Shown one piece after another: positions 1-64,000 of a stretch of 64,000 bases of DNA. The notes beneath the pieces are model-generated. The model searched no databases. It worked only from the letters and a program-made list of their open reading frames with translations, and had not been told where the DNA came from. Position numbers and translations under genes: made by a program. Position 1 is the stretch's first letter, and each line of letters begins with the position of its first letter. The DNA lies in assembly GCA_050253415.1 (NCBI GenBank), contig JBFWJC010000001.1, positions 712,679-776,678 on the forward strand, in the 5' to 3' direction. The DNA is from Pedobacter sp. (lineage in GTDB: Bacteria > Desulfobacterota > Desulfuromonadia > Desulfuromonadales > Syntrophotaleaceae).

Positions 1-502
1 CCACGCTGCCGGCAAAGTCATGAAAGGGGGCTCCGCCCAAAGAGGTGAAGAGTGATTGCAGCCAGCCGCTGTGTTGTCCCCATATGAGGGATTCAAACAG
101 GGGGTAAGTGAGGCCAACGAAGATGGCACCTGCCAGGACTTGAGGATAGAAGCGGGCTCGCTCGGCAATGCCCCCGGAAATGATGGCGGGGATGCATGCG
201 GCGAAGCAAAGCAGGAAAAAGAAACGTACCAGCTCAAATCCCTGGGTGTCGCCGAGCAGGGCTGCAGCCGGGTGCAGGAAATGGACGCCATAGGCAAGGG
301 GATAGCCTATGAGAAAATAAATGATGGTAGATATGGCCCAGTCGGTGAGGATTTTTGAAAAAGCGTTGACTTGGCTTTTGGTGGTGACGGTGCCGACTTC
401 CAGAAAAGCGAATCCGGCATGCATGGCAAATACCATGACCGCCCCAAGCATAAGAAAAAGCACATTGCTGCCGTTCAGCAGCCCGTTGACTGTTGCATCC
501 AT
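1..502 (-). CDS. amt: Ammonium transporter (Amt family), 5' part; runs off the window edge
   Basis: Not in the ORF track. Hand translation from ATG at 502 (RBS AAGGGAG): MDATVNGLLNGSNVLFLMLGAVMVFAMHAGFAFLEVGTV...AIISGGIAER...FHDFAGSV, which are Amt signature motifs. Confidence 0.93.
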   Translation of the reverse strand, partial: MDATVNGLLNGSNVLFLMLGAVMVFAMHAGFAFLEVGTVTTKSQVNAFSKILTDWAISTIIYFLIGYPLAYGVHFLHPAAALLGDTQGFELVRFFFLLCFAACIPAIISGGIAERARFYPQVLAGAIFVGLTYPLFESLIWGQHSGWLQSLFTSLGGAPFHDFAGSV

Positions 503-569
503 GGTTTAAATCTCCCTTGATTTATAACTGAGTGGCGACGCTGCCACAATCGCAAAGCACCATTATCTG

Positions 570-584
570 GCAACAGTTATGCCA
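570..584 (-). promoter_or_regulatory. Sigma54 (-24/-12) promoter of amt
   Basis: Minus strand reads TGGCATAACTGTTGC = GG-N10-GC, matching TGGCAC-N5-TTGC, ~70 nt upstream of amt. A TGC-N11-GCA NtrC-like site lies at 647-663. Confidence 0.75.
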
Positions 585-822
585 AAAAATAAATATGTTT
601 GAATTCAGTAGCTTATGCAGGTTGCCGAGGTTTTATATGTAAAAATTGCCCAGAAAATATGCATTACTGCCTATAGTGTTGGCAGATTTCTAAAAAAACA
701 CTGTGCGATGGGGTTAAATTGGAGGGGTCTTAGCCTTATTAAGGGTAAATCGGTGTTTTTGGGTGAAAATTTCATGAAAAGCGCAATTTTAGGCTGCATT
801 GCTGAATAAAAATCAGGCAAAC

Positions 823-853
823 AAAAAAGCCGCTTCATTTGGAAGCGGCTTTT
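823..853. terminator. Intrinsic terminator downstream of sdhB/frdB
   Basis: AAAAAAGCCGCTTC-attt-GGAAGCGGCTTTT: stem-loop with A and T tails. Confidence 0.75.
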
Positions 854-900
854 GAAATGTGTCGTGCCTGGCATATGCAGGTTTTAGAAAGGAAGGTGGG

Positions 901-1659
901 TTAATCCTTTTCTTTATAACCCTTGGGCAAAGCCATGACGTACTCGCGATTGAGTTGGGCAATGAATTTCACACTGATGCTCTTCGGACAAGCTGCTTCG
1001 CAGTCGTAATGGTTGCTGCAGTTGCCAAAGCCCTCATCAATCATGGCGTCGGTCATCGTGCAAACCCGTCGAGCGGCTTCGGCTCTGCCCTGGGGAAGCT
1101 TGGCCAATTGACCGACTTTGGCGGCCACAAAGAGCATGGCTGAACCATTGGGACAGGCTGCCACGCAGGCCCCGCAACCGATGCATTCGGCGGCGTCCAT
1201 AGCTGTTTCGGCATCGTCCTTCGGAATCAGGACGGCATTGGCGTCAGGCACCCCGCCGGTGCTGACCGAAACATAGCCGCCGGCCTGAATCAGCCGATCC
1301 ATGGCGCTGCGGTCCACGACAAGATCCCTGAGGACGGGGAACGCCCGCGATCGCCAAGGCTCGATGTAGATTTCATCGCCATCCCTGAACTGGCGCATGT
1401 GTAATTGGCAGACGGTGGTTCTGGCCTGGGGGCCGTGTGGGTCGCCATTGATAACCTGCGAGCAGGTGCCACAGATCCCCTCTCTGCAGTCGTGGTCAAA
1501 AGCGACAGGTTCGATGCCCTGTTTGATAAGTCCTTCGTTGACAACGTCCATCATTTCTAAAAAAGACATGTCCGGGCTGATGTCGGTTGCCTTGTAGGTT
1601 GCCAGTTTGCCTTTATCCTTGGGGCCTTTCTGCCGCCAGACGTGCAGTGTCAGGTCCAT
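901..1659 (-). CDS. sdhB: Succinate dehydrogenase/fumarate reductase iron-sulfur subunit
   Basis: [22 protein letters not shown] and [12 protein letters not shown]e-S motifs; follows the flavoprotein gene. Confidence 0.95.
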
Positions 1660-3572
1660 TATTTATAACTCCTTACAGCAAGTTCGATATTCTCGAAGCT
1701 CAGCGGTTCTTTGTGCAATTCGGGGGCCTGATCGGCACCCTTATATTGCCAGGCAGCGACATGGGCGAAGTCGGCATCGTTGCGTAGGGCTTCACCGTCT
1801 GGAGTCTGGTGTTCGATACGGAAATGCCCGCCGCATGATTCCTCGCGATTGAGAGCGTCGCGCGCCAGCAACTCGCCGAATTCGAGGAAGTCGGCTATCC
1901 TGCCGGCTTTTTCGAGTTCCTGGTTCAGCTGTTGGGCGCTGCCCGGAATGCGAACGTTCTGCCAGAATTCCTCGCGAAGTTCGGGGATGCGTTTGAGGGC
2001 CTCCGAAAGGCTGGATGCGCTGCGCGCCATTCCGACCTGCTCCCACATAATGTGACCGAGTTCGCGGTGAAACTCGCTGGCGGTCTTGCGGCCGTTGATG
2101 GATAGCAGTCGGTCGGTTTGCTGCGCCACCTGTCCGCGTGATTCCCTGAAGGCTTCGTGGCTGTCGCTAACCATGCCGGGAGTGGTGCGAGCCAGGTAGT
2201 CGGCGATGGTGTAGGGGATGACAAAATATCCGTCGGCCAATCCCTGCATGAGAGCGCTCGCCCCCAAGCGGTTGGCGCCATGGTCGGAAAAATTGGCTTC
2301 GCCGAGTACAAACAGGCCGTCTATGTTGCTCTGCAGGTTGTAGTCGACCCAAAGACCGCCCATGCTATAGTGGGGCGCCGGGTAAATGCGCATCGGTTGC
2401 CGGTAGGCATTTTCGTCGGTGATGCGCTCATACATTTCAAACAGGTTGCCGTACCGGGCACGGATTGCATCCTCGCCAAGGCGTACGATGGAATCACCGA
2501 AGTCAAGATATACGCCGCGTCCTCCGGGACCGATACCGTAACCGGCGTCACATACTTCCTTGGCGGCACGTGAGGCGATATCGCGTGGCGCCAGATTGCC
2601 GAAACTCGGATATTTGCGCTCAAGGTAGTAATCGCGTTCGTTTTCAGGGATATCCTGGGGGAGGCGTGAATCGCCCGCCTTTTTGGGGACCCAGATGCGC
2701 CCGTCGTTGCGCAGCGATTCAGACATCAGGGTCAGTTTGGACTGGTGGTCACCGCTGACAGGAATACACGTTGGATGGATCTGCGTGTAGCAGGGGTTGG
2801 CAAATAAGGCCCCTTTTCTGTGGGCACGCCAGGCAGCGGTTACGCTACAGCCCATGGCATTGGTTGACAGGTTGAAGACGTTGACATAGCCGCCGGTCGC
2901 GAGGATAACCGCATCGGCAGCATGGGAGCGGATTTCCCCTGTGGTCAGGTCGCGAACGGTGATGCCCTTGGCATGACCGTCTACCAGTACCAGATCAAGC
3001 ATTTCGGTGCGGGGGAAAATTTTTACGGACTCTGCAGCGATCTGACGTGACAGGGACTGGTAGGCGCCAAGCAGCAATTGCTGTCCGGTCTGGCCGCGGG
3101 CGAAGAAAGTGCGGGAAACCTGAGCGCCGCCAAAAGAGCGATTTTCAAGATAGCCGGCATAGTCGCGGGCAAAAGGAACGCCCTGGGCCACGCATTGATC
3201 GATGATGGCGTTGCTGATTTGGGCTAGTCGGTAGACGTTGGCTTCGCGGGCACGGAAGTCGCCACCCTTGATGGTGTCGTAGAACAGCCGGTAGATGCTG
3301 TCGCCATCGTTCGGATAGTTTTTTGCCGCGTTGATGCCGCCCTGCGCTGCGATGGAATGGGCGCGGCGAGGGCTATCCTGGTAGCAGAAGGCTTCCACTC
3401 TGTAGCCGAGCTCGCCAAGGGTCGCTGCTGCTGAGGCCCCGGCCAGGCCGGTGCCAACGACGATAATTTTAAATTTGCGTTTATTGGCAGGATTAACCAG
3501 TTTGAGAGCCTGGCGATGATTGTCCCATTTGTCCGCCAGGGGTCCGGTTGGGCATTTGCCGTCGAGTATCAC
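1659..3572 (-). CDS. sdhA: Succinate dehydrogenase/fumarate reductase flavoprotein subunit
   Basis: GTGLAG FAD fold, [14 protein letters not shown] (covalent FAD His), [16 protein letters not shown]. Confidence 0.96.
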
Positions 3573-3582
3573 AGTAAACTCC

Positions 3583-4254
3583 CTACTTTATTACAAGGCC
3601 AAAAAAAATCAGTACCGGAATGGATACGAAGCCTGCTGCCAGCATGATCGCGACAGCGCGGCTAAGTCGTCCCAGCCAGGGCAATGTGACTTCATTGTTG
3701 AGGCCCGAAGTCTGAAACAGGCTGGCGAAACCGTGGCTGATATGAAAAAACAGAACAGTCATGGCAACCACGTACGCCAGTGCGTAACCGGCTTGGCTGA
3801 AGCTGTCGACGATCATCCGGAAAACATTGGGCAGGTTACCATCCAGCATTTCGATTTGCGGACCTATGGTACGGAAAGTAAAATGCAAGAGATGGAAGCC
3901 GATGAATGCAGCCAGCAGTAGTCCGCTGTAAATCATGGTGCGGCCTGCAAGGCTGCTGCGCGGGTGTTTTTTCCGTTTATAGGCCACCGGGCGGGCGTTG
4001 CGATTTTCAAGCGTCAGGGTGATGCCGAAAAAAACATGCAGGGCTACGGCGCCGAGCAGGCCAAGGCGAAAGACCCATAATAGCGGCTCAAGTTGGTGCA
4101 AATGTCTTGCGTAGGCATTAATACCGTCGGCGCCGAGGTAGATGGAAAGGTTGCCGAGCAGGTGGGCAACAACAAAGCCAAACAGAATGAAACCTGTGGC
4201 CATCATAAATAGTTTGCGCCCTACGGCACTGCGAATAAGATGTTTCAAAGGCAT
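3583..4254 (-). CDS. sdhC: Succinate dehydrogenase/fumarate reductase cytochrome b subunit
   Basis: About 5 TM helices with heme His ligands (AHLLGN, LHV, FHLLHF, FHISHG); first gene of the CAB operon. Confidence 0.92.
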
Positions 4255-4594
4255 GGTGCAGATATCCTCTGATAGCGGGTTGAGCTGGAATGAACAGCTA
4301 TAACAAAAGCCCCCCCTCGTATATTTGACGCAGCGTAACCCGGAAAACCATTTTTTGTTGGCAGGGTGGTCGGTATGCCCTTTTCCGGGTACGCAGGAGT
4401 TGCATGTCCGGATTTCTGCCTGCCGGTTGCGAGGATCAAACCCGGAATGCAGGATGGTTTGAGCGCAACAGATTTAAAAACAGTGTCCTGGGTTTTTGGG
4501 GGAGCCGAGACGAAAGACACCAGTCTTGGTTCAAGTGTTCGTGGGATGCAACCAGTCGAAGCACTGGAACTTTTATGCTGATGAGGCAGTCTGT

Positions 4595-4623
4595 ATACTA
4601 ATGGTCTTGGGTTTAAAATGCAA
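4595..4623 (-). promoter_or_regulatory. Putative sigma70 promoter for sdhCAB
   Basis: Minus strand TTGCAT-N17-TAGTAT. Confidence 0.4.
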
Positions 4624-4830
4624 AAAAAATTATTAGGCCTGCTCTCGCCCTGTGTTTAAGTCCATTTTGGGCGACATAAATTTAATTATGAGGACTCTTC
4701 GGCTTATATTGAAAGGATGTGTAATTTTAAAAAATCTGTGCTAGTATGTCCGACTTGAATTAAGAATAACCCGACATAATGAGAAAAAACACACGTCGGG
4801 GAGGGAACGGGTGTTTGTTCCTGTTTTGGG

Positions 4831-5697
4831 GTGACAATCAACGGCTATGGCAACCGGGCCGCTGTTTTCTTGGGGGATTGTGCCGGTATGATGTGGATGG
4901 TCCATGGTGTTGGACGACTTTTTCAAAAATTGGGCGGAGATTTCCTGCTTTATCTGGAACAAGCCGGGCGTATGGGGATCTTTTTGGCGGCCTGCCTGTT
5001 TAGCGTAGTCCGTCCTCCATTCAAGCTCGGTCCAATCATCCGACAGATGCATTTTATTGGTTCACGATCCACTTTCGTTATCCTGTTCACCGGCTCATTC
5101 ACCGGTATGGTACTTGCCTTGCAAGGCTATTATACGCTACGCAAGTTCGGTTCGGAGGGATTACTCGGGGCAGCGGTAGCGCTAAGCCTGCTGCGGGAGC
5201 TCGGACCGGTTATCGCGGCCCTGATGGTGGTTGGTCGCGCCGGTTCGGCTATTTGTGCCGAGGTAGGCATCATGCGTAATTCGGAGCAGATTGACGCTCT
5301 CGAGTGCATGGCCATTGATCCATATAAATATCTCATGGCCCCCAAATTCGTTGCGGGGATTTTGTCCATGCCACTTCTGACGGCTATTTTCGATATGGCC
5401 GGCATTGTCGGCGGATACCTGGTTGGCGTTACCATGCTGGGTGTTAATAAAGGTGCTTATTTCCAACAGATGTATGCCAGTGTGGTCTGGAACGATGTAG
5501 AAATGGGATTGGTCAAATCTCTGGTTTTTGGACTGCTGATTATCTGGATAAGTGCTTGCAAAGGTTATTTTTTGCACCTTGAACGTTCCGGAGGTTTCGG
5601 TGCGGAAGGCGTAAGCCGGGTTACTACCGATGCGGTTGTTTTGTCGTCTGTAGCGATTTTGGTCTGGGATTATTTGTTAAGCGCCATCATGTTGTAA
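4831..5697 (+). CDS. mlaE: MlaE-family ABC permease (true start probably ~4888-4897)
   Basis: RELGPVIAALMVVGRAGSAICAEVGIMRNSEQIDALECMAIDP and GAEGVSRVTT motifs. Confidence 0.92.
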   Translation: MTINGYGNRAAVFLGDCAGMMWMVHGVGRLFQKLGGDFLLYLEQAGRMGIFLAACLFSVVRPPFKLGPIIRQMHFIGSRSTFVILFTGSFTGMVLALQGYYTLRKFGSEGLLGAAVALSLLRELGPVIAALMVVGRAGSAICAEVGIMRNSEQIDALECMAIDPYKYLMAPKFVAGILSMPLLTAIFDMAGIVGGYLVGVTMLGVNKGAYFQQMYASVVWNDVEMGLVKSLVFGLLIIWISACKGYFLHLERSGGFGAEGVSRVTTDAVVLSSVAILVWDYLLSAIML

Positions 5698-5782
5698 TCC
5701 TGCCGGCAGGATTCTTCGTCTAAAAAAGTTGTGCGGCTGTCGGTGGCTGCGCAGAAGACGCCTGAATTGTAGAGGCGATTCC

Positions 5783-6583
5783 ATGACGCAAGAAAACTCT
5801 AAAATTGCCATAGAATTGGTTGACGTCGAGCGTTCCTTCGGCCAACAACAGGTCCTTAAAAAGGTTAACCTGGTGGTACGCGAAGGGACCACGACCGTTA
5901 TAGTGGGGCCCAGTGGGCAGGGGAAAAGTGTTATCCTAAAGCATATGTTGGGTTTACTTAAACCCGATGCGGGCAAAGTTCTCGTGTATGGGCAGGATAT
6001 GGCCAGCATGAGCAAGAGGCAGATGAAGGAGGTCCGCAAGGATTTCGGCGTTCTGTTCCAGAATGTCGCCTTATTTGACTCCATGACCGTATTCGACAAT
6101 GTCGCTTTGCCTCTACGTGAACGTACCGATACCAGCGAGGCCGAGATTCGTGATAATGTCGATGAAAAACTGGCACTTATGGATCTTGCGGATATGGGTG
6201 CCAAGTATCCCGCTCAACTCAGCGGTGGCATGAAAAAACGTGTCGGGTTGGCGCGGGCACTCGTCATGAAGCCCCGTATCGTATTTTTTGACGAGCCCAC
6301 TACCGGCCTGGATGTCAGCAAAAGCAACGAAATTTACAGGCTGTTTCATAAGACTCAGGCAAAACTGAAATATTCGGCTGTTATCGTCAGTCACGACGTG
6401 CCTAAAATTTTCAAACTGGCCGATTACGTAGCCCTCATTCATGAGGGCAAGATTCTCGGCAACATGTCTCCTGAGCAGTTCCAGCTTTCCGAGAATCCTG
6501 TTATTAGGGCCTTTGTCGAAGAGACTATGGGGCCGATCTATTCCAGTGAAAGGGAGGAGCGGTTTTTTTATGAAAAGGTTTAA
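5783..6583 (+). CDS. mlaF: MlaF-family ABC ATP-binding protein
   Basis: Walker A GPSGQGKS, LSGGMKKRVGLARA, DEPTTGLD; ATG at 5783 after GAGG. Confidence 0.92.
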   Translation: MTQENSKIAIELVDVERSFGQQQVLKKVNLVVREGTTTVIVGPSGQGKSVILKHMLGLLKPDAGKVLVYGQDMASMSKRQMKEVRKDFGVLFQNVALFDSMTVFDNVALPLRERTDTSEAEIRDNVDEKLALMDLADMGAKYPAQLSGGMKKRVGLARALVMKPRIVFFDEPTTGLDVSKSNEIYRLFHKTQAKLKYSAVIVSHDVPKIFKLADYVALIHEGKILGNMSPEQFQLSENPVIRAFVEETMGPIYSSEREERFFYEKV

Positions 6584-7016
6584 CGTTGAGATGGCTGTCG
6601 GAGTTTTCCTGGTGGCTGGTTTCATCTGTTTCGCCTATCTTTCCGTGAAACTTGGCGACGTTAATCTGTTTGGAGATAAGACTTATCTCGTCAAGGCCCG
6701 CTTCGGGTCCGTTTCCGGACTCAAGGAAGGCGCTATTGTAGAGTTGGCCGGTGTTAAAATCGGAACGGTATCACGCGTCACTCTCGACCCCGAAAAATAC
6801 GAAGCCGTGGTGGGGATGGATATCGACGCGGCGGTTAAGCTCCAGGAAGACAGCATCGCTTCCATCCGTACCTCTGGTATTATTGGTGATAAATACGTCG
6901 ATGTCTCACCCGGCGGGCTTGAGGATTATATTCCTCCCGGTGGCGAGATTTATGAAACCGAGTCTGCAGTGAACATCGAAAAACTCATCAGCAAATATAT
7001 CTTTGAGAAAAAGTAA
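6570..7016 (+). CDS. mlaD: MlaD MCE-domain protein
   Basis: N-terminal TM helix, FGSVSGLKEGAIVELAGVKIGTV, IRTSGIIGDKY; ATG at 6570 after GGAGGAG. Confidence 0.92.
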   Translation: MKRFNVEMAVGVFLVAGFICFAYLSVKLGDVNLFGDKTYLVKARFGSVSGLKEGAIVELAGVKIGTVSRVTLDPEKYEAVVGMDIDAAVKLQEDSIASIRTSGIIGDKYVDVSPGGLEDYIPPGGEIYETESAVNIEKLISKYIFEKK

Positions 7017-7034
7017 AAACGGAAGGGTGATTTC

Positions 7035-7919
7035 ATGAGACACTTTATGGTGTTTATGCTGTTGGTGATGCTCGCGGGCGGACAGGTTTTTGCTGCCGAT
7101 GAGCTGGGTACCGCAACTGACGCGCCTGCTGTTGACGTCAATCGTGCTGAACAGGACGCCTCCTCTGCTGTTGAAGTCACTGGTTCTGAACAGGACGCCT
7201 CCTCTGCTATCGTTGAACAATCCACAGATTCTGAGGAGACTGATCCGGGTGCGATTACGGTTGAGGATGACTTTACCGGCGACGAGGATTTCAGTAACGG
7301 CGATATCGAGACTCTGGATGTCTTCGATCCCATTGAACCTTTTAATCGGGGTATGTTCTGGTTCAATGACAAACTGTACTTTTATCTGTTCAAGCCGATC
7401 GCGCGCGGTTATCGCGTAGTGCCTGAGCCGGCCCGCGAGTCGGTGTCGAATTTTTTCTCTAACCTGGGAACCCCCGTGCGGTTTGCCAACTCACTTCTGC
7501 AGCTGAAAATTGCGGATGCAGGTACTGAGCTTGGTCGTCTGATTATCAATTCGACGCTGGGTATTGGTGGTTTGTTCGATCCGGCCAAGGCTTGGTTCGA
7601 TCTCGACAGGAAGGAAGAAGATTTCGGACAGACCCTTGGTAACTACGGTGTTGGTTCGGGATTTTATATTGTCTGGCCGATTTTTGGGCCCTCCAATACG
7701 CGTGATACCGTCGGAATGGTTGGTGATTTTTTTCTTGATCCTTTGCACTACATTGAGATAAAGCCGGTAGAACGCGTTGGCTTGACCGCTTTGGATAAAG
7801 AAACGGATCTCTCGCTGGATAAGGATACCTACGAAAGCATTCAGCAGGAAGCCCTTGACCCCTATTTGTTCGTCCGGAATGCTTATGAGCAATACCGTGA
7901 CGGAAAGATCAAGAAATAA
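7035..7919 (+). CDS. mlaA: MlaA/VacJ family protein
   Basis: DPIEPFNRGMFWFND, INSTLGIGGLFD, EDFGQTLG, GPSNTRD, DPYLFVRNAY. Confidence 0.92.
   Translation: MRHFMVFMLLVMLAGGQVFAADELGTATDAPAVDVNRAEQDASSAVEVTGSEQDASSAIVEQSTDSEETDPGAITVEDDFTGDEDFSNGDIETLDVFDPIEPFNRGMFWFNDKLYFYLFKPIARGYRVVPEPARESVSNFFSNLGTPVRFANSLLQLKIADAGTELGRLIINSTLGIGGLFDPAKAWFDLDRKEEDFGQTLGNYGVGSGFYIVWPIFGPSNTRDTVGMVGDFFLDPLHYIEIKPVERVGLTALDKETDLSLDKDTYESIQQEALDPYLFVRNAYEQYRDGKIKK
7147..7208 (+). repeat. In-frame direct repeat in the mlaA acidic linker
   Basis: CTGAACAGGACGCCTCCTCTGCT at 7147 and 7186, 39-nt period (EQDASSA twice). Confidence 0.85.
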
Positions 7920-7932
7920 AAGGAGTGCGGCA

Positions 7933-8571
7933 ATGAAAGTCAGGAATTATCTACTGCTTATCCTGATGGTTGCGGTATTTGGATGGGTGAAGCCGGCAAT
8001 GGCCGTTCCCGGTCCGACGGACCAGCTACGGGTAACTCTCGACAAGATTGTTGAAGTATTGCGCAACAAGGATCTTTCACAGGACGCTATCCTCGACCAG
8101 GTGGAAGTTCTGGTGCGATCCAAATTCGATTTCGATGCCATGTCGCAACGAACCCTTGGGATCAACTGGAAAAATGCCACCCCCAAACAGAGAGTGCGTT
8201 TTATTGAACTGTTTTCGCAGTTGTTGGAAGACACCTATCGTCTGCGGATTCGCAATTATACCTACCAGGATGAACGCGTCGAGTATATTGGTGAAGAAGT
8301 GCGGGGTACGCGGGGGCAAGTTGACACCCTCGTGATAGCCAACAAGGAAATCCCGGTAAGTTACCGCGTGCGTCTTAAAGGTAGTGAGTGGCTGGTTTAC
8401 GACGTGATTGTTGAAGAGGTCAGCCTGATCAGCAACTATCGCAGCAGCTATAACGAAATCATCCGGCAGGAGGGTTTTGACGGGCTTCTCAAGCGCCTTG
8501 AAGAAAAGGTGAAAGAGTTGGAGTCTGCCCAAAATACCAGTACCGTATCTGTGGAAGGGCGGCGCGTGTGA
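7933..8571 (+). CDS. mlaC: MlaC/Ttg2D periplasmic phospholipid-binding protein
   Basis: Signal peptide, FDFDAMSQRTLG, WLVYDVIVEEVSLISNYRS; ATG at 7933 after AGGAG. Confidence 0.9.
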   Translation: MKVRNYLLLILMVAVFGWVKPAMAVPGPTDQLRVTLDKIVEVLRNKDLSQDAILDQVEVLVRSKFDFDAMSQRTLGINWKNATPKQRVRFIELFSQLLEDTYRLRIRNYTYQDERVEYIGEEVRGTRGQVDTLVIANKEIPVSYRVRLKGSEWLVYDVIVEEVSLISNYRSSYNEIIRQEGFDGLLKRLEEKVKELESAQNTSTVSVEGRRV

Positions 8572-9059
8572 CCACCGTGGATGCCGAACGCTCCGCTAGT
8601 GGGACGGAAGGTTCGTTGGCAGAATTGCGGATCTCCCTGGAGCAGTTACATATATTCAGCGATAATGATCTGACCTGCCTTTTGCCTTATTTGAAGGGCC
8701 GCGATGTCAACGCCGGGCAAACGCTATGGCAGGAAGGTCAGCCGGGGCATTATCTGGCCTTAATTTTATCCGGGCATCTGGAAGCGAAAAAAGATACGGA
8801 ATTTCCCGGTAAGCAGGTTGTTGTTGCCGTATTCGGGCCTGGAGCTGTTGTCGGGGAATTGTCTTTTTTGGATAAAAGCCCCCGCGCCGTAAGTGTCGTA
8901 GCGCTTGAAGACGCCAAGCTGGCGGTGATCAGCCATGATGATTTCGACCGACTTGTCACCGATCATCCTGTTTTGGGAATGAAGGTTTACCGCACTATAA
9001 TGCTGGCTTTGGCTACTCGGCTTAAAAAGTCCTATGAGCGTCTGGCTGCTATCTTCTGA
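8568..9059 (+). CDS. Stand-alone cyclic nucleotide-binding domain protein
   Basis: GPGAVVGELSFLDKSPRAVSVVA cNMP signature; GTGA overlap with mlaC; no HTH visible. Confidence 0.85.
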   Translation: MTTVDAERSASGTEGSLAELRISLEQLHIFSDNDLTCLLPYLKGRDVNAGQTLWQEGQPGHYLALILSGHLEAKKDTEFPGKQVVVAVFGPGAVVGELSFLDKSPRAVSVVALEDAKLAVISHDDFDRLVTDHPVLGMKVYRTIMLALATRLKKSYERLAAIF

Positions 9060-9075
9060 TAGTGGGTGGCGTATT

Positions 9076-9118
9076 AAATAAACAGGCCGGTCCTTAAGGG
9101 GGCCGGCCTGTTTTATTT
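9076..9118. terminator. Bidirectional terminator between convergent operons
   Basis: AAATAAACAGGCCGGTCC-ttaagg-GGGCCGGCCTGTTTTATTT. Confidence 0.8.
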
Positions 9119-9203
9119 TGTAGATATGATATACGAAACAAAGGCAAACTGTTTGGCCCGTCGCCCGCAATTTAATAAAGTAATGGGGATGTGTCCTGGA
9201 ATT

Positions 9204-10166
9204 TTATTGGGGATTGTGGAGTTGGAAGTGGATGGGAACTAAAACGGTGTCGGCCTTTGGTGTCCCATTAATACTTGCTGGACGGAATCGCCACTTGGAC
9301 ACGGTCTGGAGAGCTGTGTCATCAAGTATTCCATACCCGGATGATGTTTCAATATGCACCGATAGAACCTTGCCGCTGGCAGATACGTCTACCCGCAGCA
9401 AGACGTCTCCTTCCCACCCTCTGCGGCGTGCGCTGTGTGGGTAAGGCATGGGCGGGTTGTCACCGTAGCCCAAGGGTGTGGCGCGTAACATTCCATTTCC
9501 TGTGCCGGTGCCACCGGTTCCACCACCGGGAATCCCGTTGTTGGCATTGGCCTGTCCGCCAGGTACTCCCCCAGTTTGTTCGCCAGCATGAGATAAAGTT
9601 CCATCCTGTTGCGCGCCTTCGATCATCTCTTCGAGAACACTGGGCGGCTCTTCTGTAGGAAGAGCAGTCTCCTGTGAACTTTTCGCATTATCTGTCAATA
9701 TTGCGCCAGGTGTGGATAACTCTGTGGGTAATGCCTTTGGTCCTGGTATAACCCGGGATTTTGAGGGTTTTTTGATGATTTTTTTGGGGATGGCTGGCGC
9801 CGCCGTTGGGGTTTTTAAGGCTTGTTTCGGAGGTTCGGGCTGGCTGGAAACTGATGGTATGTTTCCTGATTTTTCACCGGGGCTGGTTGAGGCTGCTCCC
9901 GCAGGTCCGCCTGCCGGACGGAGATCGACCACGACGTAGGATGGCTGATCGACCTCCCAGGACGGTGGCAGTGGCCAAAGTGCAAGTGTTGCCACATGAA
10001 TACCCAGGGATAGAATCAACCACAGGGTGAAGGTTTCATGAGGAATAGGCACAGCTGATAGTAGCCTCTTGTTTCGTCGTTCGGGACTCTGAAGGTGACC
10101 CCCCGGCAATTTGGTTTGCCGGGAGGTGGTTAAGTTCAATACGTTATTTGTTTGTTTTACATCCAA
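9204..10166 (-). CDS. tonB: TonB-family energy transducer
   Basis: TM SLGIHVA, Pro/Lys-rich linker, C-terminal YPHSARRRGWEGDVLL...SSGYGILD...WRFRPA domain. Start codon uncertain. Confidence 0.88.
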   Translation of the reverse strand: MDVKQTNNVLNLTTSRQTKLPGGHLQSPERRNKRLLSAVPIPHETFTLWLILSLGIHVATLALWPLPPSWEVDQPSYVVVDLRPAGGPAGAASTSPGEKSGNIPSVSSQPEPPKQALKTPTAAPAIPKKIIKKPSKSRVIPGPKALPTELSTPGAILTDNAKSSQETALPTEEPPSVLEEMIEGAQQDGTLSHAGEQTGGVPGGQANANNGIPGGGTGGTGTGNGMLRATPLGYGDNPPMPYPHSARRRGWEGDVLLRVDVSASGKVLSVHIETSSGYGILDDTALQTVSKWRFRPASINGTPKADTVLVPIHFQLHNPQ

Positions 10167-10193
10167 AATACGAATTAAATCCTGCTGCAGGGG

Positions 10194-12128
10194 TTAAAAG
10201 GTTAAGCTGGCGCCTGCATAACCTGCAATGCCGGGCGTACCAAACCCATTGACTTCTTCGTACTCTTCATCAAACAAGTTTTCCACTCTGCCGTGAATTT
10301 TGAGATGTTTGTTGATCTCGTATGAAAGCCCCAGATTGACGACCGTGTAGGCGCCAAGGCTGGTTGTTTTGCTCCAATCATAAAGATCCAGATCGTCACG
10401 TTCGCCAACATAAAAAATATCGAGATTGATATTGCCGGCGTCGAGAAAACGGTAGTTGGCATTTACGTTGTATTTATGGCGTGGACGGCGTAACAACTGT
10501 TTGCCGGTACTACGGTTTTCCGTGTCTGTGTACGTGTAACTTGCAGACAGGGTCAGGTCGTCAACGGGTCGCACTGAAGCGGTGACCTCAATGCCTTTGG
10601 TCTGGGCTTCGTCGACATTTTCATACTCGTACTTGAAACTGTCCAAGCTGAAAAAGGTGTTGATCAGATCCTCGAAATGATTTTCGAAGTAGGTTGCTCC
10701 AAGGGTTATGCGATCATCCCACAGGCTTTGTTCAAGGCCAATGTCCCATCCGCGACTTTTTTCGGGTGTCAGTTCGGGATTACCTAGAACATAAGTCGAA
10801 TTTTCAAATAGCTGAGCCAGTGTCGGGGCCTTGAATGCTGTCCCATAAGTTCCCTTGATGCGGGTCCCGGTAGGACGAAACAGGTAGCTGCTGGTAATTC
10901 TATAAGTCAGCCGCGAACCAAATGTTTGGTGGTCATCCACGCGCACACCCAGGGTAGTGATGAAATCCTGCCAGAGTTTGATCTGATCCTGAATGTAGTA
11001 GCCGTTGGTCTCTGCGCTCTTTTTTTCAAAGGCGTCATTGGTGTTCCAGGAGGGATCTGCATAGACATACACGGATGAACCCTGGGCCTCTTCCTTTTCG
11101 TATTCAACCCCCACGGTCAGGGTGTTGGTGGGGTGGAGATAGAGGTTGTGCTGCCAGTCAATCTTGTAGAGACGGCTGTCGTAGGTGGTCAGACTGCTGT
11201 CAGAGGGATGTGCAGCATCAGTATCATCCCTGTTTTCCCGTTCATAGTCAGTCAATGAAAAGCCCAGCTTCTGTTCCCATAAATCATTCAGCAACATGAG
11301 GCGAGACTGAACGCGCAAATAGAGAGCTTCGGAATCAAAGGTGTTGTTGACGTCATCGCCATAGGGTCCGGCAAAAGTATCCAGATCCGCCTCAGAGTCT
11401 ATATAGCGCAAAATAAAATCGATATCGAAGTTATCCGTTGGCGTAAGTCCGAGTCGGGTGGCAACCGTGGTGCGATCATAACCATCTTTTTCCGAGTTGC
11501 CATATCTTTCGGCTGCCGCCGATATGCCGTCGGATTCAAGGAAGGATGCAACCAGGGAGTAGTTCAGAAGGTCGTTGCCCCCGCTGATGGAGAGTTTTTC
11601 CTGGTGGGTATCGAAACTTCCGCCCTCCGCGAATAAGCTGACACGGGGCTTGCCGCTCCCTTTGCGGGTAATGATGTTGATTACGCCACCCAGGGCGTCG
11701 GAGCCGTAAAGGGTGCTGCCAGGGCCTCTAACGATCTCAATGCGCTCGATATTGTCAGTCGCAAGGGAGGCAAAATCAAGGGACCTTCCAGGATTGGAAG
11801 GGTCATTGATTTCGATTCCGTCAACAAGTACCAATGTATGGGTGGAGTTGGCGCCGCGCAGGAAAATCGAGGTTTGTTGACCCAACCCTCCCTGTCGCAC
11901 AACGTCCAGGCCTGGCACGCTACGCAGTACCTCCGCGACCGAATTGGACTGCTTGTCTTCAATCTCTTGGCGGGTAATGATGGTGACAGAACTGGCGACT
12001 TCACGTAACGGTGTTTCGATCTTGGTTGCCGTGACAACGACCGGTTCGAGGGTGGTCAGGTCGGAAGCGAATGCAGAAAAAGTCTGCATCAATACACCGA
12101 CCAGGGCCAAAGACAGGATTTTAACCAT
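10194..12128 (-). CDS. btuB: TonB-dependent outer-membrane receptor, likely for cobalamin
   Basis: Signal peptide, VVVTAT TonB box, plug motif IERIEIVRGPGSTLYGSDALGGVINIIT, terminal Phe; B12 riboswitch upstream. Confidence 0.88.
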   Translation of the reverse strand: MVKILSLALVGVLMQTFSAFASDLTTLEPVVVTATKIETPLREVASSVTIITRQEIEDKQSNSVAEVLRSVPGLDVVRQGGLGQQTSIFLRGANSTHTLVLVDGIEINDPSNPGRSLDFASLATDNIERIEIVRGPGSTLYGSDALGGVINIITRKGSGKPRVSLFAEGGSFDTHQEKLSISGGNDLLNYSLVASFLESDGISAAAERYGNSEKDGYDRTTVATRLGLTPTDNFDIDFILRYIDSEADLDTFAGPYGDDVNNTFDSEALYLRVQSRLMLLNDLWEQKLGFSLTDYERENRDDTDAAHPSDSSLTTYDSRLYKIDWQHNLYLHPTNTLTVGVEYEKEEAQGSSVYVYADPSWNTNDAFEKKSAETNGYYIQDQIKLWQDFITTLGVRVDDHQTFGSRLTYRITSSYLFRPTGTRIKGTYGTAFKAPTLAQLFENSTYVLGNPELTPEKSRGWDIGLEQSLWDDRITLGATYFENHFEDLINTFFSLDSFKYEYENVDEAQTKGIEVTASVRPVDDLTLSASYTYTDTENRSTGKQLLRRPRHKYNVNANYRFLDAGNINLDIFYVGERDDLDLYDWSKTTSLGAYTVVNLGLSYEINKHLKIHGRVENLFDEEYEEVNGFGTPGIAGYAGASLTF

Positions 12129-12280
12129 AAAGAAAAACTCCTCCTTGTGCCCAGGCAGGAGTGAGCACGAAGAGGAGCATGGTCCTTTGCATGTTCACAT
12201 TTACGATAAATGCGACAGCAACAGTAACGACCGCTTCAGCCCACCTTCCCATAAGCCCGGGGAAGATGATGTGGGATGTC

Positions 12281-12436
12281 CGAAACGGCAGGTATACTGG
12301 CTTGCGAATCATTCTCGGGACCGCCTTCCCAGCATGAGCGCCAGTGGCATGTTGATCCCTCGTCCTCGCTTACAGTGGCGGGTCCGCGGGGGATTTGCAC
12401 CCCTCTTCCCTCTTACGCCCTGAGGCGCCGTCGAAC
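12281..12436 (-). ncRNA. Cobalamin riboswitch upstream of btuB
   Basis: Minus strand AGGGAAG..GGTGCAAATCC..GCGGACCCGCCACTGTAA...GCCACTG...GGGAAGG...AAGCCAGTATACCTGCC (B12 box). Confidence 0.92.
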
Positions 12437-12446
12437 GTATACCGTA

Positions 12447-12475
12447 AATGTAACCTTATTGTATAAGATTGTAAA
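12447..12475 (-). promoter_or_regulatory. Putative sigma70 promoter for the btuB leader
   Basis: TTTACA-N17-TACATT immediately 5' of the riboswitch. Confidence 0.55.
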
Positions 12476-12501
12476 GTAAGTCTAAGGGCTTATAGGAAAA
12501 A

Positions 12502-12726
12502 CTAACCCCCTCCGACTTTGGGGAAAAGGGACAGGATCTGGCCGTCCATCATGACATGTTCGGGGAGCACGTGACGACCGTTTATAAGGGCGACGCCGAG
12601 TTCCGGTCCATCGATTTTCAGCGAGGTGAGAATGTCACCAACTGTTGTAGCTTCAGGGTAGTCCTGCTCGGCCATCTTGAAACGGTTGTCACGAAATCCT
12701 GCAAAAAGTTTAACAGTAATTTTCAT
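12502..12726 (-). CDS. MoaD/ThiS-family sulfur carrier protein
   Basis: 74 aa ubiquitin-like: ITVKLFA...LFPKVGGG C-terminal Gly-Gly; follows aor. Confidence 0.88.
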   Translation of the reverse strand: MKITVKLFAGFRDNRFKMAEQDYPEATTVGDILTSLKIDGPELGVALINGRHVLPEHVMMDGQILSLFPKVGGG

Positions 12727-12800
12727 GCGGCACCTGTTCTTAGATCAGCTAAAAATTGATAAAACGCCTTTGAATGAAAGCTCAAAAGTGGAAATGATTA

Positions 12801-12829
12801 AAAAAATGGGCACCCCATTGGGGTGCCCA
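12801..12829 (-). terminator. Intrinsic terminator after aor
   Basis: AAAAAATGGGCACCCC-att-GGGGTGCCCA; gives a U-tract on the minus strand. Confidence 0.7.
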
Positions 12830-12854
12830 CTGGTATTGCATGTCAGTGTTTATT

Positions 12855-14588
12855 TTAGAAATTCCAGACTTCGTCGATTTCGGCCGGGGTGAAGTCCCAT
12901 ACTGCATTGTGGGGAGGAATCGGCTCGAGTTCGAAGAACTCAGGCAGACGGTCGTCTTCGTTGGTGAAGCCAGCCTTGGTGTTCCACTCTTTTTCCATTT
13001 TCAGGATCTTGGCGCCCATGCCGACGAAGTCGTCAACAGTCATTTCAACGCCGAAGCGGGCTGCGATCATGTCAACCAGAGCGGGCAGTACTTCGGGGAT
13101 ATCCAGAGCCGGGAAGGCTACGAAGATACACATACCGGTGCTGTCGACTGCGGTGGTAGCAATCTGCAGGTTACGGGACAGTTCAACCTGGCCTTCTTTG
13201 GTCAGAGGATCGACGAAGCCGCCAACCTTGAGGATGTTGGTAGCAATGGTGTAGCCGGCAGTGTGGTCGGCACCCTGAGTAGTGGTAGCGTAGGTGATGC
13301 CGATACCCTTGACCGAACGGGGGTCGTAAGCCGGGATACCCTGGTTTTTGACAACCGGTACACGGGTCAGGCCATAAGCTGCGCCGACGGAACCGGTACC
13401 GTTACCAAGGATACGGCCCAGAGGGGTACACTTGCCGATTTCTTCGTTCATGATGCGCAGGCCTTCTTTGCCATCACCCCAGGGGAGTACGCCGGCTTCC
13501 ATGGCGACGGCGAGAAGTACGGCGCCTTCGATGGAGTCGATGCCGATGTTGTCCATGGCGTTGTCGATGCGTGCGCAGTCGTCAAGGCTTTCGATCAGGC
13601 AGTTGATGCCGAGGCCCCAAACGGTTTCATATTCGAAGCCAGAGGTGATGTACTCACCTTTGTCGTCAACATATACCTGGGAGCACTGAATGATACAACC
13701 GGCATGGCAGCCGTGCTTGGTGTGGCCGTTGGGGCGGCCGGCGATGGTGTCATGCATGGTCTCGCCGGACACTTTGTCGTGGTGCTCGCACTGGCCGTAT
13801 TTGAAGTTTTTGGTCGGCAGACCGCCGGCTTCGTTCAGGATGTTGATCAGAACGTTGGTGCCGTAGGTGGGCAGACCTTCGCCGGTAACGGGGTGATCGA
13901 GCATGCCTTTTGCGAATACTTTGGCAGCAGCGCGGAATTTCTCGGTGTCGGCGATTTCAACTTTACCGGCGCCGGTAGCATCAACGGTGATGACCTTGAT
14001 CTTTTTGGAGCCCATAACGGCGCCCAGGCCGCCACGACCATGGGAGCGGATCTTCTGGTCGGGGTCTTTGACCGAAATGTTGGCGGACAGCAGGCGATTT
14101 TCACCGGGGATGCCGATGGTCATAACGCCGATTTTTTTGTCGAACTTTTCGTTCATGGCGTCGATGACGTCGAAGTTCTGCTTGCCGACCAGCTCGGAAG
14201 CGTCTTCGAAGGTTACGCCGTCCATGGTGACATGCAGGCGATACCATTTGTCATCTTTGGGCTGGCCTTCGATGATCATGGCTTTGATGCCCATTTTGGC
14301 GAACTGCTGAGCGGTGGTGCCGCCGGCGTTGGATTCTTTGATGGTGCCGGTCAGGGGGCTTTTAGCACCGGCGGACATACGGCCGGAGTTGGCAGCCGCG
14401 GTACCGGACAGCTGACCGGGGGCGAATACCAGTTTGTTGTTAGGTCCGAGGGGGTGGCACATCGGGGGTACTTCTGCTGCTACGATGGTGGAGGTCAAGG
14501 CACGACCGCCCAAAGTAACAAATTCGGCGGGTACTTTCTCGACCTTGCAGGTCAGATCCGTCATGTTAACGCGGAAAATCTTATCCAT
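12855..14588 (-). CDS. aor: Aldehyde:ferredoxin oxidoreductase (tungsten-pterin AOR family)
   Basis: AKSPLTGTIKESNAGG, GRGGLGAVMGSKKIK, GCHAGCIIQC, EYET, DDRLP motifs. Confidence 0.95.
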   Translation of the reverse strand: MDKIFRVNMTDLTCKVEKVPAEFVTLGGRALTSTIVAAEVPPMCHPLGPNNKLVFAPGQLSGTAAANSGRMSAGAKSPLTGTIKESNAGGTTAQQFAKMGIKAMIIEGQPKDDKWYRLHVTMDGVTFEDASELVGKQNFDVIDAMNEKFDKKIGVMTIGIPGENRLLSANISVKDPDQKIRSHGRGGLGAVMGSKKIKVITVDATGAGKVEIADTEKFRAAAKVFAKGMLDHPVTGEGLPTYGTNVLINILNEAGGLPTKNFKYGQCEHHDKVSGETMHDTIAGRPNGHTKHGCHAGCIIQCSQVYVDDKGEYITSGFEYETVWGLGINCLIESLDDCARIDNAMDNIGIDSIEGAVLLAVAMEAGVLPWGDGKEGLRIMNEEIGKCTPLGRILGNGTGSVGAAYGLTRVPVVKNQGIPAYDPRSVKGIGITYATTTQGADHTAGYTIATNILKVGGFVDPLTKEGQVELSRNLQIATTAVDSTGMCIFVAFPALDIPEVLPALVDMIAARFGVEMTVDDFVGMGAKILKMEKEWNTKAGFTNEDDRLPEFFELEPIPPHNAVWDFTPAEIDEVWNF

Positions 14589-14634
14589 TTTGTACTTCCT
14601 CCCAATCTTTTACATCTGGAATGGTTCCGGGTAA

Positions 14635-14731
14635 AATCTCCTTTCCAAAAGGGAGGCGCCACTGTTTCCAGCGGAACCCGTCGGCCTGTCGCCATAAGGA
14701 CCTTCCCAGTAGGCAGCGAGGCTCGGAGATT
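14635..14731 (-). ncRNA. Moco/Tuco RNA motif (molybdenum/tungsten cofactor riboswitch candidate)
   Basis: Minus strand AATCTCCGAGCCT...TATGG...AGGCCGACGGG..CCGCTG-GAAA-CAGTGG-CGCCTCCCTTTTGGAAAGGAGATT; outer stem AATCTCC/GGAGATT; upstream of aor-moaD. Confidence 0.85.
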
Positions 14732-14787
14732 GGTAGTTTCGCATAAATCGCTGATGAAGATGTCAATGAACTTTTCCAAGTAGACAC

Positions 14788-14817
14788 GTTATAACATAAA
14801 ATAGAACGAAAGTTCAA
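14788..14817 (-). promoter_or_regulatory. Putative sigma70 promoter for the aor leader
   Basis: TTGAAC-N18-TATAAC with a TG extended -10. Confidence 0.5.
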
Positions 14818-14974
14818 TATCGGATGGTGTATACATTTTGCGGCGGCGGGTATTTTTTGCAAAAAAACTGTAAGACCTTGAAAACACACTGGAAAAAAAA
14901 TTAAAATTGATAGCAAACAGTGTGGTTTTTCGATCTGTTTTGCGTTGAATGGCGCGTTTTTTTCACAGCTGACG

Positions 14975-15997
14975 TCATAAAAGCAAAAAAGGGATATAAA
15001 AAAATAGACTGCCGAGAAGAAAAAATGGCGAGAGGTCAAAAGATGTTCGCTGCGGTGGGAGGTCGATGGGGGACACCGCGACCGTTGTGATTTTCTCCAT
15101 GAGTTTGGTGGCGACTTTTTCTGGTTGGTTATCGCCCAAATAGAAATAGCTTCCGCCGGTCGCAGCAGCTATTTCTTCAAGGGGGCGTTGATCGAGTCGG
15201 GTTTTAAGGGGAATGTCCTGACTGTCCACATAAAAGCCGTCGATGTCGGTGGCGCCTTTTCTGCGGATGGGAATAAAGACATCGCTGGTATGACCGACTC
15301 CGATGGTGAATACCGGAGTAACGGATCCTGTTCTTCTGGCAAGAGTCTGCAGAAGCGATGACCGGGTATTTTCAGTGTCTTCGCCATCCGTTATGAGAAC
15401 CACCGCTCGCGCCGGGATTTCTGCCTGGCTGTCGACCATCATCATACCACTGTCGATGGCAGCCAACAGATTACTGCCTGATTCCGTCAGATCGCCAAGA
15501 TCGGTATGGGTGACCATGTAACGCAAAAAGCCCAGGTCACGAGTGGGAGAAACAACCTCGATGCCGTTACGCGCAAAAAAGAACAGACCGACTTTCTCTC
15601 CATCAAGACGTTCGACTATGCTCAGAGCCAATCGCCGCGAGGCATTAAGCCGGTTGGAAAGAGGCGTTACGCGCTCTCCAGGTAGCCGTTGCAGGACCAC
15701 ATCCTCGGCCAGCATCGATTTGCTCACATCAATGCCGATGGCCAGCACCAGGTTGTCGCTGATATTCCCCGATCGCGATACGGTAATGCTGGGTCCTGCG
15801 AGGGCGGTCACAAGACTGGCCAGTCCCAGTAGTGGCAGCAGGCTGCGGCCTGTACGCCGCCAAACCGGCCTGTTGCCAGAATCCGCCCGGAACCGACTCC
15901 GTAAACGACCAAGAAAACGTTCCGTGGCCAGAACCCGCCAACCGATCGGAAGGAGTAGCAGGAGCAGCCAGAACATCTGCGGAGAATTGAATCGCAT
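14975..15997 (-). CDS. Membrane-anchored vWA-domain protein (MxaL/BatB-like)
   Basis: N-terminal TM helices, MIDAS DVSKSM, LITDGED, C-terminal DLSPFFL TM helix. Confidence 0.82.
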   Translation of the reverse strand: MRFNSPQMFWLLLLLLPIGWRVLATERFLGRLRSRFRADSGNRPVWRRTGRSLLPLLGLASLVTALAGPSITVSRSGNISDNLVLAIGIDVSKSMLAEDVVLQRLPGERVTPLSNRLNASRRLALSIVERLDGEKVGLFFFARNGIEVVSPTRDLGFLRYMVTHTDLGDLTESGSNLLAAIDSGMMMVDSQAEIPARAVVLITDGEDTENTRSSLLQTLARRTGSVTPVFTIGVGHTSDVFIPIRRKGATDIDGFYVDSQDIPLKTRLDQRPLEEIAAATGGSYFYLGDNQPEKVATKLMEKITTVAVSPIDLPPQRTSFDLSPFFLLGSLFFYIPFLLL

Positions 15998-16006
15998 GTC
16001 AGGGTC

Positions 16007-16807
16007 CTATTTCTCTACCCGGGTTTCCAAAGGAACTCCGGGGGCGAAGCCAGCCACGTCTGGAATAAAAGCTTCGAGCTGTTCCTGAACCTCGGTCAGA
16101 TTTTCCTGCCGGACTTCGCTCAGTCCGATCTTGCGGTATTCGCCGAGGCCGACGATCAATTCCATGTTCCAGCGGGGCAGGGCACGTTCCTGGGAGGAAC
16201 TGCAGGTTGCGTCGACGAGATCGATGGCGGCTTTATAATCATCAATGGCGTCGGACAGGAACTTTGCACCCTTGCGCCCATCCTGTTCAAAATTCAGCAC
16301 GCTGTAGGCAAGCATGACAGACACATTGCCTTTGAGGGTGAGCAGTTTCCAGTCTAGCGATGCAGTTAGCTTTCCCCTGCTTTCCAAGGCTGCGGCGCAA
16401 CTGTCGCGCAGGGCGAGCAATTGTTGGTGAAAAGTCTGCAGTTGATGGCGTTGATCCGAAGCAAGATATCGGTTATTCAAGGCCGCTGAGATTTGCTTGA
16501 AATTGGTAACGGCTTCTTGCCACTGGTTCCAAAGTCGGACGTAGTTGGCCTCGGGTAGCGGTTGGCCAAGAGTTTTCGCCTGGGCGCTGATCTGCTCCAG
16601 TTCGGAAATGACGGCTTGACGGTCCTCGGCTGGGGGCAGGTTTGCCATTCGTGCATTGAGCTTATGCAGGTTTGTCGTTTGTTGCGAACTGTGCCAGTAG
16701 CCGATGGCACCGGCAATCAGCAGCACTATGCCTGCCAATCCCACAGTGCTCAGGGCGATAACTGTGGCGCGTTTGTTTCGCAGAAGGATGTCTGTGAAAG
16801 TAAGCAT
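16007..16807 (-). CDS. Single-TM helical/TPR-like protein (MxaK-like position and tail)
   Basis: N-terminal TM; A..DYKAAI...RWNMEL...IPDVAGFAPGVP resembles the MxaK C-terminus as I recall it. Confidence 0.55.
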   Translation of the reverse strand: MLTFTDILLRNKRATVIALSTVGLAGIVLLIAGAIGYWHSSQQTTNLHKLNARMANLPPAEDRQAVISELEQISAQAKTLGQPLPEANYVRLWNQWQEAVTNFKQISAALNNRYLASDQRHQLQTFHQQLLALRDSCAAALESRGKLTASLDWKLLTLKGNVSVMLAYSVLNFEQDGRKGAKFLSDAIDDYKAAIDLVDATCSSSQERALPRWNMELIVGLGEYRKIGLSEVRQENLTEVQEQLEAFIPDVAGFAPGVPLETRVEK

Positions 16808-16901
16808 GTTTCAGTCCTCGAAGTTGTTGCAAGGCAATTTGTTATACCTTGACCGGTTATTGCCGTGTCCTTTTGGTTTTAACCGAAGCCAGGTGGCTGT
16901 T

Positions 16902-18014
16902 TTAAAGTTTGCGAAGCCGCGGCAGGCTGCGCAGAAGCAGGTGCAGTGCCATAAGTCCAAATCCCATAAGGGCCAGCGTCTGTCGGGTCCAGCGTGGTTG
17001 CAGGGTGATGCGAGTCAGATTCCGATTGCTTTCCAGGATGTCGATCTCTCGGTAGACTTCTTCAATCTGTTCCCGATCCAGACCGCGCGAGGTAACGAAA
17101 ATGCGACCGACGGCAGGTTCGCCGGTTACCGGCTGCATGGCTTTTTCCACCGCTTCGTCGACCTCGCCACCGACCGAAATGATGTAGAAACGCACTCCGA
17201 CCGCTTTCATCAGGGTAATGATGTTGACCAGGTTCGGCAGGGCACCGCTGCGCACGTGGGCGCGCTGGGTCGGTTCGATGCGGCCGTCGGTAAAAAGGAT
17301 AACAGCCATGCCGGTGCCCAGTGCCGCATTGCGGATCTTCTGGGGGATATCGAGCAGTGCTCCCGGTTCGCCGAGCAGAAACTCGCGCATGCCGGCGATC
17401 TGTTCAACGCTCAGGCGGTTTTCCTCGGGCAACATGGAGAAAAATGCCGAAAGGGATAACCATACAGCTTCGGAGGCGTTGGTGCCGCCCCCGGCTCCAA
17501 GTTCCCGGTAGATTCGCGAGTGGTTTTTGCTGCGCACCAGATCGAGTTTGGCTTTGAGCAGATCTTTGTCAAACGTCAGCGGAGCCAGTAGCTTGGCGTA
17601 GCTGGAAAAGGCCACCAAGCCGATGTAATCGTCGCTGCGGCGCATATCGATAAAGGAGCTGATCCCGTCCAGAGCCAGATCGCCCAGAGTCTGATCCGAG
17701 AACCGGCTTACCGGGCGTTTCATGGAGCCGGACAGGTCAAGGGCCAGAAACAGCCATTTCGATTCGATGAATTCCTCTACCGTCTCTTTCGAATAGCCTG
17801 GATTGACCAGGCTAAGGACCAGACAGGCGTATACCAGGCTGAAAAGGATACCGTTGTAATTACGTTTCCAGAATCCCGGCCGCAGACTGACCATGTCCGG
17901 CAAGATGGACGGGAATGGCAGCTTGCGCCGAGTGCGCCGTCGCAGCACCAGGAAAAGGGGTGCCAGCAACAGCAGCAGCAGGGCCAGAGGGTATTGCAGT
18001 TCGAAACCAGGCAT
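16902..18014 (-). CDS. Membrane-anchored vWA-domain protein (MxaC/BatA-like)
   Basis: Start MPGFELQYPLALLLL; MIDAS LDLSGSM, DYIGLVAFSS, APLTFD, LFTDG. Confidence 0.85.
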   Translation of the reverse strand: MPGFELQYPLALLLLLLAPLFLVLRRRTRRKLPFPSILPDMVSLRPGFWKRNYNGILFSLVYACLVLSLVNPGYSKETVEEFIESKWLFLALDLSGSMKRPVSRFSDQTLGDLALDGISSFIDMRRSDDYIGLVAFSSYAKLLAPLTFDKDLLKAKLDLVRSKNHSRIYRELGAGGGTNASEAVWLSLSAFFSMLPEENRLSVEQIAGMREFLLGEPGALLDIPQKIRNAALGTGMAVILFTDGRIEPTQRAHVRSGALPNLVNIITLMKAVGVRFYIISVGGEVDEAVEKAMQPVTGEPAVGRIFVTSRGLDREQIEEVYREIDILESNRNLTRITLQPRWTRQTLALMGFGLMALHLLLRSLPRLRKL

Positions 18015-18040
18015 GGGCACAATCCGGCAGCAGAGGCGGT

Positions 18041-19843
18041 TCAGTGTTTTTCGGGAACGTCCTGCAGCGTTTCTGAGCAGGCCCGCACTTCGGCAATAAG
18101 CTTCCCGGCTTTCTCGGGTAAATCGGCCGGTATGACTGCCTGGTCGCCACGCGCCAGAGCATGATCGATGATGGACAGCACGTCGGCGGCGGATGGGCGG
18201 CATGCGCGGGGCAGTGCATCTTCGATGCGGTGGAAGAAGGCCGTGTGGCTCCCCCCGCGCATGTCCTCGTCAAGCCCTGCAAATTCGGCCAGGTAGTTTT
18301 TCAAGGCTACACCCAAAACGGCCAGTTCTTTTAATCCCAGGTGTTGCTCTGTGGCCAGAACCACTGCGCTTACTGCCTGATATAGGCGGTTCAGGGCGTG
18401 GTTTTCGGGCTGCACGGCCATTTTCTGGCGGCTACGCCGGAGGATGGCTGCCGATGCGCAGACCAGGCCGATGAGAACCAACCCGGCTAACATCAGCATG
18501 GCATGGTGGCGTTTGGCCCCTGTCGCAGCCGCGTCATCCATGCCCGGCAGGGGGGCTGGTTCGGCGACCTGCAGGTCAAATCCCTGCTGGCTTTCCGGGA
18601 TCATCGCGGCGATGCGTACGGGTACTTCGGTAGTCTTGATCAGCTGCACCTTGGTCCTGGGTGCGCCGCTATCTGTGTAATAAACCGGAATGCCCGGGAG
18701 ATTGTATTCGCCGGTGGCATAGATTTTTATCTGTCCGGTAATGCGAATGGGGCTGCGGTTCAGGTCGACGGCGCTTAACGGGACGTCATAGCTGATGTCG
18801 TACAAATTGTGGAAAATGCCACCCGGTTTGAGATTCAGGTTGGCAATGGTGCTCGATTCAATTTTCACCTTGTCGGTAAAGCGAATTTCAAAGGTAAAGG
18901 GGATGGGGGTGCCGGGCATGGCACCATTCATCGCCAGGGAAAACTGTACGCCGACAGGCGGTATCAGAGGCATCAAGACCGGCCAGGCCTGCGCTACGCT
19001 GATGTCCTCGGCCAGCAGGTTGGCAGTCTGCCAGACGCTTTGCCGGCAAGGATCGATGGTGATACTTTGACGGTTGGAGGGCGTTATTTCATCGGTTTCC
19101 ACGGCCTCGATGGCTTGCAGCAGAGCCTGCCGTTGTTGGGGGGAGGCGGCGGTCTTCCAACGGATCGCAATACGTTCCAGGGGAGCATACAGCTGATCAG
19201 CGATTCTCCAGGCAGGGTGTGCGTACTTGACCTGTGGATCCTGCTGTAAACGCGTCATAAGGGTTTGGAAAACTTCCTTCGGCATATCTCTGCGCAGCCG
19301 GTAGGCGGCCATAGCGGGGCCCAACTCCGGGTCGTGAAGGAAGTGACTGAAGTATTCGCCGTACTGTTGGTTGAACGACTCGAAGGATGGCGGTTGGGCA
19401 TTGCTATCCCCCATCTGGAGATTGTCGGATATCTCTGCCGAGTAGCTGTCGGTTGTGTCCTCCGGCAGAGTATCGATTTGCCTCGTTGCATCCATCAATC
19501 GCACCACCAACCAGTCAAGGGCCGGTTGGGGGACGACCCTCTGCCCGTTTTGGTCGTAGAACCATACATCCTCCTGGTAGCTGGACCACAGGCGGTCAAA
19601 GCAGGCGATACGTTCCGCATCAAGGGAGTCTGACGCGGTTTCCGGCTGAGCCTCGGAATCCGTGACTTGTTCGGCGGATACTTCCGCAGTTGTCCCACTT
19701 TGATCAGGCAAGTTTTCTGCTGCCATGGCCGGGACAGCAAACACCAGGAAGAAAACCAGAACCTGGACCAACAGGCTTACCTGCGCAAGGCAGGCAGGGT
19801 GCTTTGTAACTGTACGGGAAGCATTGCGAGGATGTTGTTTCAT
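18041..19843 (-). CDS. Exported membrane-anchored protein (MxaA/BatD-like position)
   Basis: Signal peptide (PAMA), beta-rich GEYNLPGIPVYY region, late TM helix, cytoplasmic helical tail. Confidence 0.6.
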   Translation of the reverse strand: MKQHPRNASRTVTKHPACLAQVSLLVQVLVFFLVFAVPAMAAENLPDQSGTTAEVSAEQVTDSEAQPETASDSLDAERIACFDRLWSSYQEDVWFYDQNGQRVVPQPALDWLVVRLMDATRQIDTLPEDTTDSYSAEISDNLQMGDSNAQPPSFESFNQQYGEYFSHFLHDPELGPAMAAYRLRRDMPKEVFQTLMTRLQQDPQVKYAHPAWRIADQLYAPLERIAIRWKTAASPQQRQALLQAIEAVETDEITPSNRQSITIDPCRQSVWQTANLLAEDISVAQAWPVLMPLIPPVGVQFSLAMNGAMPGTPIPFTFEIRFTDKVKIESSTIANLNLKPGGIFHNLYDISYDVPLSAVDLNRSPIRITGQIKIYATGEYNLPGIPVYYTDSGAPRTKVQLIKTTEVPVRIAAMIPESQQGFDLQVAEPAPLPGMDDAAATGAKRHHAMLMLAGLVLIGLVCASAAILRRSRQKMAVQPENHALNRLYQAVSAVVLATEQHLGLKELAVLGVALKNYLAEFAGLDEDMRGGSHTAFFHRIEDALPRACRPSAADVLSIIDHALARGDQAVIPADLPEKAGKLIAEVRACSETLQDVPEKH

Positions 19844-19873
19844 CGTTTTTTCCTTGGTGTGAACAGGGTCAAA

Positions 19874-20737
19874 TCAGATTCTGGTCGCCAGGCGCCGGGC
19901 AAAAAGGGTGTTGACGCGGGCCTGGATATCCGTAGCACCGACTGGAAGCACCGCGGAGTCGATGCCGACCCCGGCCAGTGCGCGCACGGTGCGTTCCCTG
20001 TCCCGACGCAGCAGGGCGTTGAACTCCTGAAGGCGGGAAAGATCCAGGTCCATTTGCTGGCCCGATTCCATATCCTGAAGCGTCAACAGGCCGCTGTCGA
20101 TGCCGGTCAGCCGGTATTCCGAGTCTTCAAGCACATGCAGGGCCACCATCTCATGGGCGGGAAAACGGCTGTCCGCCGCATCCATCAGACCTTTGAGATA
20201 GCCAAGGTCGGTGTGAAAATCGGAAATGATAACCCCGAGGCAGGAGGCCAGTCGTTTCATGACGAATTCCAGCGCCGGTGCCAGTCGGGTCTGCCGGTTT
20301 TTGGCTGCCGGGGCCTGCTGCAAGGCGTTGACGATGCGGTGAAACTGCCGTGGCGCGGCACTCGGAGGAATCCAGGTCAGGACCTTGTCGGCGAACAGCA
20401 GCAATCCGCAGGGATTGTTGGCGCGCAGGGCGGCGTGGGCCAGGGAAACGGCCAGGTCCTTAGCCATACCGAATTTGTTGCCGAAGTGCATGGAGCGGCT
20501 CACATCGCATATCAGTAGCAGGTTGTAGGCGCTGTCCTTGAGAAACTCACGCACGTGCAGTTCGCCGCTGCGTGCGCAGGCTTTCCAGTCGATACGGCTC
20601 CAGCTGTCGCCGGGCAGGTATTTACGCAACCCCCAGAACTCGTATCCGGTGCCCCGGTCAAGCCCGGCCCAGTCGCCCGCCATGTCGTTACGTGGGGGGT
20701 GTTTGAGCAGGATATCGAAACGATAGGGAGGTTTCAT
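19874..20737 (-). CDS. DUF58 / MxaS-like vWA-related protein
   Basis: GYEFWGLRKYLPGDSWSRIDWKA, DVSRSM, IISDF; follows moxR. Confidence 0.9.
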   Translation of the reverse strand: MKPPYRFDILLKHPPRNDMAGDWAGLDRGTGYEFWGLRKYLPGDSWSRIDWKACARSGELHVREFLKDSAYNLLLICDVSRSMHFGNKFGMAKDLAVSLAHAALRANNPCGLLLFADKVLTWIPPSAAPRQFHRIVNALQQAPAAKNRQTRLAPALEFVMKRLASCLGVIISDFHTDLGYLKGLMDAADSRFPAHEMVALHVLEDSEYRLTGIDSGLLTLQDMESGQQMDLDLSRLQEFNALLRRDRERTVRALAGVGIDSAVLPVGATDIQARVNTLFARRLATRI

Positions 20738-20764
20738 GGCTCAGAGTTGCTCCGTGAGACTGTC

Positions 20765-21784
20765 TTAAGCATAAGGGTCCACCGAACGTACGATATCCCG
20801 CAACAGGTCGGCGGCATGAATGCCCTCGAGAATCGCCGAGTCGCTGAGGATCAGGCGATGTCCGAGAACCTGGGCGGCACAGGCGTCGACATCTTCAAAG
20901 GCCACATAGTCCCGCCCGCGCAAAAAGGCAAATCCTTTGCAATAGGCGATAATATGCTCGCCGGCACGCGGCGAGACTCCCACCGAGACGTAATCGCGTA
21001 CCGCCGGAGGCGCTACGTTTGACTGGGGGCGGGTGCGCAGGCAGATTTCGAGAATATAAGCCACTACGGCCTCTGAAACGGTGACGTGATGAGCAACATG
21101 CTGCTGCATGGCGACGACTTCGTCCGGTTGCAGCAGGCACGGTACCGCTTTTTGCAACTCTTCGAAGTTGGTGCTCTTTTTCCTGAGCAGTTGTTCCTCA
21201 AACTCCCTGGGAGGGTAGGTCAGGGTCACCTTGGCGATAAACCGGTCGAGTTGCGCCTCCGACAGGGGGTAGGTGCCGAGCTGTTCCACCGGATTCATGG
21301 TGGCCAGCACCATGAACAATTCAGGCAGTTGGTATTGGTCGCGGTCGATGCTGACCCGCTTTTCCTGCATCGCCTCAAGCAGCGCCGATTGCACCTTGGG
21401 CGCCGCGCGGTTGATCTCATCAGCCAGCAGAATGTTGCAGAACACCGGCCCCTGATGAAAGGTGAAGGCGCCGGTAGCCTGGTTGAAAACGGTGGTGCCG
21501 GTGATGTCGCTGGGCAGCTTGTCCGGCGTGAATTGAATGCGCTTGAATTCGCCACCGATGGTGCGGGCGAAGGTGCCCACCGTGAGGCTTTTTGCCAGCC
21601 CCGGCACCCCCTCCAGCAGAATGTGACCCCGGGACAGAAGAGTGCAGATAATGGCTTCGATCATCGCTTCCTGGCCGATGATGATTTTGCCGATTTCCTC
21701 TTCGACCTGCTGAATCTTGGTGCGGAACGTTTCCGCCGAAAAGGTTGCTGCAGTCGGGGAGGTATTGTTGGCGGTAGGATTCAT
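20765..21784 (-). CDS. moxR: MoxR-family AAA+ ATPase (MxaR-like)
   Basis: GHILLEGVPGLAKS, RIQFTPD, LLADEINRAAPKVQSALLEAMQE, GTYPLSEAQLDRF; ATG 21784 after GGAGG. Confidence 0.95.
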   Translation of the reverse strand: MNPTANNTSPTAATFSAETFRTKIQQVEEEIGKIIIGQEAMIEAIICTLLSRGHILLEGVPGLAKSLTVGTFARTIGGEFKRIQFTPDKLPSDITGTTVFNQATGAFTFHQGPVFCNILLADEINRAAPKVQSALLEAMQEKRVSIDRDQYQLPELFMVLATMNPVEQLGTYPLSEAQLDRFIAKVTLTYPPREFEEQLLRKKSTNFEELQKAVPCLLQPDEVVAMQQHVAHHVTVSEAVVAYILEICLRTRPQSNVAPPAVRDYVSVGVSPRAGEHIIAYCKGFAFLRGRDYVAFEDVDACAAQVLGHRLILSDSAILEGIHAADLLRDIVRSVDPYA

Positions 21785-21842
21785 GACAGTGCTGCCTCCA
21801 GCTATAACGGTCGTCGACCGGCTGTTGGTCGGTCGAAAAGAT

Positions 21843-22898
21843 TTAGAAAAATACAAATTTGCGGCGGTCACGGATGATCAGGTAGAGAAAAAACGGCCCG
21901 CCGAGCAGTGCGGTCAATACTCCGATACGCAGCCCGCCGCTGCCCCAGACACGCACCACGCAGTCCGAATAGATTACCAGAGCTCCCCCCAGCACACCGG
22001 CGGCAGGGATAAGCACCCGGTTGTCCGAGCCGACAAAGCTGCGCATGATGTGCGGCGCGACCAGGCCTACGAAGCCGATGGCGCCGGATACTGCAATGGC
22101 GCCGCCGGTCAGCAACGCGGAGATAAACAGCAGCATGTTGCGGGATAGGGTTACATTGACGCCGAGGTTGGCGGCGATTTCCTCGCTGAGCATCATGATG
22201 TTGAGATCGCGGGCGTAAAGCATCGACCACAAGGTCCCGATCAGAGTGATGATAAGCACGATATGCACATGCTGCCAACTGCGGTTGGTCAGATCCCCCA
22301 TCAACCAGCCCACGATCTGGCGTGCCATCTCGAACTGGTCCGTCGACAGCACGATGACCAGCGATGTCAGGGCGCCGAAAATAGCATTGAAGGCGATGCC
22401 GGCCAGCAGCAACGTATAGCGCGAGGTCAGTCCGCCGCTGGTGGCGATGCCCAGCACGATCAGCATCGACAAAAAGGCGAACAGGATGGCAAACGACGGT
22501 ACCGCGTAGATGCTGGTGGCGGCCAGACCGGCGTAGATGGCCGTTACCGCACCCAGCGCCGCGCCGGAACTGGTACCGATGACCCCCGGACTGGCCATGG
22601 GGTTTTTGAAGATGCCCTGCATGATGGTCCCCGCGGCGCCCAGCGCGAATCCGACCAACGCACCGGTCAGGGTGCGTGGAACCCGTCCCAGCCAGACGAT
22701 GGCTTCCAAAGCTGGATCCGTCACCATATCGAGACGCAGAACCTTGGCCGCCAGGATGCGGCCGATATCCTGCAGGCTGACCTCCCAGGGGCCGATGCGG
22801 ACCGACAGAAACATGCCGACAAGTAGCAGTGCCAATGCGGCCGAGCATGCCATCAGGCTGGTGATAAAAAAATGCCGGCGATCAGAACGACGATTCAT
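21843..22898 (-). CDS. FecCD/BtuC-type ABC permease (probably cobalamin)
   Basis: RVPRTLTGALVG, QGIFKNPMASP, GAIGFVGLVAPH, GGPFF. Confidence 0.9.
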   Translation of the reverse strand: MNRRSDRRHFFITSLMACSAALALLLVGMFLSVRIGPWEVSLQDIGRILAAKVLRLDMVTDPALEAIVWLGRVPRTLTGALVGFALGAAGTIMQGIFKNPMASPGVIGTSSGAALGAVTAIYAGLAATSIYAVPSFAILFAFLSMLIVLGIATSGGLTSRYTLLLAGIAFNAIFGALTSLVIVLSTDQFEMARQIVGWLMGDLTNRSWQHVHIVLIITLIGTLWSMLYARDLNIMMLSEEIAANLGVNVTLSRNMLLFISALLTGGAIAVSGAIGFVGLVAPHIMRSFVGSDNRVLIPAAGVLGGALVIYSDCVVRVWGSGGLRIGVLTALLGGPFFLYLIIRDRRKFVFF

Positions 22899-23955
22899 AA
22901 ATTAATCCCGCCAGGTAGTTGATGCTGGCGACCAAATATTGTGAAGAACTAAGTAAGTAAACCGTTGGCATCTTGCGGATGTTCTTCTGCCGTACCGCGC
23001 GTGCCGTGGCCAGGATCTTCTGGCTGTAAAGTTGCAGGTCAAAGGTGCTTTCTTCCGGCACGATAATCACATCCGGATTCCATTGCAGCAGGGTTTCGTA
23101 GTCAATCTGCTTGAAGTTGTGAATCCCCTTAACTGCGGCGATGTTGGTCACTCCCAAAGCCTGGCACATGCTGTTAAATGTGGTGCCCGAACCAGCCACG
23201 TAGGCCATATTATCGTAATACAGCACGGTCGGCGGTTTGCTCACGGGCCCTCTTCGCTGCCGCACCACTGCTTGGATATCGCGCAGCTTTTCGGTCATGA
23301 CGGAAACCAGGCGCTGCGCCGAGGCTTCTTCGCCGGTCAGGCGTCCGGCCAGCACAATCTGATCCTTGATGGCATCAAGATCGTCGAAAAACCCGAACTG
23401 CGCCAAAGGCACATGCGCGGTGCGCAGCTGGTGCAGAAAGTTTTCGTTGGAAAAGAACGACGCCAACACCAGATCCGGACGGTAGCCGATGACGATTTCC
23501 GCATCGTCGGTGCCGTAGGTCGGCAGGTCGGCCGGCAGCAGCGGTGCCAAAAACGAGAACTGTCGATCCTTGCAGCTTTTGTGCACAGCGACCAGGCGCT
23601 CATGCGGTACAATGGCCCACAAAATTTCCGTCAGACCTGTTGCGTGGGGAATAATGCGCTGCGGCTGCCGCGCAAGGGTAATCGATCGTTCCTCATCATG
23701 TTTCTGGTCTGAAACGAAATCATAGCGTACAAAGCGATAGGATACGGTGCGGGGATAGCTCTCCGCCGTAACAGGTGTCGGTTGCCGGGTGTCGCTCAGT
23801 GATCCCATCAGCGCATCCATCTCCAGAGGAAACTTGCGGGCACCGCGGGCGTTTTCCGCCGCGGTACAAGCGCCTCCCAGCAGCATCGTCAGCAACGCAG
23901 CTCCCAAAATCCCTGTCAAGGCATGCTTAACGATAGAACAACAGCGAAACGCCAT
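22882..23955 (-). CDS. BtuF/FepB-type periplasmic binding protein (start uncertain)
   Basis: QPQRIIP..TEILWAI, EIVIGYRPDLVL, GSGTTF, ETLLQWNPDVII. Confidence 0.8.
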   Translation of the reverse strand: MAFRCCSIVKHALTGILGAALLTMLLGGACTAAENARGARKFPLEMDALMGSLSDTRQPTPVTAESYPRTVSYRFVRYDFVSDQKHDEERSITLARQPQRIIPHATGLTEILWAIVPHERLVAVHKSCKDRQFSFLAPLLPADLPTYGTDDAEIVIGYRPDLVLASFFSNENFLHQLRTAHVPLAQFGFFDDLDAIKDQIVLAGRLTGEEASAQRLVSVMTEKLRDIQAVVRQRRGPVSKPPTVLYYDNMAYVAGSGTTFNSMCQALGVTNIAAVKGIHNFKQIDYETLLQWNPDVIIVPEESTFDLQLYSQKILATARAVRQKNIRKMPTVYLLSSSQYLVASINYLAGLIYESSF

Positions 23956-24703
23956 GTTCGGTTGCGATTTCCTCCACGCCGACATGGAAAACCTCCTTGA
24001 TGCGTTGTTCGGCAAATCCTTGTTCGGCCTTGCCGTGGTAATAGACGCTGCCCTGTTGCAGCAGGGTTACGGTGTCGCAGTAACGTCGCGCCAGGTCGAG
24101 ATCGTGGATACTGATGAGAATGGTTTTACCCGCATCGCGCAGGCTGGTCAGCAATTCCATGATTTCGAGCTTGTGCAGAATATCCAGGGCGCTGGTCGGC
24201 TCGTCGAGCAGAATGATCGGTGCTTCGGTGGCCAGCGCGCGCGCTAGACTGACCAACTGCGCCTCGCCGCCCGACAGTTCGTTGATAAGCCGGTTGCGGA
24301 AGATGTCGGTGCCGGTGACCACCAGGGCCTGGTCGATGATATCCATATCTTTCTGGCGCAGCCACTGCAGCCGTTTCAGGTGCGGATGGCGGCCCATGGC
24401 GACAAAGTCGGATACCATAATGGAAAAATCGAGGCGCGTGTCCTGCTGTACCAGGGTCACCATCTGGCTGAGAGATTTGCGGGGGATGCGGCGATAATCC
24501 CGCCCCTCGATCAAAACCCGGCCGTTTTGCGGTTCCCAGATGCGGCAGATGTTGCGCAGCAGCGTGCTCTTGCCGGAACCGTTGGGCCCGATCAGTCCAT
24601 GGATGCCCCCGGCGGCAAAGTGGCAGCTGATGTCTTTAAGAATAGCATGGCCACCGATGGAAAAATCGAGCTTGTCAATCTGCAGGATCGGTTGATCGGT
24701 CAT
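23927..24703 (-). CDS. BtuD/FecE-type ABC ATPase
   Basis: GPNGSGKS, LSGGE, LLDEPTSALD, IHDLDLA. Confidence 0.92.
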   Translation of the reverse strand: MTDQPILQIDKLDFSIGGHAILKDISCHFAAGGIHGLIGPNGSGKSTLLRNICRIWEPQNGRVLIEGRDYRRIPRKSLSQMVTLVQQDTRLDFSIMVSDFVAMGRHPHLKRLQWLRQKDMDIIDQALVVTGTDIFRNRLINELSGGEAQLVSLARALATEAPIILLDEPTSALDILHKLEIMELLTSLRDAGKTILISIHDLDLARRYCDTVTLLQQGSVYYHGKAEQGFAEQRIKEVFHVGVEEIATEHGVSLLFYR

Positions 24704-25521
24704 TCTTCCTCGTGTTCCCGGCTTTTAAGAGTCAGTTTCCAGGCCAGCGGCAAGCTGAATTTGGATACGGCGGTCAGCAGCGTGCCGCACAGCACGATGC
24801 TCCACATGATGCCGTGCCCCAGCCGGTCCTGAAACAGGCCGGTGGTTAAAGTCGTTCCCCATAACAGCGTCAACCCGGCGAATAACTGAATATTCTGGCT
24901 CATGGCATGAATGCCCCAGAAATTTTCGGAAATCCGGCTCAATCGGCCATTGCGCAATTTAATTTCAATGAGTTTAAACCAGATGCGTCCTTCCGCCACC
25001 TGGGCCGAGCCGTCGCAGATGTGATGCAACAGGTACAGGGCAATGAGGACATAACGTCCCGCAGCCATATCGCCGAACAGCCCGGTGAACAAGGGCGGGT
25101 AACACAGCAACAGCAATATCGCTCCCAGCGCCTGCCCACCACCCACCAGGGCCATGGCTCGCACCAGGCCTCGTACCTGGGTGTTGATATCCGGAAAGCT
25201 TTCCAGATAATCGACAAACGAAGAAACCTTGACGTTGCTGATAAACGTGATCCCCGGATAAAAGTATTTTGTCAGCACGCCAAGAATCGCCGCCACCCTG
25301 AATTCGGTCTGGGCCATGGAGAACATGGTGTAGAGCACCGCCCCTTCAAGAATGCTCTTGCCCAAAGTGTACAACAGGTTGCCGATCTCGCCATAGCGAT
25401 AATAAGGACTTAGCCCCATGGCCTGGAACCAGAGGGAAGTTTTATGCGCGACATCGCGCCACAGGGAGCGGGGTGCTGGGCGTGGATTGGCGATGGCAGT
25501 TTTCACGGCGGTCTCAGGCAT
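24700..25521 (-). CDS. Uncharacterised ~6-TM membrane protein, copy 1 (half-MFS-like)
   Basis: Hydrophobic ORF; close paralog at 55379-56206; ATGA overlap with the ABC ATPase. Confidence 0.8.
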   Translation of the reverse strand: MPETAVKTAIANPRPAPRSLWRDVAHKTSLWFQAMGLSPYYRYGEIGNLLYTLGKSILEGAVLYTMFSMAQTEFRVAAILGVLTKYFYPGITFISNVKVSSFVDYLESFPDINTQVRGLVRAMALVGGGQALGAILLLLCYPPLFTGLFGDMAAGRYVLIALYLLHHICDGSAQVAEGRIWFKLIEIKLRNGRLSRISENFWGIHAMSQNIQLFAGLTLLWGTTLTTGLFQDRLGHGIMWSIVLCGTLLTAVSKFSLPLAWKLTLKSREHEEE

Positions 25522-25691
25522 AGGCGTATCCCGGTTGCGTTAGAAAGCCGGGCCGCTTGAAGGCGGCCCGACCTGGAATTTTGCAGAGTCCAGCGCTTCG
25601 ACCGAATGCGGGGGGTCGAAAAGCTAATGGTGAGGTGGGGGGAAGAGATGGCCCGGGGCGAACCCCGGGCCGATTACAAAGGGTAGAGAGC

Positions 25692-27959
25692 TTACATTTC
25701 CTTCAGCAGTTTAACCGTCTGGCGGGCTGCTTCAGCAGGAACCAGACCGGTATCGGAAATACCGGACAAAACCTTGGAAGAGTCGTGGTCGACAGTACCT
25801 GCTTTAGCCCAGGTGCTGGGAGCGACTTTGACCAGATAAGCGGAGAAGGCATGATGGCCGCTACCCGGGCGTTCGCCGATGAGATGAACAATGGCCTTAG
25901 GAGTGGTGCCAGCTTTGGTAAACAAAACTTCACCAGCTTTGTAGCCAGCGCGAACGCGGCCGCCGGTCACGACGATGTTTTTATCGGACAGGGTCAATCC
26001 GGCTTTTTTGCACTGTTTTTTCAGTTCGTTCAGGTAAGGCATCAGGTGCCCATCATCCATGATCGCCTTGGCGTTCAGACCGTCGGAGATGACAACCTGT
26101 ACGTCAGGGGCTTTGTTGCCCCAAGAGGCAGACAGTTTGCCCAGGGTGGCAACAGCCGCGTCGGACAACTCTTCACCGGTGCCCGGTGCGGAGATGTAGT
26201 TTTCGCGATCGTGAGCCTGAGATTTAATGCTCACGGCATTGGGGATGGAACCGATGAATTCAGGAGTGAACTCGGCCCACAGGCTGATTTTGGCGTCGTC
26301 ATACAGGTCGTGGATACGCTTGTTGGTGACAGGTTCCAGATCCCATACGTTTTCGCCATAGCCTACGGCCAGGTCGACACCGCGGCTGCGTACGTTTTTA
26401 ATGGATTGCTGGCCTTCAGCATAGATTTCCTTGAAGGAGCGGGTGTCACCTTTGGCCTGACGGAATTTGTAGTAAACCCAGGCAGGATCGCCAAAGTGCT
26501 TGGTCGGTTTGCCGTTGGCGTCGATGACTTCGATTTTTTTGTAGAAGTCCCACATGGCGTCGTTGACTTTAAAGCCGAATTTTTCGCGCAGGCGCACGTG
26601 GTCCTGGAAACCGGTGGTCAGGTAGCTGAGCATCGGGTCGTTACGGGTCGGCAGAGCCATCAGGTAGGCCGGGTTGGCCGGGGCGATCTGATCCTGGCAC
26701 CAGGCCAGGTCGTCGAGGGTTACAGGCATATGCAGGGTCGAGCAGATGTCGAGACCCAGCACCAGGCCGTGCAGTTTACCCATGACGATGTCTTCCAGAC
26801 AGGCGCGTACCAGCTGTTCGCGGGTTTTGAAGACCTCGGGACCGATGAAGCCGGCCACGTCGTTGACGTGCAGCCATACCTGATCCTCGGTGACGCCCTT
26901 GGCTTTGGCGATTTCCTGTTTCAGGGCGCGAGAGAACCCGTATTTACGGGACTCGTGGACGACCATGTCGAAGCCGTGGCCGTGACCGTTGGTGTAGTCG
27001 GCACCCTGGCCGGTTTCGAAATAGAGGCCGTAGGGACCCTTACGCATTTTTGCGTAGTCGATCATTTTCTGGATGGTCAGGTCGAAGGTCTTGTTGGCGC
27101 TTTCGGTACCGGCGAGGCTCTGGAACCAGATAGCGGTGGAGCCGGGCTTGGCTTCTTCCGCGGCAGCCTGACCGTCGATGTGGGACAAAACACACCAGGG
27201 GATGGTTTTTTCCAGGCCGAAAGCATCGACGATTTCTTTAAGACCTTCTTCGACGCGCAGGGTTGCTTCGAGTTGGCTGTCGACCGGGTTGGTACCGATG
27301 ACGATGTCACCGACGCCATAGGCGAAGCCATTAAGCGTCTGCATCTGAATGTCTTCTTTGTTGTCGGTCGGCGAGTTGGGCTGAATGCGGGCGCCGATGT
27401 AACCCTTAGCGCCGATTTTGGTGCCGGGCAGGGTGTTGAAAATCTTCTGGCCAATGCGGGTCAGTTCGGCGTTGGACATCAGTTTGACCACGGAACCGAT
27501 CACATCGCTGTGCAGACCGCCCATAATGGCTTTGATGTCTGCTTCGGGCTTGGTGAGCAGAAAGTTTTTCAGCTCGCCCATGGTCATGTTTTTGATTTTG
27601 TTGTATTTAGCCTTGTCGGTGGTTTGGCGGATCAGGGTGTCCTGGCCATCCACGAACAGCGAATGATCGTTGAGGTCCTTGATCTTGGTGTTGGCCAGCA
27701 ATTTGCGGGCGTTTTCGCGGTCCGCTTCGGTGTCTGCCGCTACCCCGAGGGCCTCGTCGCCTTCTTTAAAGGCATTGGCGGCGCCGATTACCTGCTGATA
27801 GGTGGTTTGGTCAAACTTCCCTTTGGTGCGATTGATGTACTGCATGACGTCTTCACCGGGCTTGACGCTGCCGATGGTGACGGCTCCGGCCATGCTGGCC
27901 AGAAAGGTCATTACCAGTGCGCCGGTAATGCCTGCCACGAATTTCCCCTTTTGTAACAT
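25692..27959 (-). CDS. eutBC: Fused ethanolamine ammonia-lyase large+small subunit with signal peptide, copy 1
   Basis: EutB motifs RIQPN, GDIVIGTNPV, LYFETGQG, VNDVAGFIGPE, DPMLSY; EutC motifs VVISDGL, GRVRAG, LIGERPG. ATG 27959 after GGAGG; N-terminus MLQKGKFVAGITGALVMTFLASMAGA. Confidence 0.92.
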   Translation of the reverse strand: MLQKGKFVAGITGALVMTFLASMAGAVTIGSVKPGEDVMQYINRTKGKFDQTTYQQVIGAANAFKEGDEALGVAADTEADRENARKLLANTKIKDLNDHSLFVDGQDTLIRQTTDKAKYNKIKNMTMGELKNFLLTKPEADIKAIMGGLHSDVIGSVVKLMSNAELTRIGQKIFNTLPGTKIGAKGYIGARIQPNSPTDNKEDIQMQTLNGFAYGVGDIVIGTNPVDSQLEATLRVEEGLKEIVDAFGLEKTIPWCVLSHIDGQAAAEEAKPGSTAIWFQSLAGTESANKTFDLTIQKMIDYAKMRKGPYGLYFETGQGADYTNGHGHGFDMVVHESRKYGFSRALKQEIAKAKGVTEDQVWLHVNDVAGFIGPEVFKTREQLVRACLEDIVMGKLHGLVLGLDICSTLHMPVTLDDLAWCQDQIAPANPAYLMALPTRNDPMLSYLTTGFQDHVRLREKFGFKVNDAMWDFYKKIEVIDANGKPTKHFGDPAWVYYKFRQAKGDTRSFKEIYAEGQQSIKNVRSRGVDLAVGYGENVWDLEPVTNKRIHDLYDDAKISLWAEFTPEFIGSIPNAVSIKSQAHDRENYISAPGTGEELSDAAVATLGKLSASWGNKAPDVQVVISDGLNAKAIMDDGHLMPYLNELKKQCKKAGLTLSDKNIVVTGGRVRAGYKAGEVLFTKAGTTPKAIVHLIGERPGSGHHAFSAYLVKVAPSTWAKAGTVDHDSSKVLSGISDTGLVPAEAARQTVKLLKEM

Positions 27960-28082
27960 TCTGTTACCTCCGTCTCGTTTGATGGGGGTGCTATCCGGTC
28001 TGCGACAAACGTCGCAGGCGGAGCATGATGAGGTTAAAGTGTGGGAGATGTCTTTGATGATCAGCAACACCTCCCACAGCGC

Positions 28083-29201
28083 TTACTTACGCAGCTGCTT
28101 TGCTGCTTCCCACATTTCGTTGAAGGCCTGCTCGGTCTCGTCGCTGAGAACTCGCCACAGGGCTACGGTTTTGAAGTAGGCTTCGTCGCCTACGTGGAAC
28201 ATAGCTTTTTCCTCGGCATTGAGGATGTCGCCGGTGTCGGCCATGACAGGTGAAACACCCTGAGATTTGACAACGTCAGCCTGGCGTGCGGGATCGAGGG
28301 AGAAGTTGATCCATTCTTCGGCCAGGGTTTTGGTCATGTCCTTGGCGCCGGCGCCCACATACCAAGCGTCGATCCAGGCTGTACCGCCTTCGGCAGGGGT
28401 TGCCAGGCGCCAGTTGCCGCCTTTAAGGTTGGCGGCCTGGGCGGCGAAACCCCAGGTGGTGGCCAGTGCCAGTTCGGGGAATTCATCCGGATTGGCGGCG
28501 CCGTCCCACAGGCTCTTGGCATTTTTGGCCAGATCGTTGAGTTTTTCCTGAACCTTGGCGCGGTCGAGCTTGTTGATGTCGAAGATATCTTCATAGCCGT
28601 AACCGAGCGCCAGAGCCGAGATCCAGACATTAACCTTGGGGAAGTTATTGTTGATGGTGTACTGACCGGCATACTGGGGTTCCCACAGTACGTTCCAGCT
28701 GGTCGGGGCTTGGGCTACCTTGTCGCGGTTATATGCCAGACCGTAGGGGCCGCAGTTGTAAGGCACTCCGTAGCGCACGCCGTTATAGAAAGGCGTCTGG
28801 TCGTTGCGGAATACTTCCATCATTTTGGCCAGGTTGGGGATGTTGTTCACATCCACGGGCTGCACGTATTGCTGGCCTTCCTGGTAGGAGAAGAAACGCG
28901 GGATCTTGGGCAGTTCGATCGGCGGAGAGATCAAATCCGCGGTGTTGTCTTTGACGGCCTGGAAGAATTCGTCCTGGTCGGTCGGGTTGAAAATCTCGAC
29001 ATTGACATCGACGTTGTATTTGTCTTTGACCAGTTTCTGGAAATCCTCTACGTAGGGTTTGGCATAGCCGCCCCAGCAGGTAATGCGCAATGTTTCTTTT
29101 TGGGTCTCTGCCTTTTTGGTGCAGGCGGGGGTCAACAACAGGGCGCCTGCGGCCACTACGGCTGCGGTTGCGGAAACGGCTCCCCACAAAGTTTTCTTCA
29201 T
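28083..29201 (-). CDS. PotD/PotF-like solute-binding lipoprotein, copy 1
   Basis: Lipobox-like TPAC, LRITCWGGY, YGLAYNRD, PTSWNVLW, PAEGGTAWID, AEEWINF. Confidence 0.85.
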   Translation of the reverse strand: MKKTLWGAVSATAAVVAAGALLLTPACTKKAETQKETLRITCWGGYAKPYVEDFQKLVKDKYNVDVNVEIFNPTDQDEFFQAVKDNTADLISPPIELPKIPRFFSYQEGQQYVQPVDVNNIPNLAKMMEVFRNDQTPFYNGVRYGVPYNCGPYGLAYNRDKVAQAPTSWNVLWEPQYAGQYTINNNFPKVNVWISALALGYGYEDIFDINKLDRAKVQEKLNDLAKNAKSLWDGAANPDEFPELALATTWGFAAQAANLKGGNWRLATPAEGGTAWIDAWYVGAGAKDMTKTLAEEWINFSLDPARQADVVKSQGVSPVMADTGDILNAEEKAMFHVGDEAYFKTVALWRVLSDETEQAFNEMWEAAKQLRK

Positions 29202-29371
29202 GATGTTCCTCCTGGCATGCGTCGTTTTCAGGAAAAGGGTGGTCCGGTTTGTACGCCAAAAATTCCGAGTTGCCTTTGTGGGCGAGCTGCGGAAATGGGG
29301 GCGAGGGCAATTCGTTCGCCTCTCGCCCCGTTGGTTGATCGGGGCGGTTGACGCCCATACTTCTTCTGAAC

Positions 29372-30109
29372 TTAGAAAGTAAAGGTCAGGTTAAGGGCCG
29401 CGGCCGATTCGGTGTCGATGAGCTCCTTGGCAGCGCTGCTGATCGGCGACGAGAAGATGACGATCGGGCTGAGGGTCAGCTGGTCGGTCAGGGCGTAATC
29501 AAGGCTGGCGCTCAGTTCGTAGTTATGCCATCCGGAGTAGTCGGCTACGGTGCCATCGGCATGCTGGTTGTAAGAAACCAGGGCGCCGAGATTCAAAGTA
29601 GTGTTGGGGACCCACTGGGTAAGGTCGAAGCTGTGGCTGACGTCAAAGCTGAAGAACAGGCCGTCTTCTTCGGCGCGGTCCCAGTCGTAAGAGATTTTCA
29701 GGTTCGGCGAAAGAAGGGTGTTGAGGGTGACGGTCGCGAACAGTTCGTTGGTGTCTTCCCCTTCGATCATGTACCAGATATCTCCGATCGATACGGAAAT
29801 AAGATCATTCACATCAAAGGCATAGGTCAGGATGACGTCGGTTTCGTTGAGCTCGCCAGCTTTCCAGTTGTCGCCACTGGTCAGCTGCCAGTTGTGCCAG
29901 GTGCTGAGGGTGAAACCGCCGCCGAGGGTCAGGTCCATGCCTGCCTGGATGGTCGGGCGGGAGTCACTCAGGTTAAATCCACGCCACATGTACTTGTCCC
30001 AGATGCCGGCGTAGGCATCGCCTTCAACTTCAATGGACGCCTGGGCCTGGCCGATAAAGCCGGCAGTCATCATAAAGACGGCGAGTAACAACACACTCCA
30101 CTTTTTCAT
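29372..30109 (-). CDS. Outer-membrane beta-barrel / putative porin (TorF-like), copy 1
   Basis: Signal peptide AQA, DKYMWRG, alternating beta strands, C-terminal LTFTF. Confidence 0.8.
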   Translation of the reverse strand: MKKWSVLLLAVFMMTAGFIGQAQASIEVEGDAYAGIWDKYMWRGFNLSDSRPTIQAGMDLTLGGGFTLSTWHNWQLTSGDNWKAGELNETDVILTYAFDVNDLISVSIGDIWYMIEGEDTNELFATVTLNTLLSPNLKISYDWDRAEEDGLFFSFDVSHSFDLTQWVPNTTLNLGALVSYNQHADGTVADYSGWHNYELSASLDYALTDQLTLSPIVIFSSPISSAAKELIDTESAAALNLTFTF

Positions 30110-30703
30110 AGGTTTTTACCTCCATATGGGGATGAAAAAGGGACGGGAGTTCTATCGGGCCACCCGAGGAATTCCTGTCCCACGAAAGCATATGCAAGGG
30201 CCCGGAACCCAAAGGCGCACCGGAAGCCGTTTGTCTTGAATGAAGGAGCGGTCGAGGCCGCAGACAGAGCTGTGCGGCGGCACGGGATGGTGTCGGTAGG
30301 TGGTGGATTGTGAAGCAATAAAGAATCAGGAATCGTGCGAAGCGTGTGTCGTTGGACCGGGGCAGGGCAGAACAACCATGGCAAAAGACGGCGCCAGCCT
30401 GTGTTATCGGCTGTCACCTTGACGTCTTTCCACATGTTCGCCACCAACCTGGTCATAATATACCGTGTCTGAGTAGGAGTGGCCGGCTTCCCACCGGATG
30501 TTCTTTTGCAACTCGAAGCGTTCACAGCAGAACAGGTTTTTAAGGGGTGCCGGTAAACGAAGTTCATCACCGTACTGAGGATAAAATACCTTATCAGGGG
30601 TATGCAGGAGTATCCCCCAACGGAGGGGAATTTAACTCACCAATTGGGGGGATTAAGGCAGGTTAGGGCAGTGAGAAGGGGGCATTCAAGAGGGTTACGG
30701 GGG

Positions 30704-31480
30704 TTACAGGGTCGGGATCGAGAGTACCTCGGCCAGTGCCTGGAGCAACGCCGGAAGATCCTGGAAGCGCGGGCCCGTACCGGAGACATCGGGTCGGCGC
30801 ACCGCGATAACAAGACATTGTTCCATCTGTGCCGCAAGCAGTTTATCCGGAACCCCGCCGGCCTTGCCACTGTCCTTGGTGACCAGAACGCCGATGTGGT
30901 GCTGGCGGATGTGCAAACGATTGCTGTCGACGGAAAACGGTCCCTTCCCCCAGATGATTTCATCGGGGGTCAGACCGGCCTGTTCCACGGCGTGGCGCGA
31001 TTCGGCATGGGGCAGCACCCGGGCCCGCAAGCGGGTGCCGGTCAGGCGTGCTTGTGCCACATAGGGTGCCAGGTGACGCGAACCGGTGGTCAGCAGCACC
31101 GGACGGCCGTCCGCGCAGGCCAGCGCGGCGGCGTGTTCGTGATCTTCGGCCCAGGTGACCGGATAATCGTTGAAATCGGAGGATGGCCGTTCCCAGCGCA
31201 GATAGGGCAGGTCGAGGGCTGCTGCGGCCTGTTGCGCCTGGGTCTGGGCCTGGCTGGCGTATGGATGCGCGGCATCGATGAGAACCCGTACCCCCCACTG
31301 GCGCATCACGTCCGCCATGGCCGTCGCATCGAGACGGCCATGACGGCGCTGCAGGCGCGGATGTTCCGGCAGTGCCAACGGTGCGTCCGTCGCCGTCGAC
31401 ACCAGCACCGGGTGGCCGGTTTCCAGCAGGGCGCTGGCCAGCGGGGCCGTTTCGCTGGTACCTCCGAGCAGCAAAATCAT
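30704..31480 (-). CDS. cbiJ: Cobalt-precorrin-6A reductase
   Basis: LLGGTSE, IDAAHPYA, LLTTGS, GPFS, LVTKDSG. Confidence 0.92.
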   Translation of the reverse strand: MILLLGGTSETAPLASALLETGHPVLVSTATDAPLALPEHPRLQRRHGRLDATAMADVMRQWGVRVLIDAAHPYASQAQTQAQQAAAALDLPYLRWERPSSDFNDYPVTWAEDHEHAAALACADGRPVLLTTGSRHLAPYVAQARLTGTRLRARVLPHAESRHAVEQAGLTPDEIIWGKGPFSVDSNRLHIRQHHIGVLVTKDSGKAGGVPDKLLAAQMEQCLVIAVRRPDVSGTGPRFQDLPALLQALAEVLSIPTL

Positions 31481-32193
31481 AATCGGTAGCCTCGTGGCGT
31501 GATCATCCAGCCGCCCAGTTGAAGAGAAGTACTGTTGCCGATGATGACCGTGCTGCGCATGCCGACGTCGGCTTTCAGCAACTGGCCGAGGGTGGTTAAT
31601 TCGATGCGTTCGTCAGCTTCGCCGATGGCGGTGACAATACCGACCGGCGTAGCGTCGTTGCGGTGGAATTGCATGATTTCGACGGCTTCTTCCAGTTGCA
31701 TAATGCGCTTTTTGCTGCGCGGATTGTACAGCGCAACCACCAGGTCGGCTTCGGCCAGTGCCGTCAGACGGCTGCGGATGGCATCCCAGGGAACCAGCAG
31801 ATCGCTCAGACTGATGCAGGCATAGTCAAGCATCAGCGGGGCGCCGAGGCGCGCCGCCGCCGAATTGGCGGCCGAGATGCCGGGCACGATTTCGATAGGC
31901 ACCTCAAAACCTTCGGCAGCCGCCATCTCCAGGGCCAGACCGGCCATGCCATAGACGCCGGGATCACCCGACGATACCAATGCCACCACGGCCCCCTGTG
32001 CCGCACGTTGCAGCGCCGCCCGGCAACGCTCGGTCTCCTGCATCATGCCCGAAGCGATAAGCTCCTTGCCAGCGGTCAGATCGGCAATGTGGGCCAGATA
32101 CAGGTCGTAGCCTGCGACCACCTGGCTGTCGGCTATGGCCTGCTCGGCGCGGCGGGTGCGATCGAGGCGGTTACCGGGTCCGATGCCGACCAC
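31477..32193 (-). CDS. cbiH: Cobalt-precorrin-3B C17-methyltransferase
   Basis: VGIGPG, VSSGDPGVYGMAG, ISLSDLLVPW, LYNPRS, MITPRGY. Confidence 0.93.
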   Translation of the reverse strand: MVGIGPGNRLDRTRRAEQAIADSQVVAGYDLYLAHIADLTAGKELIASGMMQETERCRAALQRAAQGAVVALVSSGDPGVYGMAGLALEMAAAEGFEVPIEIVPGISAANSAAARLGAPLMLDYACISLSDLLVPWDAIRSRLTALAEADLVVALYNPRSKKRIMQLEEAVEIMQFHRNDATPVGIVTAIGEADERIELTTLGQLLKADVGMRSTVIIGNSTSLQLGGWMITPRGYRL

Positions 32194-32963
32194 GAACAGT
32201 TTTCCCGGGCTATGGCGATGGTGACACTCTTGATGATGGTTTTCGGTAGTATTAATTGGGTCCTCCTTCCTGCCAGCAGGGCGGCCGGTTCGGCCACCGC
32301 CGGCAAGGCGACTTTATCTTCAACAAAAGTGGAATGAGCAAACAAACGGCCGCTGGCGCGGATTTCGGCACCGGAGATCAGCCGCAAAGGAATATCGAGT
32401 CGTTCGGCAGCCTCCAGCAGTCCCGCTTCGTCGGCCTTGAGGTCGGCCGACGCCAGCAGACGTACCTCTTGGGGGCGGTGCCCGACCTGGGCCAGCCCTT
32501 CTGTCACCGCGGCGACAATGGTCTCGGCCGGGGTGCCGCGCCGGCAACCGACACCGACGATGAGATTCTTGGCCGCTTCCGAGGTGGTGGTGATGACCGG
32601 TTCCGCCTCAAGAATGTTGGCGATGCGCAGGGTCAGAGGGTTGGCGCCGCCTTCGTGACCGCACAGCAGGCTGATGGCCCAGCGTCCCAACACATCGACC
32701 ACCACCACTGCCGGATCCTTGAGTTTGTGTTCGACCAGTGGGGCAATGGCCCGAACTACCACGCCGCTTGGCATGATATAGACCAATCCGCGGCAGCGTC
32801 CGAACAGATCGCGGGTGAGATCGGCGACTTTGCTAAACCGGTGGATCTCCGTTGCCCCTTCGACCGAGTCATGCACATAGATCTCGACGTCGCAAAAATG
32901 CGGAGCCAGACTGCGGGCAACGTTCAACCCTTCGGCGGACAGAGAGATCAGCGCGATGCTCAT
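32133..32963 (-). CDS. cbiG: Cobalt-precorrin-5A hydrolase
   Basis: GVVVRAIAP, DPAVVVVD, SLLCGHEGGAN, VITTTS, GVGCRRG, VAEPAAL; ATG 32963. Confidence 0.92.
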   Translation of the reverse strand: MSIALISLSAEGLNVARSLAPHFCDVEIYVHDSVEGATEIHRFSKVADLTRDLFGRCRGLVYIMPSGVVVRAIAPLVEHKLKDPAVVVVDVLGRWAISLLCGHEGGANPLTLRIANILEAEPVITTTSEAAKNLIVGVGCRRGTPAETIVAAVTEGLAQVGHRPQEVRLLASADLKADEAGLLEAAERLDIPLRLISGAEIRASGRLFAHSTFVEDKVALPAVAEPAALLAGRRTQLILPKTIIKSVTIAIARENCSWSASDPVTASIAPAAPSRP

Positions 32964-33718
32964 GACGAACGGCCCTGGCGGTATTCGTGGGTAAACGCAG
33001 CGTCGTACAGTTTGGAGACCGGAATATCCCGCGACAACGCCCAGCCCACCACAATCATGGCCGTCTTGGTAATCCCGGCGGTGTCCGCCTGGGCGCCGAT
33101 ATCCGCCAGCGTGCCGCGCAGCACCAGTTGATCGGGCCAGGAGGCGTGATAGACCACCGCTACCGGGCACTGGCCGCCATAGGGTTCGGCCAGGGTTTTC
33201 GCGACCTCGCCGATTTTGTGAGCCGACAAAAAGATGCACAGGGTGGCGTTGCTTTTGGCCAGTTTCAACAGGTCCTGGTCTTCCGGCATCGGGGTACGCC
33301 CTGCGGTGCGGGTCAAAATGATGGTCTGGGAAATCTCCGGCGCGGTGAGTTCGGTACACAGCGCAGCCGCTGCAGCCTGAAACGAACTTACCCCCGGCAC
33401 CACTTCGTAGCCGATGCCGAACCTGTCGAGTTCGTTCATCTGCTCGCGGATCGCGCCGTAAATGGATGGATCGCCGGAGTGCAGTCGGACCACGTCCAGG
33501 TCACGCTGCTGGGCGGCCTGAAACATCACGGTGATTTCGTCCAGACTCATAAGCGCCGAGTCGTAGCGCTCGGCATCGGCGGGCAGGTGATCGAGTACCG
33601 CGGGGTTGATCAGCGAGCCGGCATAGATGCAGATCGGGCAGTTGCTCAGCAGGCGTTTTGCCTTGAGGGTGAGGAGTTCTGGGTCGCCGGGGCCGGCGCC
33701 GATAAAATAGACTTTCAT
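32960..33718 (-). CDS. cbiF: Cobalt-precorrin-4 C11-methyltransferase
   Basis: MKVYFIGAGPGDPELLT, YAGSL, RLHSGDPSIYGAIREQ, ASWPD, SKLYD. Confidence 0.95.
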   Translation of the reverse strand: MKVYFIGAGPGDPELLTLKAKRLLSNCPICIYAGSLINPAVLDHLPADAERYDSALMSLDEITVMFQAAQQRDLDVVRLHSGDPSIYGAIREQMNELDRFGIGYEVVPGVSSFQAAAAALCTELTAPEISQTIILTRTAGRTPMPEDQDLLKLAKSNATLCIFLSAHKIGEVAKTLAEPYGGQCPVAVVYHASWPDQLVLRGTLADIGAQADTAGITKTAMIVVGWALSRDIPVSKLYDAAFTHEYRQGRSS

Positions 33719-33809
33719 ATAGTTTATCTCCTTGCAGGGATGTGTGATCGAATACCGAGTACCGATAGCTGTAGGCTTTATGCTGTAAGCTGAGTTCAAA
33801 ATCTGCTAC

Positions 33810-34338
33810 TTCAAGTTCGCCGGTCCCGGCCGGCAGCCGGGATACTTTCTTTGCAAGGCCCCAAAGAAAGTATCCAAAGAAATGGCCTTGGCGTGCGCCT
33901 ACCCCACTGGTGCGAAGAGGAGATGGCTTTGCGAACCGGCCATGCGATCCCGGAACAACACGTCTGCGGGCGCTCCACTTGCCACCAGGGGCGGTCCGCC
34001 ACCGGTGAAGGAGGATCTATTCAACACCGGCGCTGCGGGTAAAGGCACACCGACAACCCGGCATTAAAGATTTGGGAGCAGGTTTTGTCTATGCTTTTCA
34101 CCCAATAGCACCTTGACGCCAGCCTCGCAAGGGGAGCAACGTCCATCTCTGGCAAGTAATTCGCGCAAGAGAAACAGTTCCAAGAAACCAGCGGGATGAC
34201 CAATCGGTGCCACCGTTGTGAAATCCGCTGTCCTTCGCGACAACATCGCCCCCCGCAGGGGAAAGCCATTTTTTGCTTACTTTTTGTTGGCGTGAAAAAA
34301 AGTAAGGCGCCGGGCGGGGGCGCCACCCCGCGGTCTTG
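33810..34338 (-). repeat. Structured intergenic repeat element, type A (full copy)
   Basis: Shares both ends (CAAGACCGCGGGG... and ...CCGGCTGCCGGCCGGGACCGGCGAACTTGAA) and the interior with the other type A copies. Confidence 0.9.
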
Positions 34339-34377
34339 AAGTCCGGGCGAGTACCGTGTGCTGCGAAAACAAATACT

Positions 34378-35022
34378 TCACCCTTCCAACACTTCCGGTC
34401 GCACCAACAGCACCACCGTGCGGGGACTGGCCTCTAACCCGGCCAAATCGTCAGCCATGACTTCCGTTACCCTTTCTTCGGGCAGGGTAAGCTCCTCGCA
34501 CACCAGAATGCGGCGCGGTGCCAGTTGCGCGGCCAATGCGCCGATCCAGCGCAGGGCGGTGGACGATCCCGCCAACACGGCGATCTTGTCCGCCGGTGCG
34601 AAATCCTGAATATCGTTGTCCGGCAGGGCACCGTGGGCACTGAGGATGCGCGCATCCATCCAGTCGAGTCCGGCGGCGGCGAAGGCGGCCTGTACGGAAC
34701 TGACCGCGGGGATGATACGGCACAGGGCGCGGCCGAAATGGCGCACCACCGGGCGGGCCAGGCTGTGCAGCCCGGGGTCGCCGGTGACCAGCACCACCAT
34801 GGGCGTCTTTCCGATACGGCTGTCCATCTCGTTCAGGGCGGCCGCGATATCGGCTCCGACGGCAATCCGTTCGGCTTTCGCATCCGGGAAAAGCTCCAGC
34901 AAACGGCTCGCCCCGATCAAAAGCTCCGCCTGGTCCACGGCATGCCGGGCTGCATCGGTAAGATAGGCGAGGCCGCCGGGGCCGCAGCCGACGATAGTGA
35001 TGGGCCTGTCTGTTACTGCCAT
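34378..35022 (-). CDS. cbiE: Cobalt-precorrin-7 C5-methyltransferase (stand-alone CbiE)
   Basis: IVGCGPG, LVTGDPG, IPAVSSVQAAFA, LSAHG, EELTLPEER; ATG 35022; no fused CbiT domain. Confidence 0.88.
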   Translation of the reverse strand: MAVTDRPITIVGCGPGGLAYLTDAARHAVDQAELLIGASRLLELFPDAKAERIAVGADIAAALNEMDSRIGKTPMVVLVTGDPGLHSLARPVVRHFGRALCRIIPAVSSVQAAFAAAGLDWMDARILSAHGALPDNDIQDFAPADKIAVLAGSSTALRWIGALAAQLAPRRILVCEELTLPEERVTEVMADDLAGLEASPRTVVLLVRPEVLEG

Positions 35023-36065
35023 GGGGTCAGATCTCCACTGAAGCCAAGCTGGTCGCCGGCCAGGTTGATGAGTACCGTGGTTACCGGTGCATGATAATTG
35101 AGTCGGTGGCTGATCGCGATCTGTATGGCACGCGCCAGGGCATCGCCGAGGCATCTGCGGTGTTCGGGGGAAAGTTCGGCAAACACCCCTTCCACCGTGG
35201 TTGCTTCGGCTACCGGATGTTCTAGTACTCGGCTGGCAAGTTTCCTTACAGAGAGGACCGGACTGATCGAGCGGCTTGAATGGGTATCCCAGTGACCCAT
35301 GGGCAACTTGGCCAATTTCCCCGGATGCCCCAGTACCAGCAACCCGTCGATGGGCCTGTGGGTCACCAGGTCGATCATGGTGCCCCATTCGTTTCCCGCT
35401 TCCACGACCTGCTCGGCGGTCAACTGAAAATGTCGGCGTGCGGCCCGTTCGCCGATATGTCCCGGCACCAGCACCGGATGGCGCACGCCGGCGGCCATGG
35501 CAACATTGTAGGCGCACTCCATGGTCTTGCGGACCGCCTCAAGGCTGAACGGACGCACCCTGCCGGTGGTGCCGAGCACCGAGATTCCGCCGACGATGCC
35601 GAGGCGGGGATTGAAGGTGCGTGCCGCCAACTCTTCGCCGGTTGGAATGGCGACAGTAATGCGCAGACCGCGTTCGGTCACTTCGCGCACGGCCGCTTCG
35701 ATCATGCGGCGAGGACCTGGATTGATGGCCGCTTCGCCGGGGGGCAGGGCCAAGCCCGGTTTGGTGACGATGCCGACTCCTTTGCCGGCGCAGAACCGTA
35801 GCTCCCCATCCATCCATGAAAGGCGTGAGATGACAAGGGCGCCGTCGGTGACATCGGGATCGTCCCCGGCATTTTTGCAGACGGCCGCCTCGGCGCCGTC
35901 AGGCAGGGCGCGGACATACGCCAGCGGTAACGATTCCCGTGATCCGTCCGGTAAGGGAATGGAGACCGCCTCACCGACTGGAAATCCGCACAGCAGGCAG
36001 GCTGCAGCTTTGGCCGCCGCCGCCGCGCAGGCGCCGGTGGTAAATCCTCCCTGCAAACCGCCCAT
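35013..36065 (-). CDS. cbiD: Cobalt-precorrin-5B C1-methyltransferase
   Basis: GFTTGACAAAAAKAA, KNAGDDPDVTDG, AINPGPR, TFNPRLGIVGGISVLGTTG, GHPGKLAK. Confidence 0.95.
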   Translation of the reverse strand: MGGLQGGFTTGACAAAAAKAAACLLCGFPVGEAVSIPLPDGSRESLPLAYVRALPDGAEAAVCKNAGDDPDVTDGALVISRLSWMDGELRFCAGKGVGIVTKPGLALPPGEAAINPGPRRMIEAAVREVTERGLRITVAIPTGEELAARTFNPRLGIVGGISVLGTTGRVRPFSLEAVRKTMECAYNVAMAAGVRHPVLVPGHIGERAARRHFQLTAEQVVEAGNEWGTMIDLVTHRPIDGLLVLGHPGKLAKLPMGHWDTHSSRSISPVLSVRKLASRVLEHPVAEATTVEGVFAELSPEHRRCLGDALARAIQIAISHRLNYHAPVTTVLINLAGDQLGFSGDLTPWQ

Positions 36066-36067
36066 GG

Positions 36068-36838
36068 TCAGGCAACCTCCTCGGAAGCGGGATTCTGTTC
36101 CCAGGAGCGGCTCCCAACACGGACGATAACTGTCGACATGTAGCCATGACTGTCGTCGGTAAGAGCCTCGCGGAAATTGCGGAAGATGGCCTCGCGGCCG
36201 TTTTGTTCCACATAGCAGGCCAGTCGGGCCTGATCGAGTAACCGGTGTTCTTCCAGGAGTACAGCCAGTTGCCGCAAGCGTGGTCCGACTTTGTAAAGGA
36301 CCAGTGTTTCGCAATGTTTAAGGGCATGAGCAATGGCCACCATATCGGTGGCGGGCATCATGGTCAGGCGGTCTTCCTGCAGGGTCAGCGGTTCGACCAG
36401 CAGGGCCGCGGTTGCCTGGAAGGCACTGATGCCGGGTACGACATGGATGTGTCCGGACGGCAGCAGGTCGGTCAGACTTTCGATCAGGTAGGAACTGGTG
36501 CTGTAGATCATCGGGTCACCGATGGTGACCTGCACCACGGACAAGCCGGCGCTGACTCGCGTCGCCACTTCTGCCGCCACTTCCGCCCAGCAGGCCCGCG
36601 TCTGGGCCGAGTCGCGTTTCATCGGGTAAACGTGTTCGATAACTTCCTGCTCGCCGATCAGATCGCGGATGGTGACCAGGGCCAGGCTTTCGCCGGCCAG
36701 TTCCGAGCGCGGCACGATCACCGTGTCGGCGGATTGGATAAGATTCGCGGCTCGCAGGGTGATCAGGTCGGGGGATCCGGGGCCGACTCCGACGGCGTAG
36801 AAGTGGCCGGGTTGACAGTTTTTTAGTTTTATATTCAT
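36068..36838 (-). CDS. cbiL: Cobalt-precorrin-2 C20-methyltransferase
   Basis: GVGPGSPDLITLRA, YPM, TIGDPMIYST, VLYK, YMSTVIV. Confidence 0.92.
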   Translation of the reverse strand: MNIKLKNCQPGHFYAVGVGPGSPDLITLRAANLIQSADTVIVPRSELAGESLALVTIRDLIGEQEVIEHVYPMKRDSAQTRACWAEVAAEVATRVSAGLSVVQVTIGDPMIYSTSSYLIESLTDLLPSGHIHVVPGISAFQATAALLVEPLTLQEDRLTMMPATDMVAIAHALKHCETLVLYKVGPRLRQLAVLLEEHRLLDQARLACYVEQNGREAIFRNFREALTDDSHGYMSTVIVRVGSRSWEQNPASEEVA

Positions 36839-36938
36839 GGACTTACTCCTTGGAAAGGTGTTCGGCGAGCGGTGATATGTCATCCGAAACCTGAAATTCT
36901 TGCATTAATCTTTGAACTTCACTTCAAACTATCAACTA

Positions 36939-37530
36939 CAAGACCGCGGGGTTGCGCCCCCGCCCGGCGCCTTACTTTTTGTCCAAGCCAACAAAAAGTA
37001 AGCAAAAAATGGCTTTCCCCTGCGGGGGGCAATGTGGTCGCGAAAAGTGGCGGATCCCAAAACGATGGCGTCAACCCATCGTGCCACTGGTTTCTTGGTA
37101 CTGTTTCTTTTACGCAGGTTACTGAATCAAGAGGACAGTTGCTCCTCTTGCGAAACGGGCAGCAAGGTGTTGTTGAGTGAAAAGCTTAAGCAAAACCTGA
37201 ACCCAAATCTTTGCAGAGCCGGATCTCGGTGTGCCTTTACCCGCAGCGACGGTGTTGAAAAGATCCTCCTTCACCGGTGGTAAATCACCTCTGGTGGCAA
37301 GTGGAGCGCCCGCAGACGCGCCATTCCTGGATCGCAGCGAGTGTGCGTTGAGCCTGATTCCTCCGCGCCAGTGGTGTCGGCGCAGCCAAGGCCATTTCTT
37401 TGGATACTTTCTTTGGGGCCTTGCAAAGAAAGTATCCCGGCTGCCGGCCGGGACCGGCGAACTTGAAGTTAAGGTTTCAAGACTTCCGACAACCAAACAC
37501 CAACTTCAACACCGCGGGGTCGCGTCTCCC
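36939..37530 (+). repeat. Type A repeat (full copy to ~37467) plus linker and the start of a second copy
   Basis: Same sequence as the other type A copies, opposite orientation to 33810-34338. Confidence 0.9.
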
Positions 37531-37536
37531 TAGCCT

Positions 37537-38733
37537 CTACCAGACCACGATCATCACCCAAGTACAGAACAGCACGAAACAAACCCTTAACACCTGCGCA
37601 CTGACAGCCATCACCAGGCCGGGTCGTGCGCCGAGGGTGGCCAGGTAGGTGGGCAGGGCGTGGCGCAGGGTACGAATCGGGGCGGTGATGACCGAACCGA
37701 GCAGGATCACGGTGACGGCCTGTTTGATGGACAGGCTGCCGGCATCGACGAAGTTGGCTGCCGCGATGGCGCCGTTATACATATTGACCGCCTGGGCCGG
37801 GATAATGGCTACCGCCTGCGGTGGCAAGAAAGCGGGTTTGAACACACTGGGCAGCCACACCGCCAGGTATTCGAAAACCTTGCATTGTTCCAGCAGCGCC
37901 ATGGCCGCGAAGGTCGGTACCACGTACAGCAGCAGGCGCCGGATGGTGCGCCGGGATCGCTTCCATACCCGTTTCCAGAAATCCACACTGGCAAAAGCCG
38001 GTCGTTGCAGTGTTTTGCCGTTATCGGCAACGGCCTGGCCAGGGACATTGAAACCGGCCCGGTCTTCATTCCACCGCTGGCTGAGCCAGCTGGAAACCAT
38101 CAGCACCAGCACGATTTCCAGGCCGATGGCGGCCAGTCTTACCCCGAACAGGGCACCGGTAGCCATCCAGCCGAAAGCGAAACCCAGTGGCACGATAAAG
38201 GTCGGCAGATGGGCAAACAGCGAGATGCAGGACACCACCAGTACGGAGGTATAGAGATGGCGGTTGTTAATAACCCCCTCGTCGCGGTACGAGACCAGCA
38301 TGCTGTTGGCTACCGCACCCGATTGAAAGGCCATGATAAAGGCCGGAGCTGCCGCGCGGGGCAGGCGTCCCAGTCGGATCAGCGGCCAGGCCAGCACCGA
38401 TAAAGCACTTATCCAGCCAGCCACCTCCAGAATCTGACCGATGAGGATACCTGCGGCAATGATAAAGCCCAGTTCCACCAGCAATACCGCTTTTTGCGGC
38501 CAGAAAGGGAGTTTGCGTTTCCAGCTGCTGTAGGCGGAAGGCCGGGATCTTTCTTGGCGGCGTGCCTGCTCCAGAGCGCGGCCCCGTTCCCCTTCGGCCC
38601 GGATTTTGCCAGGTTTTGACGTAGCGACTTCGGTGGTGGCTGAATGTTCCATGGCTGCAACAGGACAGACGTGTCCCATTGATCCCAACCCGAGAGTCAG
38701 CAAGACCAGCAGCAATAGCAGGGTGCGTCGCAT
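37537..38733 (-). CDS. Nucleoside-recognition (Gate) domain membrane protein; possible cobalt/corrinoid transporter
   Basis: Multi-TM; PLIRLGRLP..AAPAFIMAFQSGAVANSML and FAHLP motifs; located inside the cob operon. Confidence 0.7.
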   Translation of the reverse strand: MRRTLLLLLVLLTLGLGSMGHVCPVAAMEHSATTEVATSKPGKIRAEGERGRALEQARRQERSRPSAYSSWKRKLPFWPQKAVLLVELGFIIAAGILIGQILEVAGWISALSVLAWPLIRLGRLPRAAAPAFIMAFQSGAVANSMLVSYRDEGVINNRHLYTSVLVVSCISLFAHLPTFIVPLGFAFGWMATGALFGVRLAAIGLEIVLVLMVSSWLSQRWNEDRAGFNVPGQAVADNGKTLQRPAFASVDFWKRVWKRSRRTIRRLLLYVVPTFAAMALLEQCKVFEYLAVWLPSVFKPAFLPPQAVAIIPAQAVNMYNGAIAAANFVDAGSLSIKQAVTVILLGSVITAPIRTLRHALPTYLATLGARPGLVMAVSAQVLRVCFVLFCTWVMIVVW

Positions 38734-38737
38734 ACGT

Positions 38738-39613
38738 TTATCCTTCTGCTGCCTGGAGGGCGGTCATAGCGGCATCAAGGTGACGGAAGAAGATGTCGCG
38801 GATGCCGGCGTTGTAGCCGAGCGGCCGGGAACAGGTCGCTTCAGGGGCGCCAATCAGGCTTTTCCACGAATCGGGTTCGTCACCCAGGACATCGTTCTCG
38901 ATGTGATCGCCGGCTACCAGCATCAACGGCACGAAATGCACCGCCCCCGCTTTTGCGGCATGTTCCCGCGCCCAGGGCAATTTGGCCAGGCCGGGTTTTC
39001 CTTCCACGCTGCAGATGACGGCGTTGTCGCATTGCGATTCGACGGTAGCGGCAAAGTCCAGTAACGCCTGATTGTAGCGGGAGTATTTGCTGTTGCCGTG
39101 GGTGACGAACACCGTCGGACGGTCCGAAGCGATGTCTTCGCTTACCGCGGCAGCTACGGCACGGATATCTTCAGGCGTTGCCATCAGCGGTTGCCCGTAA
39201 GATACTTTCACGCTGCCGGTCGGGACCTGGGCTATTTCCGCATCCTTTTCACCGGGCACGATCATCAGCGATTGCAGTACGGCCTGACGATAGCCCTGGG
39301 CCTGAAGTTCTGCGAGGGTTTCTGGCAGGTTACGCACCTGGACCCCGCGTGTGTGCAGCCGATCCACAACGGTCTGGGAGGTGAAAGCCAGGAAGATGTC
39401 ATGGTCTGGATAGCGTTCCTGCGCTGCCTGCTCGATGACGTCGAACACTTCCCGACCTTTGTCCGAAGTGGTACCGAAGGCGACCAGCACGATGGCCGGT
39501 GTTGTTTGGCTCATGATTGCATCCTTCCCAACAGCAGTGCCGGACTCTTTCGCCGCACAGCCGGGCAGGGCAAAAAGCAGCAGGCATGCGATGAATCTGG
39601 ATAGAAGGGTCAT
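38738..39613 (-). CDS. cbiK: Sirohydrochlorin cobaltochelatase CbiK with lipoprotein signal
   Basis: AIVLVAFGTT, AFTSQ, IVPGE, THGN, VEG, PLMLVAGDHIEND, PLG; lipobox LPGC. Confidence 0.88.
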   Translation of the reverse strand: MTLLSRFIACLLLFALPGCAAKESGTAVGKDAIMSQTTPAIVLVAFGTTSDKGREVFDVIEQAAQERYPDHDIFLAFTSQTVVDRLHTRGVQVRNLPETLAELQAQGYRQAVLQSLMIVPGEKDAEIAQVPTGSVKVSYGQPLMATPEDIRAVAAAVSEDIASDRPTVFVTHGNSKYSRYNQALLDFAATVESQCDNAVICSVEGKPGLAKLPWAREHAAKAGAVHFVPLMLVAGDHIENDVLGDEPDSWKSLIGAPEATCSRPLGYNAGIRDIFFRHLDAAMTALQAAEG

Positions 39614-39694
39614 TGATGTTCTCTCCTAAATGGGCTGACCAGTTTTCAAAACCTTAATTTCAAGTCCACATTCCGGTTTTGGCCTTAGATGTGG

Positions 39695-40828
39695 TTTGGC
39701 TTATGTTTTTCACTCAACAACACCGTGCTGCCCGTTTCGCAAGAGGAACAACGGTCCTCTTGATTCAGTAATCCGCGTAAGAGAAACAGTCCCAAGAAAC
39801 CAGTGGCACGTTGGGTCGACGCCATCGTCGTGGAATCCGCCACTTTTCGCGACCCCATTGCCCCCCGCAGGGGAAAGCCATTTTTTGCTTACTTTTTGTT
39901 GGCTTGGACAAAAAGTAAGGCGCCGGGCGGGGGCGCGACCCCGCGGTCCTGAAGTCAGGGTTGCGTAGCGTGTTCCGAGTGCTGAGTTCAAAAGCTTACA
40001 ATCCTAAAGTCAAGTTCGCCGGTCCCGGCCGGCAGCCGGAATACTTTCTTTGCAAGGCCCCAAAGAAAGTACCCAAAGAAATGGCCTTGGCTGCGCCGAC
40101 ACCACTGGCGCGGAGGAATCAGGCTCAACGCACACTCGCTGCGATCCAGGAATGGCGCGTCTGCGGGCGCTCCACTTGCCACCAGAGGCGATTTGCCACC
40201 GGTGAAGGAGGATCTTTTCAACACCGTCGCTGCGGGTAAAGCAACACTGACATCCGGTTCCGCTAAAAAAAATTGGGTTGAGGTTTGGCTTATGCTTTTC
40301 ACTCAACAACACCGTGCTGCCCTTTTCGCAAGAGGAGCAACGGTCCTCTTGATTCAGTAATCCGCGTAAGAGAAACAGTCCCAAGAAACCAGTGGCACGA
40401 TGAGTCGACGCCATCGTTGTGGAATCCGCCACTTTTCGCGACCACATTGCCCCCCGCAGGGGAAAGCCATTTTTTGCTTACTTTTTGTTGGCTTGGACAA
40501 AAAGTAAGGCGCCGGGCGGGGGCGCGACCCCGCGGTCCTGAAGTCAGGGTTGCGTAGCGTGTTCCGAGTGCTGAGTTCAAAAGCTTACAATCCTAAACTC
40601 AAGTTCGCCGGTCCCGGCCGGCAGCCGGGATACTTTCTTTGCAAGGCCCCAAAGAAAGTATCCAAAGAAATGGCCTTGGCTGCGTCGACACCACTGGCGC
40701 GAAGGAATCAGGCTCAACGCACACTCACTATGATACTGAAATCGGGCGTCTGCGGACGCTCCATTTGCCACCATAGGCGGTTCGCTACCGGTGAAGGAGG
40801 ATCTTTTCAACACCGTCGCTGCTGGGTA
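39695..40828 (-). repeat. Tandem type A repeats, 589-bp period (half + full + half copy)
   Basis: 39696 matches 40285 and 40010 matches 40599; the linker between copies is near-identical. Confidence 0.9.
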
Positions 40829-40915
40829 GTCAAAACCGACAGCTCGGTTTTGCATTAGCGTCGACGCGATTTCCGTTACGGAGGGCCGATGCCTCAGCCC
40901 TCCGTATCTAGCTGC

Positions 40916-42331
40916 TTACAGCGAAGTCAAATCGATGCTGGTCGTGGTGTCCGCATCCCAATCTTCCCACAGATAGGTGTCTTCCTTACCGTCGGCGATC
41001 AGACGCAGGGCATAGCGTACCTGCTCTTCGTACAGTTCGCAGAATGCGCCGGGGACGTTCTGGCCACCGTTCATTTCATGCGCTTCGGCGGGGCAGGGCG
41101 AACCGCAGAAATGGCGGATTGCGCAGTTTTTACAGGGGTCGATGTTTTCCACCACGCGTTCGGTGACAGCGCGGAAGGGTTCGCTTTGCAGCACCGCCTC
41201 GATATCGTCGGTGTACAGGTTGCCGCCTTTGAAGCGTTCCACACCGACGAATTCGCTGCAGGGGAACATGTCGCCGGAGGCGGACAGGGCGAAGAAACAG
41301 CGACCACCGCCGCAGGGCGAGATGTCGCACATCAGGCGGCGGGCCGCCGGTGCCACGACGCTGACCAGCACATTGGCGAAGTTGGCCACTACCAGCTTGC
41401 GGCCGGTTTTTTCGTACAGCTCGTAGGTGCGATCGAGGGCCTTGAGGTACCACTTGGCCATTTCATGATCGAGGGGCTTGATGTCGCGCGCGCCCTGGCG
41501 GGTGCAGCGTACCTGATTGAGCATGCAGATCGGAACCTCATGCTCGTGGAAGAAATCGACCATCTCCACCAGTTTGTCCATATTCTCCTGGGTGACGGTG
41601 CAGATGACGTTGAAATTGGCGTAGCCCTTGAGTTTGTTCATGGCCCGGACCACGTGGGCGTAGACACTGTCGCCTTCCCAGGTTTTGCGGGTGCGGGTGC
41701 AGATGTCTTCGAGGTGGCTGTCGAGGGACAGACCGATGCCGATGTTGCGCTCGGTAAGAAAGGCAATAGCTTCGTCATCCAGCAATGTGCCGTTGGTCTG
41801 TACGCCGAAACGGAAATCGTCCAGGTAGGCATCGATGCCGGCAAAAACCGCTTCGCGGGCCATCATAGGCTCGGCGCCGTGGAAGATGATCTGCGGCTTG
41901 TGACCCTCGGGAACGGTGGTTTTAAAGTATTCCTTGAGGATGCCCAGGGCTTTGATCAATTCGTCCGGAGTCATGGTCTTGCCGTCGCTGCGCATGTCCT
42001 CCGGGATGTAGCAGTAGGAACAGTTGAGATTGCAGCGGTCGGTGGGGTTGAAATAGACCGCCGACGGTTTCAGGCCGAAGCGCAAAGCGTCGATCTCCTC
42101 AAGGAATTCATCGCGACGGCTCAGAAACTGCTGCATGAAAGTGCTTTCGTTGCACAGCGCCTCACCCAGTTTGTCCTTCTGGATAAGGGACCAGAACGCC
42201 GCATCGGGATCGAGCAGCGCGACATACTCGGGGTGATCGATGCTGATGGGCAGCAAGCTGGGGCCGTTGCCGGTGTTGAAGTGGATGCCGCGGGAGCAGG
42301 CCTTGTTGTCAAACGTTTTTGTCTCGGACAT
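40916..42331 (-). CDS. cbpB: Peptide-modifying radical SAM/SPASM enzyme (CbpB-like)
   Basis: CNLNCSYC, FHGAEP, QTNG, SLD, SPASM CGGGRC...GDMFPC...CKNCAIRHFCGSPC...FC; ATG 42331 after GAGGAG. Confidence 0.85.
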   Translation of the reverse strand: MSETKTFDNKACSRGIHFNTGNGPSLLPISIDHPEYVALLDPDAAFWSLIQKDKLGEALCNESTFMQQFLSRRDEFLEEIDALRFGLKPSAVYFNPTDRCNLNCSYCYIPEDMRSDGKTMTPDELIKALGILKEYFKTTVPEGHKPQIIFHGAEPMMAREAVFAGIDAYLDDFRFGVQTNGTLLDDEAIAFLTERNIGIGLSLDSHLEDICTRTRKTWEGDSVYAHVVRAMNKLKGYANFNVICTVTQENMDKLVEMVDFFHEHEVPICMLNQVRCTRQGARDIKPLDHEMAKWYLKALDRTYELYEKTGRKLVVANFANVLVSVVAPAARRLMCDISPCGGGRCFFALSASGDMFPCSEFVGVERFKGGNLYTDDIEAVLQSEPFRAVTERVVENIDPCKNCAIRHFCGSPCPAEAHEMNGGQNVPGAFCELYEEQVRYALRLIADGKEDTYLWEDWDADTTTSIDLTSL

Positions 42332-42413
42332 GCAGTATCTCCTCAAATAGCGATATGGTTATCGGTTCCGCACTCATATTCGGCGGTCTTATACCTGGAT
42401 TGATTTTTAGGGT

Positions 42414-42437
42414 GCGGAGCGCTCGGGAGCGCTCCGC
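42414..42437. other. GC-rich hairpin between the peptide gene and the radical SAM gene
   Basis: GCGGAGCGCTC-GG-GAGCGCTCCGC perfect inverted repeat. Confidence 0.75.
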
Positions 42438-42484
42438 GGGGTTTCGTTTTTATGCGAGAAAAGGGTAGTTTCTCGCATGAAAAC

Positions 42485-42586
42485 TTAGTTGGTCTTCTTG
42501 TCCATCAAGATGTAATGGGAAAGACCGGTGCCGCTCGCCGTGCAGGATTTGCGGTAGGCGATGACTTCCTTGCGCTGTTGCTTCAT
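42485..42586 (-). CDS. cbpA: 33-aa RiPP-like precursor peptide (CbpA-like) MKQQRKEVIAYRKSCTASGTGLSHYILMDKKTN
   Basis: Below the ORF-track cutoff. Very strong RBS AAGGAGGT, ATG 42586, TAA 42485; directly upstream of the SPASM radical SAM gene. Confidence 0.88.
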   Translation of the reverse strand: MKQQRKEVIAYRKSCTASGTGLSHYILMDKKTN

Positions 42587-42706
42587 GCAATCACCTCCTT
42601 TCTTTTTGGATGGTGGAACAAAGCTCATCCCATCTGGCTGCGACGGATGTTGTTATGTTTTGATTCCCAACTAGCAACTTCGAAATATTCTTTATCTCTT
42701 TACTTC

Positions 42707-43412
42707 CAAGACCGCGGGGTTGCGCCCCCGCCCGTCGCCTTACTCTTTTAAAACGCGTCAAAAGAGTAAGCAGAAAAGCGCGCCCCGCCTCCTTGCCCGC
42801 CTGCGGCGGGTACCCTGCGCTACGCAACCGCCGGGCGGGCGGAGAAGATTCGCTGCGCTCAGTCCTCCGCCTGTTTCGCCCGTCGCTTGCTTCGCTCCGG
42901 CAGCGTCACAGGGGAATTCAAAATCAAAAACAAACGCAAAAGCGTTTATCAAATCTCGCAGTGCCGGTGCAGGCAACGGCTGTGCTGCGAGCTGTGCGCA
43001 TCACTTCTGCTGATAAATGCGCCCTACGAAGACGTACTGCTTATCATTTGCTGTGACCGTTAGATGTCGCATTCCGTGTCGCGACAGACATAACGGCGAA
43101 GCCAGACGTTACGTCCTTTCTTTGCTTATTTTCTTTAGACGGGTAAAGAAAGTAAGCCGGCTGCCGGCCGGGACCGGCGAAGTTGTTCTTTTAGTCTTTA
43201 AAATCAAGACCGCGGGGTCGCGCCCCCGCCCGGCGCCTTACTCTTTTAAAACGCGTCAAAAGAGTAAGCAGAAAAGCGCGCCCCGCCTCCTTGCCCGCCT
43301 GCGGCGGGTACCCTGCGCTACGCAACCGCCAGGCGGGCGGAGAAGATTCGCTGCGCTCAGTCCTCCGCCTGTTTCGCCTGCCGATTGCTTCGCTCCGGCA
43401 GCGTCACAGGGG
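42707..43412 (+). repeat. Structured repeat, type B (full copy 42707-~43185 plus truncated tandem copy from 43205; 498-bp period)
   Basis: Same left and right ends as type A, different interior; about 205 bp duplicated at 42707 and 43205. Confidence 0.88.
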
Positions 43413-43440
43413 ACTCAACGGCAAAGACGGAGAGTCAAAT

Positions 43441-44115
43441 TCAAAAAGACTGTCTTCCCAACGCCAACTCACACAGAGCATGAATCACGCTGACCGCCAG
43501 CGGCGAACCGCCGCGCCGTCCTTCGATGGTGATGTAAGGCACGCCCATCTCCATCAATTCCTGTTTGCTTTCCACCACGTGAACGAATCCGACCGGCATG
43601 CCGATGACCAGTGCCGGACGCAGATCGGTTTCCTGGATCAGCCGGTTGAGTTCAAGAAGTGCGACCGGCGCATTGCCGAATACCGCGATGCCGCCGTGGA
43701 GTTGCTGTTCGGCTTTGCGCACGGCGTAAAGCGAACGTGGCAGGCTGGCCTGCCGTGCTTTTTCGGCGACGTCGGCATCGGCCACGTGGCACAGGATCGA
43801 CTCCGGCTGGTACGTGGGACATACCTTTTTCAGGCGTGCCAGCGACAGGCCCGACCGGATCATGTTGGAATCGGCGTAGATGGGCGCCCCGCCGCGCAGC
43901 GCCTGGCAGGCCGCATCGATGGCGTCGGGTGAAAAGCGCACCATGTCGAGCAGGGAAAAGTCAGCGGTGGTATGCACCATACGTCGCACCACCGGCCATT
44001 GCTCCGGCGTGAAGGTGTGGGCCGGTGCTTCCTGGTCGATGATAGCCAGGGAGCGGTCTTCGATCTGTTGCCCGCTTAAGGGGTTGTTCAGTAAATCGTG
44101 GATCAACGGTTTCAT
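43441..44115 (-). CDS. cbiC: Cobalt-precorrin-8 methylmutase
   Basis: IEDRSLAII, RMVHTTADF, GNAPVAL, IGMPVGFV, GRRGGS. Confidence 0.95.
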   Translation of the reverse strand: MKPLIHDLLNNPLSGQQIEDRSLAIIDQEAPAHTFTPEQWPVVRRMVHTTADFSLLDMVRFSPDAIDAACQALRGGAPIYADSNMIRSGLSLARLKKVCPTYQPESILCHVADADVAEKARQASLPRSLYAVRKAEQQLHGGIAVFGNAPVALLELNRLIQETDLRPALVIGMPVGFVHVVESKQELMEMGVPYITIEGRRGGSPLAVSVIHALCELALGRQSF

Positions 44116-45494
44116 GATTCTCCTCGGCAAAAATCGATAAAAGCCCTTGCCGCGCCGGGGCGGCTGGCAAAATGGACGTGGACATAGCTGGCGAACAGGC
44201 GGCTGCGTTGATAGCCTTCCGCTACCGGTTTGCCGGCGCGGCGATAGCTGACCTGCCAGGCGCTCTGCCAGTCCGGGGTGGCCGGTTCGGCAATGGCTTC
44301 GGAATAATGGAATTCGTGGCCGCGCAGGCAGGTGCCGGCAGCTCCGAAAGGCCCATCGGCAAGCTGGCGAACTTCCGCATAGCCAAGCCGCTTGCGGGTG
44401 GCCAGCATGCGGGTGGCAAAGGGCAGGGCTCCGGTCATGGCATGTCGGCTGCCGTCACGCAGTTCGATCCCTTCGGACAGGTACATGAGTCCGCCGCATT
44501 CGGCGTAGATCGGGCGGTTGGCGACGGCGAAAGCGGCCACGGCCTTGCGCATGGTGTGATTGGCTTCCAGCGTGGCGGCATGTTCCTCGGGATAGCCACC
44601 GCCAAGGAACAGAGCATCCAGATCGGCGGGCAGCGTGTTGTCATGCAGGGGGGAAAACCGCACCAGGGTCGCGCCGGCTTCTTCCAAAGCCTGAAGGTTG
44701 TCCGGATAGTAGAAATGGAACGCTTCATCAAACGCCAGGCCAATGCGAATCGGCCGATCTTGGTTGCCGGAGTCCGACGAAACGGGGATAGTCGGGCCTG
44801 ACGGTACCTTTTCGGCAAGGCCGAGGATGCGCGGCATGTCGAGCTGCCGTTCAACGGCGTCGGCCAGACTGTTCAGTGCTTCGGTCGTCAAATTCTGACG
44901 GTCTGCGGTGACCAGACCCAGATGGCGGCTGGGCAAGGTCGGCAGGGAATCCCGCATGACCGCTCCGGCCAGCGGCGGCAGGCCGACGGCGGCCAGGGCG
45001 TCCCCCAGCCAGTCGGCATGGCGCGCCGACCCGCAGCGGTTGGCGATGGCACCAGCCAGGTGCAGCTCGGGGTCGAATTCGGCGTACCCTTTGACCAGGG
45101 CGGCCAGGCTGCGGGCCATGCCATGGGCGTTGACCACCAGCAGTACCGGTGCGTCGAGCCAGCGGGCGATTTCTGCGGTACTGCCCTGGGCGCTTGCCGG
45201 GTCAGCGCCATCGAACAGGCCCATGACCCCCTCGATAATGGCGATATCCGCATCGGCACTGGCTTTTGCAAACCGTTCCTGCACGTAGTCGGGGCCGCAC
45301 ATCCAGCCGTCGAGGTTGATACAGGGACGACCGCTGGCCAGCGACAGCCAGGTGGGGTCGAGGAAGTCGGGTCCGACCTTGAAGGTCTGGACGTTCAAGC
45401 CCCGCCGGCGCAGGGCGGCTGTCAGCCCCAGAGTCAGGGAGGTTTTGCCGACGCCGCTGGAGGTGCCGGCGATGACCAGTCTTGGACAACTCAT
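44112..45494 (-). CDS. cbiA: Cobyrinate a,c-diamide synthase
   Basis: IAGTSSGVGKT, FKVGPDFLDP, IEGVMGLFDG, SRHLGL, AECGGLMYL, GHEFHYS. Confidence 0.95.
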   Translation of the reverse strand: MSCPRLVIAGTSSGVGKTSLTLGLTAALRRRGLNVQTFKVGPDFLDPTWLSLASGRPCINLDGWMCGPDYVQERFAKASADADIAIIEGVMGLFDGADPASAQGSTAEIARWLDAPVLLVVNAHGMARSLAALVKGYAEFDPELHLAGAIANRCGSARHADWLGDALAAVGLPPLAGAVMRDSLPTLPSRHLGLVTADRQNLTTEALNSLADAVERQLDMPRILGLAEKVPSGPTIPVSSDSGNQDRPIRIGLAFDEAFHFYYPDNLQALEEAGATLVRFSPLHDNTLPADLDALFLGGGYPEEHAATLEANHTMRKAVAAFAVANRPIYAECGGLMYLSEGIELRDGSRHAMTGALPFATRMLATRKRLGYAEVRQLADGPFGAAGTCLRGHEFHYSEAIAEPATPDWQSAWQVSYRRAGKPVAEGYQRSRLFASYVHVHFASRPGAARAFIDFCRGES

Positions 45495-45496
45495 AG

Positions 45497-46027
45497 TCAG
45501 AACTCCACCCCGGATTGGGCCGGCCTGCCTTGTTGCAGACCGTGCTTGACGCAGCGCATTTCGGTGACGGTATCGGCCAGTTCGATGAGTGTTTCCGTTG
45601 CGTGACGGCCGGTCAGGGCCAGACGCAGCCGTGCAGGGGCCTGCCGCAGCAATTCGGCCACCTCTTCTTCTTCCAGCAGACCGGCGGCGATGGCGCCGCA
45701 GATCTCGTCGAGTACCACCAGATTGTAGTCATCGGACAGGACCGCTTCGCGGGCCAGGGCCAACCCTTCCTTGGCAACCCTTTGATGATCTTCAAACCTC
45801 GGATCGTCACGTCGTTTCGGCACGAACCCGAGACCACGCCGCACGAATTCCACCCCCGGCAATTTTTGCAGGGCGGCGATTTCGCCGCTGCCGGTATCCG
45901 ATTTGAGAAACTGCACGACCTTGGTGCGCATGCCGTGGCTGCTGGCTCTCAGCGCCATGCCCATAGCGGCGGTGGTTTTGCCTTTGCCGTCGCCGGTGAA
46001 GATGAGGATGCGTGGTTTGTCGTTCAT
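45497..46027 (-). CDS. cobO: ATP:corrinoid adenosyltransferase (CobO/BtuR/CobA type)
   Basis: TGDGKGKTTAA, VQFLK, VLDEI, LTGR, ADTVTEM, GVEF. Confidence 0.95.
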   Translation of the reverse strand: MNDKPRILIFTGDGKGKTTAAMGMALRASSHGMRTKVVQFLKSDTGSGEIAALQKLPGVEFVRRGLGFVPKRRDDPRFEDHQRVAKEGLALAREAVLSDDYNLVVLDEICGAIAAGLLEEEEVAELLRQAPARLRLALTGRHATETLIELADTVTEMRCVKHGLQQGRPAQSGVEF

Positions 46028-46078
46028 TGTCGGTAAACTCTCGTATTTTTATGACTGTGATTTATGGTCTTTTCTTCC

Positions 46079-46184
46079 ACCACGAAGGGCACGAAAATCA
46101 CGAAGAAAGACTTACAAAAAAACAAGATTTCTTTATCCAAAAAAAGCCCGGTTTACCCTTCGTGTTCTCTGTGCTCTTCGTGGT
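46079..46184. repeat. Palindromic element built from 9-bp repeats
   Basis: (CACGAAnnn)x3 on the left, mirrored by CTTCGTG/CTCTGTG/CTTCGTG on the right. Confidence 0.75.
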
Positions 46185-46225
46185 TAAAAGAGACCAGTAG
46201 CTTAAAGTCAGGGATGTGTCTCCCC

Positions 46226-47185
46226 TTAGTTGGTCGTTAGCCATATCCACCCGAATCTCATGCTCAAAAATGCCAGCGCCGCCAACAGCGAAGTGAGCAG
46301 CATCAGCTGCACCGCTGCTGCAATGTGCCGGGATGCCAATGGTTGCCCGGCATCGCCAAAATAGGGCATGTCGGTCAGTTTGCCCTGGCGGTAGACCGGA
46401 CCGCCCAGTTGAATCTCCAGGGCGCCGGCGGTGGCGGCTTCGCTCCAGCCTGAGTTGGGGCTGGGATGGTTGCGCCAGTCGCGCAGGGCGATGCGCCAGG
46501 TGTGTTTCGGGCGCAGGCCGAGCAGGGCGGCTGCGGTTACCGTGATCGGCAGGGTCAGGCGCGCCGGCAGGTAGTTGAGCACGTCGTCAAAGCGGGCCGA
46601 GGCCCAGCCGAACTGCAGGTAACGTTCGTTTTTGTAGCCGAAGGTCGAGTCGAGGGTGCTGGCGGCCTTGTACGCCAGGGCGCCGATCGGACCGAGCAGC
46701 ACCGCCCAGAACAGCGGCGCGGTGACGCCATCCACGGTGTTTTCCGCCACGCTTTCCACCGCCGCACGCACTACCCCGGACCGGTCGAGAGGAGCGGTGT
46801 CGCGGCCGACCAGCCAGCCGACGCGTTGCCGGGCCAGTTCCAGGTTGCCAAGGCGCAGGGCCTTGAGAACCTGCCAGGCGTGCACGGCCAGGTCGCGGGC
46901 GGCGAAGCAGGTCGAGAGCAGCAGGATGCCCAGGGCGTCACCCGCCCAGGGGTGCAGGCGGTATGCTGCGGTAAGCAGCAGGGTGGACACTCCTGCCGTG
47001 GTGGCGACGACGATCATGGTCGTGACGATGCCGGCCAATCGCGGATTGGTAATACTGCGGCGCAGCGGGGCTTCCAGGGCCATGGCCAGCCGTCCCATGC
47101 CTTTGACCGGATGCGGCAGGCGGCGCGGGTCGCCCCACAGCAGATCGAGGCCGATGGCGGCCAGTATCTGCATCTCGAGAGTCAT
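46226..47185 (-). CDS. cbiB: Adenosylcobinamide-phosphate synthase
   Basis: [40 protein letters not shown]. Confidence 0.95.
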
Positions 47186-49776
47186 CGCAACCCCATAAGG
47201 CGATAGATGGCGGGGATGTCGAGACTTTGGCGCACGGCGTCGGCCAGCCGTTCAAAAGCCGGTTCCAGATCGTAGCTGGCCTGGATGGTGCCGAGGGGCT
47301 TGAGACCCTTGCGTTGCCGCAAACGGTCGATGAACCAGCGGCGGAAACCATCGGCGTCGAGCAGGCCGTGCAGATAGCTGCCCCAAAGCAGGCCGTCGCT
47401 GCGGCAGGCGCCCATGGCCTGTCCGCTGCTGCCGATCAGAGCTGGCGGAATGTCTTCTGCCCGGCTCTGGCCATGATGGATTTCGTAGCCGAAGACTTTC
47501 ATGCCGGAAATGCGGTGGCGGGCTTCGGTGCGCGTCAGGGTTTTGTCCTGCTCGAGAACCGTGTCGATGGGAAGCAGCCCGAGACCGACCAACTCGGTTC
47601 CCGGTGATTCGATGCCATGCGGATCGTTGATCGAACGACCGAGAATCTGGTAACCGCCGCAAATGCCGACGATTTCACAGCGGCCCGCGGCGGCCAGCTC
47701 TTGCAGACTGCGGTCGAGGCCGACGGCGCGCAGAAAGGTCAGGTCGCCGATGACGTTTTTGCTGCCCGGCAGGATCACGGCATCCGGGCGACCAAGATCC
47801 TGTACGCGTCGTACGATGCGCAAGCGGACATCCGGTTCGATGCGCAGCGGTTCCACATCGGTGAAATTGGAAATGTGCGGCAGGTCGAGCACGACGATAT
47901 CTACGCCGTCGTCCGCGGAACGCTGGTCGTCGAACAGACCGGACTTGAAGCCGACGGAATCTTCTTCCGGCAGGCCCAGATCCTTCAGGTAGGGCACCAC
48001 CCCGAATACCGGACGTCCGGTGTGCTCCAGGGTGTAATCGAGCGCATCTTTGAGCAGGCTGGCCTGACCCCGAAACCGGTTGACGACGAATCCGGCGATC
48101 TGGGCGCGTTCACTTTCCGACAGGACTTCCATGGAACCGACAAACGAAGCGAAAACGCCGCCGCGGTCGATATCGCCGACCATCAGCACCGGAGCTTTTG
48201 CATACTGGGCCATTTTCATGTTGACGATGTCATGGGCCTTGAGATTGACCTCGGCAGGGCTGCCGGCGCCTTCCAGTACCACGGCGTCATACCCGGCGGC
48301 CAAAGAGTCGTAGGATTCCTTGACCCGTTCGAAGGCTTCGGCCTTGTAACGGAAATATTCCATGACTTTCATATTGCCGACCGGTTTGCCGCAAACGATC
48401 ACCTGGCTGCCGGTGTCGCTGCTCGGCTTGAGCAGGATGGGGTTCATGCGCACGTCCGGATCCAGTCGCGCGGCCTGGGCCTGCACGACCTGGGCGCGCC
48501 CCATCTCTCCGCCGTCGCGGGTGACGAAGGAGTTCAACGACATGTTCTGGGCTTTGAACGGCGCCACCCGGTAGCCGTCCTGCAGCATGATGCGGCACAG
48601 GGCGGCGGCCAGAACACTCTTGCCCGCATTGGAACTGGTGCCCTGGAACATGATGGCCGGTGTATGGTGGCGGGTGGTGATCAGGGGCGCCATGAAAAGT
48701 TCCTGGCGCAGAGCTTCGACCAGTTGCTGGTTTTCGGGTTCGGTGCGCACCGCGATCCGGAAGAAACGTCGGTCAAGGCCTTCGAAATTATCGCAGACCC
48801 GGATGGCCAGGCCGCGTTTGAGTAATCGCGCAGCCAGGGCGGGTGCGTCCATGGAGGTGCGATCACAGCGCACCAGCATGAAATTTGCCTGCCCCGGATA
48901 GACCTTCAGGTAGGGAATCTGCTCCAGTTGCATACGCAATTTGTCGCGCAGAACACCGATGGCGGCCCGTGACTGTTGGGTGTACTCGGTATCGAGCAAG
49001 GCAGCCTCGCCGACCTTCTGGGCGATCGTATTGACCGACCAGGGGGGTTGCAGAGATTTGACCTTCTGCACGGTTGACGGCGAAGCCACGGCCAGGCCCA
49101 GGCGCAATCCGGGGATGGCGAAAATCTTGGTCAGAGACAGCATTACCACGACATTGCCGGGGCGGTTGACGGTGAGGCTGTCGAAATCTTCCACAAAATC
49201 GGCAAAAGCCTCATCCACGATAAAGGTCGCGTTAGGGAAACGCCGCGCCAGATGCCGTAGGCGATGCGCGTCGAAGGTCCGGCCCGTCGGATTGTTGGGT
49301 TGACCCAGGGGCACCATGGTGGGGGTGTCCGCCAATGCCTTCAAGGCTGCTTCGACCTGATCGAAGTCGAGGGCGAAGCCGGTTTCTTCTGACATAGGCA
49401 GAATGTGAATTCTCAAACCGGCGACACGCGCGGCACTTGCGTAATCGACATAGCTCGGCACCGGGATGAGTGCCTGCCGAACCTTGAGAGCATGGGGAAG
49501 CAGGTAAAACAGCTCGGTGGAACCGTTGCCGATAAGAATCTCGTCAGGATTTACGCCATAACGCTCGCAAGCGGCCTCGACCAATGCCTGGCCCTCAGGG
49601 TCGGGGTAGTGCACCAACGAGCTGATGCTGCCACTGATGCGGGCGCGCAACCACTCGGGGGGGCCCAGAGGGTTGATGTTGGCCGAAAAGTCGCGCAGTG
49701 ATTCGGGGTTCACACCGGCGGTCATGGCCAATTGTCGCAGGTGGCCTCCGTGTCGCCAGTTGCCGGATTCCGTCAT
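47182..49776 (-). CDS. cbiP: Fusion of L-threonine-O-3-phosphate decarboxylase (CobD) and cobyric acid synthase (CbiP/CobQ)
   Basis: N-half: [36 protein letters not shown]-half: [37 protein letters not shown]. Confidence 0.93.
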
Positions 49777-49817
49777 GGTTTTATCCTTTTTATAGTTTCA
49801 ATCTGCTCTATCAACTA

Positions 49818-50716
49818 CAAGACCGCGGGGTTGCGCCCCCGCCCGGCGCCTTACTTTTTGTCCAAGCCAACAAAAAGTAAGCAAAAAATGGCTTTCCCCT
49901 GCGGGGGGCAATGTGGTCACGACAGGTGGAAGATTCCACGACGATGGCGTCAACCCATCGTGCCACTGGTTTCTTGGTACTGTTTCTCTTACGCAGGTTA
50001 CTGAATCGAGATGGCCATTACTCCTCTTGCGAAATGGGCAGCAAGGTGTAGTTGAGTGAAAAGCCTAGGCAAAACCTCAACCCAAATCTTCGCCGAGCCG
50101 GAACTCGGTGTGTCTTTACACGCAGCGACGGTGTTGAAAAGATCCTCCTTCACCGGTGGCAAATCAACTCTGGTGGTAAGTGGAGCGCCCGCAGACGCGC
50201 CATTCCAGGATCGCTGCGCCGGTTCGCAAAGCCATCTCTTTTTCGCGCTAGTGGTGTCGGCGCAGCCAAGGCCATTTCTTTGGATACTTTCTTTGGGGCC
50301 TTGCAAAGAAAGTATCCCGGCTGCCGGCCGGGACCGGCGAAGTTGAAGTTAAGGTTTCAAGGCTTCCGACAACCAAACACCAACTTCCAGACCGCGGGGT
50401 CGCGCCCCCGCCCGGCGCCTTACTTTTTGTCCAAGCCAACAAAAAGTAAGCAAAAAATGGCTTTCCCCTGCGGGGGGCAATGTGGTCGCGAAGGGTGACG
50501 AATCCTATAATCCTTGCGTTAATTGATCATGCCGCTGGTTTCTTGAAACTGTCCCTCTTGCGAGAGGGATAGCTAAAGAGAGCATTTACTCCTCCTGCGA
50601 TGTGGTCATTAAGGTGTTATTGGGTGAAAAGCTTAAGCAAATCCTCAACCCATAACATCAGCAATACCGGTTTGCCGGTGTGTCCTTACCTGCCGGCCGG
50701 GACCGGCGAACTTGAA
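49818..50716 (+). repeat. Tandem type A repeats (full copy plus an internally deleted, diverged copy from ~50387)
   Basis: Same ends, and the same linker (GTTAAGGTTTCAAG.CTTCCGACAACCAAACACCAACTTC) as at 37468-37506. Confidence 0.9.
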
Positions 50717-50726
50717 GTCAAGGTTC

Positions 50727-51470
50727 TCACATCCCTCCAAAGGCCAGTGCAGCAGCCACCAGAGCCGGGATCAATTCCGTCAGTTCGCAGGCCGCACCGA
50801 GAGTATCCCCGGTAAATCCGCCGATCTTTCTTTTGCTGTAGGCCGCCAGCAGAAGGATGACTGCCAAGCTGGCTCCAGCCGTTATCAAACCTGATGGTCC
50901 CTGCAGTAGCCAGGCGCTGCCGGTCAGCAGGACCGCCGTTGTCAGCCCTGCTCGAAGAGTCGGCCGAAACACCTCGGCCAGGCCGCCGGTGGTGCGTGCA
51001 TAGGGGAGCACCGCCAGACTTACTGTCAGAGCCGTGCGTCCGGCCAGGGGCATGAGTACGATGGTGGTCATGCGTAACGGCGCGGGCACTGCAGCCAGTG
51101 TGGTGACTTTAAGTAGCAGCAGGCCGCAGATGGCCATGACGCCCATGGGGCCGCTGCGGCTGTCGCGCATGATTTCCAGCATGCGCTCGCGACTGCGGGA
51201 GCTGAAAAAGCCGTCGGCCGAGTCGGCCAATCCATCCATGTGCAGGCCGCCGGACGCTGCCAGCAGGATCAGCACAGTGATCACGCTGACCACGGTTGGC
51301 GGCAGGATCATCCCCAGGCCCAGGTCGATGATTGCGGCAAGCATGCCGATCAGGGCACCGACCAGGGGAAACCAGATCAGGCTGCGGCCAAGATCCTCAC
51401 CGGTGCCAAGCCAGCGGGCCGGCAGCGGCAGCACGGTGAGAAAACCGAGGGCGGCGAACAGGCTTTTCAT
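50727..51470 (-). CDS. cobS: Adenosylcobinamide-GDP ribazoletransferase (cobalamin synthase)
   Basis: FLTVLP, GGLHMDGLADSADG, IMRDSRSG, GGFTGDTLGA. Confidence 0.95.
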   Translation of the reverse strand: MKSLFAALGFLTVLPLPARWLGTGEDLGRSLIWFPLVGALIGMLAAIIDLGLGMILPPTVVSVITVLILLAASGGLHMDGLADSADGFFSSRSRERMLEIMRDSRSGPMGVMAICGLLLLKVTTLAAVPAPLRMTTIVLMPLAGRTALTVSLAVLPYARTTGGLAEVFRPTLRAGLTTAVLLTGSAWLLQGPSGLITAGASLAVILLLAAYSKRKIGGFTGDTLGAACELTELIPALVAAALAFGGM

Positions 51471-52537
51471 GCGTCCACGTTGCTCTGGCTGACGGCGGCC
51501 TCTTCAAAGGTGGCCATCTCGGTGAGGAGGCGTTGGGCGCCTTCCACCAGGGTCATGGCCAGGGCCGCGCCGGTGCCCTCACCGAGACGGAAATCGAGGT
51601 CCAGAAGAGGTTTTTTGCGCAGACGTTCAAGGGCCAGGCGGTGTCCCTGTTCGATGCTGTGGTGCGCGGCAATCATGTAGTCGGCCGAGGCCGGTGCCAC
51701 GGACTGCGCTATCAGCGCGGCGGCGGTACTGATGAAACCGTCAATGATGACCGGTTTGCGCAGGGCCGCGGCGCCGAGGATCAGGCCGGCCAGACCACCG
51801 ATTTCAAAGCCGCCGACCTTGGCCAGCACGTCGATCCCATCGTGGGGATCGGGCTGGTTGATATCCAGGGCCCGCTGAATCACGGAAACCTTGTGCCGCC
51901 GCTGCGCGTTGTCGATACCGGTACCGTTGCCGGTCGCCTGCTCAGCGCTGGCTCCGGCCAGCAGGGCGACGATGGCGCTGCTCGGTGTGGTGTTGGCGAT
52001 CCCCATATCTCCCGTACCGAAAAGGTCGGTGTCGCTGGCGAAGGCCTGGGCGACTTCGATGCCGGCCTCCAGACTCTGAAGGGCCTGTCCGCGGGTCATG
52101 GCCGGGCCCAGGGCCATATTTGCGGTGCCGGATGCGACAGCTTTGCACAGGATGGCCCCGCTGTCGGTCAGGGCCGAAAGATCGCAGGCGGTACCCATGT
52201 TCACCACCAGCACCCGGGCTCCTGCGACGCGTGCCAGGGCGTTGATGCCGGCACCGCCGGCGACGATGTTGCCGATCATCTGGCCGGTGACTGCCTGGGG
52301 GAAGGCGCTGACCCCTTCGTCGGCAACGCCATGATCGCCAGCCATGGTCACGATCAGGCGCCGTGCTACCTCCGGTTTGAGGGAACCGGTCATCCCTGCC
52401 AGATCGAGAGCCAGGTCCAACAGGCGTCCCAGAGCCCAGTGCGGCATGGTCAGCCGGTCGAGGCGGTCTTTAGCCTGGCGGCGGATATCTTCATCCTGGG
52501 GCTTGATGTTGGCGATGGTCGCATTGAGCAGATTCAT
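51467..52537 (-). CDS. cobT: Nicotinate-nucleotide:lower-base phosphoribosyltransferase
   Basis: AGDHGV, GDMGIANTT, GGFEIG, DGFI, RLGEGTGA, MATF. Confidence 0.95.
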   Translation of the reverse strand: MNLLNATIANIKPQDEDIRRQAKDRLDRLTMPHWALGRLLDLALDLAGMTGSLKPEVARRLIVTMAGDHGVADEGVSAFPQAVTGQMIGNIVAGGAGINALARVAGARVLVVNMGTACDLSALTDSGAILCKAVASGTANMALGPAMTRGQALQSLEAGIEVAQAFASDTDLFGTGDMGIANTTPSSAIVALLAGASAEQATGNGTGIDNAQRRHKVSVIQRALDINQPDPHDGIDVLAKVGGFEIGGLAGLILGAAALRKPVIIDGFISTAAALIAQSVAPASADYMIAAHHSIEQGHRLALERLRKKPLLDLDFRLGEGTGAALAMTLVEGAQRLLTEMATFEEAAVSQSNVDA

Positions 52538-53088
52538 GAAATATCCTCCTGTTTCAGATGCAATGGCAGGCCGCAGGCCACCAGGGTAACCTGGTTGGCA
52601 TTGGCGGCGAGCAACTGGTTGCAGCGTCCCAACAGATCGCGGAACAATCGGGCCTCCCGGTTTTCCGGGACGATACCCAGTCCGACCTCACCGCTGACGA
52701 AAATGACAGTGCCAGGATGCCGCTTTACCGCCTCGATCAGGGCGTGACAGCGCCGTTGCACATCTTCTTCGGACAACGGCAGATTGTTGTTGCAGCCGGC
52801 TTGATACATGAGATTGTTGATCCACAGGGTCAGGCAGTCGACGAGCACCGTGGGGCAGCTTGTGGCCTGCGCCAAGGTGGCGGGCAAGTCGAGCGGTTCT
52901 TCAAGGGTTTGCCAGTGCTGCTGCGTACGGGCCTGACGGTGTTTGCGGATGCGTTCCGCCATCTCCGCATCGGTTACCGGACAGGTCGCCACATAGGCGC
53001 GCGGGCCGGGTAGCGATTCCGCCAGGCTCTGGGCATAGGCGCTCTTGCCGCTACGGGCGCCACCGGTTACCAGGATCATGCGACTCAT
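52534..53088 (-). CDS. cobU: Adenosylcobinamide kinase/guanylyltransferase
   Basis: TGGARSGKS, DCLTLW, EVGLGIVP, FRDLLG. Confidence 0.95.
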   Translation of the reverse strand: MSRMILVTGGARSGKSAYAQSLAESLPGPRAYVATCPVTDAEMAERIRKHRQARTQQHWQTLEEPLDLPATLAQATSCPTVLVDCLTLWINNLMYQAGCNNNLPLSEEDVQRRCHALIEAVKRHPGTVIFVSGEVGLGIVPENREARLFRDLLGRCNQLLAANANQVTLVACGLPLHLKQEDIS

Positions 53089-53708
53089 GCGGTTATCCCC
53101 TGCAGGTGACTGCGGTCGTTGAGGCGGGTCAACACGCCTTGATCGCCAAACAGGCGCACGGCGGAGATAGATGCCGGGTCGATTTCAAATAACAGGTAGT
53201 GCTTGGCCGGCAAGCCGAGCCACTGGCAGATCAGTGCGCGGATCACGCCGCCGTGGGCGAACACGGCCACCGGTTCGGTTTGCGCAGCGGCGGTGCGGGC
53301 GATGCGCTCGGCGGCCCGTTGAATGCGATGCAGAAAATCCGTGTAAGCCTCGCCCTGCGGGAAGCGGAAGTCCTGCTCCAGGCGCGCCCAGCGATCCACG
53401 TCTTCGGGGTAATCGCGTGCAATTTCGGCGAAGGAGAGAGATTCCCAAAGGCCAAAATCGATTTCACGCAGATCGTCATCCTGTTGGCACATCATGTCGA
53501 TAGACGCGTTTGCGATGGTTTCGCGTACGCGCAACATGGGGCTGCAGAAAGCTTCCCGGCAGGCTGATAATTCGGTGCAGTGCGCCAGGGCCTTAGCCTG
53601 CGCCTGCCCCAGAGGACTCAGCGGCACATCCCGTCGGCCGACGAACCGACCTTTGAGGGCTTCACCGGTATCACCATGGCGGATGAGAAACACCTGTGCG
53701 CCGTTCAT
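53085..53708 (-). CDS. cobC: Alpha-ribazole/adenosylcobalamin-phosphate phosphatase (His phosphatase)
   Basis: IRHG, LREIDFGLWE, FPQGE, AHGGVIR; operon context. Confidence 0.88.
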   Translation of the reverse strand: MNGAQVFLIRHGDTGEALKGRFVGRRDVPLSPLGQAQAKALAHCTELSACREAFCSPMLRVRETIANASIDMMCQQDDDLREIDFGLWESLSFAEIARDYPEDVDRWARLEQDFRFPQGEAYTDFLHRIQRAAERIARTAAAQTEPVAVFAHGGVIRALICQWLGLPAKHYLLFEIDPASISAVRLFGDQGVLTRLNDRSHLQGITA

Positions 53709-54958
53709 GCTGCGACCCCTTCCATCAGCCTGCTTAAAACGGCGAAGGCCGTTTCATGGTCCGTGGCTGCGGCAATTTCTTCGACCGTGCCGGGCCGGAA
53801 CCAGTCCATGTTTGAAAAGGCCGAAACCACCTCACCGACCACGATCAGGCCAGGGCCCTCGGAGCCATCGGCGGTTTTTTCGACTTCTTCCACGATGGTT
53901 GCCAGGGTACCTATGAAACGTTTTTGCCGACTGGTGGTACCGTCGGTAATCAACGCCACGGGGGTTGCGGCCGGTCGCCCCTGGCGTACCAGCTTGTCCG
54001 CTACGGTGGAGAGCATGGTTTTACCCATGAGCAGGATCAGCGTGTCGGGACCCTGAGCCATGCGTCGCCACTGTTCTTCACTCAATCCTGCGCCGTCTTT
54101 TTTATGAACGGTATAGACGCCGAAGGATGTGCCGAATTCACGGTCGGTGATAGGGATGCCGGCGTAGGCCGGTACCGCTGCCACGCAGCTGACGCCGGGT
54201 ACGATCTCGAAGGGGATGCCGGCTTCGCACAGGGCGCGGGCCTCTTCGCCGCCGCGGCCGTAAATGGTCGGGTCGCCTCCCTTGAGGCGCGCCACATTGC
54301 GCCCTTGCAGCGCCAGTTCGAGCATCAGTCGGGTGATATCCTCCTGGTTGAATTTGTAGTTGCCCTTGCGTTTGCCGACGTCGATTTTTTCAGCATGGGG
54401 GGCATAGCGTGTGACCAGCAGCGGGTTGGCGATGGCATCGAACAGCACCACGTCGGCCTGGCGCAGGCAGTCGGCGCCTTTGACCGTAAACAGGCCGGGG
54501 TCGCCGGGGCCGGCACCGATCAGGTAAACCTTGCCGGGAAGGCCGGTGTTTTCTCGACTAACGGCATTGACAGCGGATGCCGTGGGTGGGCAGGGAAGGT
54601 TCGTACCCGTGGCTTGTGTACCGGGCAACACGAAATCTCCCGACAGGGGATCATCGCCACGCATGAGCAGGATCCCGGCGGCACGCGCGTCGGCTGCCAC
54701 CCGCGAGTTGATTTCAGGATCGGCGGCGTCGGTGACGACCAGAAAAACGCCGTCAAGATCTTCGCGCCGGTAGGGGCTTTGCCGGATTTCGATACAATCG
54801 GGCATCTGTTCAGCCAGGGGTGAAGTCGTGGGTGAGTCGATCAGTCGCAGGTGCGCACCGGAAGCGGATAGCTTGGGAATAAGCGCTCGGACGAAGGGGC
54901 CGTTGCCGACCAGCAGGCAAAGACGTTCTTCGATGGATAGATGAATCGGCAGGTACAT
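53705..54958 (-). CDS. cobA: CysG-like fusion: short SirC-like N-domain plus uroporphyrinogen-III C-methyltransferase
   Basis: C-half GKVYLIGAGPGDPGL, RLKGGDP..YGRGGEE, PAYAGIPITDR; N-half MYLPIHL...LLVG.G...DFVLP. Confidence 0.85.
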   Translation of the reverse strand: MYLPIHLSIEERLCLLVGNGPFVRALIPKLSASGAHLRLIDSPTTSPLAEQMPDCIEIRQSPYRREDLDGVFLVVTDAADPEINSRVAADARAAGILLMRGDDPLSGDFVLPGTQATGTNLPCPPTASAVNAVSRENTGLPGKVYLIGAGPGDPGLFTVKGADCLRQADVVLFDAIANPLLVTRYAPHAEKIDVGKRKGNYKFNQEDITRLMLELALQGRNVARLKGGDPTIYGRGGEEARALCEAGIPFEIVPGVSCVAAVPAYAGIPITDREFGTSFGVYTVHKKDGAGLSEEQWRRMAQGPDTLILLMGKTMLSTVADKLVRQGRPAATPVALITDGTTSRQKRFIGTLATIVEEVEKTADGSEGPGLIVVGEVVSAFSNMDWFRPGTVEEIAAATDHETAFAVLSRLMEGVAA

Positions 54959-54972
54959 GGGAACCTCTCCGC

Positions 54973-55008
54973 AAAAAAAAAATCCCCGAAGCATAAGGCT
55001 TCGGGGAT
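54973..55008 (-). terminator. Attenuator terminator in the cob riboswitch expression platform
   Basis: ATCCCCGAAGC-N5-GCTTCGGGGAT followed on the minus strand by a long U-tract, just before the first cob gene. Confidence 0.85.
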
Positions 55009-55092
55009 AACGTTTTTTATCCGCCTGTTACGGTTTGCACACGGCGAATCTTTGTCCGGCCTCAATCCTCGAAGGTCGTAACAGCACGTGTG

Positions 55093-55256
55093 CAGGACAG
55101 GCAGGTCTTCTGGCTCCCGGGTCATTCTTTCGGCCACGCCTTCCCTTTCGTCGTTACGAAAAGTGGCATTCTGTGGCTTTCGTCACCGGTTACAGCGGCG
55201 GGACCGCGACGGATTCACACCGTCTTCCCTGTTAGGCTTTAAAGCACCTGTCCTTG
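55093..55256 (-). ncRNA. Cobalamin riboswitch heading the cob operon
   Basis: AGGTGC...AACAGGGAAG..GGTGTGAATCC..CGCGGTCCCGCCGCTGTAA...GCCAC...GGGAAGG...AGCCAGAAGACCTGCC; outer stem AGGACAGG/CCTGTCCT. Confidence 0.95.
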
Positions 55257-55261
55257 GTCAA

Positions 55262-55289
55262 ATTGTAAGGCACCAGGTCGAAGCTGCAA
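55262..55289 (-). promoter_or_regulatory. Putative sigma70 promoter for the cob operon
   Basis: TTGCAG-N16-TACAAT directly 5' of the riboswitch. Confidence 0.5.
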
Positions 55290-55378
55290 GCTTCTAAGTA
55301 CCTGTTGTATGTTTTAACAGATGACCTCCGGTAAAACTATCCCCAAAATGGGGTATTTCTTTTCTCCCCCATCGAATA

Positions 55379-56206
55379 TCAGGATGAGGTGTCTGACACC
55401 GGTTCGTGACGCAAACGCAGATGCCAGGCCAGCGGCAGACAGAATTTGGAGATACCGGTCAGAAGGGTTCCGGTTAGTACGATGGCCCACATGGTCCCGG
55501 CATCCAGCTGGTCCCGGAACAGCCCGGTGACCAGGGTGGTGCCCCACAGCAGGCTTAATCCAAGTATCAGCTGAACATTCTGGCTCATGGCGTGTATGCC
55601 CCAGAAATTTTCGGAAATACGACTCAGATTGCCATGACGCAATTTAATTTCAATGAGTTTAAACCAGACCCGCCCTTCGGCGACCTGCGCCGAGCCGTCG
55701 AAAATATGATGCAGCAGATAAAGCACGATAAGCAGATATTTGCTGAAGGTCAAATTGCCGAAACAGGAGCTGAAAAACGGCGGATAGCACAGCACCAGCA
55801 TCGCTGCGCCGAGGGCCTGGCCGATGCCGACCAGGGTCAGCCCGTTGATAAGCTTTTGCAGCTGATGATGTTTGTCGGCCAATCGCTCCAGGTGATCGAC
55901 AAAGGATGAGACTTTGATGCTGCTGACGAAGGTGATGCCGGGATACACATATTTGGTTAATACCCCCAGCACCGCGGCGACCTTGTACTCGGTTTCGGCC
56001 ATGGTGAACATGGTGTAGAGAACCGCGCCTTCAAGGATGCTCTTGCCTATCGTGTACATGAAGTTACCGGCTTCGCCAAAACGGTAGAAGCGGCTGATGA
56101 CCAGCGCATGAGCCCATAGGTGCGTCTTGTGGATGACATCACGGACCAGCCCGGGGTGTCCATTGTGGGAAGGCGACTCAATCTTAGGAGGCAGTTCATG
56201 ATTCAT
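55379..56206 (-). CDS. Uncharacterised ~6-TM membrane protein, copy 2 (half-MFS-like)
   Basis: Paralog of 24700-25521 (shared GKSILEGAVLYTMF, DGSAQVAEGR, ISENFWGIHAMSQN). Confidence 0.8.
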   Translation of the reverse strand: MNHELPPKIESPSHNGHPGLVRDVIHKTHLWAHALVISRFYRFGEAGNFMYTIGKSILEGAVLYTMFTMAETEYKVAAVLGVLTKYVYPGITFVSSIKVSSFVDHLERLADKHHQLQKLINGLTLVGIGQALGAAMLVLCYPPFFSSCFGNLTFSKYLLIVLYLLHHIFDGSAQVAEGRVWFKLIEIKLRHGNLSRISENFWGIHAMSQNVQLILGLSLLWGTTLVTGLFRDQLDAGTMWAIVLTGTLLTGISKFCLPLAWHLRLRHEPVSDTSS

Positions 56207-56358
56207 GGGGTCGGTTCTTTCCCTGTGGCTAATACCGTGCAGAGTGCCGCCTGGTTGAAAAAAGGCGTAACGACGAATTAAGACCGTTACGCCCTGTCGA
56301 GCATAGCTGCTTCTGTAGTCGGGACGCCGGCGGCTACCGCCGACGTCCCTGGATGAGA

Positions 56359-58620
56359 TTACATGGCTTTCAGCAGCTTCACCGTTTCACGGGCCGCTTT
56401 GCGCGGATCGAGACCGGTGTTGGAAATACCGGAAATAACCTTGGTCACATCATGGTCGACGGTACCGGCGGCCCAGGTGGCCGGGGCAACACGGGTCATG
56501 TAGACCGAGTAGGCATGATGACCGCTACCCGGGCGTTCGCCGATGATGTGGATGATGGCCTTGGGAGTCGTGGCGGGATCCGTGAACAGGATGTCGCCGG
56601 CCTGATATCCAGCGCGTACGCGGCCGCTGGTTACCACGATGTTTTCCTTGGCCACGGTCCAGCCGGCCTTGGCCAGTTCAGACTTCAGCTCATCCATGTA
56701 AGGCATGAGATGGTCCTCGTCCATGAGCGCCTTGGCGTTCAAACCATCGGAAAGAACGATCTGTACATCCGGAGCTTTACCGCCCCAGGCGGCCCGCAGT
56801 TTATTGAGGGTTGCCACGGAGGCGTCATTGAATTCCTCGCCAGTGCTCGGATGCGCGACATAGTCTTCCCGGTCGGCCGATTTGGTCTGCAGCGTCACGG
56901 CGTTGGGGATGGAGGCGATGAATTCAGGAGTGAACTCGGCCCACAGACTGACCTTGGCGTCGTCATACAGGGCATGCATCTCCTGGTTGGTTTTCGGATT
57001 CAGATCCCAGATGTTTTTGCCAAACCCGATGGCCAGGGGTACGCCGCGAGCCTGAACTTCATCCACCTTCTTCTGACCTTCGGCGTAGATCTCCTTCATG
57101 CTGCGGGTATCGCCTTTGGCCAGGCGGTACTGATAGTAGACCCAGATGGGATCGCCAAAATGTTCAGTCGGTTTGCCGTTGGCGTCGATGACCTTGATTT
57201 TCTTGAAGAAGTTCCACATGTCATCGTTAACTTTGAAACCGAATTTTTCGCGCAGGCGCACATGGTCCTGGTAACCCGTGGTCAGGTAGCTGAGCATCGG
57301 GTCGTTTTTGGTCGGCAGCGCCATCAGGTAGCCGGGGTTGGCCGGGGCGATCTGGTCCTGGCACCAGTCGAGGTCGTCCAGGGTAACGGGCATGTGCAAG
57401 GTGGAGCAGATATCGAGGCCGATGATCAGGCCATGCAGTTTGCCCATGGCGATGTCTTCCAGACAGGTGCGGACCAATTGCTCGCGGGTTTTGAAGACTT
57501 CGGGACCGATGAAACCGGCTACGTCGTTGACATGACACCAGGCACCCTGGCCGTCGGTCTGGGCGGCTGCAACCTGCTGTTTGAGTGCGCGGGCGAAGCC
57601 GTATTTGCGCGATTCATGCACGACCATGTCAAAGCCTTTGCCATGGCCGTTGGTGAAGTCGGCACCCTGGCCGGTTTCATGATACAAACCGTATTTGCCG
57701 GTGCGCATTCTCGCGTAATTCATCATTTTTTCCAGGGTCAGGTCGAAAGTCTTGTTGGCGTCGACTACGCCGGCCAGACTCTGGAACCAGATCGCGGTGG
57801 ACCCGGGGTTGTTCTTTTCAACCTCGGCCTGCACATCGATGTGCGACAGCACGCACCAGGGGTTGTACTTGTCGACGCCGAAGGTCTGCATGACGTCGCG
57901 CAGGGCCAGTTCGATGTTTTCGATGTTCTGCGGTTGGCTGTCAACGGGGTTGTTGCCGACCACGATGTCGCCGACGGCATAGGAGTAGGCGTCAAAGGTC
58001 TGCCAGACGATGTCGTCGAGATTGTCGGTCGGCGAGTTGGGCTGGATGCGGGCGCTAATGTAGCCTTTGGCGCCGATTTTGGAACCGGGCAGGGGGTTGA
58101 AGACCGTCTGGCCGATTCTGGTCAGTTCGTCGTTGGACATCATTTTGACCACGTTGGCGATGATATCGCTGTGCAACCCGTACATGATGCTCTTGATCTG
58201 GGCTTCGGACTTGGTCAGGAGAAAGTTTTTCAGTTCACCCATGGTCCAGTTTTTGACTTTGTTGTACTGGGCCATGTCGGTGGTGTTGGTGATGAGTTCG
58301 TACTGCGCATCCAAAAACAAGGGCTTGTCCACCAGATCCTTGATTTTGGTGTTGGCCATGAGTTTGCGGGCATTTTCACGGCTGGCATCGTCATCGGCCG
58401 CTACGCCGATGGCCTCATCGCCTTCCTTGAAGGAGTTGGCGGCCCCGACCACTTGTTGGTAAAGGGTCTGGTCAAATTGACCTTTGGCCCGCGTAACGTA
58501 GGCGAATATGTCTTCGCCCGGTTTGACGTCGCGGATGGCGACCGCTCCGGCCAGGCTCGCCACAAAAGTCAGGGCCAGGCCAAACGTGATGCCGTACAGC
58601 AATTTTGCGTTGAGTTGCAT
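56359..58620 (-). CDS. eutBC: Fused ethanolamine ammonia-lyase with signal peptide, copy 2
   Basis: Same EutB and EutC motifs as copy 1; N-terminus MQLNAKLLYGITFGLALTFVASLAGA; RBS GGAGG. Confidence 0.92.
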   Translation of the reverse strand: MQLNAKLLYGITFGLALTFVASLAGAVAIRDVKPGEDIFAYVTRAKGQFDQTLYQQVVGAANSFKEGDEAIGVAADDDASRENARKLMANTKIKDLVDKPLFLDAQYELITNTTDMAQYNKVKNWTMGELKNFLLTKSEAQIKSIMYGLHSDIIANVVKMMSNDELTRIGQTVFNPLPGSKIGAKGYISARIQPNSPTDNLDDIVWQTFDAYSYAVGDIVVGNNPVDSQPQNIENIELALRDVMQTFGVDKYNPWCVLSHIDVQAEVEKNNPGSTAIWFQSLAGVVDANKTFDLTLEKMMNYARMRTGKYGLYHETGQGADFTNGHGKGFDMVVHESRKYGFARALKQQVAAAQTDGQGAWCHVNDVAGFIGPEVFKTREQLVRTCLEDIAMGKLHGLIIGLDICSTLHMPVTLDDLDWCQDQIAPANPGYLMALPTKNDPMLSYLTTGYQDHVRLREKFGFKVNDDMWNFFKKIKVIDANGKPTEHFGDPIWVYYQYRLAKGDTRSMKEIYAEGQKKVDEVQARGVPLAIGFGKNIWDLNPKTNQEMHALYDDAKVSLWAEFTPEFIASIPNAVTLQTKSADREDYVAHPSTGEEFNDASVATLNKLRAAWGGKAPDVQIVLSDGLNAKALMDEDHLMPYMDELKSELAKAGWTVAKENIVVTSGRVRAGYQAGDILFTDPATTPKAIIHIIGERPGSGHHAYSVYMTRVAPATWAAGTVDHDVTKVISGISNTGLDPRKAARETVKLLKAM

Positions 58621-58737
58621 GTGACACCTCCATTGTTCGGGTGAACCACAGGGTCTGTGATTTTCTTAGGGTTACCCTGTGTGTCAGTTCGCGTACACGG
58701 ATAGAGAAGATCGTCTAACGGAGATGATGCCAAAATT

Positions 58738-59847
58738 CTATTCCCGGTGTTTTTTCGCCTCCTCCCACATATCGTTGAACGCTTTTTCTGTCTCCTCGCT
58801 CATGACCCGCCATAAGGCGACGGTCTTGAAATAGTTTTCGTCTCCTACGTGGAACATGGTTTTTTCCTTGTCGTCAAGCAGGTCGCCCACATCGGCGATG
58901 ACCGGCGAGACACCTTGCGCTTTGACCACGTCAGCCTGCCGCACCGGATCAAGCATGAAGTTGATCCATTCCTCGGCCAGGGTTTTGGTCATGCCCTTGG
59001 CGCCGGCGCCGATGTACCAGCAGTCGATCCAGGCGGTACCGCCTTCCTGGGGGCTGGCCAACAGCCAGTTACCTCCTTTGAGGTTGGCCTGGGCGGCGGC
59101 AAAACCCCAGGTGGTTGCCAGCGACAGTTCCGGAAACTCATCCGGATTGGCGGCTCCATCCCACAGGCTTTTGGCATTTTTGGCGAGTACGTTGAGTTGT
59201 TGCTGAACTTTGTCCCGATCAAGACGCTCGATGTCGAAGATGTCGGCATAGCCGTAACCGAGAGCCAGCGCCGTGATCCAGACATTAACCTTGGGGAAAT
59301 TATTGTTGATGGTGTATTTGCCGGCGTACCGGGGTTCCCACAGGATGTTCCAGCTGTCCGGGGCTTCAGTGACCTGGTCCAGGTTGTAGGCCAGGCCGTA
59401 GGGGCCGCAATTGTAGGGAACGCCGTAGCGCTGACCGGCAAAAATCGGGGTGGTGTCGTCACGGAACACCGGCATCATGTTTTTGAGGTTGGGGATATTG
59501 TTGATATCCACCGGCTGCAGGTAAGGAGTCTCCTCGGAATAAGCATAAAAACGCGGGATTTTCGGCAGTTCGATGGGGGGCGAGATCAGATCCGCCGTGT
59601 TGTCTTTTACCGCCATGAAGAACTCGTCCTGATCCGTAGGATTGGCGATCAACACTTCGACATCGACCTGGTACTTATCCTTGATCAGTTTCTGGAAATC
59701 GGCCACATAAGGTTTGGCATAGCCGCTCCAGCATGTAATACGCAACGTTTCTTTTTTGGCCTTACTGCAACCCGGAGCCAGTGCCAGGCCGATGGCGACC
59801 AGGCCCAGGATGCCGAAAAGCGGTACCTGCCAAAATGCTTTTCTCAT
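58738..59847 (-). CDS. PotD/PotF-like solute-binding lipoprotein, copy 2
   Basis: Lipobox APGC; paralog of 28083-29201; ATG 59847 after AGGAGG. Confidence 0.85.
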   Translation of the reverse strand: MRKAFWQVPLFGILGLVAIGLALAPGCSKAKKETLRITCWSGYAKPYVADFQKLIKDKYQVDVEVLIANPTDQDEFFMAVKDNTADLISPPIELPKIPRFYAYSEETPYLQPVDINNIPNLKNMMPVFRDDTTPIFAGQRYGVPYNCGPYGLAYNLDQVTEAPDSWNILWEPRYAGKYTINNNFPKVNVWITALALGYGYADIFDIERLDRDKVQQQLNVLAKNAKSLWDGAANPDEFPELSLATTWGFAAAQANLKGGNWLLASPQEGGTAWIDCWYIGAGAKGMTKTLAEEWINFMLDPVRQADVVKAQGVSPVIADVGDLLDDKEKTMFHVGDENYFKTVALWRVMSEETEKAFNDMWEEAKKHRE

Positions 59848-59989
59848 GATGATCCTCCTGCTGTTTCGGTGTTCGGGGTTCATGGGTGCCGTGGCTTGTT
59901 GCCTGGCCGGCACGAGGTCTCGGCCGGTCAAACGTTTGCGGCGGGGAGGACGTCCTCCCCGCCGGAGATAAAAATTAAAAAGCCTTTGG

Positions 59990-60727
59990 CTAGAAGGTGA
60001 AGGTCAGGTTGAGCGCTGCCGCCGTCTCGGTGTCGATAAGGTCCTTGGCGGCACTGCTGATCGGCGATGAGAAAATAAAGATCGGGCTGATGGTCAGCTG
60101 GTCGGTCAATGCGTAATCGAGGCTGGCACTCAGCTCATAGTTATGCCACCCGGCGTAGTCGGCTACGGTGCCATCGGCATGCTGGTTGTAGGAAATCAGG
60201 GCGCCGAGATTCAGGGTGGTTTCGGGAATCCACTGAGTAAGGTCGAAGCTATGGCCAACGTCAAAGCTGAAGAACAGGCCGTCTTCTTCAGCGCGGTCCC
60301 AGTCGTAGGAAATTTTCAGGTTCGGCGAGAGCAGGGTGTTGACGGTGAAGGTAACGAACAGCTCGTTGGTGTCCTCCCCTTCGATCATGTACCAGATATC
60401 GCCGACCGACATGGAAATCATGTCGCCCAGATCAAATGCATAGGTCAGGATAACGTCGGTTTCGTTGAGTTCCCCGGAATCCCAGTTGGGACCGCTGGTC
60501 AACTGCCAGTTGTGCCAGGTGCTGAGGGTAAATCCGCCGCCGAGAGTCAGGTCGATGCCGCCCTGGATGGTCGGGCGGGAGTCACTCAGATTAAATCCAC
60601 GCCACATGTACTTGTCCCAGAGGCCGACGTAGGCATCGCCTTCGACCTCGATTTTTGCCTGGGCGGTGGTTGCCAGCCCGGCACACAACACGAACATCGC
60701 AACAAACAACACACTCCACTTTTTCAT
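59990..60727 (-). CDS. Outer-membrane beta-barrel / putative porin, copy 2
   Basis: Same length (738 nt) as, and highly similar to, 29372-30109; ends LTFTF. Confidence 0.8.
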   Translation of the reverse strand: MKKWSVLFVAMFVLCAGLATTAQAKIEVEGDAYVGLWDKYMWRGFNLSDSRPTIQGGIDLTLGGGFTLSTWHNWQLTSGPNWDSGELNETDVILTYAFDLGDMISMSVGDIWYMIEGEDTNELFVTFTVNTLLSPNLKISYDWDRAEEDGLFFSFDVGHSFDLTQWIPETTLNLGALISYNQHADGTVADYAGWHNYELSASLDYALTDQLTISPIFIFSSPISSAAKDLIDTETAAALNLTFTF

Positions 60728-61132
60728 TGTCATTACCTCCATGTTCAGCATGAAAGGTTGCCAAACTATCCAGGAACCTTCCCGGAGTTTGTGCAACCGC
60801 TTAAAAACAGGTGATCCCTCCGTTTTGCCGAAAAAAGTCGGCCAATTCAATAAGGCATGCAGAGATACGAACGTTTGGTTCATGGCGAAGGACGGTGCCA
60901 AAATGGGTTCGGGACATGGGGCTGCGAACCAATTGGTGACGAATCCCTCGTTTAATGTGTGGAAACTTAAAAGCTGGCTACCCCGGATTTATGAGGGTGA
61001 CCAGCAGTTTCGATACAATCAAAAAGTAACACAGAGTTGGAAGGTTGCAAGGATTTGAGCTGAATATCAACCAAAAGTAACTATAGGATTTGCAAGAAAA
61101 ACGGTAGGCATGAAAGGAGGTGAATGAGAAGG

Positions 61133-62830
61133 TCAGATTTCGATTTCTTTGACCTGTATGGCCGAGCCGGGACGGGTCAGGTAGACAAACAGCAGCACGG
61201 TGCGAAGGGTTTCCTTGCCGGGGAGTCTGGAAAACACACAAGCCAGGTGCTGGAGTTTGATCCCCTGTCCTTTGATGCTCTCGGTTTCGAGGCGTACATG
61301 CTCGCGTACGCGCTCCTGCTCGTCGGGACGCAGGTCGAGGTTGAGGAATTCCGGAGCGTGGGCGGGAGCCACTCTTTCGACCCGGACAAAGTCACGGGCC
61401 AGGGCCTCCTGCAGTGGTGGAAGCTGTAGTGGATCGCAAGCGTGCTGGATAAAATTCCAGCATTCATCGAACAGGGAACGCTGGGACATCAGGCGGCGGA
61501 ACAGCCCCTGACTGCGCCAGAAAGTTTCCAGAGCCCTTAACGCAGCCGAAAGGCTTCCGTGAAGCATCGAAAGCTGTTCAAGGAATTCCTGCAGCCGCCC
61601 CGAGTTCCAGGTCAGGTCCAGCAGTCGGCCGATGCCGCGCAGACCCTCAAGTTCCTCAAAAGTCAGGTCGGGAGTGGCAAGAACACCGTAGGGTGGATGG
61701 GGGTCGAAGCGCAGTCCCAGGGCGGCGGCATCGCGTCGCAGTGGGGCGCCGGGCAGCAATTTTACTGGTTCCAATTGCAGATGGTGAGGGCGCAGGGCCA
61801 TGACCCGGTCGACCGATTGCAAAAAGGAGTCGCTCCCCTGGCCGGGCAGCCCGGCGATCAGGTCAAGATGCAGGTGAATGTTGCCCGACCGGCAGAGGCG
61901 TCGGACATTAGCTTCCAGTTTTTCCAGGGAGGTTTCGCGTCCGATGGCTTCGAGGGTTTCCGGCAGGGTGGACTGTACGCCAATCTCGAACTGGAATATC
62001 TCGTCGGGGACCTGTTCCAGCAACGACAGCGTAGCATCGTCCAGCAGGTGAGCGCCGATCTCGAAATGGAACCGGCTGACGCGGTTGTGCTCCAGAATGA
62101 AACGGAAGATGTCGCGGGCACGCGCAGCATCGTAATTGAAGGTGCGATCCACCAGCTTGATGGTAGGAACCTCGTGCTGCATCAGCCAGAGCAGGTCGGC
62201 CCGGATGCGTTGCATGGAATAGGAGCGCACCCGGGTGTCGAGAGCACTCATGCAGAAGGAGCAGCGGTAAGGGCAACCACGACTGGTTTCAAGGTAGACC
62301 AACCCGCGCGACAGGTCGACCAACTCCAGCAGATAAGGCGACGGGATGTCGTCAAGGTCGGTCAACAATGGGCCGTCTGGACCGGATTGCACGTTTTCGC
62401 CGTCTCGCCAGCTGAGCCGTGGAATGCCGGCGGGCCGATGCCCCTGCTGCCAGGCGTCGAGTAGTGCCCGCAGCGGGAGTTCACCCTCGCCATGCACCAG
62501 CGCGGCGATACCGGGGTGGCGCTCAAACAGTTGCGGACCGTCGAAGGACACCTCGGGGCCGCCCAGCACCACCCGCAGACCGGGCCGGGCCACGGCCAGG
62601 GCATCGGCCAGTTCCAGTGTGGCGGTGCGGTTCCAGATGTAGACGGAAAACGCCACCACGTCAGGTTGCTCGGCCAGCAGTGCCGCCAGCACCGTCTCTT
62701 TCGGTTCGTGGACCGTGAACTCCCGGATGAGCAAGGCCGGTTGCGACTGACGGCAATAAGCCGCAAGCAGTGGCAGAGCCAGGCTGGCATGAATGAATTT
62801 ACTGTGAAGGGTCGACAGGATAACGCGCAT
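61133..62830 (-). CDS. B12-binding-domain radical SAM protein (DUF4080-type architecture)
   Basis: KFIHASLAL, FSVYIWN, LGGPEVS, GEGE, ETSRGCPYRCSFCMS, VDRTFN, EIGVQS, HLDLIAGLP. Confidence 0.88.
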   Translation of the reverse strand: MRVILSTLHSKFIHASLALPLLAAYCRQSQPALLIREFTVHEPKETVLAALLAEQPDVVAFSVYIWNRTATLELADALAVARPGLRVVLGGPEVSFDGPQLFERHPGIAALVHGEGELPLRALLDAWQQGHRPAGIPRLSWRDGENVQSGPDGPLLTDLDDIPSPYLLELVDLSRGLVYLETSRGCPYRCSFCMSALDTRVRSYSMQRIRADLLWLMQHEVPTIKLVDRTFNYDAARARDIFRFILEHNRVSRFHFEIGAHLLDDATLSLLEQVPDEIFQFEIGVQSTLPETLEAIGRETSLEKLEANVRRLCRSGNIHLHLDLIAGLPGQGSDSFLQSVDRVMALRPHHLQLEPVKLLPGAPLRRDAAALGLRFDPHPPYGVLATPDLTFEELEGLRGIGRLLDLTWNSGRLQEFLEQLSMLHGSLSAALRALETFWRSQGLFRRLMSQRSLFDECWNFIQHACDPLQLPPLQEALARDFVRVERVAPAHAPEFLNLDLRPDEQERVREHVRLETESIKGQGIKLQHLACVFSRLPGKETLRTVLLFVYLTRPGSAIQVKEIEI

Positions 62831-63018
62831 GGCCGCCAGCATAACGAAGGATGCTTCGCGAGAAAAGGGGAAAATCACTGCCGCCAGCACTTAAGGGTGA
62901 ATGCCTGTTTTAGTGAGGCCGGTTCGACCTCCATGATCTAAACCATTTTCATGGCTACCTTGTTAACGTGTCCTTCGTGTCCTCACCTGTTGACTGAAAA
63001 CCTCAAGATACTGTTCTT

Positions 63019-63099
63019 ACAGGGATACTCAGGATAGATAGGATGAAGATCCACGGCTTTGGGGTTAGGATTTATCCTGATCATCCTGAATATCCCTGT
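63019..63099. repeat. Palindromic element built from ~9-bp AGGAT repeats
   Basis: ACAGGGATA.TCAGGAT..TAGGAT mirrored by ATCCTGA..ATCCTGA.TATCCCTGT. Confidence 0.7.
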
Positions 63100-63258
63100 T
63101 CGTAGTGGCTTTGTCATTATCGGAACAGGTTCGCAAGTTTCGTGGTAATGACAGGATATTTCCCCATGCAACAGGGGACTATTCCCTCCGTCGACATGAT
63201 TATGGTATGCTTGGCGGTCTAAGTGACTATCGCACCGACAGAAAAGGAAATTTATAGC

Positions 63259-64000
63259 ATGAAACGCAAGAAGACCATCCTGGCCGTGGTGGCGGACGCC
63301 TCCGGTGAAGTATTTGAACATCCCGATCTGCTCATGGTCGGCATGAACGGTTCCCATGCCCGGCCGCCGCGTTCGGAAGAACTGATCCCTCTGCCGCCAG
63401 GCAGCCGTCTTTTCACCATCCCCGACACCCCCCCCATCGGATTGGACGGCCGCAACAAACGCATGGTTACCTTGCGCAAATTGCCGCGTCATTACGGTGG
63501 CGGCAAGGCTCAGGCAGTGTCGGCGTTTTTGACGCCGGGCTATACCCGAACCCTGTTGCCGGCCGCAAGCTACGGGGATAAACAGGTGCAATTGCCCCTG
63601 TGGTCCTATACGGCTGTGGGTTGGTGCGTCGAGGAAGAGCGCTTTTACGCGGCAGCGGTGCGCGTCGACCGCAACACCCAGTGGGAGCCGGATCATTTCG
63701 ATGATCGCAAACTCGATCCCCTGGTCAAGAAGGCCTTGCGCGAGCATCCCGACAACCGACTGCTCGAGCAGTTGGCCCGCTGCGCGCTGGACTATCACTG
63801 TTTCGCCGCCAAGAACCTGTTTTTCCGTCGCTGGGAAGCGCCGCTGCCGACCTCGCCGGTGTGCAATGCCCACTGCCTCGGCTGCATCTCCTTGCAGGAA
63901 GCCCCGGAGTGCTGCCCCTCCAGCCAGGATCGCATTACCTTTGTGCCGACGGTTGAAGAGCTTTGCCAGATTGCCGTGCCGCATCTCGAGCAGGCGGAAA
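63259..64000 (+). CDS. Radical SAM protein, 5' part; runs off the window edge
   Basis: Not in the ORF track. MKRKKTILAVVADASG...LPLWSYTAVGW...CFAAKNLFFRRWEAPLPTSPVCNAHCLGCIS (CxxxCxxC); RBS AAGGA. Confidence 0.88.
   Translation, partial: MKRKKTILAVVADASGEVFEHPDLLMVGMNGSHARPPRSEELIPLPPGSRLFTIPDTPPIGLDGRNKRMVTLRKLPRHYGGGKAQAVSAFLTPGYTRTLLPAASYGDKQVQLPLWSYTAVGWCVEEERFYAAAVRVDRNTQWEPDHFDDRKLDPLVKKALREHPDNRLLEQLARCALDYHCFAAKNLFFRRWEAPLPTSPVCNAHCLGCISLQEAPECCPSSQDRITFVPTVEELCQIAVPHLEQAE

Follow-up and report, generated by a model that had tools for sequence, protein, structure and literature searches.

A conserved gene module linked to a predicted periplasmic ethanolamine ammonia-lyase in a member of the Desulfuromonadales

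Gene content of the locus

Here, we present an analysis of 64,000 nucleotides (the window) of contig JBFWJC010000001.1 from a Pedobacter sp. placed by GTDB in the Syntrophotaleaceae. Based on open reading frames, Pfam and NCBIfam, positions 14975-30109 contain 13 genes, all co-directional on the minus strand and closely packed, for a porin, a binding protein, a fused EutB-EutC, a 6-TM protein, a Btu-like ABC importer and a MoxR-DUF58-vWA cassette; this agrees with the single tight gene run claimed in a preliminary description of the locus. Between the 6-TM gene and the last vWA gene, no intergenic gap exceeds 94 nt, and several neighbouring genes overlap. The first gene (29372-30109) encodes a candidate outer-membrane porin of the Gcw_chp/TorF family with a signal peptide (PF09694, E = 1.8e-9; NCBIfam TIGR02001, 42.7 bits, below the cut-off of 47.15), and the second (28083-29201) a periplasmic solute-binding protein of the PotD/PotF-like SBP_bac_6 type (PF13343, E = 2.6e-48), whose N-terminal signal ends in LLLTPAC and for which no cognate permease was found nearby. 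The porin gene recurs beside EutBC across many loci, and the binding protein gene recurs close to EutBC at other loci. The third gene (25692-27959) encodes a 755-aa fusion of EutB (PF06751, E = 3.9e-146) and EutC (PF05985, E = 2.5e-33) with a Sec-type signal peptide.

The gene after eutBC (24700-25521) encodes TM273, a 273-aa 6-TM protein without a match in Pfam or NCBIfam. Its AF2 model (pLDDT 86.3) has a fold that resembles one half of an MFS transporter, the best VIA-align matches being MFS half-domains throughout (Z 17.2 to about 12). TM273 is strongly conserved and, where present, is invariably encoded by the first gene 3' of eutBC. The next three genes encode the ATPase of a type II (Btu/Fec-like) importer (23927-24703; PF00005; top NCBIfam model a corrinoid ABC ATPase, 230.7 bits, cut-off 537), a BtuF-like periplasmic binding protein (22882-24015; Peripla_BP_2, PF01497, E = 2.6e-24, residues 127-350) with an N-terminal extension of ~100 aa and a signal/anchor segment at residues 28-54, and a BtuC/FecCD-type permease (21843-22898; PF01032, E = 3.1e-88; top NCBIfam model BtuC, 262 bits, cut-off 461). 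The system resembles BtuCDF in these three components and in its corrinoid top models; it differs in that every score falls short of its equivalog cut-off, in that it lies between the lyase gene and the MoxR cassette, and in that no cobalamin riboswitch was found 5' of the module in the window or at 14 other module loci.

The cassette (14975-21871) is the only DUF58/MoxR cassette found in a search of the organism's own genome. It begins with a MoxR-type AAA+ ATPase (20765-21871; PF07726 AAA_3, E = 6.8e-60, and AAA_lid_2) with the Walker A motif GVPGLAKS and the Walker B motif LLADE in its translation; no TM segment is predicted, consistent with a cytoplasmic protein. The sole DUF58 protein of the genome (19874-20737; PF01882, E = 4.3e-37) has a vWA-like domain and is also predicted to be cytoplasmic. 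It is followed by unk600 (18041-19843), a 600-aa protein with no family match in Pfam or NCBIfam and a predicted bitopic layout of a signal/anchor, a periplasmic alpha/beta plus Ig-like domain, a TM helix and a cytoplasmic helical bundle; its AF2 model (pLDDT 72.9) has only weak fold matches (Z 8-10), and we regard unk600 as a candidate trans-membrane coupler. The BatA-like membrane protein vWA2 (16902-18014; PF13519; NCBIfam BatA, 47.6 bits, cut-off 380) is predicted to consist of a TM segment, an Arg-rich loop, a second TM segment, a periplasmic vWA domain and a C-terminal TM segment; its true start is placed at about 18014 because its orthologues start there. TM266 (16007-16807), a 266-aa helical protein anchored by one TM segment (residues 12-40), is predicted to be periplasmic and keeps its position in 8 loci; it had been called TPR-like, but TPR was not detected in it, and its only match was a sub-threshold one to 4HB_MCP_1. 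The last protein, the BatB-like membrane protein vWA3 (14975-15997; PF13519; NCBIfam BatB, 46.7 bits, cut-off 350), has a vWA domain predicted to be periplasmic. The MIDAS DxSxS motifs are invariant among the orthologues of the DUF58 protein (DxSxS, 12/12), vWA2 (DLSGS, 6/6) and vWA3 (DxSKS, 7/7). The predicted vWA orientation agrees with that of Borrelia BB0173, a Bat-type vWA protein for which a periplasmic orientation was found by experiment, according to an excerpt of PMC5700661. With MoxR and DUF58 in the cytoplasm, the vWA domains in the periplasm and one bitopic protein, the predicted topology fits cytoplasm-to-periplasm coupling.

Beyond the cassette, all on the minus strand, a Moco/tungsten riboswitch (14622-14740; RF01055, 61.1 bits) marks a separate control point 5' of a gene for an aldehyde:ferredoxin oxidoreductase (AOR) (12855-14588; Pfam AOR matches), and a cobalamin riboswitch (12268-12447; RF00174, 102.8 bits) precedes genes for a TonB-dependent receptor (10194-12128; Plug, TonB_dep_Rec) and TonB (9204-10166; TonB_C). 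A second, older core of four minus-strand genes (55379-60901) encodes a porin, a binding protein, EutBC1, which is 71% identical to the lyase studied here (EutBC2), and, 3' of this second eutBC, the paralogue TM275, which is 65% identical to TM273. Downstream of this core, which has no ABC or MoxR genes of its own, are a cobalamin riboswitch (55083-55266) and the cob operon; within the window, cobalamin riboswitches precede the receptor gene and the cob genes, which together with the module lie in one 43-gene run. The 2012 genome paper on Pelobacter carbinolicus already lists the cluster, and an excerpt of it treats the lyase as cytoplasmic and the remainder as cobalamin uptake (PMC3543383); the conserved order of 11 genes, the restricted distribution of TM273 and unk600, and the Sec and Tat signals are new relative to that paper.

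Predicted export of the lyase

The signal peptide of the lyase is of the Sec type and 26 aa long (codons 27882-27959); it runs from MLQKGKF to ASMAGA and is followed by VTIG, with n, h and c regions and an AxA site, as judged by eye. By the same inspection, the best 120 homologues share the pattern of a variable signal and a conserved mature start, in line with the signal-peptide EutBC of the preliminary description. As a correction to that description, the true start of the lyase is M37 of the long open reading frame. In related lyase clades, the Sec signal is replaced by Tat signals with the classical S/T-R-R-x-F-L motif.

Compared with the canonical EutB/EutC and EutA of E. coli, Salmonella and Listeria (PDB 3ABO, 2QEZ), the fused lyase keeps both domains. 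In an alignment to 3abo_A, R160, Q162, N193, E287 and D362 of E. coli EutB, which we take to be its substrate-binding residues, correspond to identical residues, and dependence on adenosylcobalamin is expected. The differences are the fusion of the subunits in one chain, the signal peptide (Sec here, Tat in other clades), a conserved N-terminal stretch of ~27 aa after the signal that is absent from E. coli EutB, and the lack of both EutA and a microcompartment shell. The previously claimed absence of EutA holds in this 100% complete genome, in which the sole match is partial and covers 45 positions, and no BMC shell genes were found in it. The signal peptide, the lack of shell genes and the lack of EutA suggest that the lyase is exported to the periplasm.

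Conservation and distribution of the module

The 11-gene order from EutBC to vWA3 is the same in the window and in 7 other loci, at which identity to the window proteins is 60-88% for EutBC and 23-83% for the cassette proteins (MoxR, 48-83%; unk600, 23-55%). Six of the loci are distant, come from three families and have the full order at 60-65% lyase identity. Among loci with at least 700 nt past the permease, MoxR lies directly 3' of the Btu-like permease in 18/20. Of 401 sampled genomes of the phylum, 20 have the fused lyase, 12 have unk600 (11 of them with an exported lyase) and 15 have TM273 (13 with an exported lyase). The assemblies that depart from this pattern, G273 and G374, are fragmented, and the other sampled carriers of these genes in their genus have the lyase. 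Co-occurrence of cassette and exported lyase, which had been proposed as a test, is largely borne out by the unk600 and permease-to-MoxR counts; in the other direction it does not hold throughout, as the cassette was not found in 8 of the 20 lyase-bearing genomes, which argues that it is not universally required. Three of these eight have a Sec-type lyase (G150, G215 and G326), with TM273 and/or the ABC genes and no cassette markers, and in a further Sec-type genome of unknown completeness (G401), neither a TM273 nor a vWA2 orthologue was found.

All 15 Sec-type genomes in the sample have at least part of the module, and 12 have a cassette marker; the module is present in none of the five Tat-type genomes. 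Counting only complete lyases with at least 600 nt downstream, the module follows the lyase at 28/41 Sec (non-Tat) loci and 0/24 Tat loci, a contrast with little independent support because 27 of 30 Tat rows belong to a single 34-row clade whose members all lack an adjacent module, whether their signal is Sec or Tat; the independent Sec/Tat pairs number only three to four, leaving a sign test without power. Of the 13 Sec-type loci without the module downstream, some represent a second copy, the module being present elsewhere in the same genome.

A possible role in cofactor supply outside the cytoplasm

Adenosylcobalamin cannot cross the membrane together with a Sec substrate, and the periplasm lacks ATP. 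These two constraints suggest that the ten genes 3' of eutBC make up a single module for providing and maintaining the cofactor outside the cytoplasm. We propose, with a probability of about one half, that the lyase is exported unfolded and that this module serves it in the supply, loading or recycling of adenosylcobalamin. The functional link between lyase and module is strong; export itself, the mechanism, the substrates of the transporters and any effect that the cassette has on the lyase are what we infer. In this model, the gene run would serve periplasmic ethanolamine breakdown and include an accessory module dedicated to the lyase. Ethanolamine would enter through the TorF-type porin, the fused EutB-EutC would be exported unfolded by Sec and work in the periplasm, and acetaldehyde would diffuse inward to the cytoplasmic tungsten enzyme encoded by the adjoining AOR gene. 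With its half-MFS fold, TM273 is a candidate inner-membrane carrier, and the Btu-like system may bind and re-import corrinoids. The cytoplasmic MoxR/DUF58 pair may drive the insertion of the cofactor into the apo-lyase, or its removal, with the drive relayed through unk600 and the two membrane-anchored periplasmic vWA proteins. Counting against this model, we know of no adenosylcobalamin exporter, and type II ABC systems are importers, which by themselves do not help a periplasmic enzyme. The preliminary idea that the cassette couples ATP in the cytoplasm to the exported lyase is supported in part: co-occurrence and predicted topology speak for it, and the lyase genomes without the cassette speak against it.

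The cassette shares its gene-type order (MoxR ATPase, DUF58, unassigned, vWA, unassigned, vWA) with mxaRSACKL, a likeness of gene types for which the domain types of MxaC and MxaL are presumed. It too lies downstream of a Sec-type cofactor enzyme, the Mxa client being a periplasmic PQQ/Ca2+ methanol dehydrogenase. An excerpt of PMC3615186 gives the mxa gene order and credits "Ca2+ insertion functions". Here, the putative client is an adenosylcobalamin radical enzyme rather than a PQQ enzyme, the unit includes a Btu-like ABC importer and a half-MFS protein, and the NCBIfam scan of the window proteins returned no Mxa-named model. A simpler description of the cassette is a Bat-like MoxR/DUF58/vWA operon: in the part of PMC5700661 on Bat and BB0170-BB0176-type operons, these share MoxR, DUF58, two membrane vWA proteins with periplasmic vWA domains, an anchored helical protein and a large bitopic protein. 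The search of the window cassette detected no BatD Pfam domain and no TPR, and the BatA/BatB matches are far below cut-off. We know of no client of Bat operons, whereas this cassette is tied to one enzyme family. The MoxR-vWA activases CbbQ/CbbO, NorQ/NorD, CoxD/CoxE and CobS/CobT are encoded beside their metalloenzyme clients and likewise pair an AAA+ MoxR ATPase with MIDAS-bearing vWA proteins; their site of action is the cytoplasm or the cytoplasmic face of membrane proteins, whereas periplasmic vWA domains are predicted here and the putative client requires an organic cofactor.

It is possible, if unlikely, that the transporter, TM273 and the cassette serve corrinoid or cobalt uptake and salvage, with MoxR/vWA assembling or gating the transporter, and are merely co-expressed with a B12-hungry lyase. 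The nearest named models of the ATPase and permease, as well as the riboswitch-bearing receptor and whole cob operon in the same 43-gene run, are in favor of this, and it is the view taken in an excerpt of PMC3543383, which remarks that cbiMNOQ is missing. However, the module loci lack a cobalamin riboswitch of their own, TM273 and unk600 are almost entirely confined to exported-lyase genomes although B12 use is far wider, and Tat-type lyase genomes, with an equal need for B12, do not have the module; moreover, tblastn with window proteins at six distant 20-kb loci of full order gave the lyase, AOR or the binding protein, and no CbiJ. Somewhat less probable still, the cassette could be a chaperone of the exported lyase without a cofactor role that, for instance, builds the hexamer or tethers the lyase to the membrane, while the ABC system and TM273 serve separately. 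MoxR-vWA pairs are established as general remodelling chaperones (Snider and Houry 2006, cited in an excerpt of PMC5700661), a Sec substrate has to fold and assemble outside the cytoplasm, and the synteny and phyletic data are identical to those for cofactor supply. Yet the cassette nearly always accompanies the Btu-like transporter, which points to the cofactor, and the four genomes named above have Sec-type lyases without it.

Two further explanations appear very improbable. That a generic Bat-like envelope or aerotolerance operon lies beside the lyase by chance would fit the weak BatA/BatB matches and the domain content and predicted topology of Bat operons of Bacteroides, Borrelia and Leptospira (excerpt of PMC5700661); it is disfavored by the gene order kept in three families and by the restriction of cassette orthologues to lyase genomes. 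Equally hard to credit is a lyase that faces the cytoplasm, its hydrophobic N-terminus being either artefactual or an anchor in the membrane, and ethanolamine being imported by TM273 and the binding proteins. Every characterised ethanolamine ammonia-lyase that we know of is cytoplasmic or in a microcompartment, and an excerpt of PMC3543383 assumed uptake via the binding protein and the multi-TM protein. This explanation is opposed by the basic residues ahead of the hydrophobic core, the AxA site before a conserved mature start, the exchange of Sec for Tat signals in related clades, and a genome in which shell genes were not found. Altogether, returning to the proposed role in cofactor supply, the near-restriction of the module to exported-lyase genomes suggests a dedicated system that keeps a B12 enzyme working outside the cytoplasm.

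A thirteen-gene run around a fused ethanolamine ammonia-lyase

Thirteen genes, all on the minus strand, fill positions 14975-30109 of the window, in agreement with the single co-directional, tightly packed run of the preliminary description. Based on Pfam and NCBIfam, they encode, in transcription order, a Gcw_chp/TorF-family porin, an SBP_bac_6 binding protein, a fused EutB-EutC ethanolamine ammonia-lyase (EutBC2; 25692-27959), a 273-aa multi-TM protein (TM273), an ABC ATPase, a Peripla_BP_2 binding protein, a FecCD permease, a MoxR AAA_3 ATPase, a DUF58 protein, a 600-aa protein (unk600), a vWA protein, a 266-aa anchored helical protein (TM266), and a second vWA protein. Between TM273 and the final vWA gene, neighbouring genes are never more than 94 nt apart, and several overlap. 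Below, the ten genes after eutBC are referred to as the module and the last six of these, from MoxR on, as the cassette. A 154-aa ORF of no family (30106-30570, minus strand) overlaps the start of the porin gene by 4 nt and may belong to the operon; its identity is 93% in one related locus (L001) and only 30% in another (L002).

Downstream of the run lies the gene for an aldehyde:ferredoxin oxidoreductase (AOR; 12855-14588), directly preceded by a Moco/tungsten riboswitch (14622-14740, minus strand); thus, this final step of catabolism is controlled separately, by cofactor sensing. The AOR gene is followed by a hairpin (12805-12831), the only one that looks strong in promoter and terminator scans of the window, in which the counts (12 versus 8.1 and 25 versus 20.4) did not rise above those of shuffles. 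Farther downstream, a cobalamin riboswitch (12268-12447) precedes a TonB-dependent receptor and TonB. The complete anaerobic cob pathway lies upstream of the run, with the adenosyltransferase CobA encoded at 45497-46027. Also upstream is an older, second copy of the porin, binding protein, EutBC, and 6-TM protein genes (55379-60901; EutBC1 and TM275). Another cobalamin riboswitch (55083-55266, minus strand) lies between the TM275 end of this second copy and the first cob gene; within the long co-directional run, this puts the lyase genes ahead of the part that is repressed by B12. In or beside the cob run, we also notice genes for a Gate-domain (nucleoside-recognition) membrane protein (37537-38733), a radical SAM/SPASM protein (40916-42346), and a B12-binding radical SAM protein with DUF4080 (61133-62890), all on the minus strand.

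This arrangement has been reported for a relative, in the sections considered here of the 2012 genome paper of Pelobacter (now Syntrophotalea) carbinolicus (PMC3543383): the fused eutBC gene occurs twice, next to genes for binding and multi-TM proteins and with cob genes in between, and eutA is missing. These sections propose substrate uptake and coordinated cobalamin uptake for the cluster, and the three uses of "signal peptide" in the paper all concern other proteins. The organism of the window is a different strain, and its EutBC2 shares 71% identity with the S. carbinolica entry. Both porins of the window (29372-30109 and 59990-60901) are of the TorF/Gcw_chp family; in the same sections of PMC3543383, proteins of unknown function flank both lyase clusters and a third paralogue adjoins an ammonium transporter, which would hint at a small-amine porin if those flanking proteins are of this family.

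Contigs from the only RNA runs found, three marine-sediment metatranscriptome runs of one study (X1-X3; 0.06-0.07 of the sampled words each), match window positions 12000-31000 at 90-99% identity, showing that close relatives are present in RNA libraries of marine sediment. They fall on the AOR, lyase, binding-protein, and porin genes, with a few short ones on the DUF58 and ATPase genes; among the contigs listed, none joins the lyase gene to module genes, and such contigs can show neither a transcript nor its level.

Export signals in the lyase family

The window lyase matches EutB (PF06751; 487.7 bits, cut-off 25) and EutC (PF05985; 115.8 bits, cut-off 25.8) in Pfam and reaches 645.9 bits against the EutB subfamily model of NCBIfam (cut-off 554). 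R160, Q162, N193, E287, and D362, which we take to be the substrate-binding and catalytic residues of E. coli EutB, are all identical in the phmmer alignment to 3abo_A. Ahead of this enzyme part, translation and hydropathy reveal basic residues, a hydrophobic core, and an AxA site, laid out as MLQKGKF/VAGITGALVMTFL/ASMAGA before a predicted mature start at VTIG; from the best-supported start, the full stretch is MLQKGKFVAGITGALVMTFLASMAGA, followed by VTIG. Taking as hallmarks of Sec signals a basic n-region, a core of 10-15 residues, small residues at −3/−1, and a variable signal followed by a conserved mature start, the lyase has, by inspection rather than a dedicated predictor, a putative cleavable signal peptide of the Sec type. 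Consistently, in the best 120 homologues (62-90% identical, ∼755 aa), the first stretch varies freely while keeping its signal properties, and, as judged by eye, conservation sets in from VTI..VKPGEDVF on, with a few entries truncated N-terminally. The signal-peptide EutBC of the preliminary description is thereby borne out at the level of sequence. Because the alignment to E. coli EutB begins only at residue 55 of the window protein, the lyase family has, besides the signal, a conserved stretch of ∼27 aa that is absent from the canonical enzyme.

A Tat motif (S/T-R-R-x-F-L-K before the hydrophobic core) is absent from both lyase copies in the window; in related clades, twin-arginine motifs (SRRKF, SRREF, PRRAFL, and SRRDFF) occur instead of the Sec signal. 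We also considered that the N-terminus is a microcompartment targeting peptide, and rejected this idea because the genome (100% complete) contains no microcompartment shell gene and because related clades have Tat motifs at this position. A search of the same genome returned no real EutA, only a partial match over 45 positions, in line with the absence noted earlier. Thus, while canonical ethanolamine ammonia-lyase has two subunits, is cytoplasmic or encapsulated, and is served by EutA, the window lyase is one fused chain with a predicted signal peptide, no EutA, and no shell. The EutB-EutC fusion would make the cofactor pocket intramolecular, an arrangement that would help a loaded monomer to be exported by Tat and would likewise help assembly once a chain has been exported by Sec. 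By hydropathy, AOR lacks a signal peptide; in the sections of PMC4275255 considered here, its P. carbinolicus counterpart appears in analyses of the soluble and cytoplasmic fractions and the lyase is not covered by data.

Tat signals replace Sec signals at L053:3968-6289, L054:241-2562, L051:13722-16073 (minus strand), L049, and many of L056-L097 (all metagenome or genome loci), with at least four N-terminal variants. In one variant (L077 and L078), a Cys closely follows the hydrophobic core, and this variant could represent a Tat lipoprotein. A fused lyase at L114:∼630-2826, in the Tat clade and sister to L087, lacks a hydrophobic N-terminus (MSDQRLKRETMSIEEATISIE...) and may represent a cytoplasmic reversion or a wrong start.

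Composition and distribution of the module

The cassette ATPase fits the MoxR-proper group of MoxR AAA+ ATPases, based on its Pfam matches (AAA_3, PF07726, 201.1 bits; lid domain, PF17863, 57.9 bits), Walker A and B motifs in the translation, and its DUF58/vWA neighbours. According to hydropathy and the positive-inside rule, MoxR and the DUF58 protein have no TM segment, while both vWA proteins are predicted to consist of a TM segment, an Arg-rich loop, a second TM segment, the vWA domain, and a C-terminal TM segment, which would place the vWA domain of both in the periplasm; in the part of PMC5700661 considered here, experiments demonstrate this location for BB0173, a protein of the Bat type. 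The DUF58 protein, the only one encoded in this genome, and both vWA proteins have MIDAS DxSxS motifs that are invariant among orthologues. TM266 is predicted to have an N-in anchor and a helical part outside; of the TM/TPR-like protein claimed before, the anchored, helical character stands, and no TPR match was found in Pfam even at E up to 1. Unk600 is predicted to begin with a signal/anchor, to expose ∼400 residues to the periplasm, and to continue through a TM helix into a cytoplasmic tail of ∼130 aa; in its model (pLDDT 72.9), residues 295-414 form an Ig-like sandwich and the cytoplasmic part shows a helical bundle, and fold searches gave domain-level matches only, at Z scores of 8-10, a level common for such folds. 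TM273, unk600, and TM266 have no usable match in Pfam (E up to 1) or NCBIfam.

In topology, the vWA proteins resemble BatA and BatB of Bat-type operons; however, they score only 47.6 bits (cut-off 380) and 46.7 bits (cut-off 350) against the NCBIfam models of these proteins, and neither unk600 nor TM266 has a BatD or TPR match in Pfam (E up to 1); what they share with the Bat proteins is the overall topology. The closest analogue is mxaRSACKL, which serves a periplasmic enzyme according to the part of PMC3615186 considered here and to which the cassette is likened by the order of domain types.

TM273 is very well conserved among 24 orthologues, with many invariant polar residues (e.g., YRYGE.GN and H..DGS.Q..EGR.WFK). 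Its model (pLDDT 86.3) is a single bundle of six long TM helices. Foldseek against the PDB returned no match at E ≤ 1e-3 and the ESM Atlas no usable one; against 48,161 chains in VIA-align, the top matches were exclusively MFS transporters, each over one six-helix half (best Z score 17.2 over 207 residues, rmsd 3.0; ∼40 rows with Z ≥ 12). While MFS proteins are 12-TM chains of two such bundles with a family profile, TM273 has one bundle and no Pfam match, and we read it, from the model, as a half-size MFS-like candidate carrier.

The ABC genes had been described as a Btu-like transporter. The likeness holds insofar as the closest named models are corrinoid/BtuC ones; however, all scores fall below equivalog level (permease versus BtuC, 262 bits, cut-off 461; ATPase versus corrinoid ATPase, 230.7 bits, cut-off 537), and no BtuF model was matched in the NCBIfam scan of the run. 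Control of BtuCDF by a cobalamin riboswitch is common, although not obligatory. The cobalamin riboswitches of the window precede the TonB-dependent receptor and the cob operon, and none lies ahead of TM273, the ABC genes, or MoxR. Similarly, in 14 other module loci (∼274 kb), the sole cobalamin riboswitch is far upstream on the other strand (in L116) and none is ahead of the module. For this reason, the Btu-like system does not look like a B12-repressed scavenging importer; rather, it is placed for expression with the lyase.

Because an earlier scan of genome contigs with a single protein gave only 5 loci, we used whole genomes, sampling 401 of the phylum. The lyase matched in 32 genomes (E ≤ 1e-20); 20 of these, including that of the window, have the fused exported form at ≥56% identity, and the other 12 matched at 31-37%. 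In up to 20 kb taken around 20 fused-lyase genes and searched with the window proteins, the 11 genes from EutBC to the last vWA protein have the same order in the window and seven other loci (L002, L040, L041, L042, L043, L044, and L050), at identities of 60-88% for EutBC, 47-84% for TM273, 48-83% for MoxR, and 23-55% for unk600. Six of these loci are distant ones, spread over three sampled families (f40, f50, and f65). Of 20 loci, including the window, in which a permease gene lies by EutBC/TM273 and is followed by 700 nt or more of sequence, 18 have MoxR after the permease; the exceptions are in genomes G326 (L037) and G150 (L047). Unk600 is present in 12/401 genomes, 11 of which have the exported lyase; for TM273, the numbers are 15/401 and 13. 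The two marker genomes without the lyase (G273, 720 contigs; G374, 290 contigs) belong to a genus whose other sampled marker carriers have it. The first vWA protein, searched in ten genomes, has strong orthologues only in G390 and G273.

The proposed co-occurrence of the cassette with exported EutBC is thus largely borne out by gene order and by the module markers; three Sec-type genomes (G150, G215, and G326) show no cassette marker. The conserved order and the near-confinement of the markers to lyase genomes make it highly improbable that a generic Bat-type operon has come to lie beside the lyase by chance.

In G289 (C1:171139-179379), the module adjoins a lyase fragment with an internal TGA, TM273 is in two pieces, and an intact lyase is on another contig. 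TM273 matches in two further genomes (G083:C29:14985-15719 and G241:C5:26265-26996) each contain one TGA, for which read-through, a sequencing error, or an overlapping next gene may account. Second Sec-type lyase copies without a module (L045, L048, and L052; G045:C5, G241:C62, and G289:C48) adjoin AOR and complex-I-like subunits (NADHdh, Oxidored_q6, Complex1_30kDa/49kDa, and Proton_antipo_M), which suggests a membrane-bound Ech/Mbh-type hydrogenase using AOR-reduced ferredoxin.

Signal type and proposed cofactor supply

Among the 20 lyase-bearing genomes, five have a Tat-type lyase (G082, G240, G296, G356, and G392) and 15 a Sec-type one. TM273, unk600, and the vWA orthologue are in none of the five; in contrast, all 15 Sec-type genomes have at least part of the module, and 12 have a cassette marker. 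When 80 loci from a metagenome scan with the N-terminal alignment were pooled with the genome loci, the module lay downstream in 0/24 Tat cases versus 28/41 non-Tat cases and was not found in the other 13 non-Tat cases; this count is restricted to complete lyase genes followed by 600 nt or more and includes near-identical contigs. Such a distribution resembles what one would expect if a lyase that Tat exports folded carries its cofactor along while one exported unfolded by Sec needs outside help. In a FastTree phylogeny of 77 lyases, however, 27 of 30 Tat rows fall in one 34-row clade, of which no member, Sec or Tat, has an adjacent module, and the other three form a basal branch. Although this tree requires five changes of signal type, it yields only 3-4 independent Tat/module pairs (sign test, p = 1, powerless), so the raw 0/24 versus 28/41 cannot count as independent support. 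Several module-less Sec genes of the clade are second copies in genomes with the module beside another copy (G045 and G241), and G401 (seen via L004; completeness unknown) has a Sec-type lyase with neither TM273 nor the vWA orthologue. Therefore, the module is an accessory of particular lyase lineages and not a universal requirement. Among the neighbours of the lyase gene in 39 Tat-type loci, AOR is the only recurrent one (8/39), and no alternative accessory gene was found.

Altogether, a functional link between module and exported lyase is well supported: gene order persists at large divergence, co-occurrence is close to exclusive, and Tat-type genomes lack the module. As for what the link consists in, the parts, their topology, and the analogy with MoxR-vWA systems lead us to suggest, with a probability of about 0.5, that the module provides and inserts adenosylcobalamin for a lyase arriving unfolded in an ATP-free compartment and possibly extracts and recycles damaged cofactor. 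The main rival, from the 2012 paper, is corrinoid or cobalt uptake that is merely co-expressed with the lyase; the corrinoid-type models closest to the ABC genes are compatible with it, the riboswitch-free position of these genes is not what a B12-repressed importer would show, and we regard it as unlikely. Slightly less probable still is a folding or assembly role of the cassette in which cofactor is not handled and the Btu-like transporter and TM273 would serve separately. A complex prediction for EutBC residues 28-755 with the periplasmic part of unk600 (residues 150-416; score 0.00) is evidence neither way.

Going beyond provision and insertion of adenosylcobalamin, we speculate, very tentatively, that a cobalamin cycle across the inner membrane replaces cytoplasmic EutA. 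A dimer of half-MFS TM273 would export adenosylcobalamin made in the cytoplasm, and the periplasmic vWA proteins would insert it into Sec-exported apo-EutBC, powered via bitopic unk600 by ATP hydrolysis at cytoplasmic MoxR/DUF58. After suicide inactivation, the same machine would extract the damaged corrinoid, which the Btu-like ABC system would re-import and CobA re-adenosylate. In lineages whose lyase switched to Tat export, the cofactor would be loaded in the cytoplasm and the entire module would have been given up.

MoxR-vWA chaperones maturing metalloenzymes are already familiar; what is new is the proposed client, a radical enzyme that depends on adenosylcobalamin and bears an export signal, together with the linkage of the cassette to a half-MFS protein and a Btu-like transporter. 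As the preliminary description had stated for MoxR-vWA systems and B12 enzymes, our literature search, with most subscription journals outside it, returned no exported ethanolamine ammonia-lyase and no MoxR link to one. To our knowledge, adenosylcobalamin radical enzymes are regarded as confined to the cytoplasm or to microcompartments and as dependent on ATP-driven reactivases. A lyase family with export signals poses the question of how a large, fragile cofactor reaches and is maintained on an enzyme outside the cytoplasm, and a module confined to this family offers concrete candidates for each step. The Bat-type MoxR/vWA operon is, as far as we know, a widespread gene set of unassigned function, for which the lyase is a possible client; a B12 enzyme would thereby join the clients of MoxR-vWA chaperones. 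No cobamide exporter is known according to the part of PMC13532332 considered here, and the TM273-type candidate is a possible one. For anaerobic sediments, the exported lyase and its module may represent an alternative to microcompartments for acetaldehyde handling.

Follow-up and report, generated by a model that had tools for sequence, protein, structure and literature searches.

Ethanolamine ammonia-lyase (EAL) is the textbook case of an enzyme enclosed in a protein microcompartment to contain acetaldehyde, and all characterised EALs are cytoplasmic or encapsulated. The closest described relatives of the locus studied here are the eutBC1 and eutBC2 genes (Pcar_0491 and Pcar_0467) of Pelobacter (Syntrophotalea) carbinolicus DSM 2380, reported by Aklujkar et al. 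2012 (PMC3543383). The passages of that paper dealing with these genes describe the EutBC fusion, its duplication and the absence of eutA, as well as the cob genes between the two copies and the flanking binding proteins and membrane proteins; its authors regard EutBC as a normal catabolic lyase and assign uptake roles to the flanking proteins. Neither these text passages nor the matching rows of the gene table speak of a signal peptide in EutBC. An earlier note on this DNA had supposed that the locus might already have been recorded in Pelobacter; this is true of the gene fusion, its duplication and the absence of eutA, and is not true of the signal peptide. A literature search for an exported or periplasmic EAL gave nothing beyond PMC3543383, and ethanolamine is not mentioned in Schmidt 2014 (PMC4275255). 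No published report of the export signal on EutBC was found.

The window (the whole stretch of 64,000 nucleotides that was analysed) carries two fused genes:

25692..27959, minus strand: eutBC-A, EutB-EutC fusion of 755 aa; predicted Sec-type signal peptide in residues 1-26 (coding positions 27882-27959)
56359..58620, minus strand: eutBC-B, paralogue of 753 aa, 71% identical to eutBC-A; predicted signal peptide in residues 1-26 (coding positions 58543-58620)

The interval first reported for eutBC-A was correct, and its ORF lies on the minus strand; a plus-strand reading was rejected, as the translation is not EutB. The start ATG of eutBC-A is at 27959 with GGAGG 7 nt upstream, and that of eutBC-B follows GGAGG by 6 nt. 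Contigs from the metatranscriptome libraries X12 (27955-28105) and X18 (27870-28047) span the region of the eutBC-A start codon with one differing letter each; presence in an RNA library is not proof of transcription, and the contigs show no 5' ends. The whole genome (4.1 Mb, 100% complete) contains these two EutB genes only. Our main reading, to which we give a probability of about 0.68, is that the product of either gene is a catalytically competent EAL of the AdoCbl type in a single chain, which would be exported by Sec across the inner membrane and work in the periplasm.

That EutB and EutC are joined in one chain of about 755 aa, as the earlier note had it, was borne out by Pfam, whose EutB match spans residues 53-487 (E 3.4e-146) and whose EutC match spans residues 553-755 (E 2.3e-33). 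The EutB half of eutBC-A scored 487.9 bits against PF06751 (cut-off 25) and 645.9 bits against NCBIfam NF011649 (cut-off 554). The EutC half scored 115.9 bits against PF05985 (cut-off 25.8) and 92 bits against the NCBIfam equivalog NF003971, below the cut-off of 230, and is therefore called divergent. The AF2 model of the eutBC-A product (pLDDT 91.4 overall, about 62 for residues 1-30) resembles 3abo_A with TMt 0.89 and rmsd 2.3 and 3abo_B with TMt 0.72, at a sequence identity to EutB of 31%.

The substrate site of EAL is formed by residues that we take to be R160, Q162, N193, E287, D362 and M392 (E. coli numbering), a list that reportedly stems from Shibata 2010 and Mori 2014. When the window protein was aligned to the active site of E. 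coli EutB, a check that had been proposed at the outset, all six were identical. They are present in both paralogues and are kept in 126, 125, 125, 126, 126 and 120, respectively, of 126 clade rows. A role of Glu287 in EAL is described in passages of PMC8473560 and PMC4413051. The chemistry is probably that of classical EutB/EutC.

The N-termini read as first written down, MLQKGKFVAGITGALVMTFLASMAGA followed by VTIGS in eutBC-A and MQLNAKLLYGITFGLALTFVASLAGA followed by VAIRD in eutBC-B, and neither contains RR. The n-, h- and c-parts of the eutBC-A leader are MLQKGK, FVAGITGALVMTFL and ASMAGA before V; the eutBC-B leader begins with MQLNAK and ends with SLAGA before V. Both fit the Sec-type (signal peptidase I) pattern of a basic n-region, a hydrophobic h-region and small residues at −3 and −1. 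The pattern was then scored by residue in the 119 rows with complete N-termini among 126 aligned relatives. K or R was found within the n-region in 118, one of A, V, G, S or C at −3 in 118 and Ala at −1 in 117; an uncharged stretch of 18-24 residues is present in nearly all, and a mature start of the form V/I-T/A/S-I is conserved directly after the predicted cleavage position. The sequence of the h-stretch varies freely, so that the proposal of a signal architecture kept despite sequence divergence, made from two paralogues, extends to all 119 N-termini. Judged by this conservation, the N-terminal signal is not a chance feature. The motif RR-x-hydrophobic-hydrophobic occurs in neither window copy and in 3 of the 119 complete N-termini (P0015, P0036, P0133). 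Two TatC genes are present in the genome, yet RR is missing from both window copies; the natural reading would therefore be that the chain leaves unfolded through Sec.

Canonical Tat signals were found in relatives at 52-62% identity, some with a lipobox. The motifs are PRRAFL (L051), SRRDFF (L057), SRRKFC (L052), SRREFC (L026, L027), RRRSFLGAL...SGC (P0133) and TRREFI (P0129), and half of the metagenome clade loci (11 of 22, L061-L082) carry a Tat signal. In the tree, all signal-bearing rows form one clade with SH-aLRT support of 100, and at least two switches between Sec and Tat are required. Since other members carry Tat signals, the whole clade appears to be export-tagged, and we regard these signals as the strongest new evidence in support of export. 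The Tat signals of relatives, together with the clade-wide signal architecture, support export far more firmly than the earlier note could have known. One relative (L065, 56% identical) apparently has no signal at all and was counted against export.

The absence of a microcompartment was found to extend beyond the window. No eutA, eutT or shell gene had been seen there, and Pfam and NCBIfam scans of its approximately 56 ORFs name none; in the whole genome the BMC shell domain (PF00936) and EutH (PF04346) each had 0 matches, and EutA (PF06277) had no convincing match, the single weak one covering 45 residues with 29 bits. These results bear on the possibility that the enzyme stays in the cytoplasm, either with its leader as a tether facing the cytoplasm or a targeting helix of the microcompartment type, or through a downstream start of translation. 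Such a location would agree with every characterised EAL, and internal Met codons do occur at residues 17, 23 and 38. It nevertheless seems very improbable, because the genome lacks shell genes, positive charges lie N-terminal of the h-stretch in 118 of 119 leaders, and canonical Tat signals, for which there is no role in the cytoplasm, occur in clade members; a targeting helix was rejected on the grounds of the shell-less genome and the Tat signals of relatives. As for a downstream start, a strong RBS precedes the upstream ATG by 6-7 nt in both copies, and the n-h-c architecture is kept while the sequence drifts, which argues that the leader is translated.

Another possibility is that the segment is an uncleaved signal anchor, so that a periplasm-facing lyase would be tethered to the inner membrane, perhaps beside the membrane protein and BtuCD encoded downstream. 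An uncharged stretch of 18-24 residues could span the membrane, and membrane tethering is predicted for the relatives with both a Tat signal and a lipobox (P0133, L073, L075). On the other hand, the near-invariant Ala at −1 (117/119), the small residue at −3 (118/119) and the conserved V/I-T/A/S-I behind them fit cleavage by signal peptidase I, and we consider an anchor unlikely. A soluble periplasmic enzyme, released by cleavage probably after AGA, remains the preferred reading.

The surroundings of both genes include the following features:

9204-10166, minus strand: TonB, in the btuB unit 9204..12447
10194-12128, minus strand: BtuB-type B12 outer-membrane receptor; cobalamin riboswitch upstream at 12268-12447
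12855-14588, minus strand: AOR (aldehyde:ferredoxin oxidoreductase); Moco riboswitch upstream at 14622-14740
28083..29201, minus strand: SBP-A, PotD/YdcS-like solute-binding protein (SBP_bac_6) with a lipoprotein-like leader
29372..30109, minus strand: porin A, putative outer-membrane porin of the TorF/Gcw_chp family with a Sec signal
30704..55266, minus strand: cobalamin biosynthesis cluster, between both eutBC modules; cobalamin riboswitch at 55083-55266
45497-46027, minus strand: CobA/BtuR adenosyltransferase, within the cobalamin biosynthesis cluster
58738..59931, minus strand: SBP-B, 75% identical to SBP-A; start probably Met at residue 29 of the listed ORF
59990..60901, minus strand: porin B, putative TorF/Gcw_chp-family porin, 86% identical to porin A; start probably at ORF residue 59 (about 60727)

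No cognate permease for SBP-A was found nearby. The cobalamin riboswitches found in an Rfam gathering scan precede only btuB and the cysG-cob operon; riboswitch control of the porin-SBP-eutBC modules was rejected, as none lies directly before either module. The AOR is the likely consumer of acetaldehyde. It adjoins eutBC in 10 other loci (L039, L042, L044, L046, L047, L048, L049, L058, L066, L082), and Ack and Pta lie upstream of eutBC in the Tat-type locus L051; acetaldehyde production is therefore indicated.

The same setting leaves room for an exported protein with a role other than ethanolamine catabolism, whose substrate might be a different vicinal amino alcohol or a compound that bears ethanolamine and cannot be transported, or which might be mainly a periplasmic corrinoid binder. 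The paralogues are only 71% identical, the EutC half is divergent, the orphan PotD-like binding protein has no assigned ligand, and the genes sit in a B12 synthesis and uptake cluster with BtuB, BtuFCD-like genes and riboswitches. However, both paralogues and nearly the whole clade retain the six substrate-site residues, and AOR, Ack and Pta adjoin eutBC in many loci. P. carbinolicus strains moreover grow on ethanolamine, according to passages of PMC3543383. We therefore judge a different function to be quite unlikely and retain an ethanolamine lyase as the preferred assignment.

Downstream of eutBC-A lies a further set of genes, the first of which also has a second copy:

24700..25521, minus strand: mTM-A, membrane protein of 273 aa; its stop overlaps the btuD start
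55379..56206, minus strand: mTM-B, 275 aa, 64% identical to mTM-A, downstream of eutBC-B
23927-24703, minus strand: BtuD-like ATPase, within 21843..24703
22882-24015, minus strand: BtuF-like periplasmic binding protein, leader MAFRCC...GGAC
21843-22898, minus strand: BtuC-like permease, within 21843..24703
20765-21871, minus strand: MoxR AAA+ protein, within 14975..21871
19874-20737, minus strand: DUF58 protein, within 14975..21871
18041-19843, minus strand: 600-aa ORF (orf600), within 14975..21871
16902-18203, minus strand: VWA protein, within 14975..21871
16007-16807, minus strand: 266-aa ORF, within 14975..21871
14975-15997, minus strand: second VWA protein, within 14975..21871

Sec-type eutBC is usually followed by mTM, BtuD-BtuF-BtuC and then MoxR-DUF58, a new observation of this analysis. 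The order eutBC-mTM-btuD-btuF-btuC is kept at distant loci and was seen in L040, L043-L047, L049 (partial) and L050 and in the metagenome loci L061 (partial), L062, L063 and L074; MoxR-DUF58-orf600 follows btuC in L044-L047, L050 and L062, and in L043 MoxR-DUF58 only was matched. An apparent mTM-BtuD fusion in L045 was rejected, since mTM terminates at a TGA (10492-10494) that is directly followed by the first codon of btuD. A second FecCD-type permease is encoded elsewhere in the genome. Of 16 Sec-type genomes, 14 have mTM; it occurs in none of 5 Tat-type genomes, nor in any of the 6 Tat-type metagenome loci that extend 1.5 kb or more downstream. Genome-wide sampling covered the window's own phylum, and the association rests on few lineages (5 families with mTM, 3 Tat-type families) and could mirror common descent of one gene block rather than function. 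As mTM is absent from two Sec-type genomes (G390, G401) and from the Sec-type locus L080, it is not strictly required.

mTM had no match in Pfam, NCBIfam or the ESM Atlas, and Foldseek gave nothing in the PDB at E<=0.001 for its model. MFS members have twelve helices, arranged as two halves of six. The mTM model has about six long helices, and each of the 50 best VIA matches is an MFS transporter whose alignment covers one half, with Z of 10.5-17.4 (best 9jbs_A, Z 17.4, rmsd 3.6, 213 aligned), where chance helical bundles reach Z of about 13; a six-helix, half-MFS-like fold is predicted. A two-copy complex was predicted with a score of 0.68, against 0.06 for the best of 3 controls; the dimer runs agreed in at least 88% of contacts, with a partner pLDDT of 83. 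On a rough calibration (a custom alignment was used), the dimer mark is reached by 20 of 30 solved homo-pairs and by 1 of 23 single chains. The modelling supports a homodimer but is no demonstration of one.

Taken together, these results suggest the following route. Ethanolamine would enter the periplasm through the TorF-type porin, possibly aided by the PotD-like lipoprotein. Its cleavage to ammonium and acetaldehyde would also take place there, and acetaldehyde would then diffuse inward to the cytoplasmic AOR and related enzymes. We infer export, cleavage and activity on ethanolamine from the sequence features above. Because a Sec substrate crosses the membrane unfolded, EutBC would have to fold, assemble and bind its cobamide in the periplasm. 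Periplasmic AdoCbl loading is thus a presumed step, with which the gene block after Sec-type genes fits without proving it; likewise, a role of mTM and BtuDFC in cofactor handling is presumed. The co-inherited mTM dimer, BtuD-BtuF-BtuC and MoxR/DUF58/VWA are the best candidate for cofactor supply or recycling, standing in for the missing EutA and microcompartment. Further considerations were counted against a periplasmic enzyme: we are aware of no AdoCbl enzyme with demonstrated activity outside the cytoplasm, ATP for reactivation or adenosylation is lacking in the periplasm, BtuCD-F systems are importers, and no AdoCbl exporter has been identified.

A more specific version, which we put forward only tentatively and think rather doubtful, is that Sec-type EutBC has a dedicated periplasmic system for AdoCbl insertion and recycling. 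The mTM homodimer would export the AdoCbl that the neighbouring cob genes and CobA produce; BtuF-BtuCD would recapture spent cobalamin for cytoplasmic re-adenosylation, replacing EutA; and MoxR/DUF58/VWA would assist loading. Lineages that retained a Tat signal would load in the cytoplasm and need none of the block. Such a system could be likened to a B12 counterpart of the Ccm system of c-type cytochromes.

If the main reading is true, a clade exporting EAL would be a second, unrecognised and widespread answer to acetaldehyde containment, and would relieve energy-poor fermenters of having to pay for substrate uptake and ammonium export. Within the literature searched, it would be the first AdoCbl radical enzyme placed outside the cytoplasm, which raises the question of how AdoCbl is delivered and renewed in a compartment lacking ATP. 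The contrast of Sec and Tat within one enzyme clade and the block that tracks Sec offer mTM, btuDFC and moxR as genetic handles, and Syntrophotalea carbinolica DSM 2380 is a cultured, sequenced carrier of orthologous genes.

Compared with known systems, the window EutBC shares domains, fold and substrate-site residues with EutB/EutC of E. coli, Salmonella and Listeria (3ABO, 2QEZ), but is a fused chain that carries an export signal of 26 residues and, at the start of the mature protein, a conserved extension of about 25 residues, in a genome without EutH, shell proteins or a convincing EutA. It therefore does not match the layout of classical EAL (EC 4.3.1.7), with two separate cytoplasmic or encapsulated subunits. 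The eutBC1/eutBC2 system of P. carbinolicus is orthologous, eutBC-B being 92% identical to its P0023 over 696 tree columns. Signal-less fused EutBC proteins (P0140, P0148, L054; 36-40% identical to the window EutBC) are likewise single-chain EutB-EutC, lack signal and extension, and branch just outside the group with the exported clade; therefore fusion preceded export or is independent of it. Reductive dehalogenases are Tat-exported corrinoid enzymes that work outside the cytoplasm. They have another fold and no adenosyl radical, and the Tat-type EutBC relatives would share their logic of folding and cofactor loading inside before export, whereas the Sec-type signal of the window copies points to cofactor loading after export.

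The fused EutB-EutC gene that the earlier note had placed at 25692-27959 was recovered at those coordinates and lies on the minus strand. Its ATG, at 27959, stands 7 nt downstream of a GGAGG, and both halves of the proposed single chain of about 755 aa were matched in the 755-residue product (Pfam): EutB at residues 53-487 (E 3.4e-146) and EutC at residues 553-755 (E 2.3e-33). Of the NCBIfam models, EutB clears its cut-off (646 bits; cut-off 554) and EutC falls short (92 bits; cut-off 230), which indicates that the small-subunit half is divergent. The whole genome (4.1 Mb, 100% complete) contains only two EutB genes, eutBC-A and its paralogue eutBC-B. The features on which the analysis rests are:

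25692-27959, minus strand: eutBC-A
56359-58620, minus strand: eutBC-B, 753 residues, 71% identical to eutBC-A, with its own ribosome-binding site
24700-25521 and 55379-56206: mTM-A and mTM-B, the membrane protein genes downstream of eutBC-A and eutBC-B
14975-21871, minus strand: Bat-like set after btuC (MoxR, DUF58, a 600-aa ORF, two VWA proteins and a 266-aa ORF)
14622-14740, minus strand: Moco/tungsten riboswitch preceding the gene for aldehyde:ferredoxin oxidoreductase (AOR)

When EutBC is aligned to E. coli EutB (3abo_A), as the earlier note had proposed, R160, Q162, N193, E287, D362 and M392, which we take to be the substrate site of ethanolamine ammonia-lyase (EAL; the list reportedly comes from Shibata in 2010 and Mori in 2014), are all identical. 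They are kept in 126, 125, 125, 126, 126 and 120, respectively, of 126 aligned rows of the signal-bearing clade. The role of Glu287 is treated in passages of PMC8473560 and PMC4413051. The AF2 model of EutBC-A (pLDDT 91.4, pTM 0.88) resembles the EutB structure 3abo_A (Foldseek TMt 0.89, rmsd 2.3) and 3abo_B (TMt 0.72); residues 1-30 are modelled as a lone helix with a pLDDT of only about 62. From its sequence and model, EutBC looks like a working lyase.

The N-termini of the window copies are MLQKGKFVAGITGALVMTFLASMAGA followed by VTIGS and MQLNAKLLYGITFGLALTFVASLAGA followed by VAIRD. Neither contains RR, in agreement with the earlier note, although the genome has two TatC genes. The 126-row alignment drew on 119 new relatives of at least 700 aa (from the best 120 listed), the two window copies and seven more distant members; the leader statistics rest on the 119 rows with a complete N-terminus. 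Ala stands at position -1 in 117/119, and 118/119 have A, V, G, S or C at position -3; K or R occurs within the n-region in 118/119, an uncharged stretch of 18-24 residues in nearly all, and the pre-sequence is 23-27 residues long in 102/119. The hydrophobic core varies freely and the mature start, V/I-T/A/S-I...PGEDVF, is conserved, a pattern characteristic of cleaved Sec signals that also indicates translation of the leader. The signal architecture, said to be kept despite sequence divergence in the two paralogues, is thus kept across the clade.

Distant clade members carry twin-arginine signals in place of Sec-type ones. Among 401 genomes from the window's phylum, Tat leaders were found at L051 (IPRRAFLAMMGAAG), L057 (LSRRDFFGIMGAAG), L052 (MSRRKFCGILAG), and L026 and L027 (MSRREFCCALAG). 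Among 50%-identity representatives, P0133 combines Tat with a lipobox (RRRSFLGAL...TSGC), P0123 has SRKEFL plus a lipobox, and P0129, P0143 and P0137 are also of twin-arginine type. The 22 metagenome clade loci (L061-L082) include 11 with an RR or RK motif, 5 of Sec type, 3 whose N-terminus lies off the contig and 2 with no visible signal (L065, L079). Because a Tat signal serves only for export, the Tat-type relatives are the strongest support for an extracytoplasmic EutBC. As judged from the N-termini, the whole clade is export-tagged, L065 and L079 excepted. The apparent start of L065 (1752-4007), immediately after a pyruvate kinase gene, is MNIQKTNRDFDQ; the remaining metagenome locus, L069 (2748-5018), has a Tat-like leader, MTSR*SFLRGFAG, with an in-frame stop at the expected second Arg.

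A quick IQ-TREE run on 46 rows, with the leader columns taken out, placed all signal-bearing rows in one clade (SH-aLRT 100), with the signal-less fused forms P0140, P0148 and L054 immediately outside. Tat-type rows are basal within it, an order that bears limited weight given the long branches and quick search. A subclade of 28 rows (support 98) is mostly Sec-type, with Tat-type L051 and L057 nested within; the starred branches require no fewer than two switches between Sec and Tat.

In each window module, a TorF/Gcw_chp putative porin, a PotD-like lipoprotein (SBP), eutBC and mTM occur together. Between the modules lies a cobalamin synthesis cluster, including CobA adenosyltransferase. Module A continues into BtuD, a BtuF-like protein and BtuC, and then MoxR, DUF58 and VWA proteins, a chaperone-like set beside a corrinoid transporter. 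Farther downstream are AOR, whose riboswitch would place the cluster's acetaldehyde consumer under pterin-cofactor control, and BtuB, preceded by a cobalamin riboswitch and accompanied by TonB. The absence of shell genes extends beyond the window: neither a BMC shell domain nor EutH was found in a whole-genome search. The claim that eutA is missing has to be qualified by a single EutA-like match (45 residues, 29 bits) in the whole genome. The porin paralogues (29372-30109 and 59990-60901) are 86% identical, against 71% for EutBC, 75% for SBP and 64% for mTM, which may reflect gene conversion or a more recent duplication of the porin alone.

Other genes were noted in passing. A 154-aa ORF without family (30106-30570, minus), immediately upstream of porin A, has a conserved counterpart in L004 (93%) and a weakly conserved one in L005 (30%). 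A radical SAM/SPASM enzyme (40916-42346, minus; TIGR04163, peptide-modifying CbpB, 'cobopep', NCBIfam, 790 bits) lies inside the cobalamin cluster, and a B12-binding radical SAM protein with DUF4080 (61133-62890, minus) immediately upstream of module B. An ammonium transporter gene (2-502, minus) is truncated at the window's left end, and the Mla lipid-transport operon at 4831-8571 (plus) is complete (MlaE, F, D, A, C).

The arrangement eutBC-mTM-btuD-btuF-btuC is shared with close relatives (L004, L005), with loci of other families (L040, L043, L044, L045, L046, L047, L049, which meets a contig end, and L050) and with metagenome loci (L062, L063, L074 and the truncated L061). Even in distant loci btuC is followed by MoxR-DUF58-orf600, the last a 600-aa ORF (L044, L045, L046, L047, L050, L062); L043 has MoxR-DUF58 only, and the sequence of L063 ends inside MoxR. 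AOR adjoins eutBC in L039, L042, L044, L046, L047, L048, L049 and L058 and in metagenome loci L066 and L082, and acetate kinase and phosphotransacetylase are encoded upstream in Tat-type L051; such a neighbourhood suggests that EutBC yields acetaldehyde.

No family match to mTM was found in Pfam, NCBIfam or Atlas, and its AF2 model (pLDDT 82, pTM 0.79, about six long helices) gave no Foldseek fold match at E<=0.001. In a wide VIA search every one of the best 50 rows was an MFS transporter matched over a single six-helix half, at Z 10.5-17.4, a range in which unrelated helical bundles can reach about 13 (best 9jbs_A, Z 17.4, rmsd 3.6, 213 residues). Two-copy pairing was predicted with a score of 0.68 (best of 3 controls, 0.06), a level attained by 20/30 solved homo-pairs and 1/23 single chains, counts that are only rough for mTM because a custom alignment was used. 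The pair model (contact agreement at least 88%, pLDDT 83) puts the invariant residues S95-E107 and N200-L213 at the interface. These models can reasonably be read as a homodimeric half-MFS-like transporter.

An mTM profile built from 11 sequences matched 16 of the 401 genomes. mTM was present in 14/15 sampled genomes with Sec-type EutBC (exception G390), or 14/16 with G401, a Sec-type genome reached via L007, and in 0/5 Tat-type genomes. The EutBC copies of G289 look broken; G273 and G374, fragmented assemblies from the same genus as four EutBC genomes, have mTM with EutBC not matched. Among metagenome loci, mTM occurs in 4/5 of Sec type (absent from L080) and in 0/6 of Tat type with at least 1.5 kb downstream. 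The contrast comes from few lineages (families f1, f40, f50, f65 and f101 versus f63, f67 and f100), and inheritance of a single gene block from a common ancestor could account for much of it; we take the apparent tracking of Sec type by mTM as suggestive, not as a test.

EutBC is probably exported via Sec and cleaved after AGA; ethanolamine would then be split in the periplasm, and acetaldehyde would diffuse inward to AOR. EutBC would bind its cobamide after export, and mTM, BtuDFC and MoxR-VWA might supply or recycle this cofactor. Against this mechanism, we know of no AdoCbl enzyme outside the cytoplasm, and the periplasm has no ATP; the Sec-type cases without mTM (G390, G401, L080) count against the proposed mTM role. 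The export reading is nevertheless well supported by the leaders found across the clade, both Sec-type and Tat-type.

A literature search found no exported or periplasmic EAL, an absence that is no proof, as most subscription journals lay outside its coverage. The surmise that the locus was already noted in Pelobacter proved right: the parts of Aklujkar et al. 2012 (PMC3543383) consulted describe orthologous eutBC1 and eutBC2 in P. carbinolicus as an 'unusual fusion' and duplication with cob genes between the copies, lacking eutA. They also report binding and 'multitransmembrane' proteins on the flanks, for which a role in uptake is suggested, a corrinoid-type ABC transporter, VWA proteins, an ATPase, and a third porin paralogue adjoining an ammonium transporter. 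'Signal peptide' is mentioned three times there, each time for proteins other than EutBC. The earlier note's core observation, a fused and signal-bearing EutBC, is confirmed, export itself being argued from comparative evidence; on that evidence, EutBC is a fused and probably exported variant of the known EAL.

Follow-up and report, generated by a model that had tools for sequence, protein, structure and literature searches.

The peptide gene cbpA and the radical SAM enzyme gene cbpB, which lie next to each other in a run of cobalamin genes from Pedobacter sp., genuinely belong by sequence to the CbpA/CbpB system already catalogued, and genomes carrying this pair often seem to lack corrin-ring synthesis yet possess CobS, an observation that is new in this analysis. 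The window is the whole stretch of DNA that was analysed, 64,000 nucleotides in length. The explanation preferred here, to which about an even chance can be given, is that CbpA is modified by CbpB and serves late corrinoid handling, as a catalogued CbpA/CbpB member within the B12 regulon; the chemistry and function of CbpAB are those that we infer, and the modification is putative, being proposed from models and by analogy. The enzymes of B12 biosynthesis and salvage are considered to be mapped in full, and here a peptide/radical SAM module with no known product can be found under B12 riboswitches, at 60-70% identity over many phyla and in at least 588 species genomes. Solving the chemistry of CbpAB would probably uncover a peptide modification that is new, or else a new helper function for the handling of corrinoids, and since its carriers are often unable to build the corrin ring, salvage or late assembly, not cobalt insertion, is the place to look.

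The cbpAB pair and its genomic context

Assignment to the CbpA/CbpB system is based on HMM scores that exceed the curated NCBIfam cut-offs for both proteins (Table 1), CbpB matching TIGR04163 (rSAM_cobopep, cut-off 375) over model positions 2-428 of 428 and CbpA matching TIGR04164 (cobo_pep) over positions 1-25 of 25. The pair had been recognised as CbpA/CbpB in an earlier sequence-only reading of the same DNA, which proposed running these HMMs and which also described a radical SAM/SPASM gene; the latter is borne out by Pfam, where Radical_SAM (71.1 bits) and SPASM (30.2 bits vs 21.5) are both over cut-off. Among 17 aligned CbpB sequences, the cysteines of the radical SAM CxxxCxxC motif (C100, C104 and C107) are invariant, as are the SPASM cysteines C335, C340, C358, C400, C403, C409, C413 and C431, for which cluster binding is predicted. 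The best 120 relatives of CbpB listed share 64-93% identity and come from Desulfomonile, Planctomycetota, Chloroflexi, Armatimonadota and others, at least 588 stretches of species genomes encode a relative, and the close relative WP_011340163.1 from Syntrophotalea carbinolica is already annotated as CbpB. Regarding the peptide, an identical 33-residue CbpA is present in public protein collections and near members of its cluster bear the name "modified peptide precursor CbpA". This genome has one copy each of cbpA and cbpB.

Table 1. Features of the cbpAB region, in coordinates of the window
Feature	Position	Strand	Evidence or remark
cbiK (sirohydrochlorin cobaltochelatase family), downstream neighbour, lipoprotein-like N-terminus	38738..39613	-	Pfam CbiK 144.1 bits
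Dispersed repeat in the cbpB-cbiK interval, two tandem copies of a 589-nt unit	39690..40867	.	
cbpB, 471-aa radical SAM/SPASM enzyme, N-terminal peptide-binding-like domain	40916..42331	-	TIGR04163 790.7 bits
Perfect 10-bp GC hairpin, 4-nt loop	42414..42437	-	next on mRNA strand ACCCUAAAAAUC, no U tract
First hairpin of the intergenic region, just 3' of cbpA stop; 10-bp stem with A/U-rich flanks	42452..42478	-	
cbpA (modified peptide precursor CbpA), 33-aa precursor peptide	42485..42586	-	TIGR04164 60 bits vs cut-off 35
Shine-Dalgarno AGGAGG of cbpA	42594..42599	-	7 nt 5' of ATG, read from sequence
Dispersed repeat in the cbiC-cbpA interval, about 1.5 copies of a 498-nt unit	42688..43413	.	
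cbiC (cobalt-precorrin-8 methylmutase), upstream neighbour	43441..44130	-	NCBIfam, sub-threshold
Cobalamin riboswitch, head of same-strand cobalamin gene run	55083..55266	-	RF00174 121.8 bits vs gathering score 31.5

The small open reading frame reported earlier translates exactly as quoted then (MKQQRKEVIAYRKSCTASGTGLSHYILMDKKTN, 33 codons on the minus strand), and the strong ribosome-binding site claimed for it can be found where Table 1 places it; most of 77 relatives have a GGAGG-type site in the corresponding position. An alternative in-frame ATG at 42628 would give 47 residues; the 33-residue form is favoured because of the conserved ribosome-binding site and the support given by relatives to that start. 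The peptide gene comes first and cbpB follows on the same strand after a gap of 153 nt, preceded by its own site (GAGGAG, 7 nt ahead of the ATG).

Both genes between which the pair had been placed, cbiC and cbiK, were found on the same strand. The name cbiC rests on sub-threshold equivalog matches, as every NCBIfam precorrin-8X methylmutase model scores at most 177.6 bits, under its own cut-off (261-311), and cbiK reaches 124.5 bits with NF047852, under the cut-off of 400. The P. carbinolicus genome paper, in the portion available, names Pcar_0479 only as a radical SAM oxidoreductase, flanked by cbiC (Pcar_0480) and cbiK (Pcar_0478). A position downstream of a B12 riboswitch was also claimed, and such an element does exist on the same strand, but it is 12.5 kb upstream, where as the nearest same-strand riboswitch it heads the gene run and does not adjoin the pair. 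The dispersed repeats lying between the genes carry terminator-like stems, and no sigma-70-like promoter was found in 39500-43600, a scan that is uninformative for this organism.

Of 80 loci, 39 have one or more neighbours belonging to B12 biosynthesis or transport, and a cobalamin riboswitch lies directly 5' of cbpA in 14 of 18 loci devoid of a B12 neighbour. Unbiased clustering of the neighbours shows no family in more than 18 of the 80 loci, the frequent clusters being B12 biosynthesis and transport families only. Membership of cbpAB in the B12 regulon is thereby shown, and a transcript shared with the riboswitch, 12.5 kb upstream, is putative. The order cbiC-cbpAB-cbiX/cbiK-cbiM recurs in the window and at loci L025, L027, L039, L041, L051 and L077; it would suit a role in cobalt metabolism, against the explanation preferred here.

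The perfect GC hairpin described after cbpA is real. Its stem is kept with sequence changes in L013, L014 and L017, as is that of the first hairpin in the same-genus relatives L011, L016 and L017, and the 181-nt intergenic RNA between cbpA and cbpB folds at -52.2 kcal/mol (z = -4.84; 0 of 200 shuffles equal). Stable stems 3' of cbpA can also be found in other phyla, with z < -2 in 44 of 51 spacers of at least 60 nt. The GC hairpin was considered as a canonical intrinsic terminator and rejected because the U tract is absent on the mRNA strand, a T tract following on the plus strand only; at least five T after the stem on the mRNA strand occur in 4 of the 51 spacers. A hairpin-driven excess of cbpA over cbpB mRNA had been suggested in the sequence-only reading. 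The system cannot in general depend on unequal mRNA levels of this origin, as the gap between the two genes is at most 12 nt, or the genes overlap, in 26 of 76 relatives, leaving no room for a hairpin. In an RNA library, one contig (run X6, 168 nt, 0 mismatches) corresponds to 42438-42605 and covers cbpA, its 5' end and the first hairpin; it ends at the edge of the GC hairpin, which, coming from one study with DNA carry-over possible, is no evidence for a transcript end. The RNA data are contigs of metagenomic RNA-labelled runs, from which levels and ends cannot be read. The intergenic hairpins might stabilise the cbpA transcript or end part of it.

Conservation of CbpA and its modelled complex with CbpB

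Conservation of the peptide, on which the earlier proposal had been staked, is extensive. A CbpA homologue lies 5' of cbpB in 78 of the 82 loci having upstream sequence, the four others offering 177 nt of it or less. The core VIAYRKxCxAxGTGLSHYIL is almost invariant over many phyla, and neither an alignment of 50 peptides nor a set of 73 distinct core DNAs shows any change at R12, C15, G19, G21, L22 or H24. In these 73 DNAs, the entropy of the first, second and third codon positions is 0.58, 0.37 and 1.48 bits, the third positions thus being the most variable. This near-invariance of the core, with variation mostly at third codon positions, is new in this analysis. Strong purifying selection acts on cbpA and cbpB, and cbpA has the appearance of a translated gene. 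Tyr25 is replaced by Phe in 4 of the 73 cores and Thr20 by Ala, Val or Ile in 11. Some precursors have just two or three residues ahead of the conserved segment, and in one relative (L074) a single ORF contains two tandem copies of the CbpA unit.

Regarding the enzyme, the monomer model of CbpB displays strands 27-29, 36-41 and 46-51 followed by two helices, i.e., a predicted beta-beta-beta-alpha-alpha N-terminal domain; no Pfam match to the PqqD/RRE family was found in CbpB with E up to 1. The CbpA-CbpB complex model reaches an ipSAE of 0.81 (runs 0.81, 0.78 and 0.85) vs 0.00 for the best control, a score that may reflect memory of the solved CteB-peptide complex, and the placement of the peptide is read from the contact list only. 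The runs share at least 70% of their contacts, with a partner pLDDT of at least 59. Of 157 solved complexes 116 attain this mark, as do 2 of 215 mismatched pairs; these counts apply only roughly to the present model, which was made with our own alignments and with ligands included. In the model, CbpA residues 7-10 contact CbpB 46-51, residues 11-13 contact 326-328, and C15 contacts 329. These contacts support a placement in which CbpA residues 7-10 would pair with a beta strand of the N-terminal domain, with the remainder directed towards the barrel. The complex model with this predicted placement is new in this analysis.

Corrin-ring genes in carrier genomes and the proposed role of modified CbpA

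In 50 CbpB-carrying genomes, a phyletic sample of loci hand-picked out of 80, CbiD, CbiF/CobM and CbiH/CobJ are all absent in 21, the ring-less carriers being mostly metagenome bins of unstated completeness and the ring genes being clustered, so that their losses are not independent. CbiD is over cut-off in 26 of the 50 and CbiF/CobM in 23, and a CobS match is found in 47 (44 over cut-off). Among the 22 genomes without both CbiD and CbiF, CbiH/CobJ is present in one and CbiB in 16, and 10 of these genomes are at least 4 Mb in size. The neighbours of cbpAB in ring-less carriers are BtuBFCD, CobO and CobU/T/S. Because of the 21 ring-less genomes and the 47 with CobS, late assembly, salvage or corrinoid handling is favoured over cobalt insertion. 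With regard to the lower ligand, 4 of 51 genomes have BluB (TIGR02476) over cut-off and 1 of 51 has the ThiC-like TIGR04386, which we take to be linked to anaerobic benzimidazole synthesis; many genomes have short ThiC-like matches of 480-630 bits.

The sequence-only reading had proposed a cobalt- or corrinoid-binding product. Its cobalt half is weakened by the 21 genomes without the three ring markers, and its corrinoid half may hold. A modified CbpA that holds Co(II) by its Cys and His and hands it to the CbiK/CbiX chelatase seems improbable to us on this account, as ring-less carriers have no apparent cobalt-inserting step and keep the transport and late-assembly genes just listed beside the pair; a thioether at Cys15 would, in addition, take away the thiolate ligand. 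In favour of such a cobalt chaperone are the invariance of both residues, the frequent position of the pair between cbiC and a chelatase or cbiM cobalt-transporter gene, and the P. carbinolicus genome paper, which, in the portion available, states that cbiMNOQ homologues are missing and that cobalt uptake in the genus is unexplained. We also consider it rather doubtful that CbpA is the precursor of a small peptide-derived cofactor comparable to PQQ (from PqqA) or mycofactocin (from MftA), e.g., a redox mediator for the reduction of Co(II) to Co(I) before adenosylation. The conservation of peptide and enzyme is typical of cofactor systems and the adenosyltransferase gene cobO adjoins in 10 of 80 loci, but the system consists of two conserved genes with no recurrent peptidase or further tailoring enzyme, and Tyr25 can be replaced by Phe, as seen above.

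An exported natural product, acting as antibiotic or signal or else secreted to scavenge corrinoids and re-entering through BtuB/BtuFCD, would agree with the RiPP-like architecture and with the TonB-dependent B12 receptor and BtuF/BtuC neighbours present at 9 to 11 of 80 loci. It is nevertheless very unlikely: no protease or leader peptidase, exporter or immunity gene is recurrent beside cbpAB in the 80 loci, CbpA is near-invariant over phyla in contrast to typical RiPP cores, and precursors with only two or three residues before the conserved segment have no separate cleavable leader. A classical exported RiPP cluster was rejected for the same lack of a conserved peptidase, exporter or immunity neighbour. 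There is likewise little probability that CbpA is a small subunit or regulator of CbpB, the true substrate being a corrinoid or another small molecule. The tight and extensive contacts in the model (171-172 residue pairs) and a two-gene system with translational coupling in the 26 of 76 relatives would be consistent with a subunit; the modelled peptide, however, enters the barrel where the substrates of CteB and anSME lie, and the two tandem units in one ORF of L074 resemble multi-core precursors.

In the preferred explanation, in which CbpA is modified by CbpB for late corrinoid handling, the N-terminal domain of CbpB would take up the VIAYRK segment as an extra beta strand, and the stretch from Cys15 to Tyr25 would then pass the auxiliary-cluster region into the barrel, where 5'-deoxyadenosyl radical chemistry would introduce one modification. 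The modification probably cross-links the invariant Cys. Its likeliest form is a thioether between Cys15 and one of the residues of the invariant G-x-G-L-S-H stretch, proposed by analogy with CteB and PapB, the characterised enzymes nearest to CbpB. Modified CbpA would stay intracellular and act in late B12 metabolism, i.e., in salvage, adenosylation, nucleotide-loop assembly or corrinoid escort, and would have no role in cobalt insertion or corrin-ring synthesis; in this genome, cbpAB forms part of the same-strand cobalamin gene run behind the riboswitch. It can further be conceived, as a somewhat unlikely proposition, that modified CbpA is a widespread accessory factor, a cross-linked peptide that, within the cell, holds or escorts corrinoids that are incomplete or base-off while they undergo salvage, adenosylation or nucleotide-loop attachment, e.g., with the invariant His as axial ligand. 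If true, the B12 pathway of more than 10 phyla would gain a component made as a ribosomal peptide.

Comparison with known systems

In line with the earlier statement that the pair has no known product or role, a literature search yielded nothing on the chemistry or role of CbpA/CbpB, about 1.7 million PubMed Central articles lying outside the searched library; the word "cobalamin" is absent from the available part of the text of the TIGRFAMs 2013 paper.

The closest solved relative of CbpB is CteB (5wgg/5why), the best match by sequence (E = 5.9e-32, 22% identity) as well as by full-length fold including the N-terminal domain (E = 3.8e-19, TM 0.64/0.72). CteB is a thioether-forming enzyme acting on a Cys-containing peptide, CteA, in which Cys32 is cross-linked to Thr37. 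An identical C-x4-T spacing separates Cys15 from Thr20 in CbpA, but Thr20 is not kept in the 11 cores mentioned above, and CteA carries six Cys where CbpA has one. Among the characterised NCBIfam models, PapB-type ranthipeptide maturases (NF047865) come first after CbpB itself. PapB substrates contain repeated Cys-X3-Asp motifs, which are absent from CbpA. The radical SAM and SPASM core of CbpB is shared with anSME (PDB 4k36-4k39), which, unlike CbpB, has no N-terminal peptide-binding domain. The sulfatase motif is C-x-(P/A)-x-R; CbpA displays a loosely similar C-x-(A/P/T/S)-x-G, with an invariant Gly instead of Arg at +4.

CbpB was tried as a SCIFF maturase (TIGR03974, 104.1 vs a cut-off of 425), as a ranthipeptide maturase (135.7 vs 340) and as an anSME (TIGR03942, 121 vs 349), and all three assignments were rejected as under cut-off. 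DynA (133.2), anSME and HxsB (112) score similarly to the thioether maturases PapB and SCIFF maturase, and because thioether and non-thioether models score alike, the thioether ones far below their cut-offs, these scores do not favour one type of chemistry for CbpB over another.

PqqA/PqqE and MftA/MftC likewise combine a short, highly conserved precursor with a SPASM radical SAM enzyme and have an intracellular role. They require a separate PqqD-type chaperone, peptidases and more enzymes, in contrast to the two conserved genes of CbpAB, and the mycofactocin maturase model gives 55 bits with CbpB against a cut-off of 265. With the CbpA/CbpB family (TIGR04164/TIGR04163), defined by bioinformatics only, the pair shares the gene order of peptide and enzyme and the cobalamin context, with no difference; the locus adds no new kind of system and is an ordinary member of a family already named by annotation pipelines.

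The cbpA-cbpB unit and the surrounding cobalamin run

The two-gene unit proposed in the sequence-only reading, a precursor peptide followed by a radical SAM/SPASM enzyme, is borne out at its coordinates, where the minus-strand open reading frames, ribosome-binding sites and hairpins can all be read from the sequence. The family identity proposed there also agrees with the NCBIfam models, both proteins exceeding the curated cut-offs: CbpA scores 60 bits against TIGR04164 (cut-off 35) and CbpB 790.7 bits against TIGR04163 (cut-off 375), while Pfam assigns Radical_SAM and SPASM domains to CbpB. Each gene is present in a single copy in the source genome. The family is not new, and databases already annotate it in close relatives: the nearest public records are Pelobacter/Syntrophotalea bins, and the cluster members include Syntrophotalea carbinolica WP_011340163.1, named CbpB, as well as peptides that carry the name "modified peptide precursor CbpA". 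The present analysis adds that the peptide is nearly invariant, that modelling supports a mode of binding, and that the pair also occurs in genomes lacking corrin-ring synthesis.

Features of the cbpA-cbpB region (window positions)
Feature	Position	Strand	Description
Cobalamin riboswitch	55083-55266		upstream end of the same-strand run
Run, riboswitch-proximal part		minus	cobA/cysG-type methyltransferase, cobC, cobU, cobT, cobS
Run, next part		minus	cobD-cobQ fusion, cbiB, cobO, cbiA, cbiC, then cbpA, cbpB
Run, downstream of cbpB		minus	cbiK (Pfam CbiK 144 bits), Gate-domain membrane protein
Run, distal part		minus	cbiL, cbiD, cbiE, cbiF, cbiG, cbiH, cbiJ
Dispersed repeat	42688-43413		498-nt unit; flanks pair
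cbpA	42485-42586	minus	33-aa peptide, as in the sequence-only reading
cbpA ribosome-binding site		minus	AGGAGG, ATG 7 nt further on
A/U-flanked hairpin	42452-42478	minus	cbpA-cbpB gap
Perfect 10-bp GC stem	42414-42437	minus	cbpA-cbpB gap
cbpB	40916-42331	minus	471-aa product
cbpB ribosome-binding site		minus	GAGGAG, ATG 7 nt further on
Dispersed repeat	39690-40867		589-nt unit, two tandem copies; flanks pair

All same-strand neighbours of the pair in the window are cobalamin genes, and its proposed position likewise stands: cbiC and cbiK lie on either side, and the B12 riboswitch is upstream, though 12.5 kb distant. In the P. carbinolicus genome paper, the homologue Pcar_0479 lies between cbiC and cbiK in a 43-gene ethanolamine/cobalamin cluster (PMC3543383). 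An 864-aa ORF in the run (47182-49776, minus) joins CobD (threonine-phosphate decarboxylase, residues 9-357) to CobQ (cobyric acid synthase, 374-861). At the end of the run, a 792-aa ORF (25692-28070, minus) joins EutB and EutC (ethanolamine ammonia-lyase), in agreement with the eut/cobalamin supercluster described for P. carbinolicus. The CbiK-family protein (38738-39613, minus) has a lipoprotein-like signal (LPGC) at its N-terminus. Next comes a membrane protein of 398 aa (37537-38733, minus), which contains a Gate (nucleoside recognition) domain and has no NCBIfam match; together the two may form a periplasmic CbiK/transporter pair rather than a cytoplasmic chelatase. A second cobalamin riboswitch (12268-12447, minus) precedes a TonB-dependent receptor (10194-12128), with a molybdenum-cofactor riboswitch nearby (14622-14740, minus).

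A single transcript for the whole run is only assumed, since the flanking repeats carry terminator-like stems. Both repeats form arrays across the genome (44 and 50 BLAST pieces), on at least four contigs, and their units, tandem and inverted, have a 71-nt GC-rich module in common. Further intergenic sites between cobalamin-operon genes are found at 36935-37481, about 33811-34359 and about 49814-50715. The supplement of the P. carbinolicus paper (PMC3543383) records a "multicopy sequence" on the 5' side of the homologue of CbpB.

Modelled binding of CbpA and possible chemistry

CbpB carries the CxxxCxxC motif as C100/C104/C107 and eight invariant SPASM cysteines. Among solved structures, the SCIFF thioether maturase CteB and anSME come closest to CbpB, both by sequence and by fold, and CteB aligns with it over the whole length including the N-terminal domain. 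In the AlphaFold model (pLDDT 78.8, pTM 0.82), the part before the barrel has three strands (27-29, 36-41, 46-51) and then two helices; no PqqD-type domain was found in CbpB by sequence with Pfam.

Prediction of the CbpA-CbpB complex, with three 4Fe-4S clusters and SAM included, supports binding of the peptide by the enzyme. The score is 0.81 (runs 0.81, 0.78 and 0.85) against 0.00 for the best control, with at least 70% of contacts in agreement between runs and a partner pLDDT of at least 59; in calibration, 116 of 157 solved complexes but only 2 of 215 mismatched pairs attain this mark, counts that are rough here given our own alignments and the included ligands. Because a CteB-peptide complex is already solved, the score may in part reflect the predictor's familiarity with that structure. 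As modelled, peptide residues 7-10 would lie on CbpB strand 46-51, residues 11-13 on 326-328, and Cys15 on 329, adjoining the first auxiliary-cluster cysteines, while the peptide up to residue 28 would line the barrel.

Among characterised NCBIfam models, the best scores of CbpB are for PapB (135.7), DynA (133.2), anSME (121), HxsB (112) and the SCIFF maturase (104.1), each far under its cut-off. The best guess, a tentative one that is rather less than probable, is that a single cross-link joins the invariant Cys15 to the G-x-G-L-S-H stretch.

The B12 regulon and a possible role of the pair

When every ORF within 8 kb of 80 loci was clustered without prior labels, the frequent neighbour clusters were nearly all B12 genes: CobQ (18 loci), a BtuD/FepC-like ATPase (17), CbiA (15), CbiB and CbiC (12 each), BtuF (11), CobO, BtuB, CobT, CbiM and CobS (10 each) and BtuC (9). 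Of the three labelled non-B12 clusters, each in 5-7 loci, cluster 13 is an ORF that overlaps cbpB on the opposite strand and has no annotation, cluster 18 a sigma-54 response regulator and cluster 22 an ORF of 106 aa, likewise unannotated. At least one such B12 neighbour occurs at 39 of the 80 loci, but no partner is constant. A cobalamin riboswitch stands directly upstream of cbpA in 14 of 18 scanned loci without B12 neighbours; in two of the four others the upstream sequence is shorter than 330 nt. Given these inconstant neighbours and the upstream riboswitch, cbpA and cbpB alone form the conserved unit, which is a member of the B12 regulon.

The sequence-only reading had proposed that the modified peptide could bind cobalt or a corrinoid, and in favour of cobalt the order cbiC-cbpAB-chelatase-cbiM does recur, in the window and at six relatives' loci (L025, L027, L039, L041, L051 and L077). 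However, about four in ten carriers look like corrinoid salvagers without any cobalt insertion, and this is the main argument that makes a cobalt-binding role improbable. Among 50 loci picked by hand from the 80 and spread along the list, CobS is matched in 47 genomes (44 over cut-off), CbiD exceeds its cut-off in 26 and CbiF/CobM in 23. Both CbiD and CbiF are missing from 22; CbiH/CobJ is present in only one of these, CbiB in 16 (14 over cut-off) and a CobS match in 21. The sources are metagenome bins whose completeness is not stated, and the clustering of ring genes makes their absences correlated; 10 of the 22 measure at least 4 Mb. In ring-gene-less genomes the cbpAB locus adjoins btuBFCD, cobO and cobU/T/S, and the profile favours a role of CbpAB in the late assembly, salvage or handling of corrinoids.

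Distribution, spacer and precursor conservation

Of the 8000 candidates scored in the protein search, 2509 are CbpB relatives with E <= 1e-50; identity to the query is 64-93% for the 120 best ones listed, whose source names include Desulfomonile, Planctomycetota, Chloroflexi, Armatimonadota and Tectomicrobia. A relative is encoded in 588 stretches of one-genome-per-species contigs. Within the window's own order, CbpB occurs in only 7 of 151 sampled genomes; the pair is therefore patchy and no universal part of B12 synthesis.

The cbpA-cbpB gap is 153 nt in the window, and a 181-nt intergenic stretch folds at -52.2 kcal/mol (z = -4.84; equalled by 0 of 200 shuffles). Gap length is bimodal in 76 relatives, 26 being at most 12 nt or overlapping and 50 at least 60 nt. 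In 44 of 51 long spacers (window included) z is below -2 over the first 75 nt, and 25 have an uninterrupted stem of at least 8 bp. Strong stems downstream of cbpA thus recur but are dispensable, and plausibly act as 3'-end stabilisers or partial stops. A reading as canonical terminators was rejected, tails with at least 5 T being found in only 4 of the 51 and the T tract at the window's GC hairpin lying on the opposite strand. In a Planctomycetota bin (L041:1012-1568), the spacer measures 554 nt and, beyond the usual GC hairpin, is filled by an array of short tandem repeat units.

A same-strand CbpA homologue precedes cbpB at 78 of 82 loci having upstream sequence, the window and five genomes of its order being among the 82; the other four have at most 177 nt upstream. 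With start codons assigned by GGAGG-type sites, the peptides are 28-55 aa long (77 loci), some with just two or three residues ahead of the conserved VIAYRK segment. In a bin labelled Rickettsiales (L074:7807-8001), one ORF contains two full conserved units in tandem and overlaps cbpB by 4 nt. Mean entropies of 0.58, 0.37 and 1.48 bits at the three codon positions (73 distinct core DNA sequences) are a signature of selection on the protein. R12, C15, G19, G21, L22 and H24 are invariant in 50 aligned peptides, and conservation is 90% or higher at I9, A10, K13, S23, Y25 and K31. Unlike ordinary RiPPs, whose cores are hypervariable, CbpA is thus constrained to a degree similar to that of PqqA and MftA.
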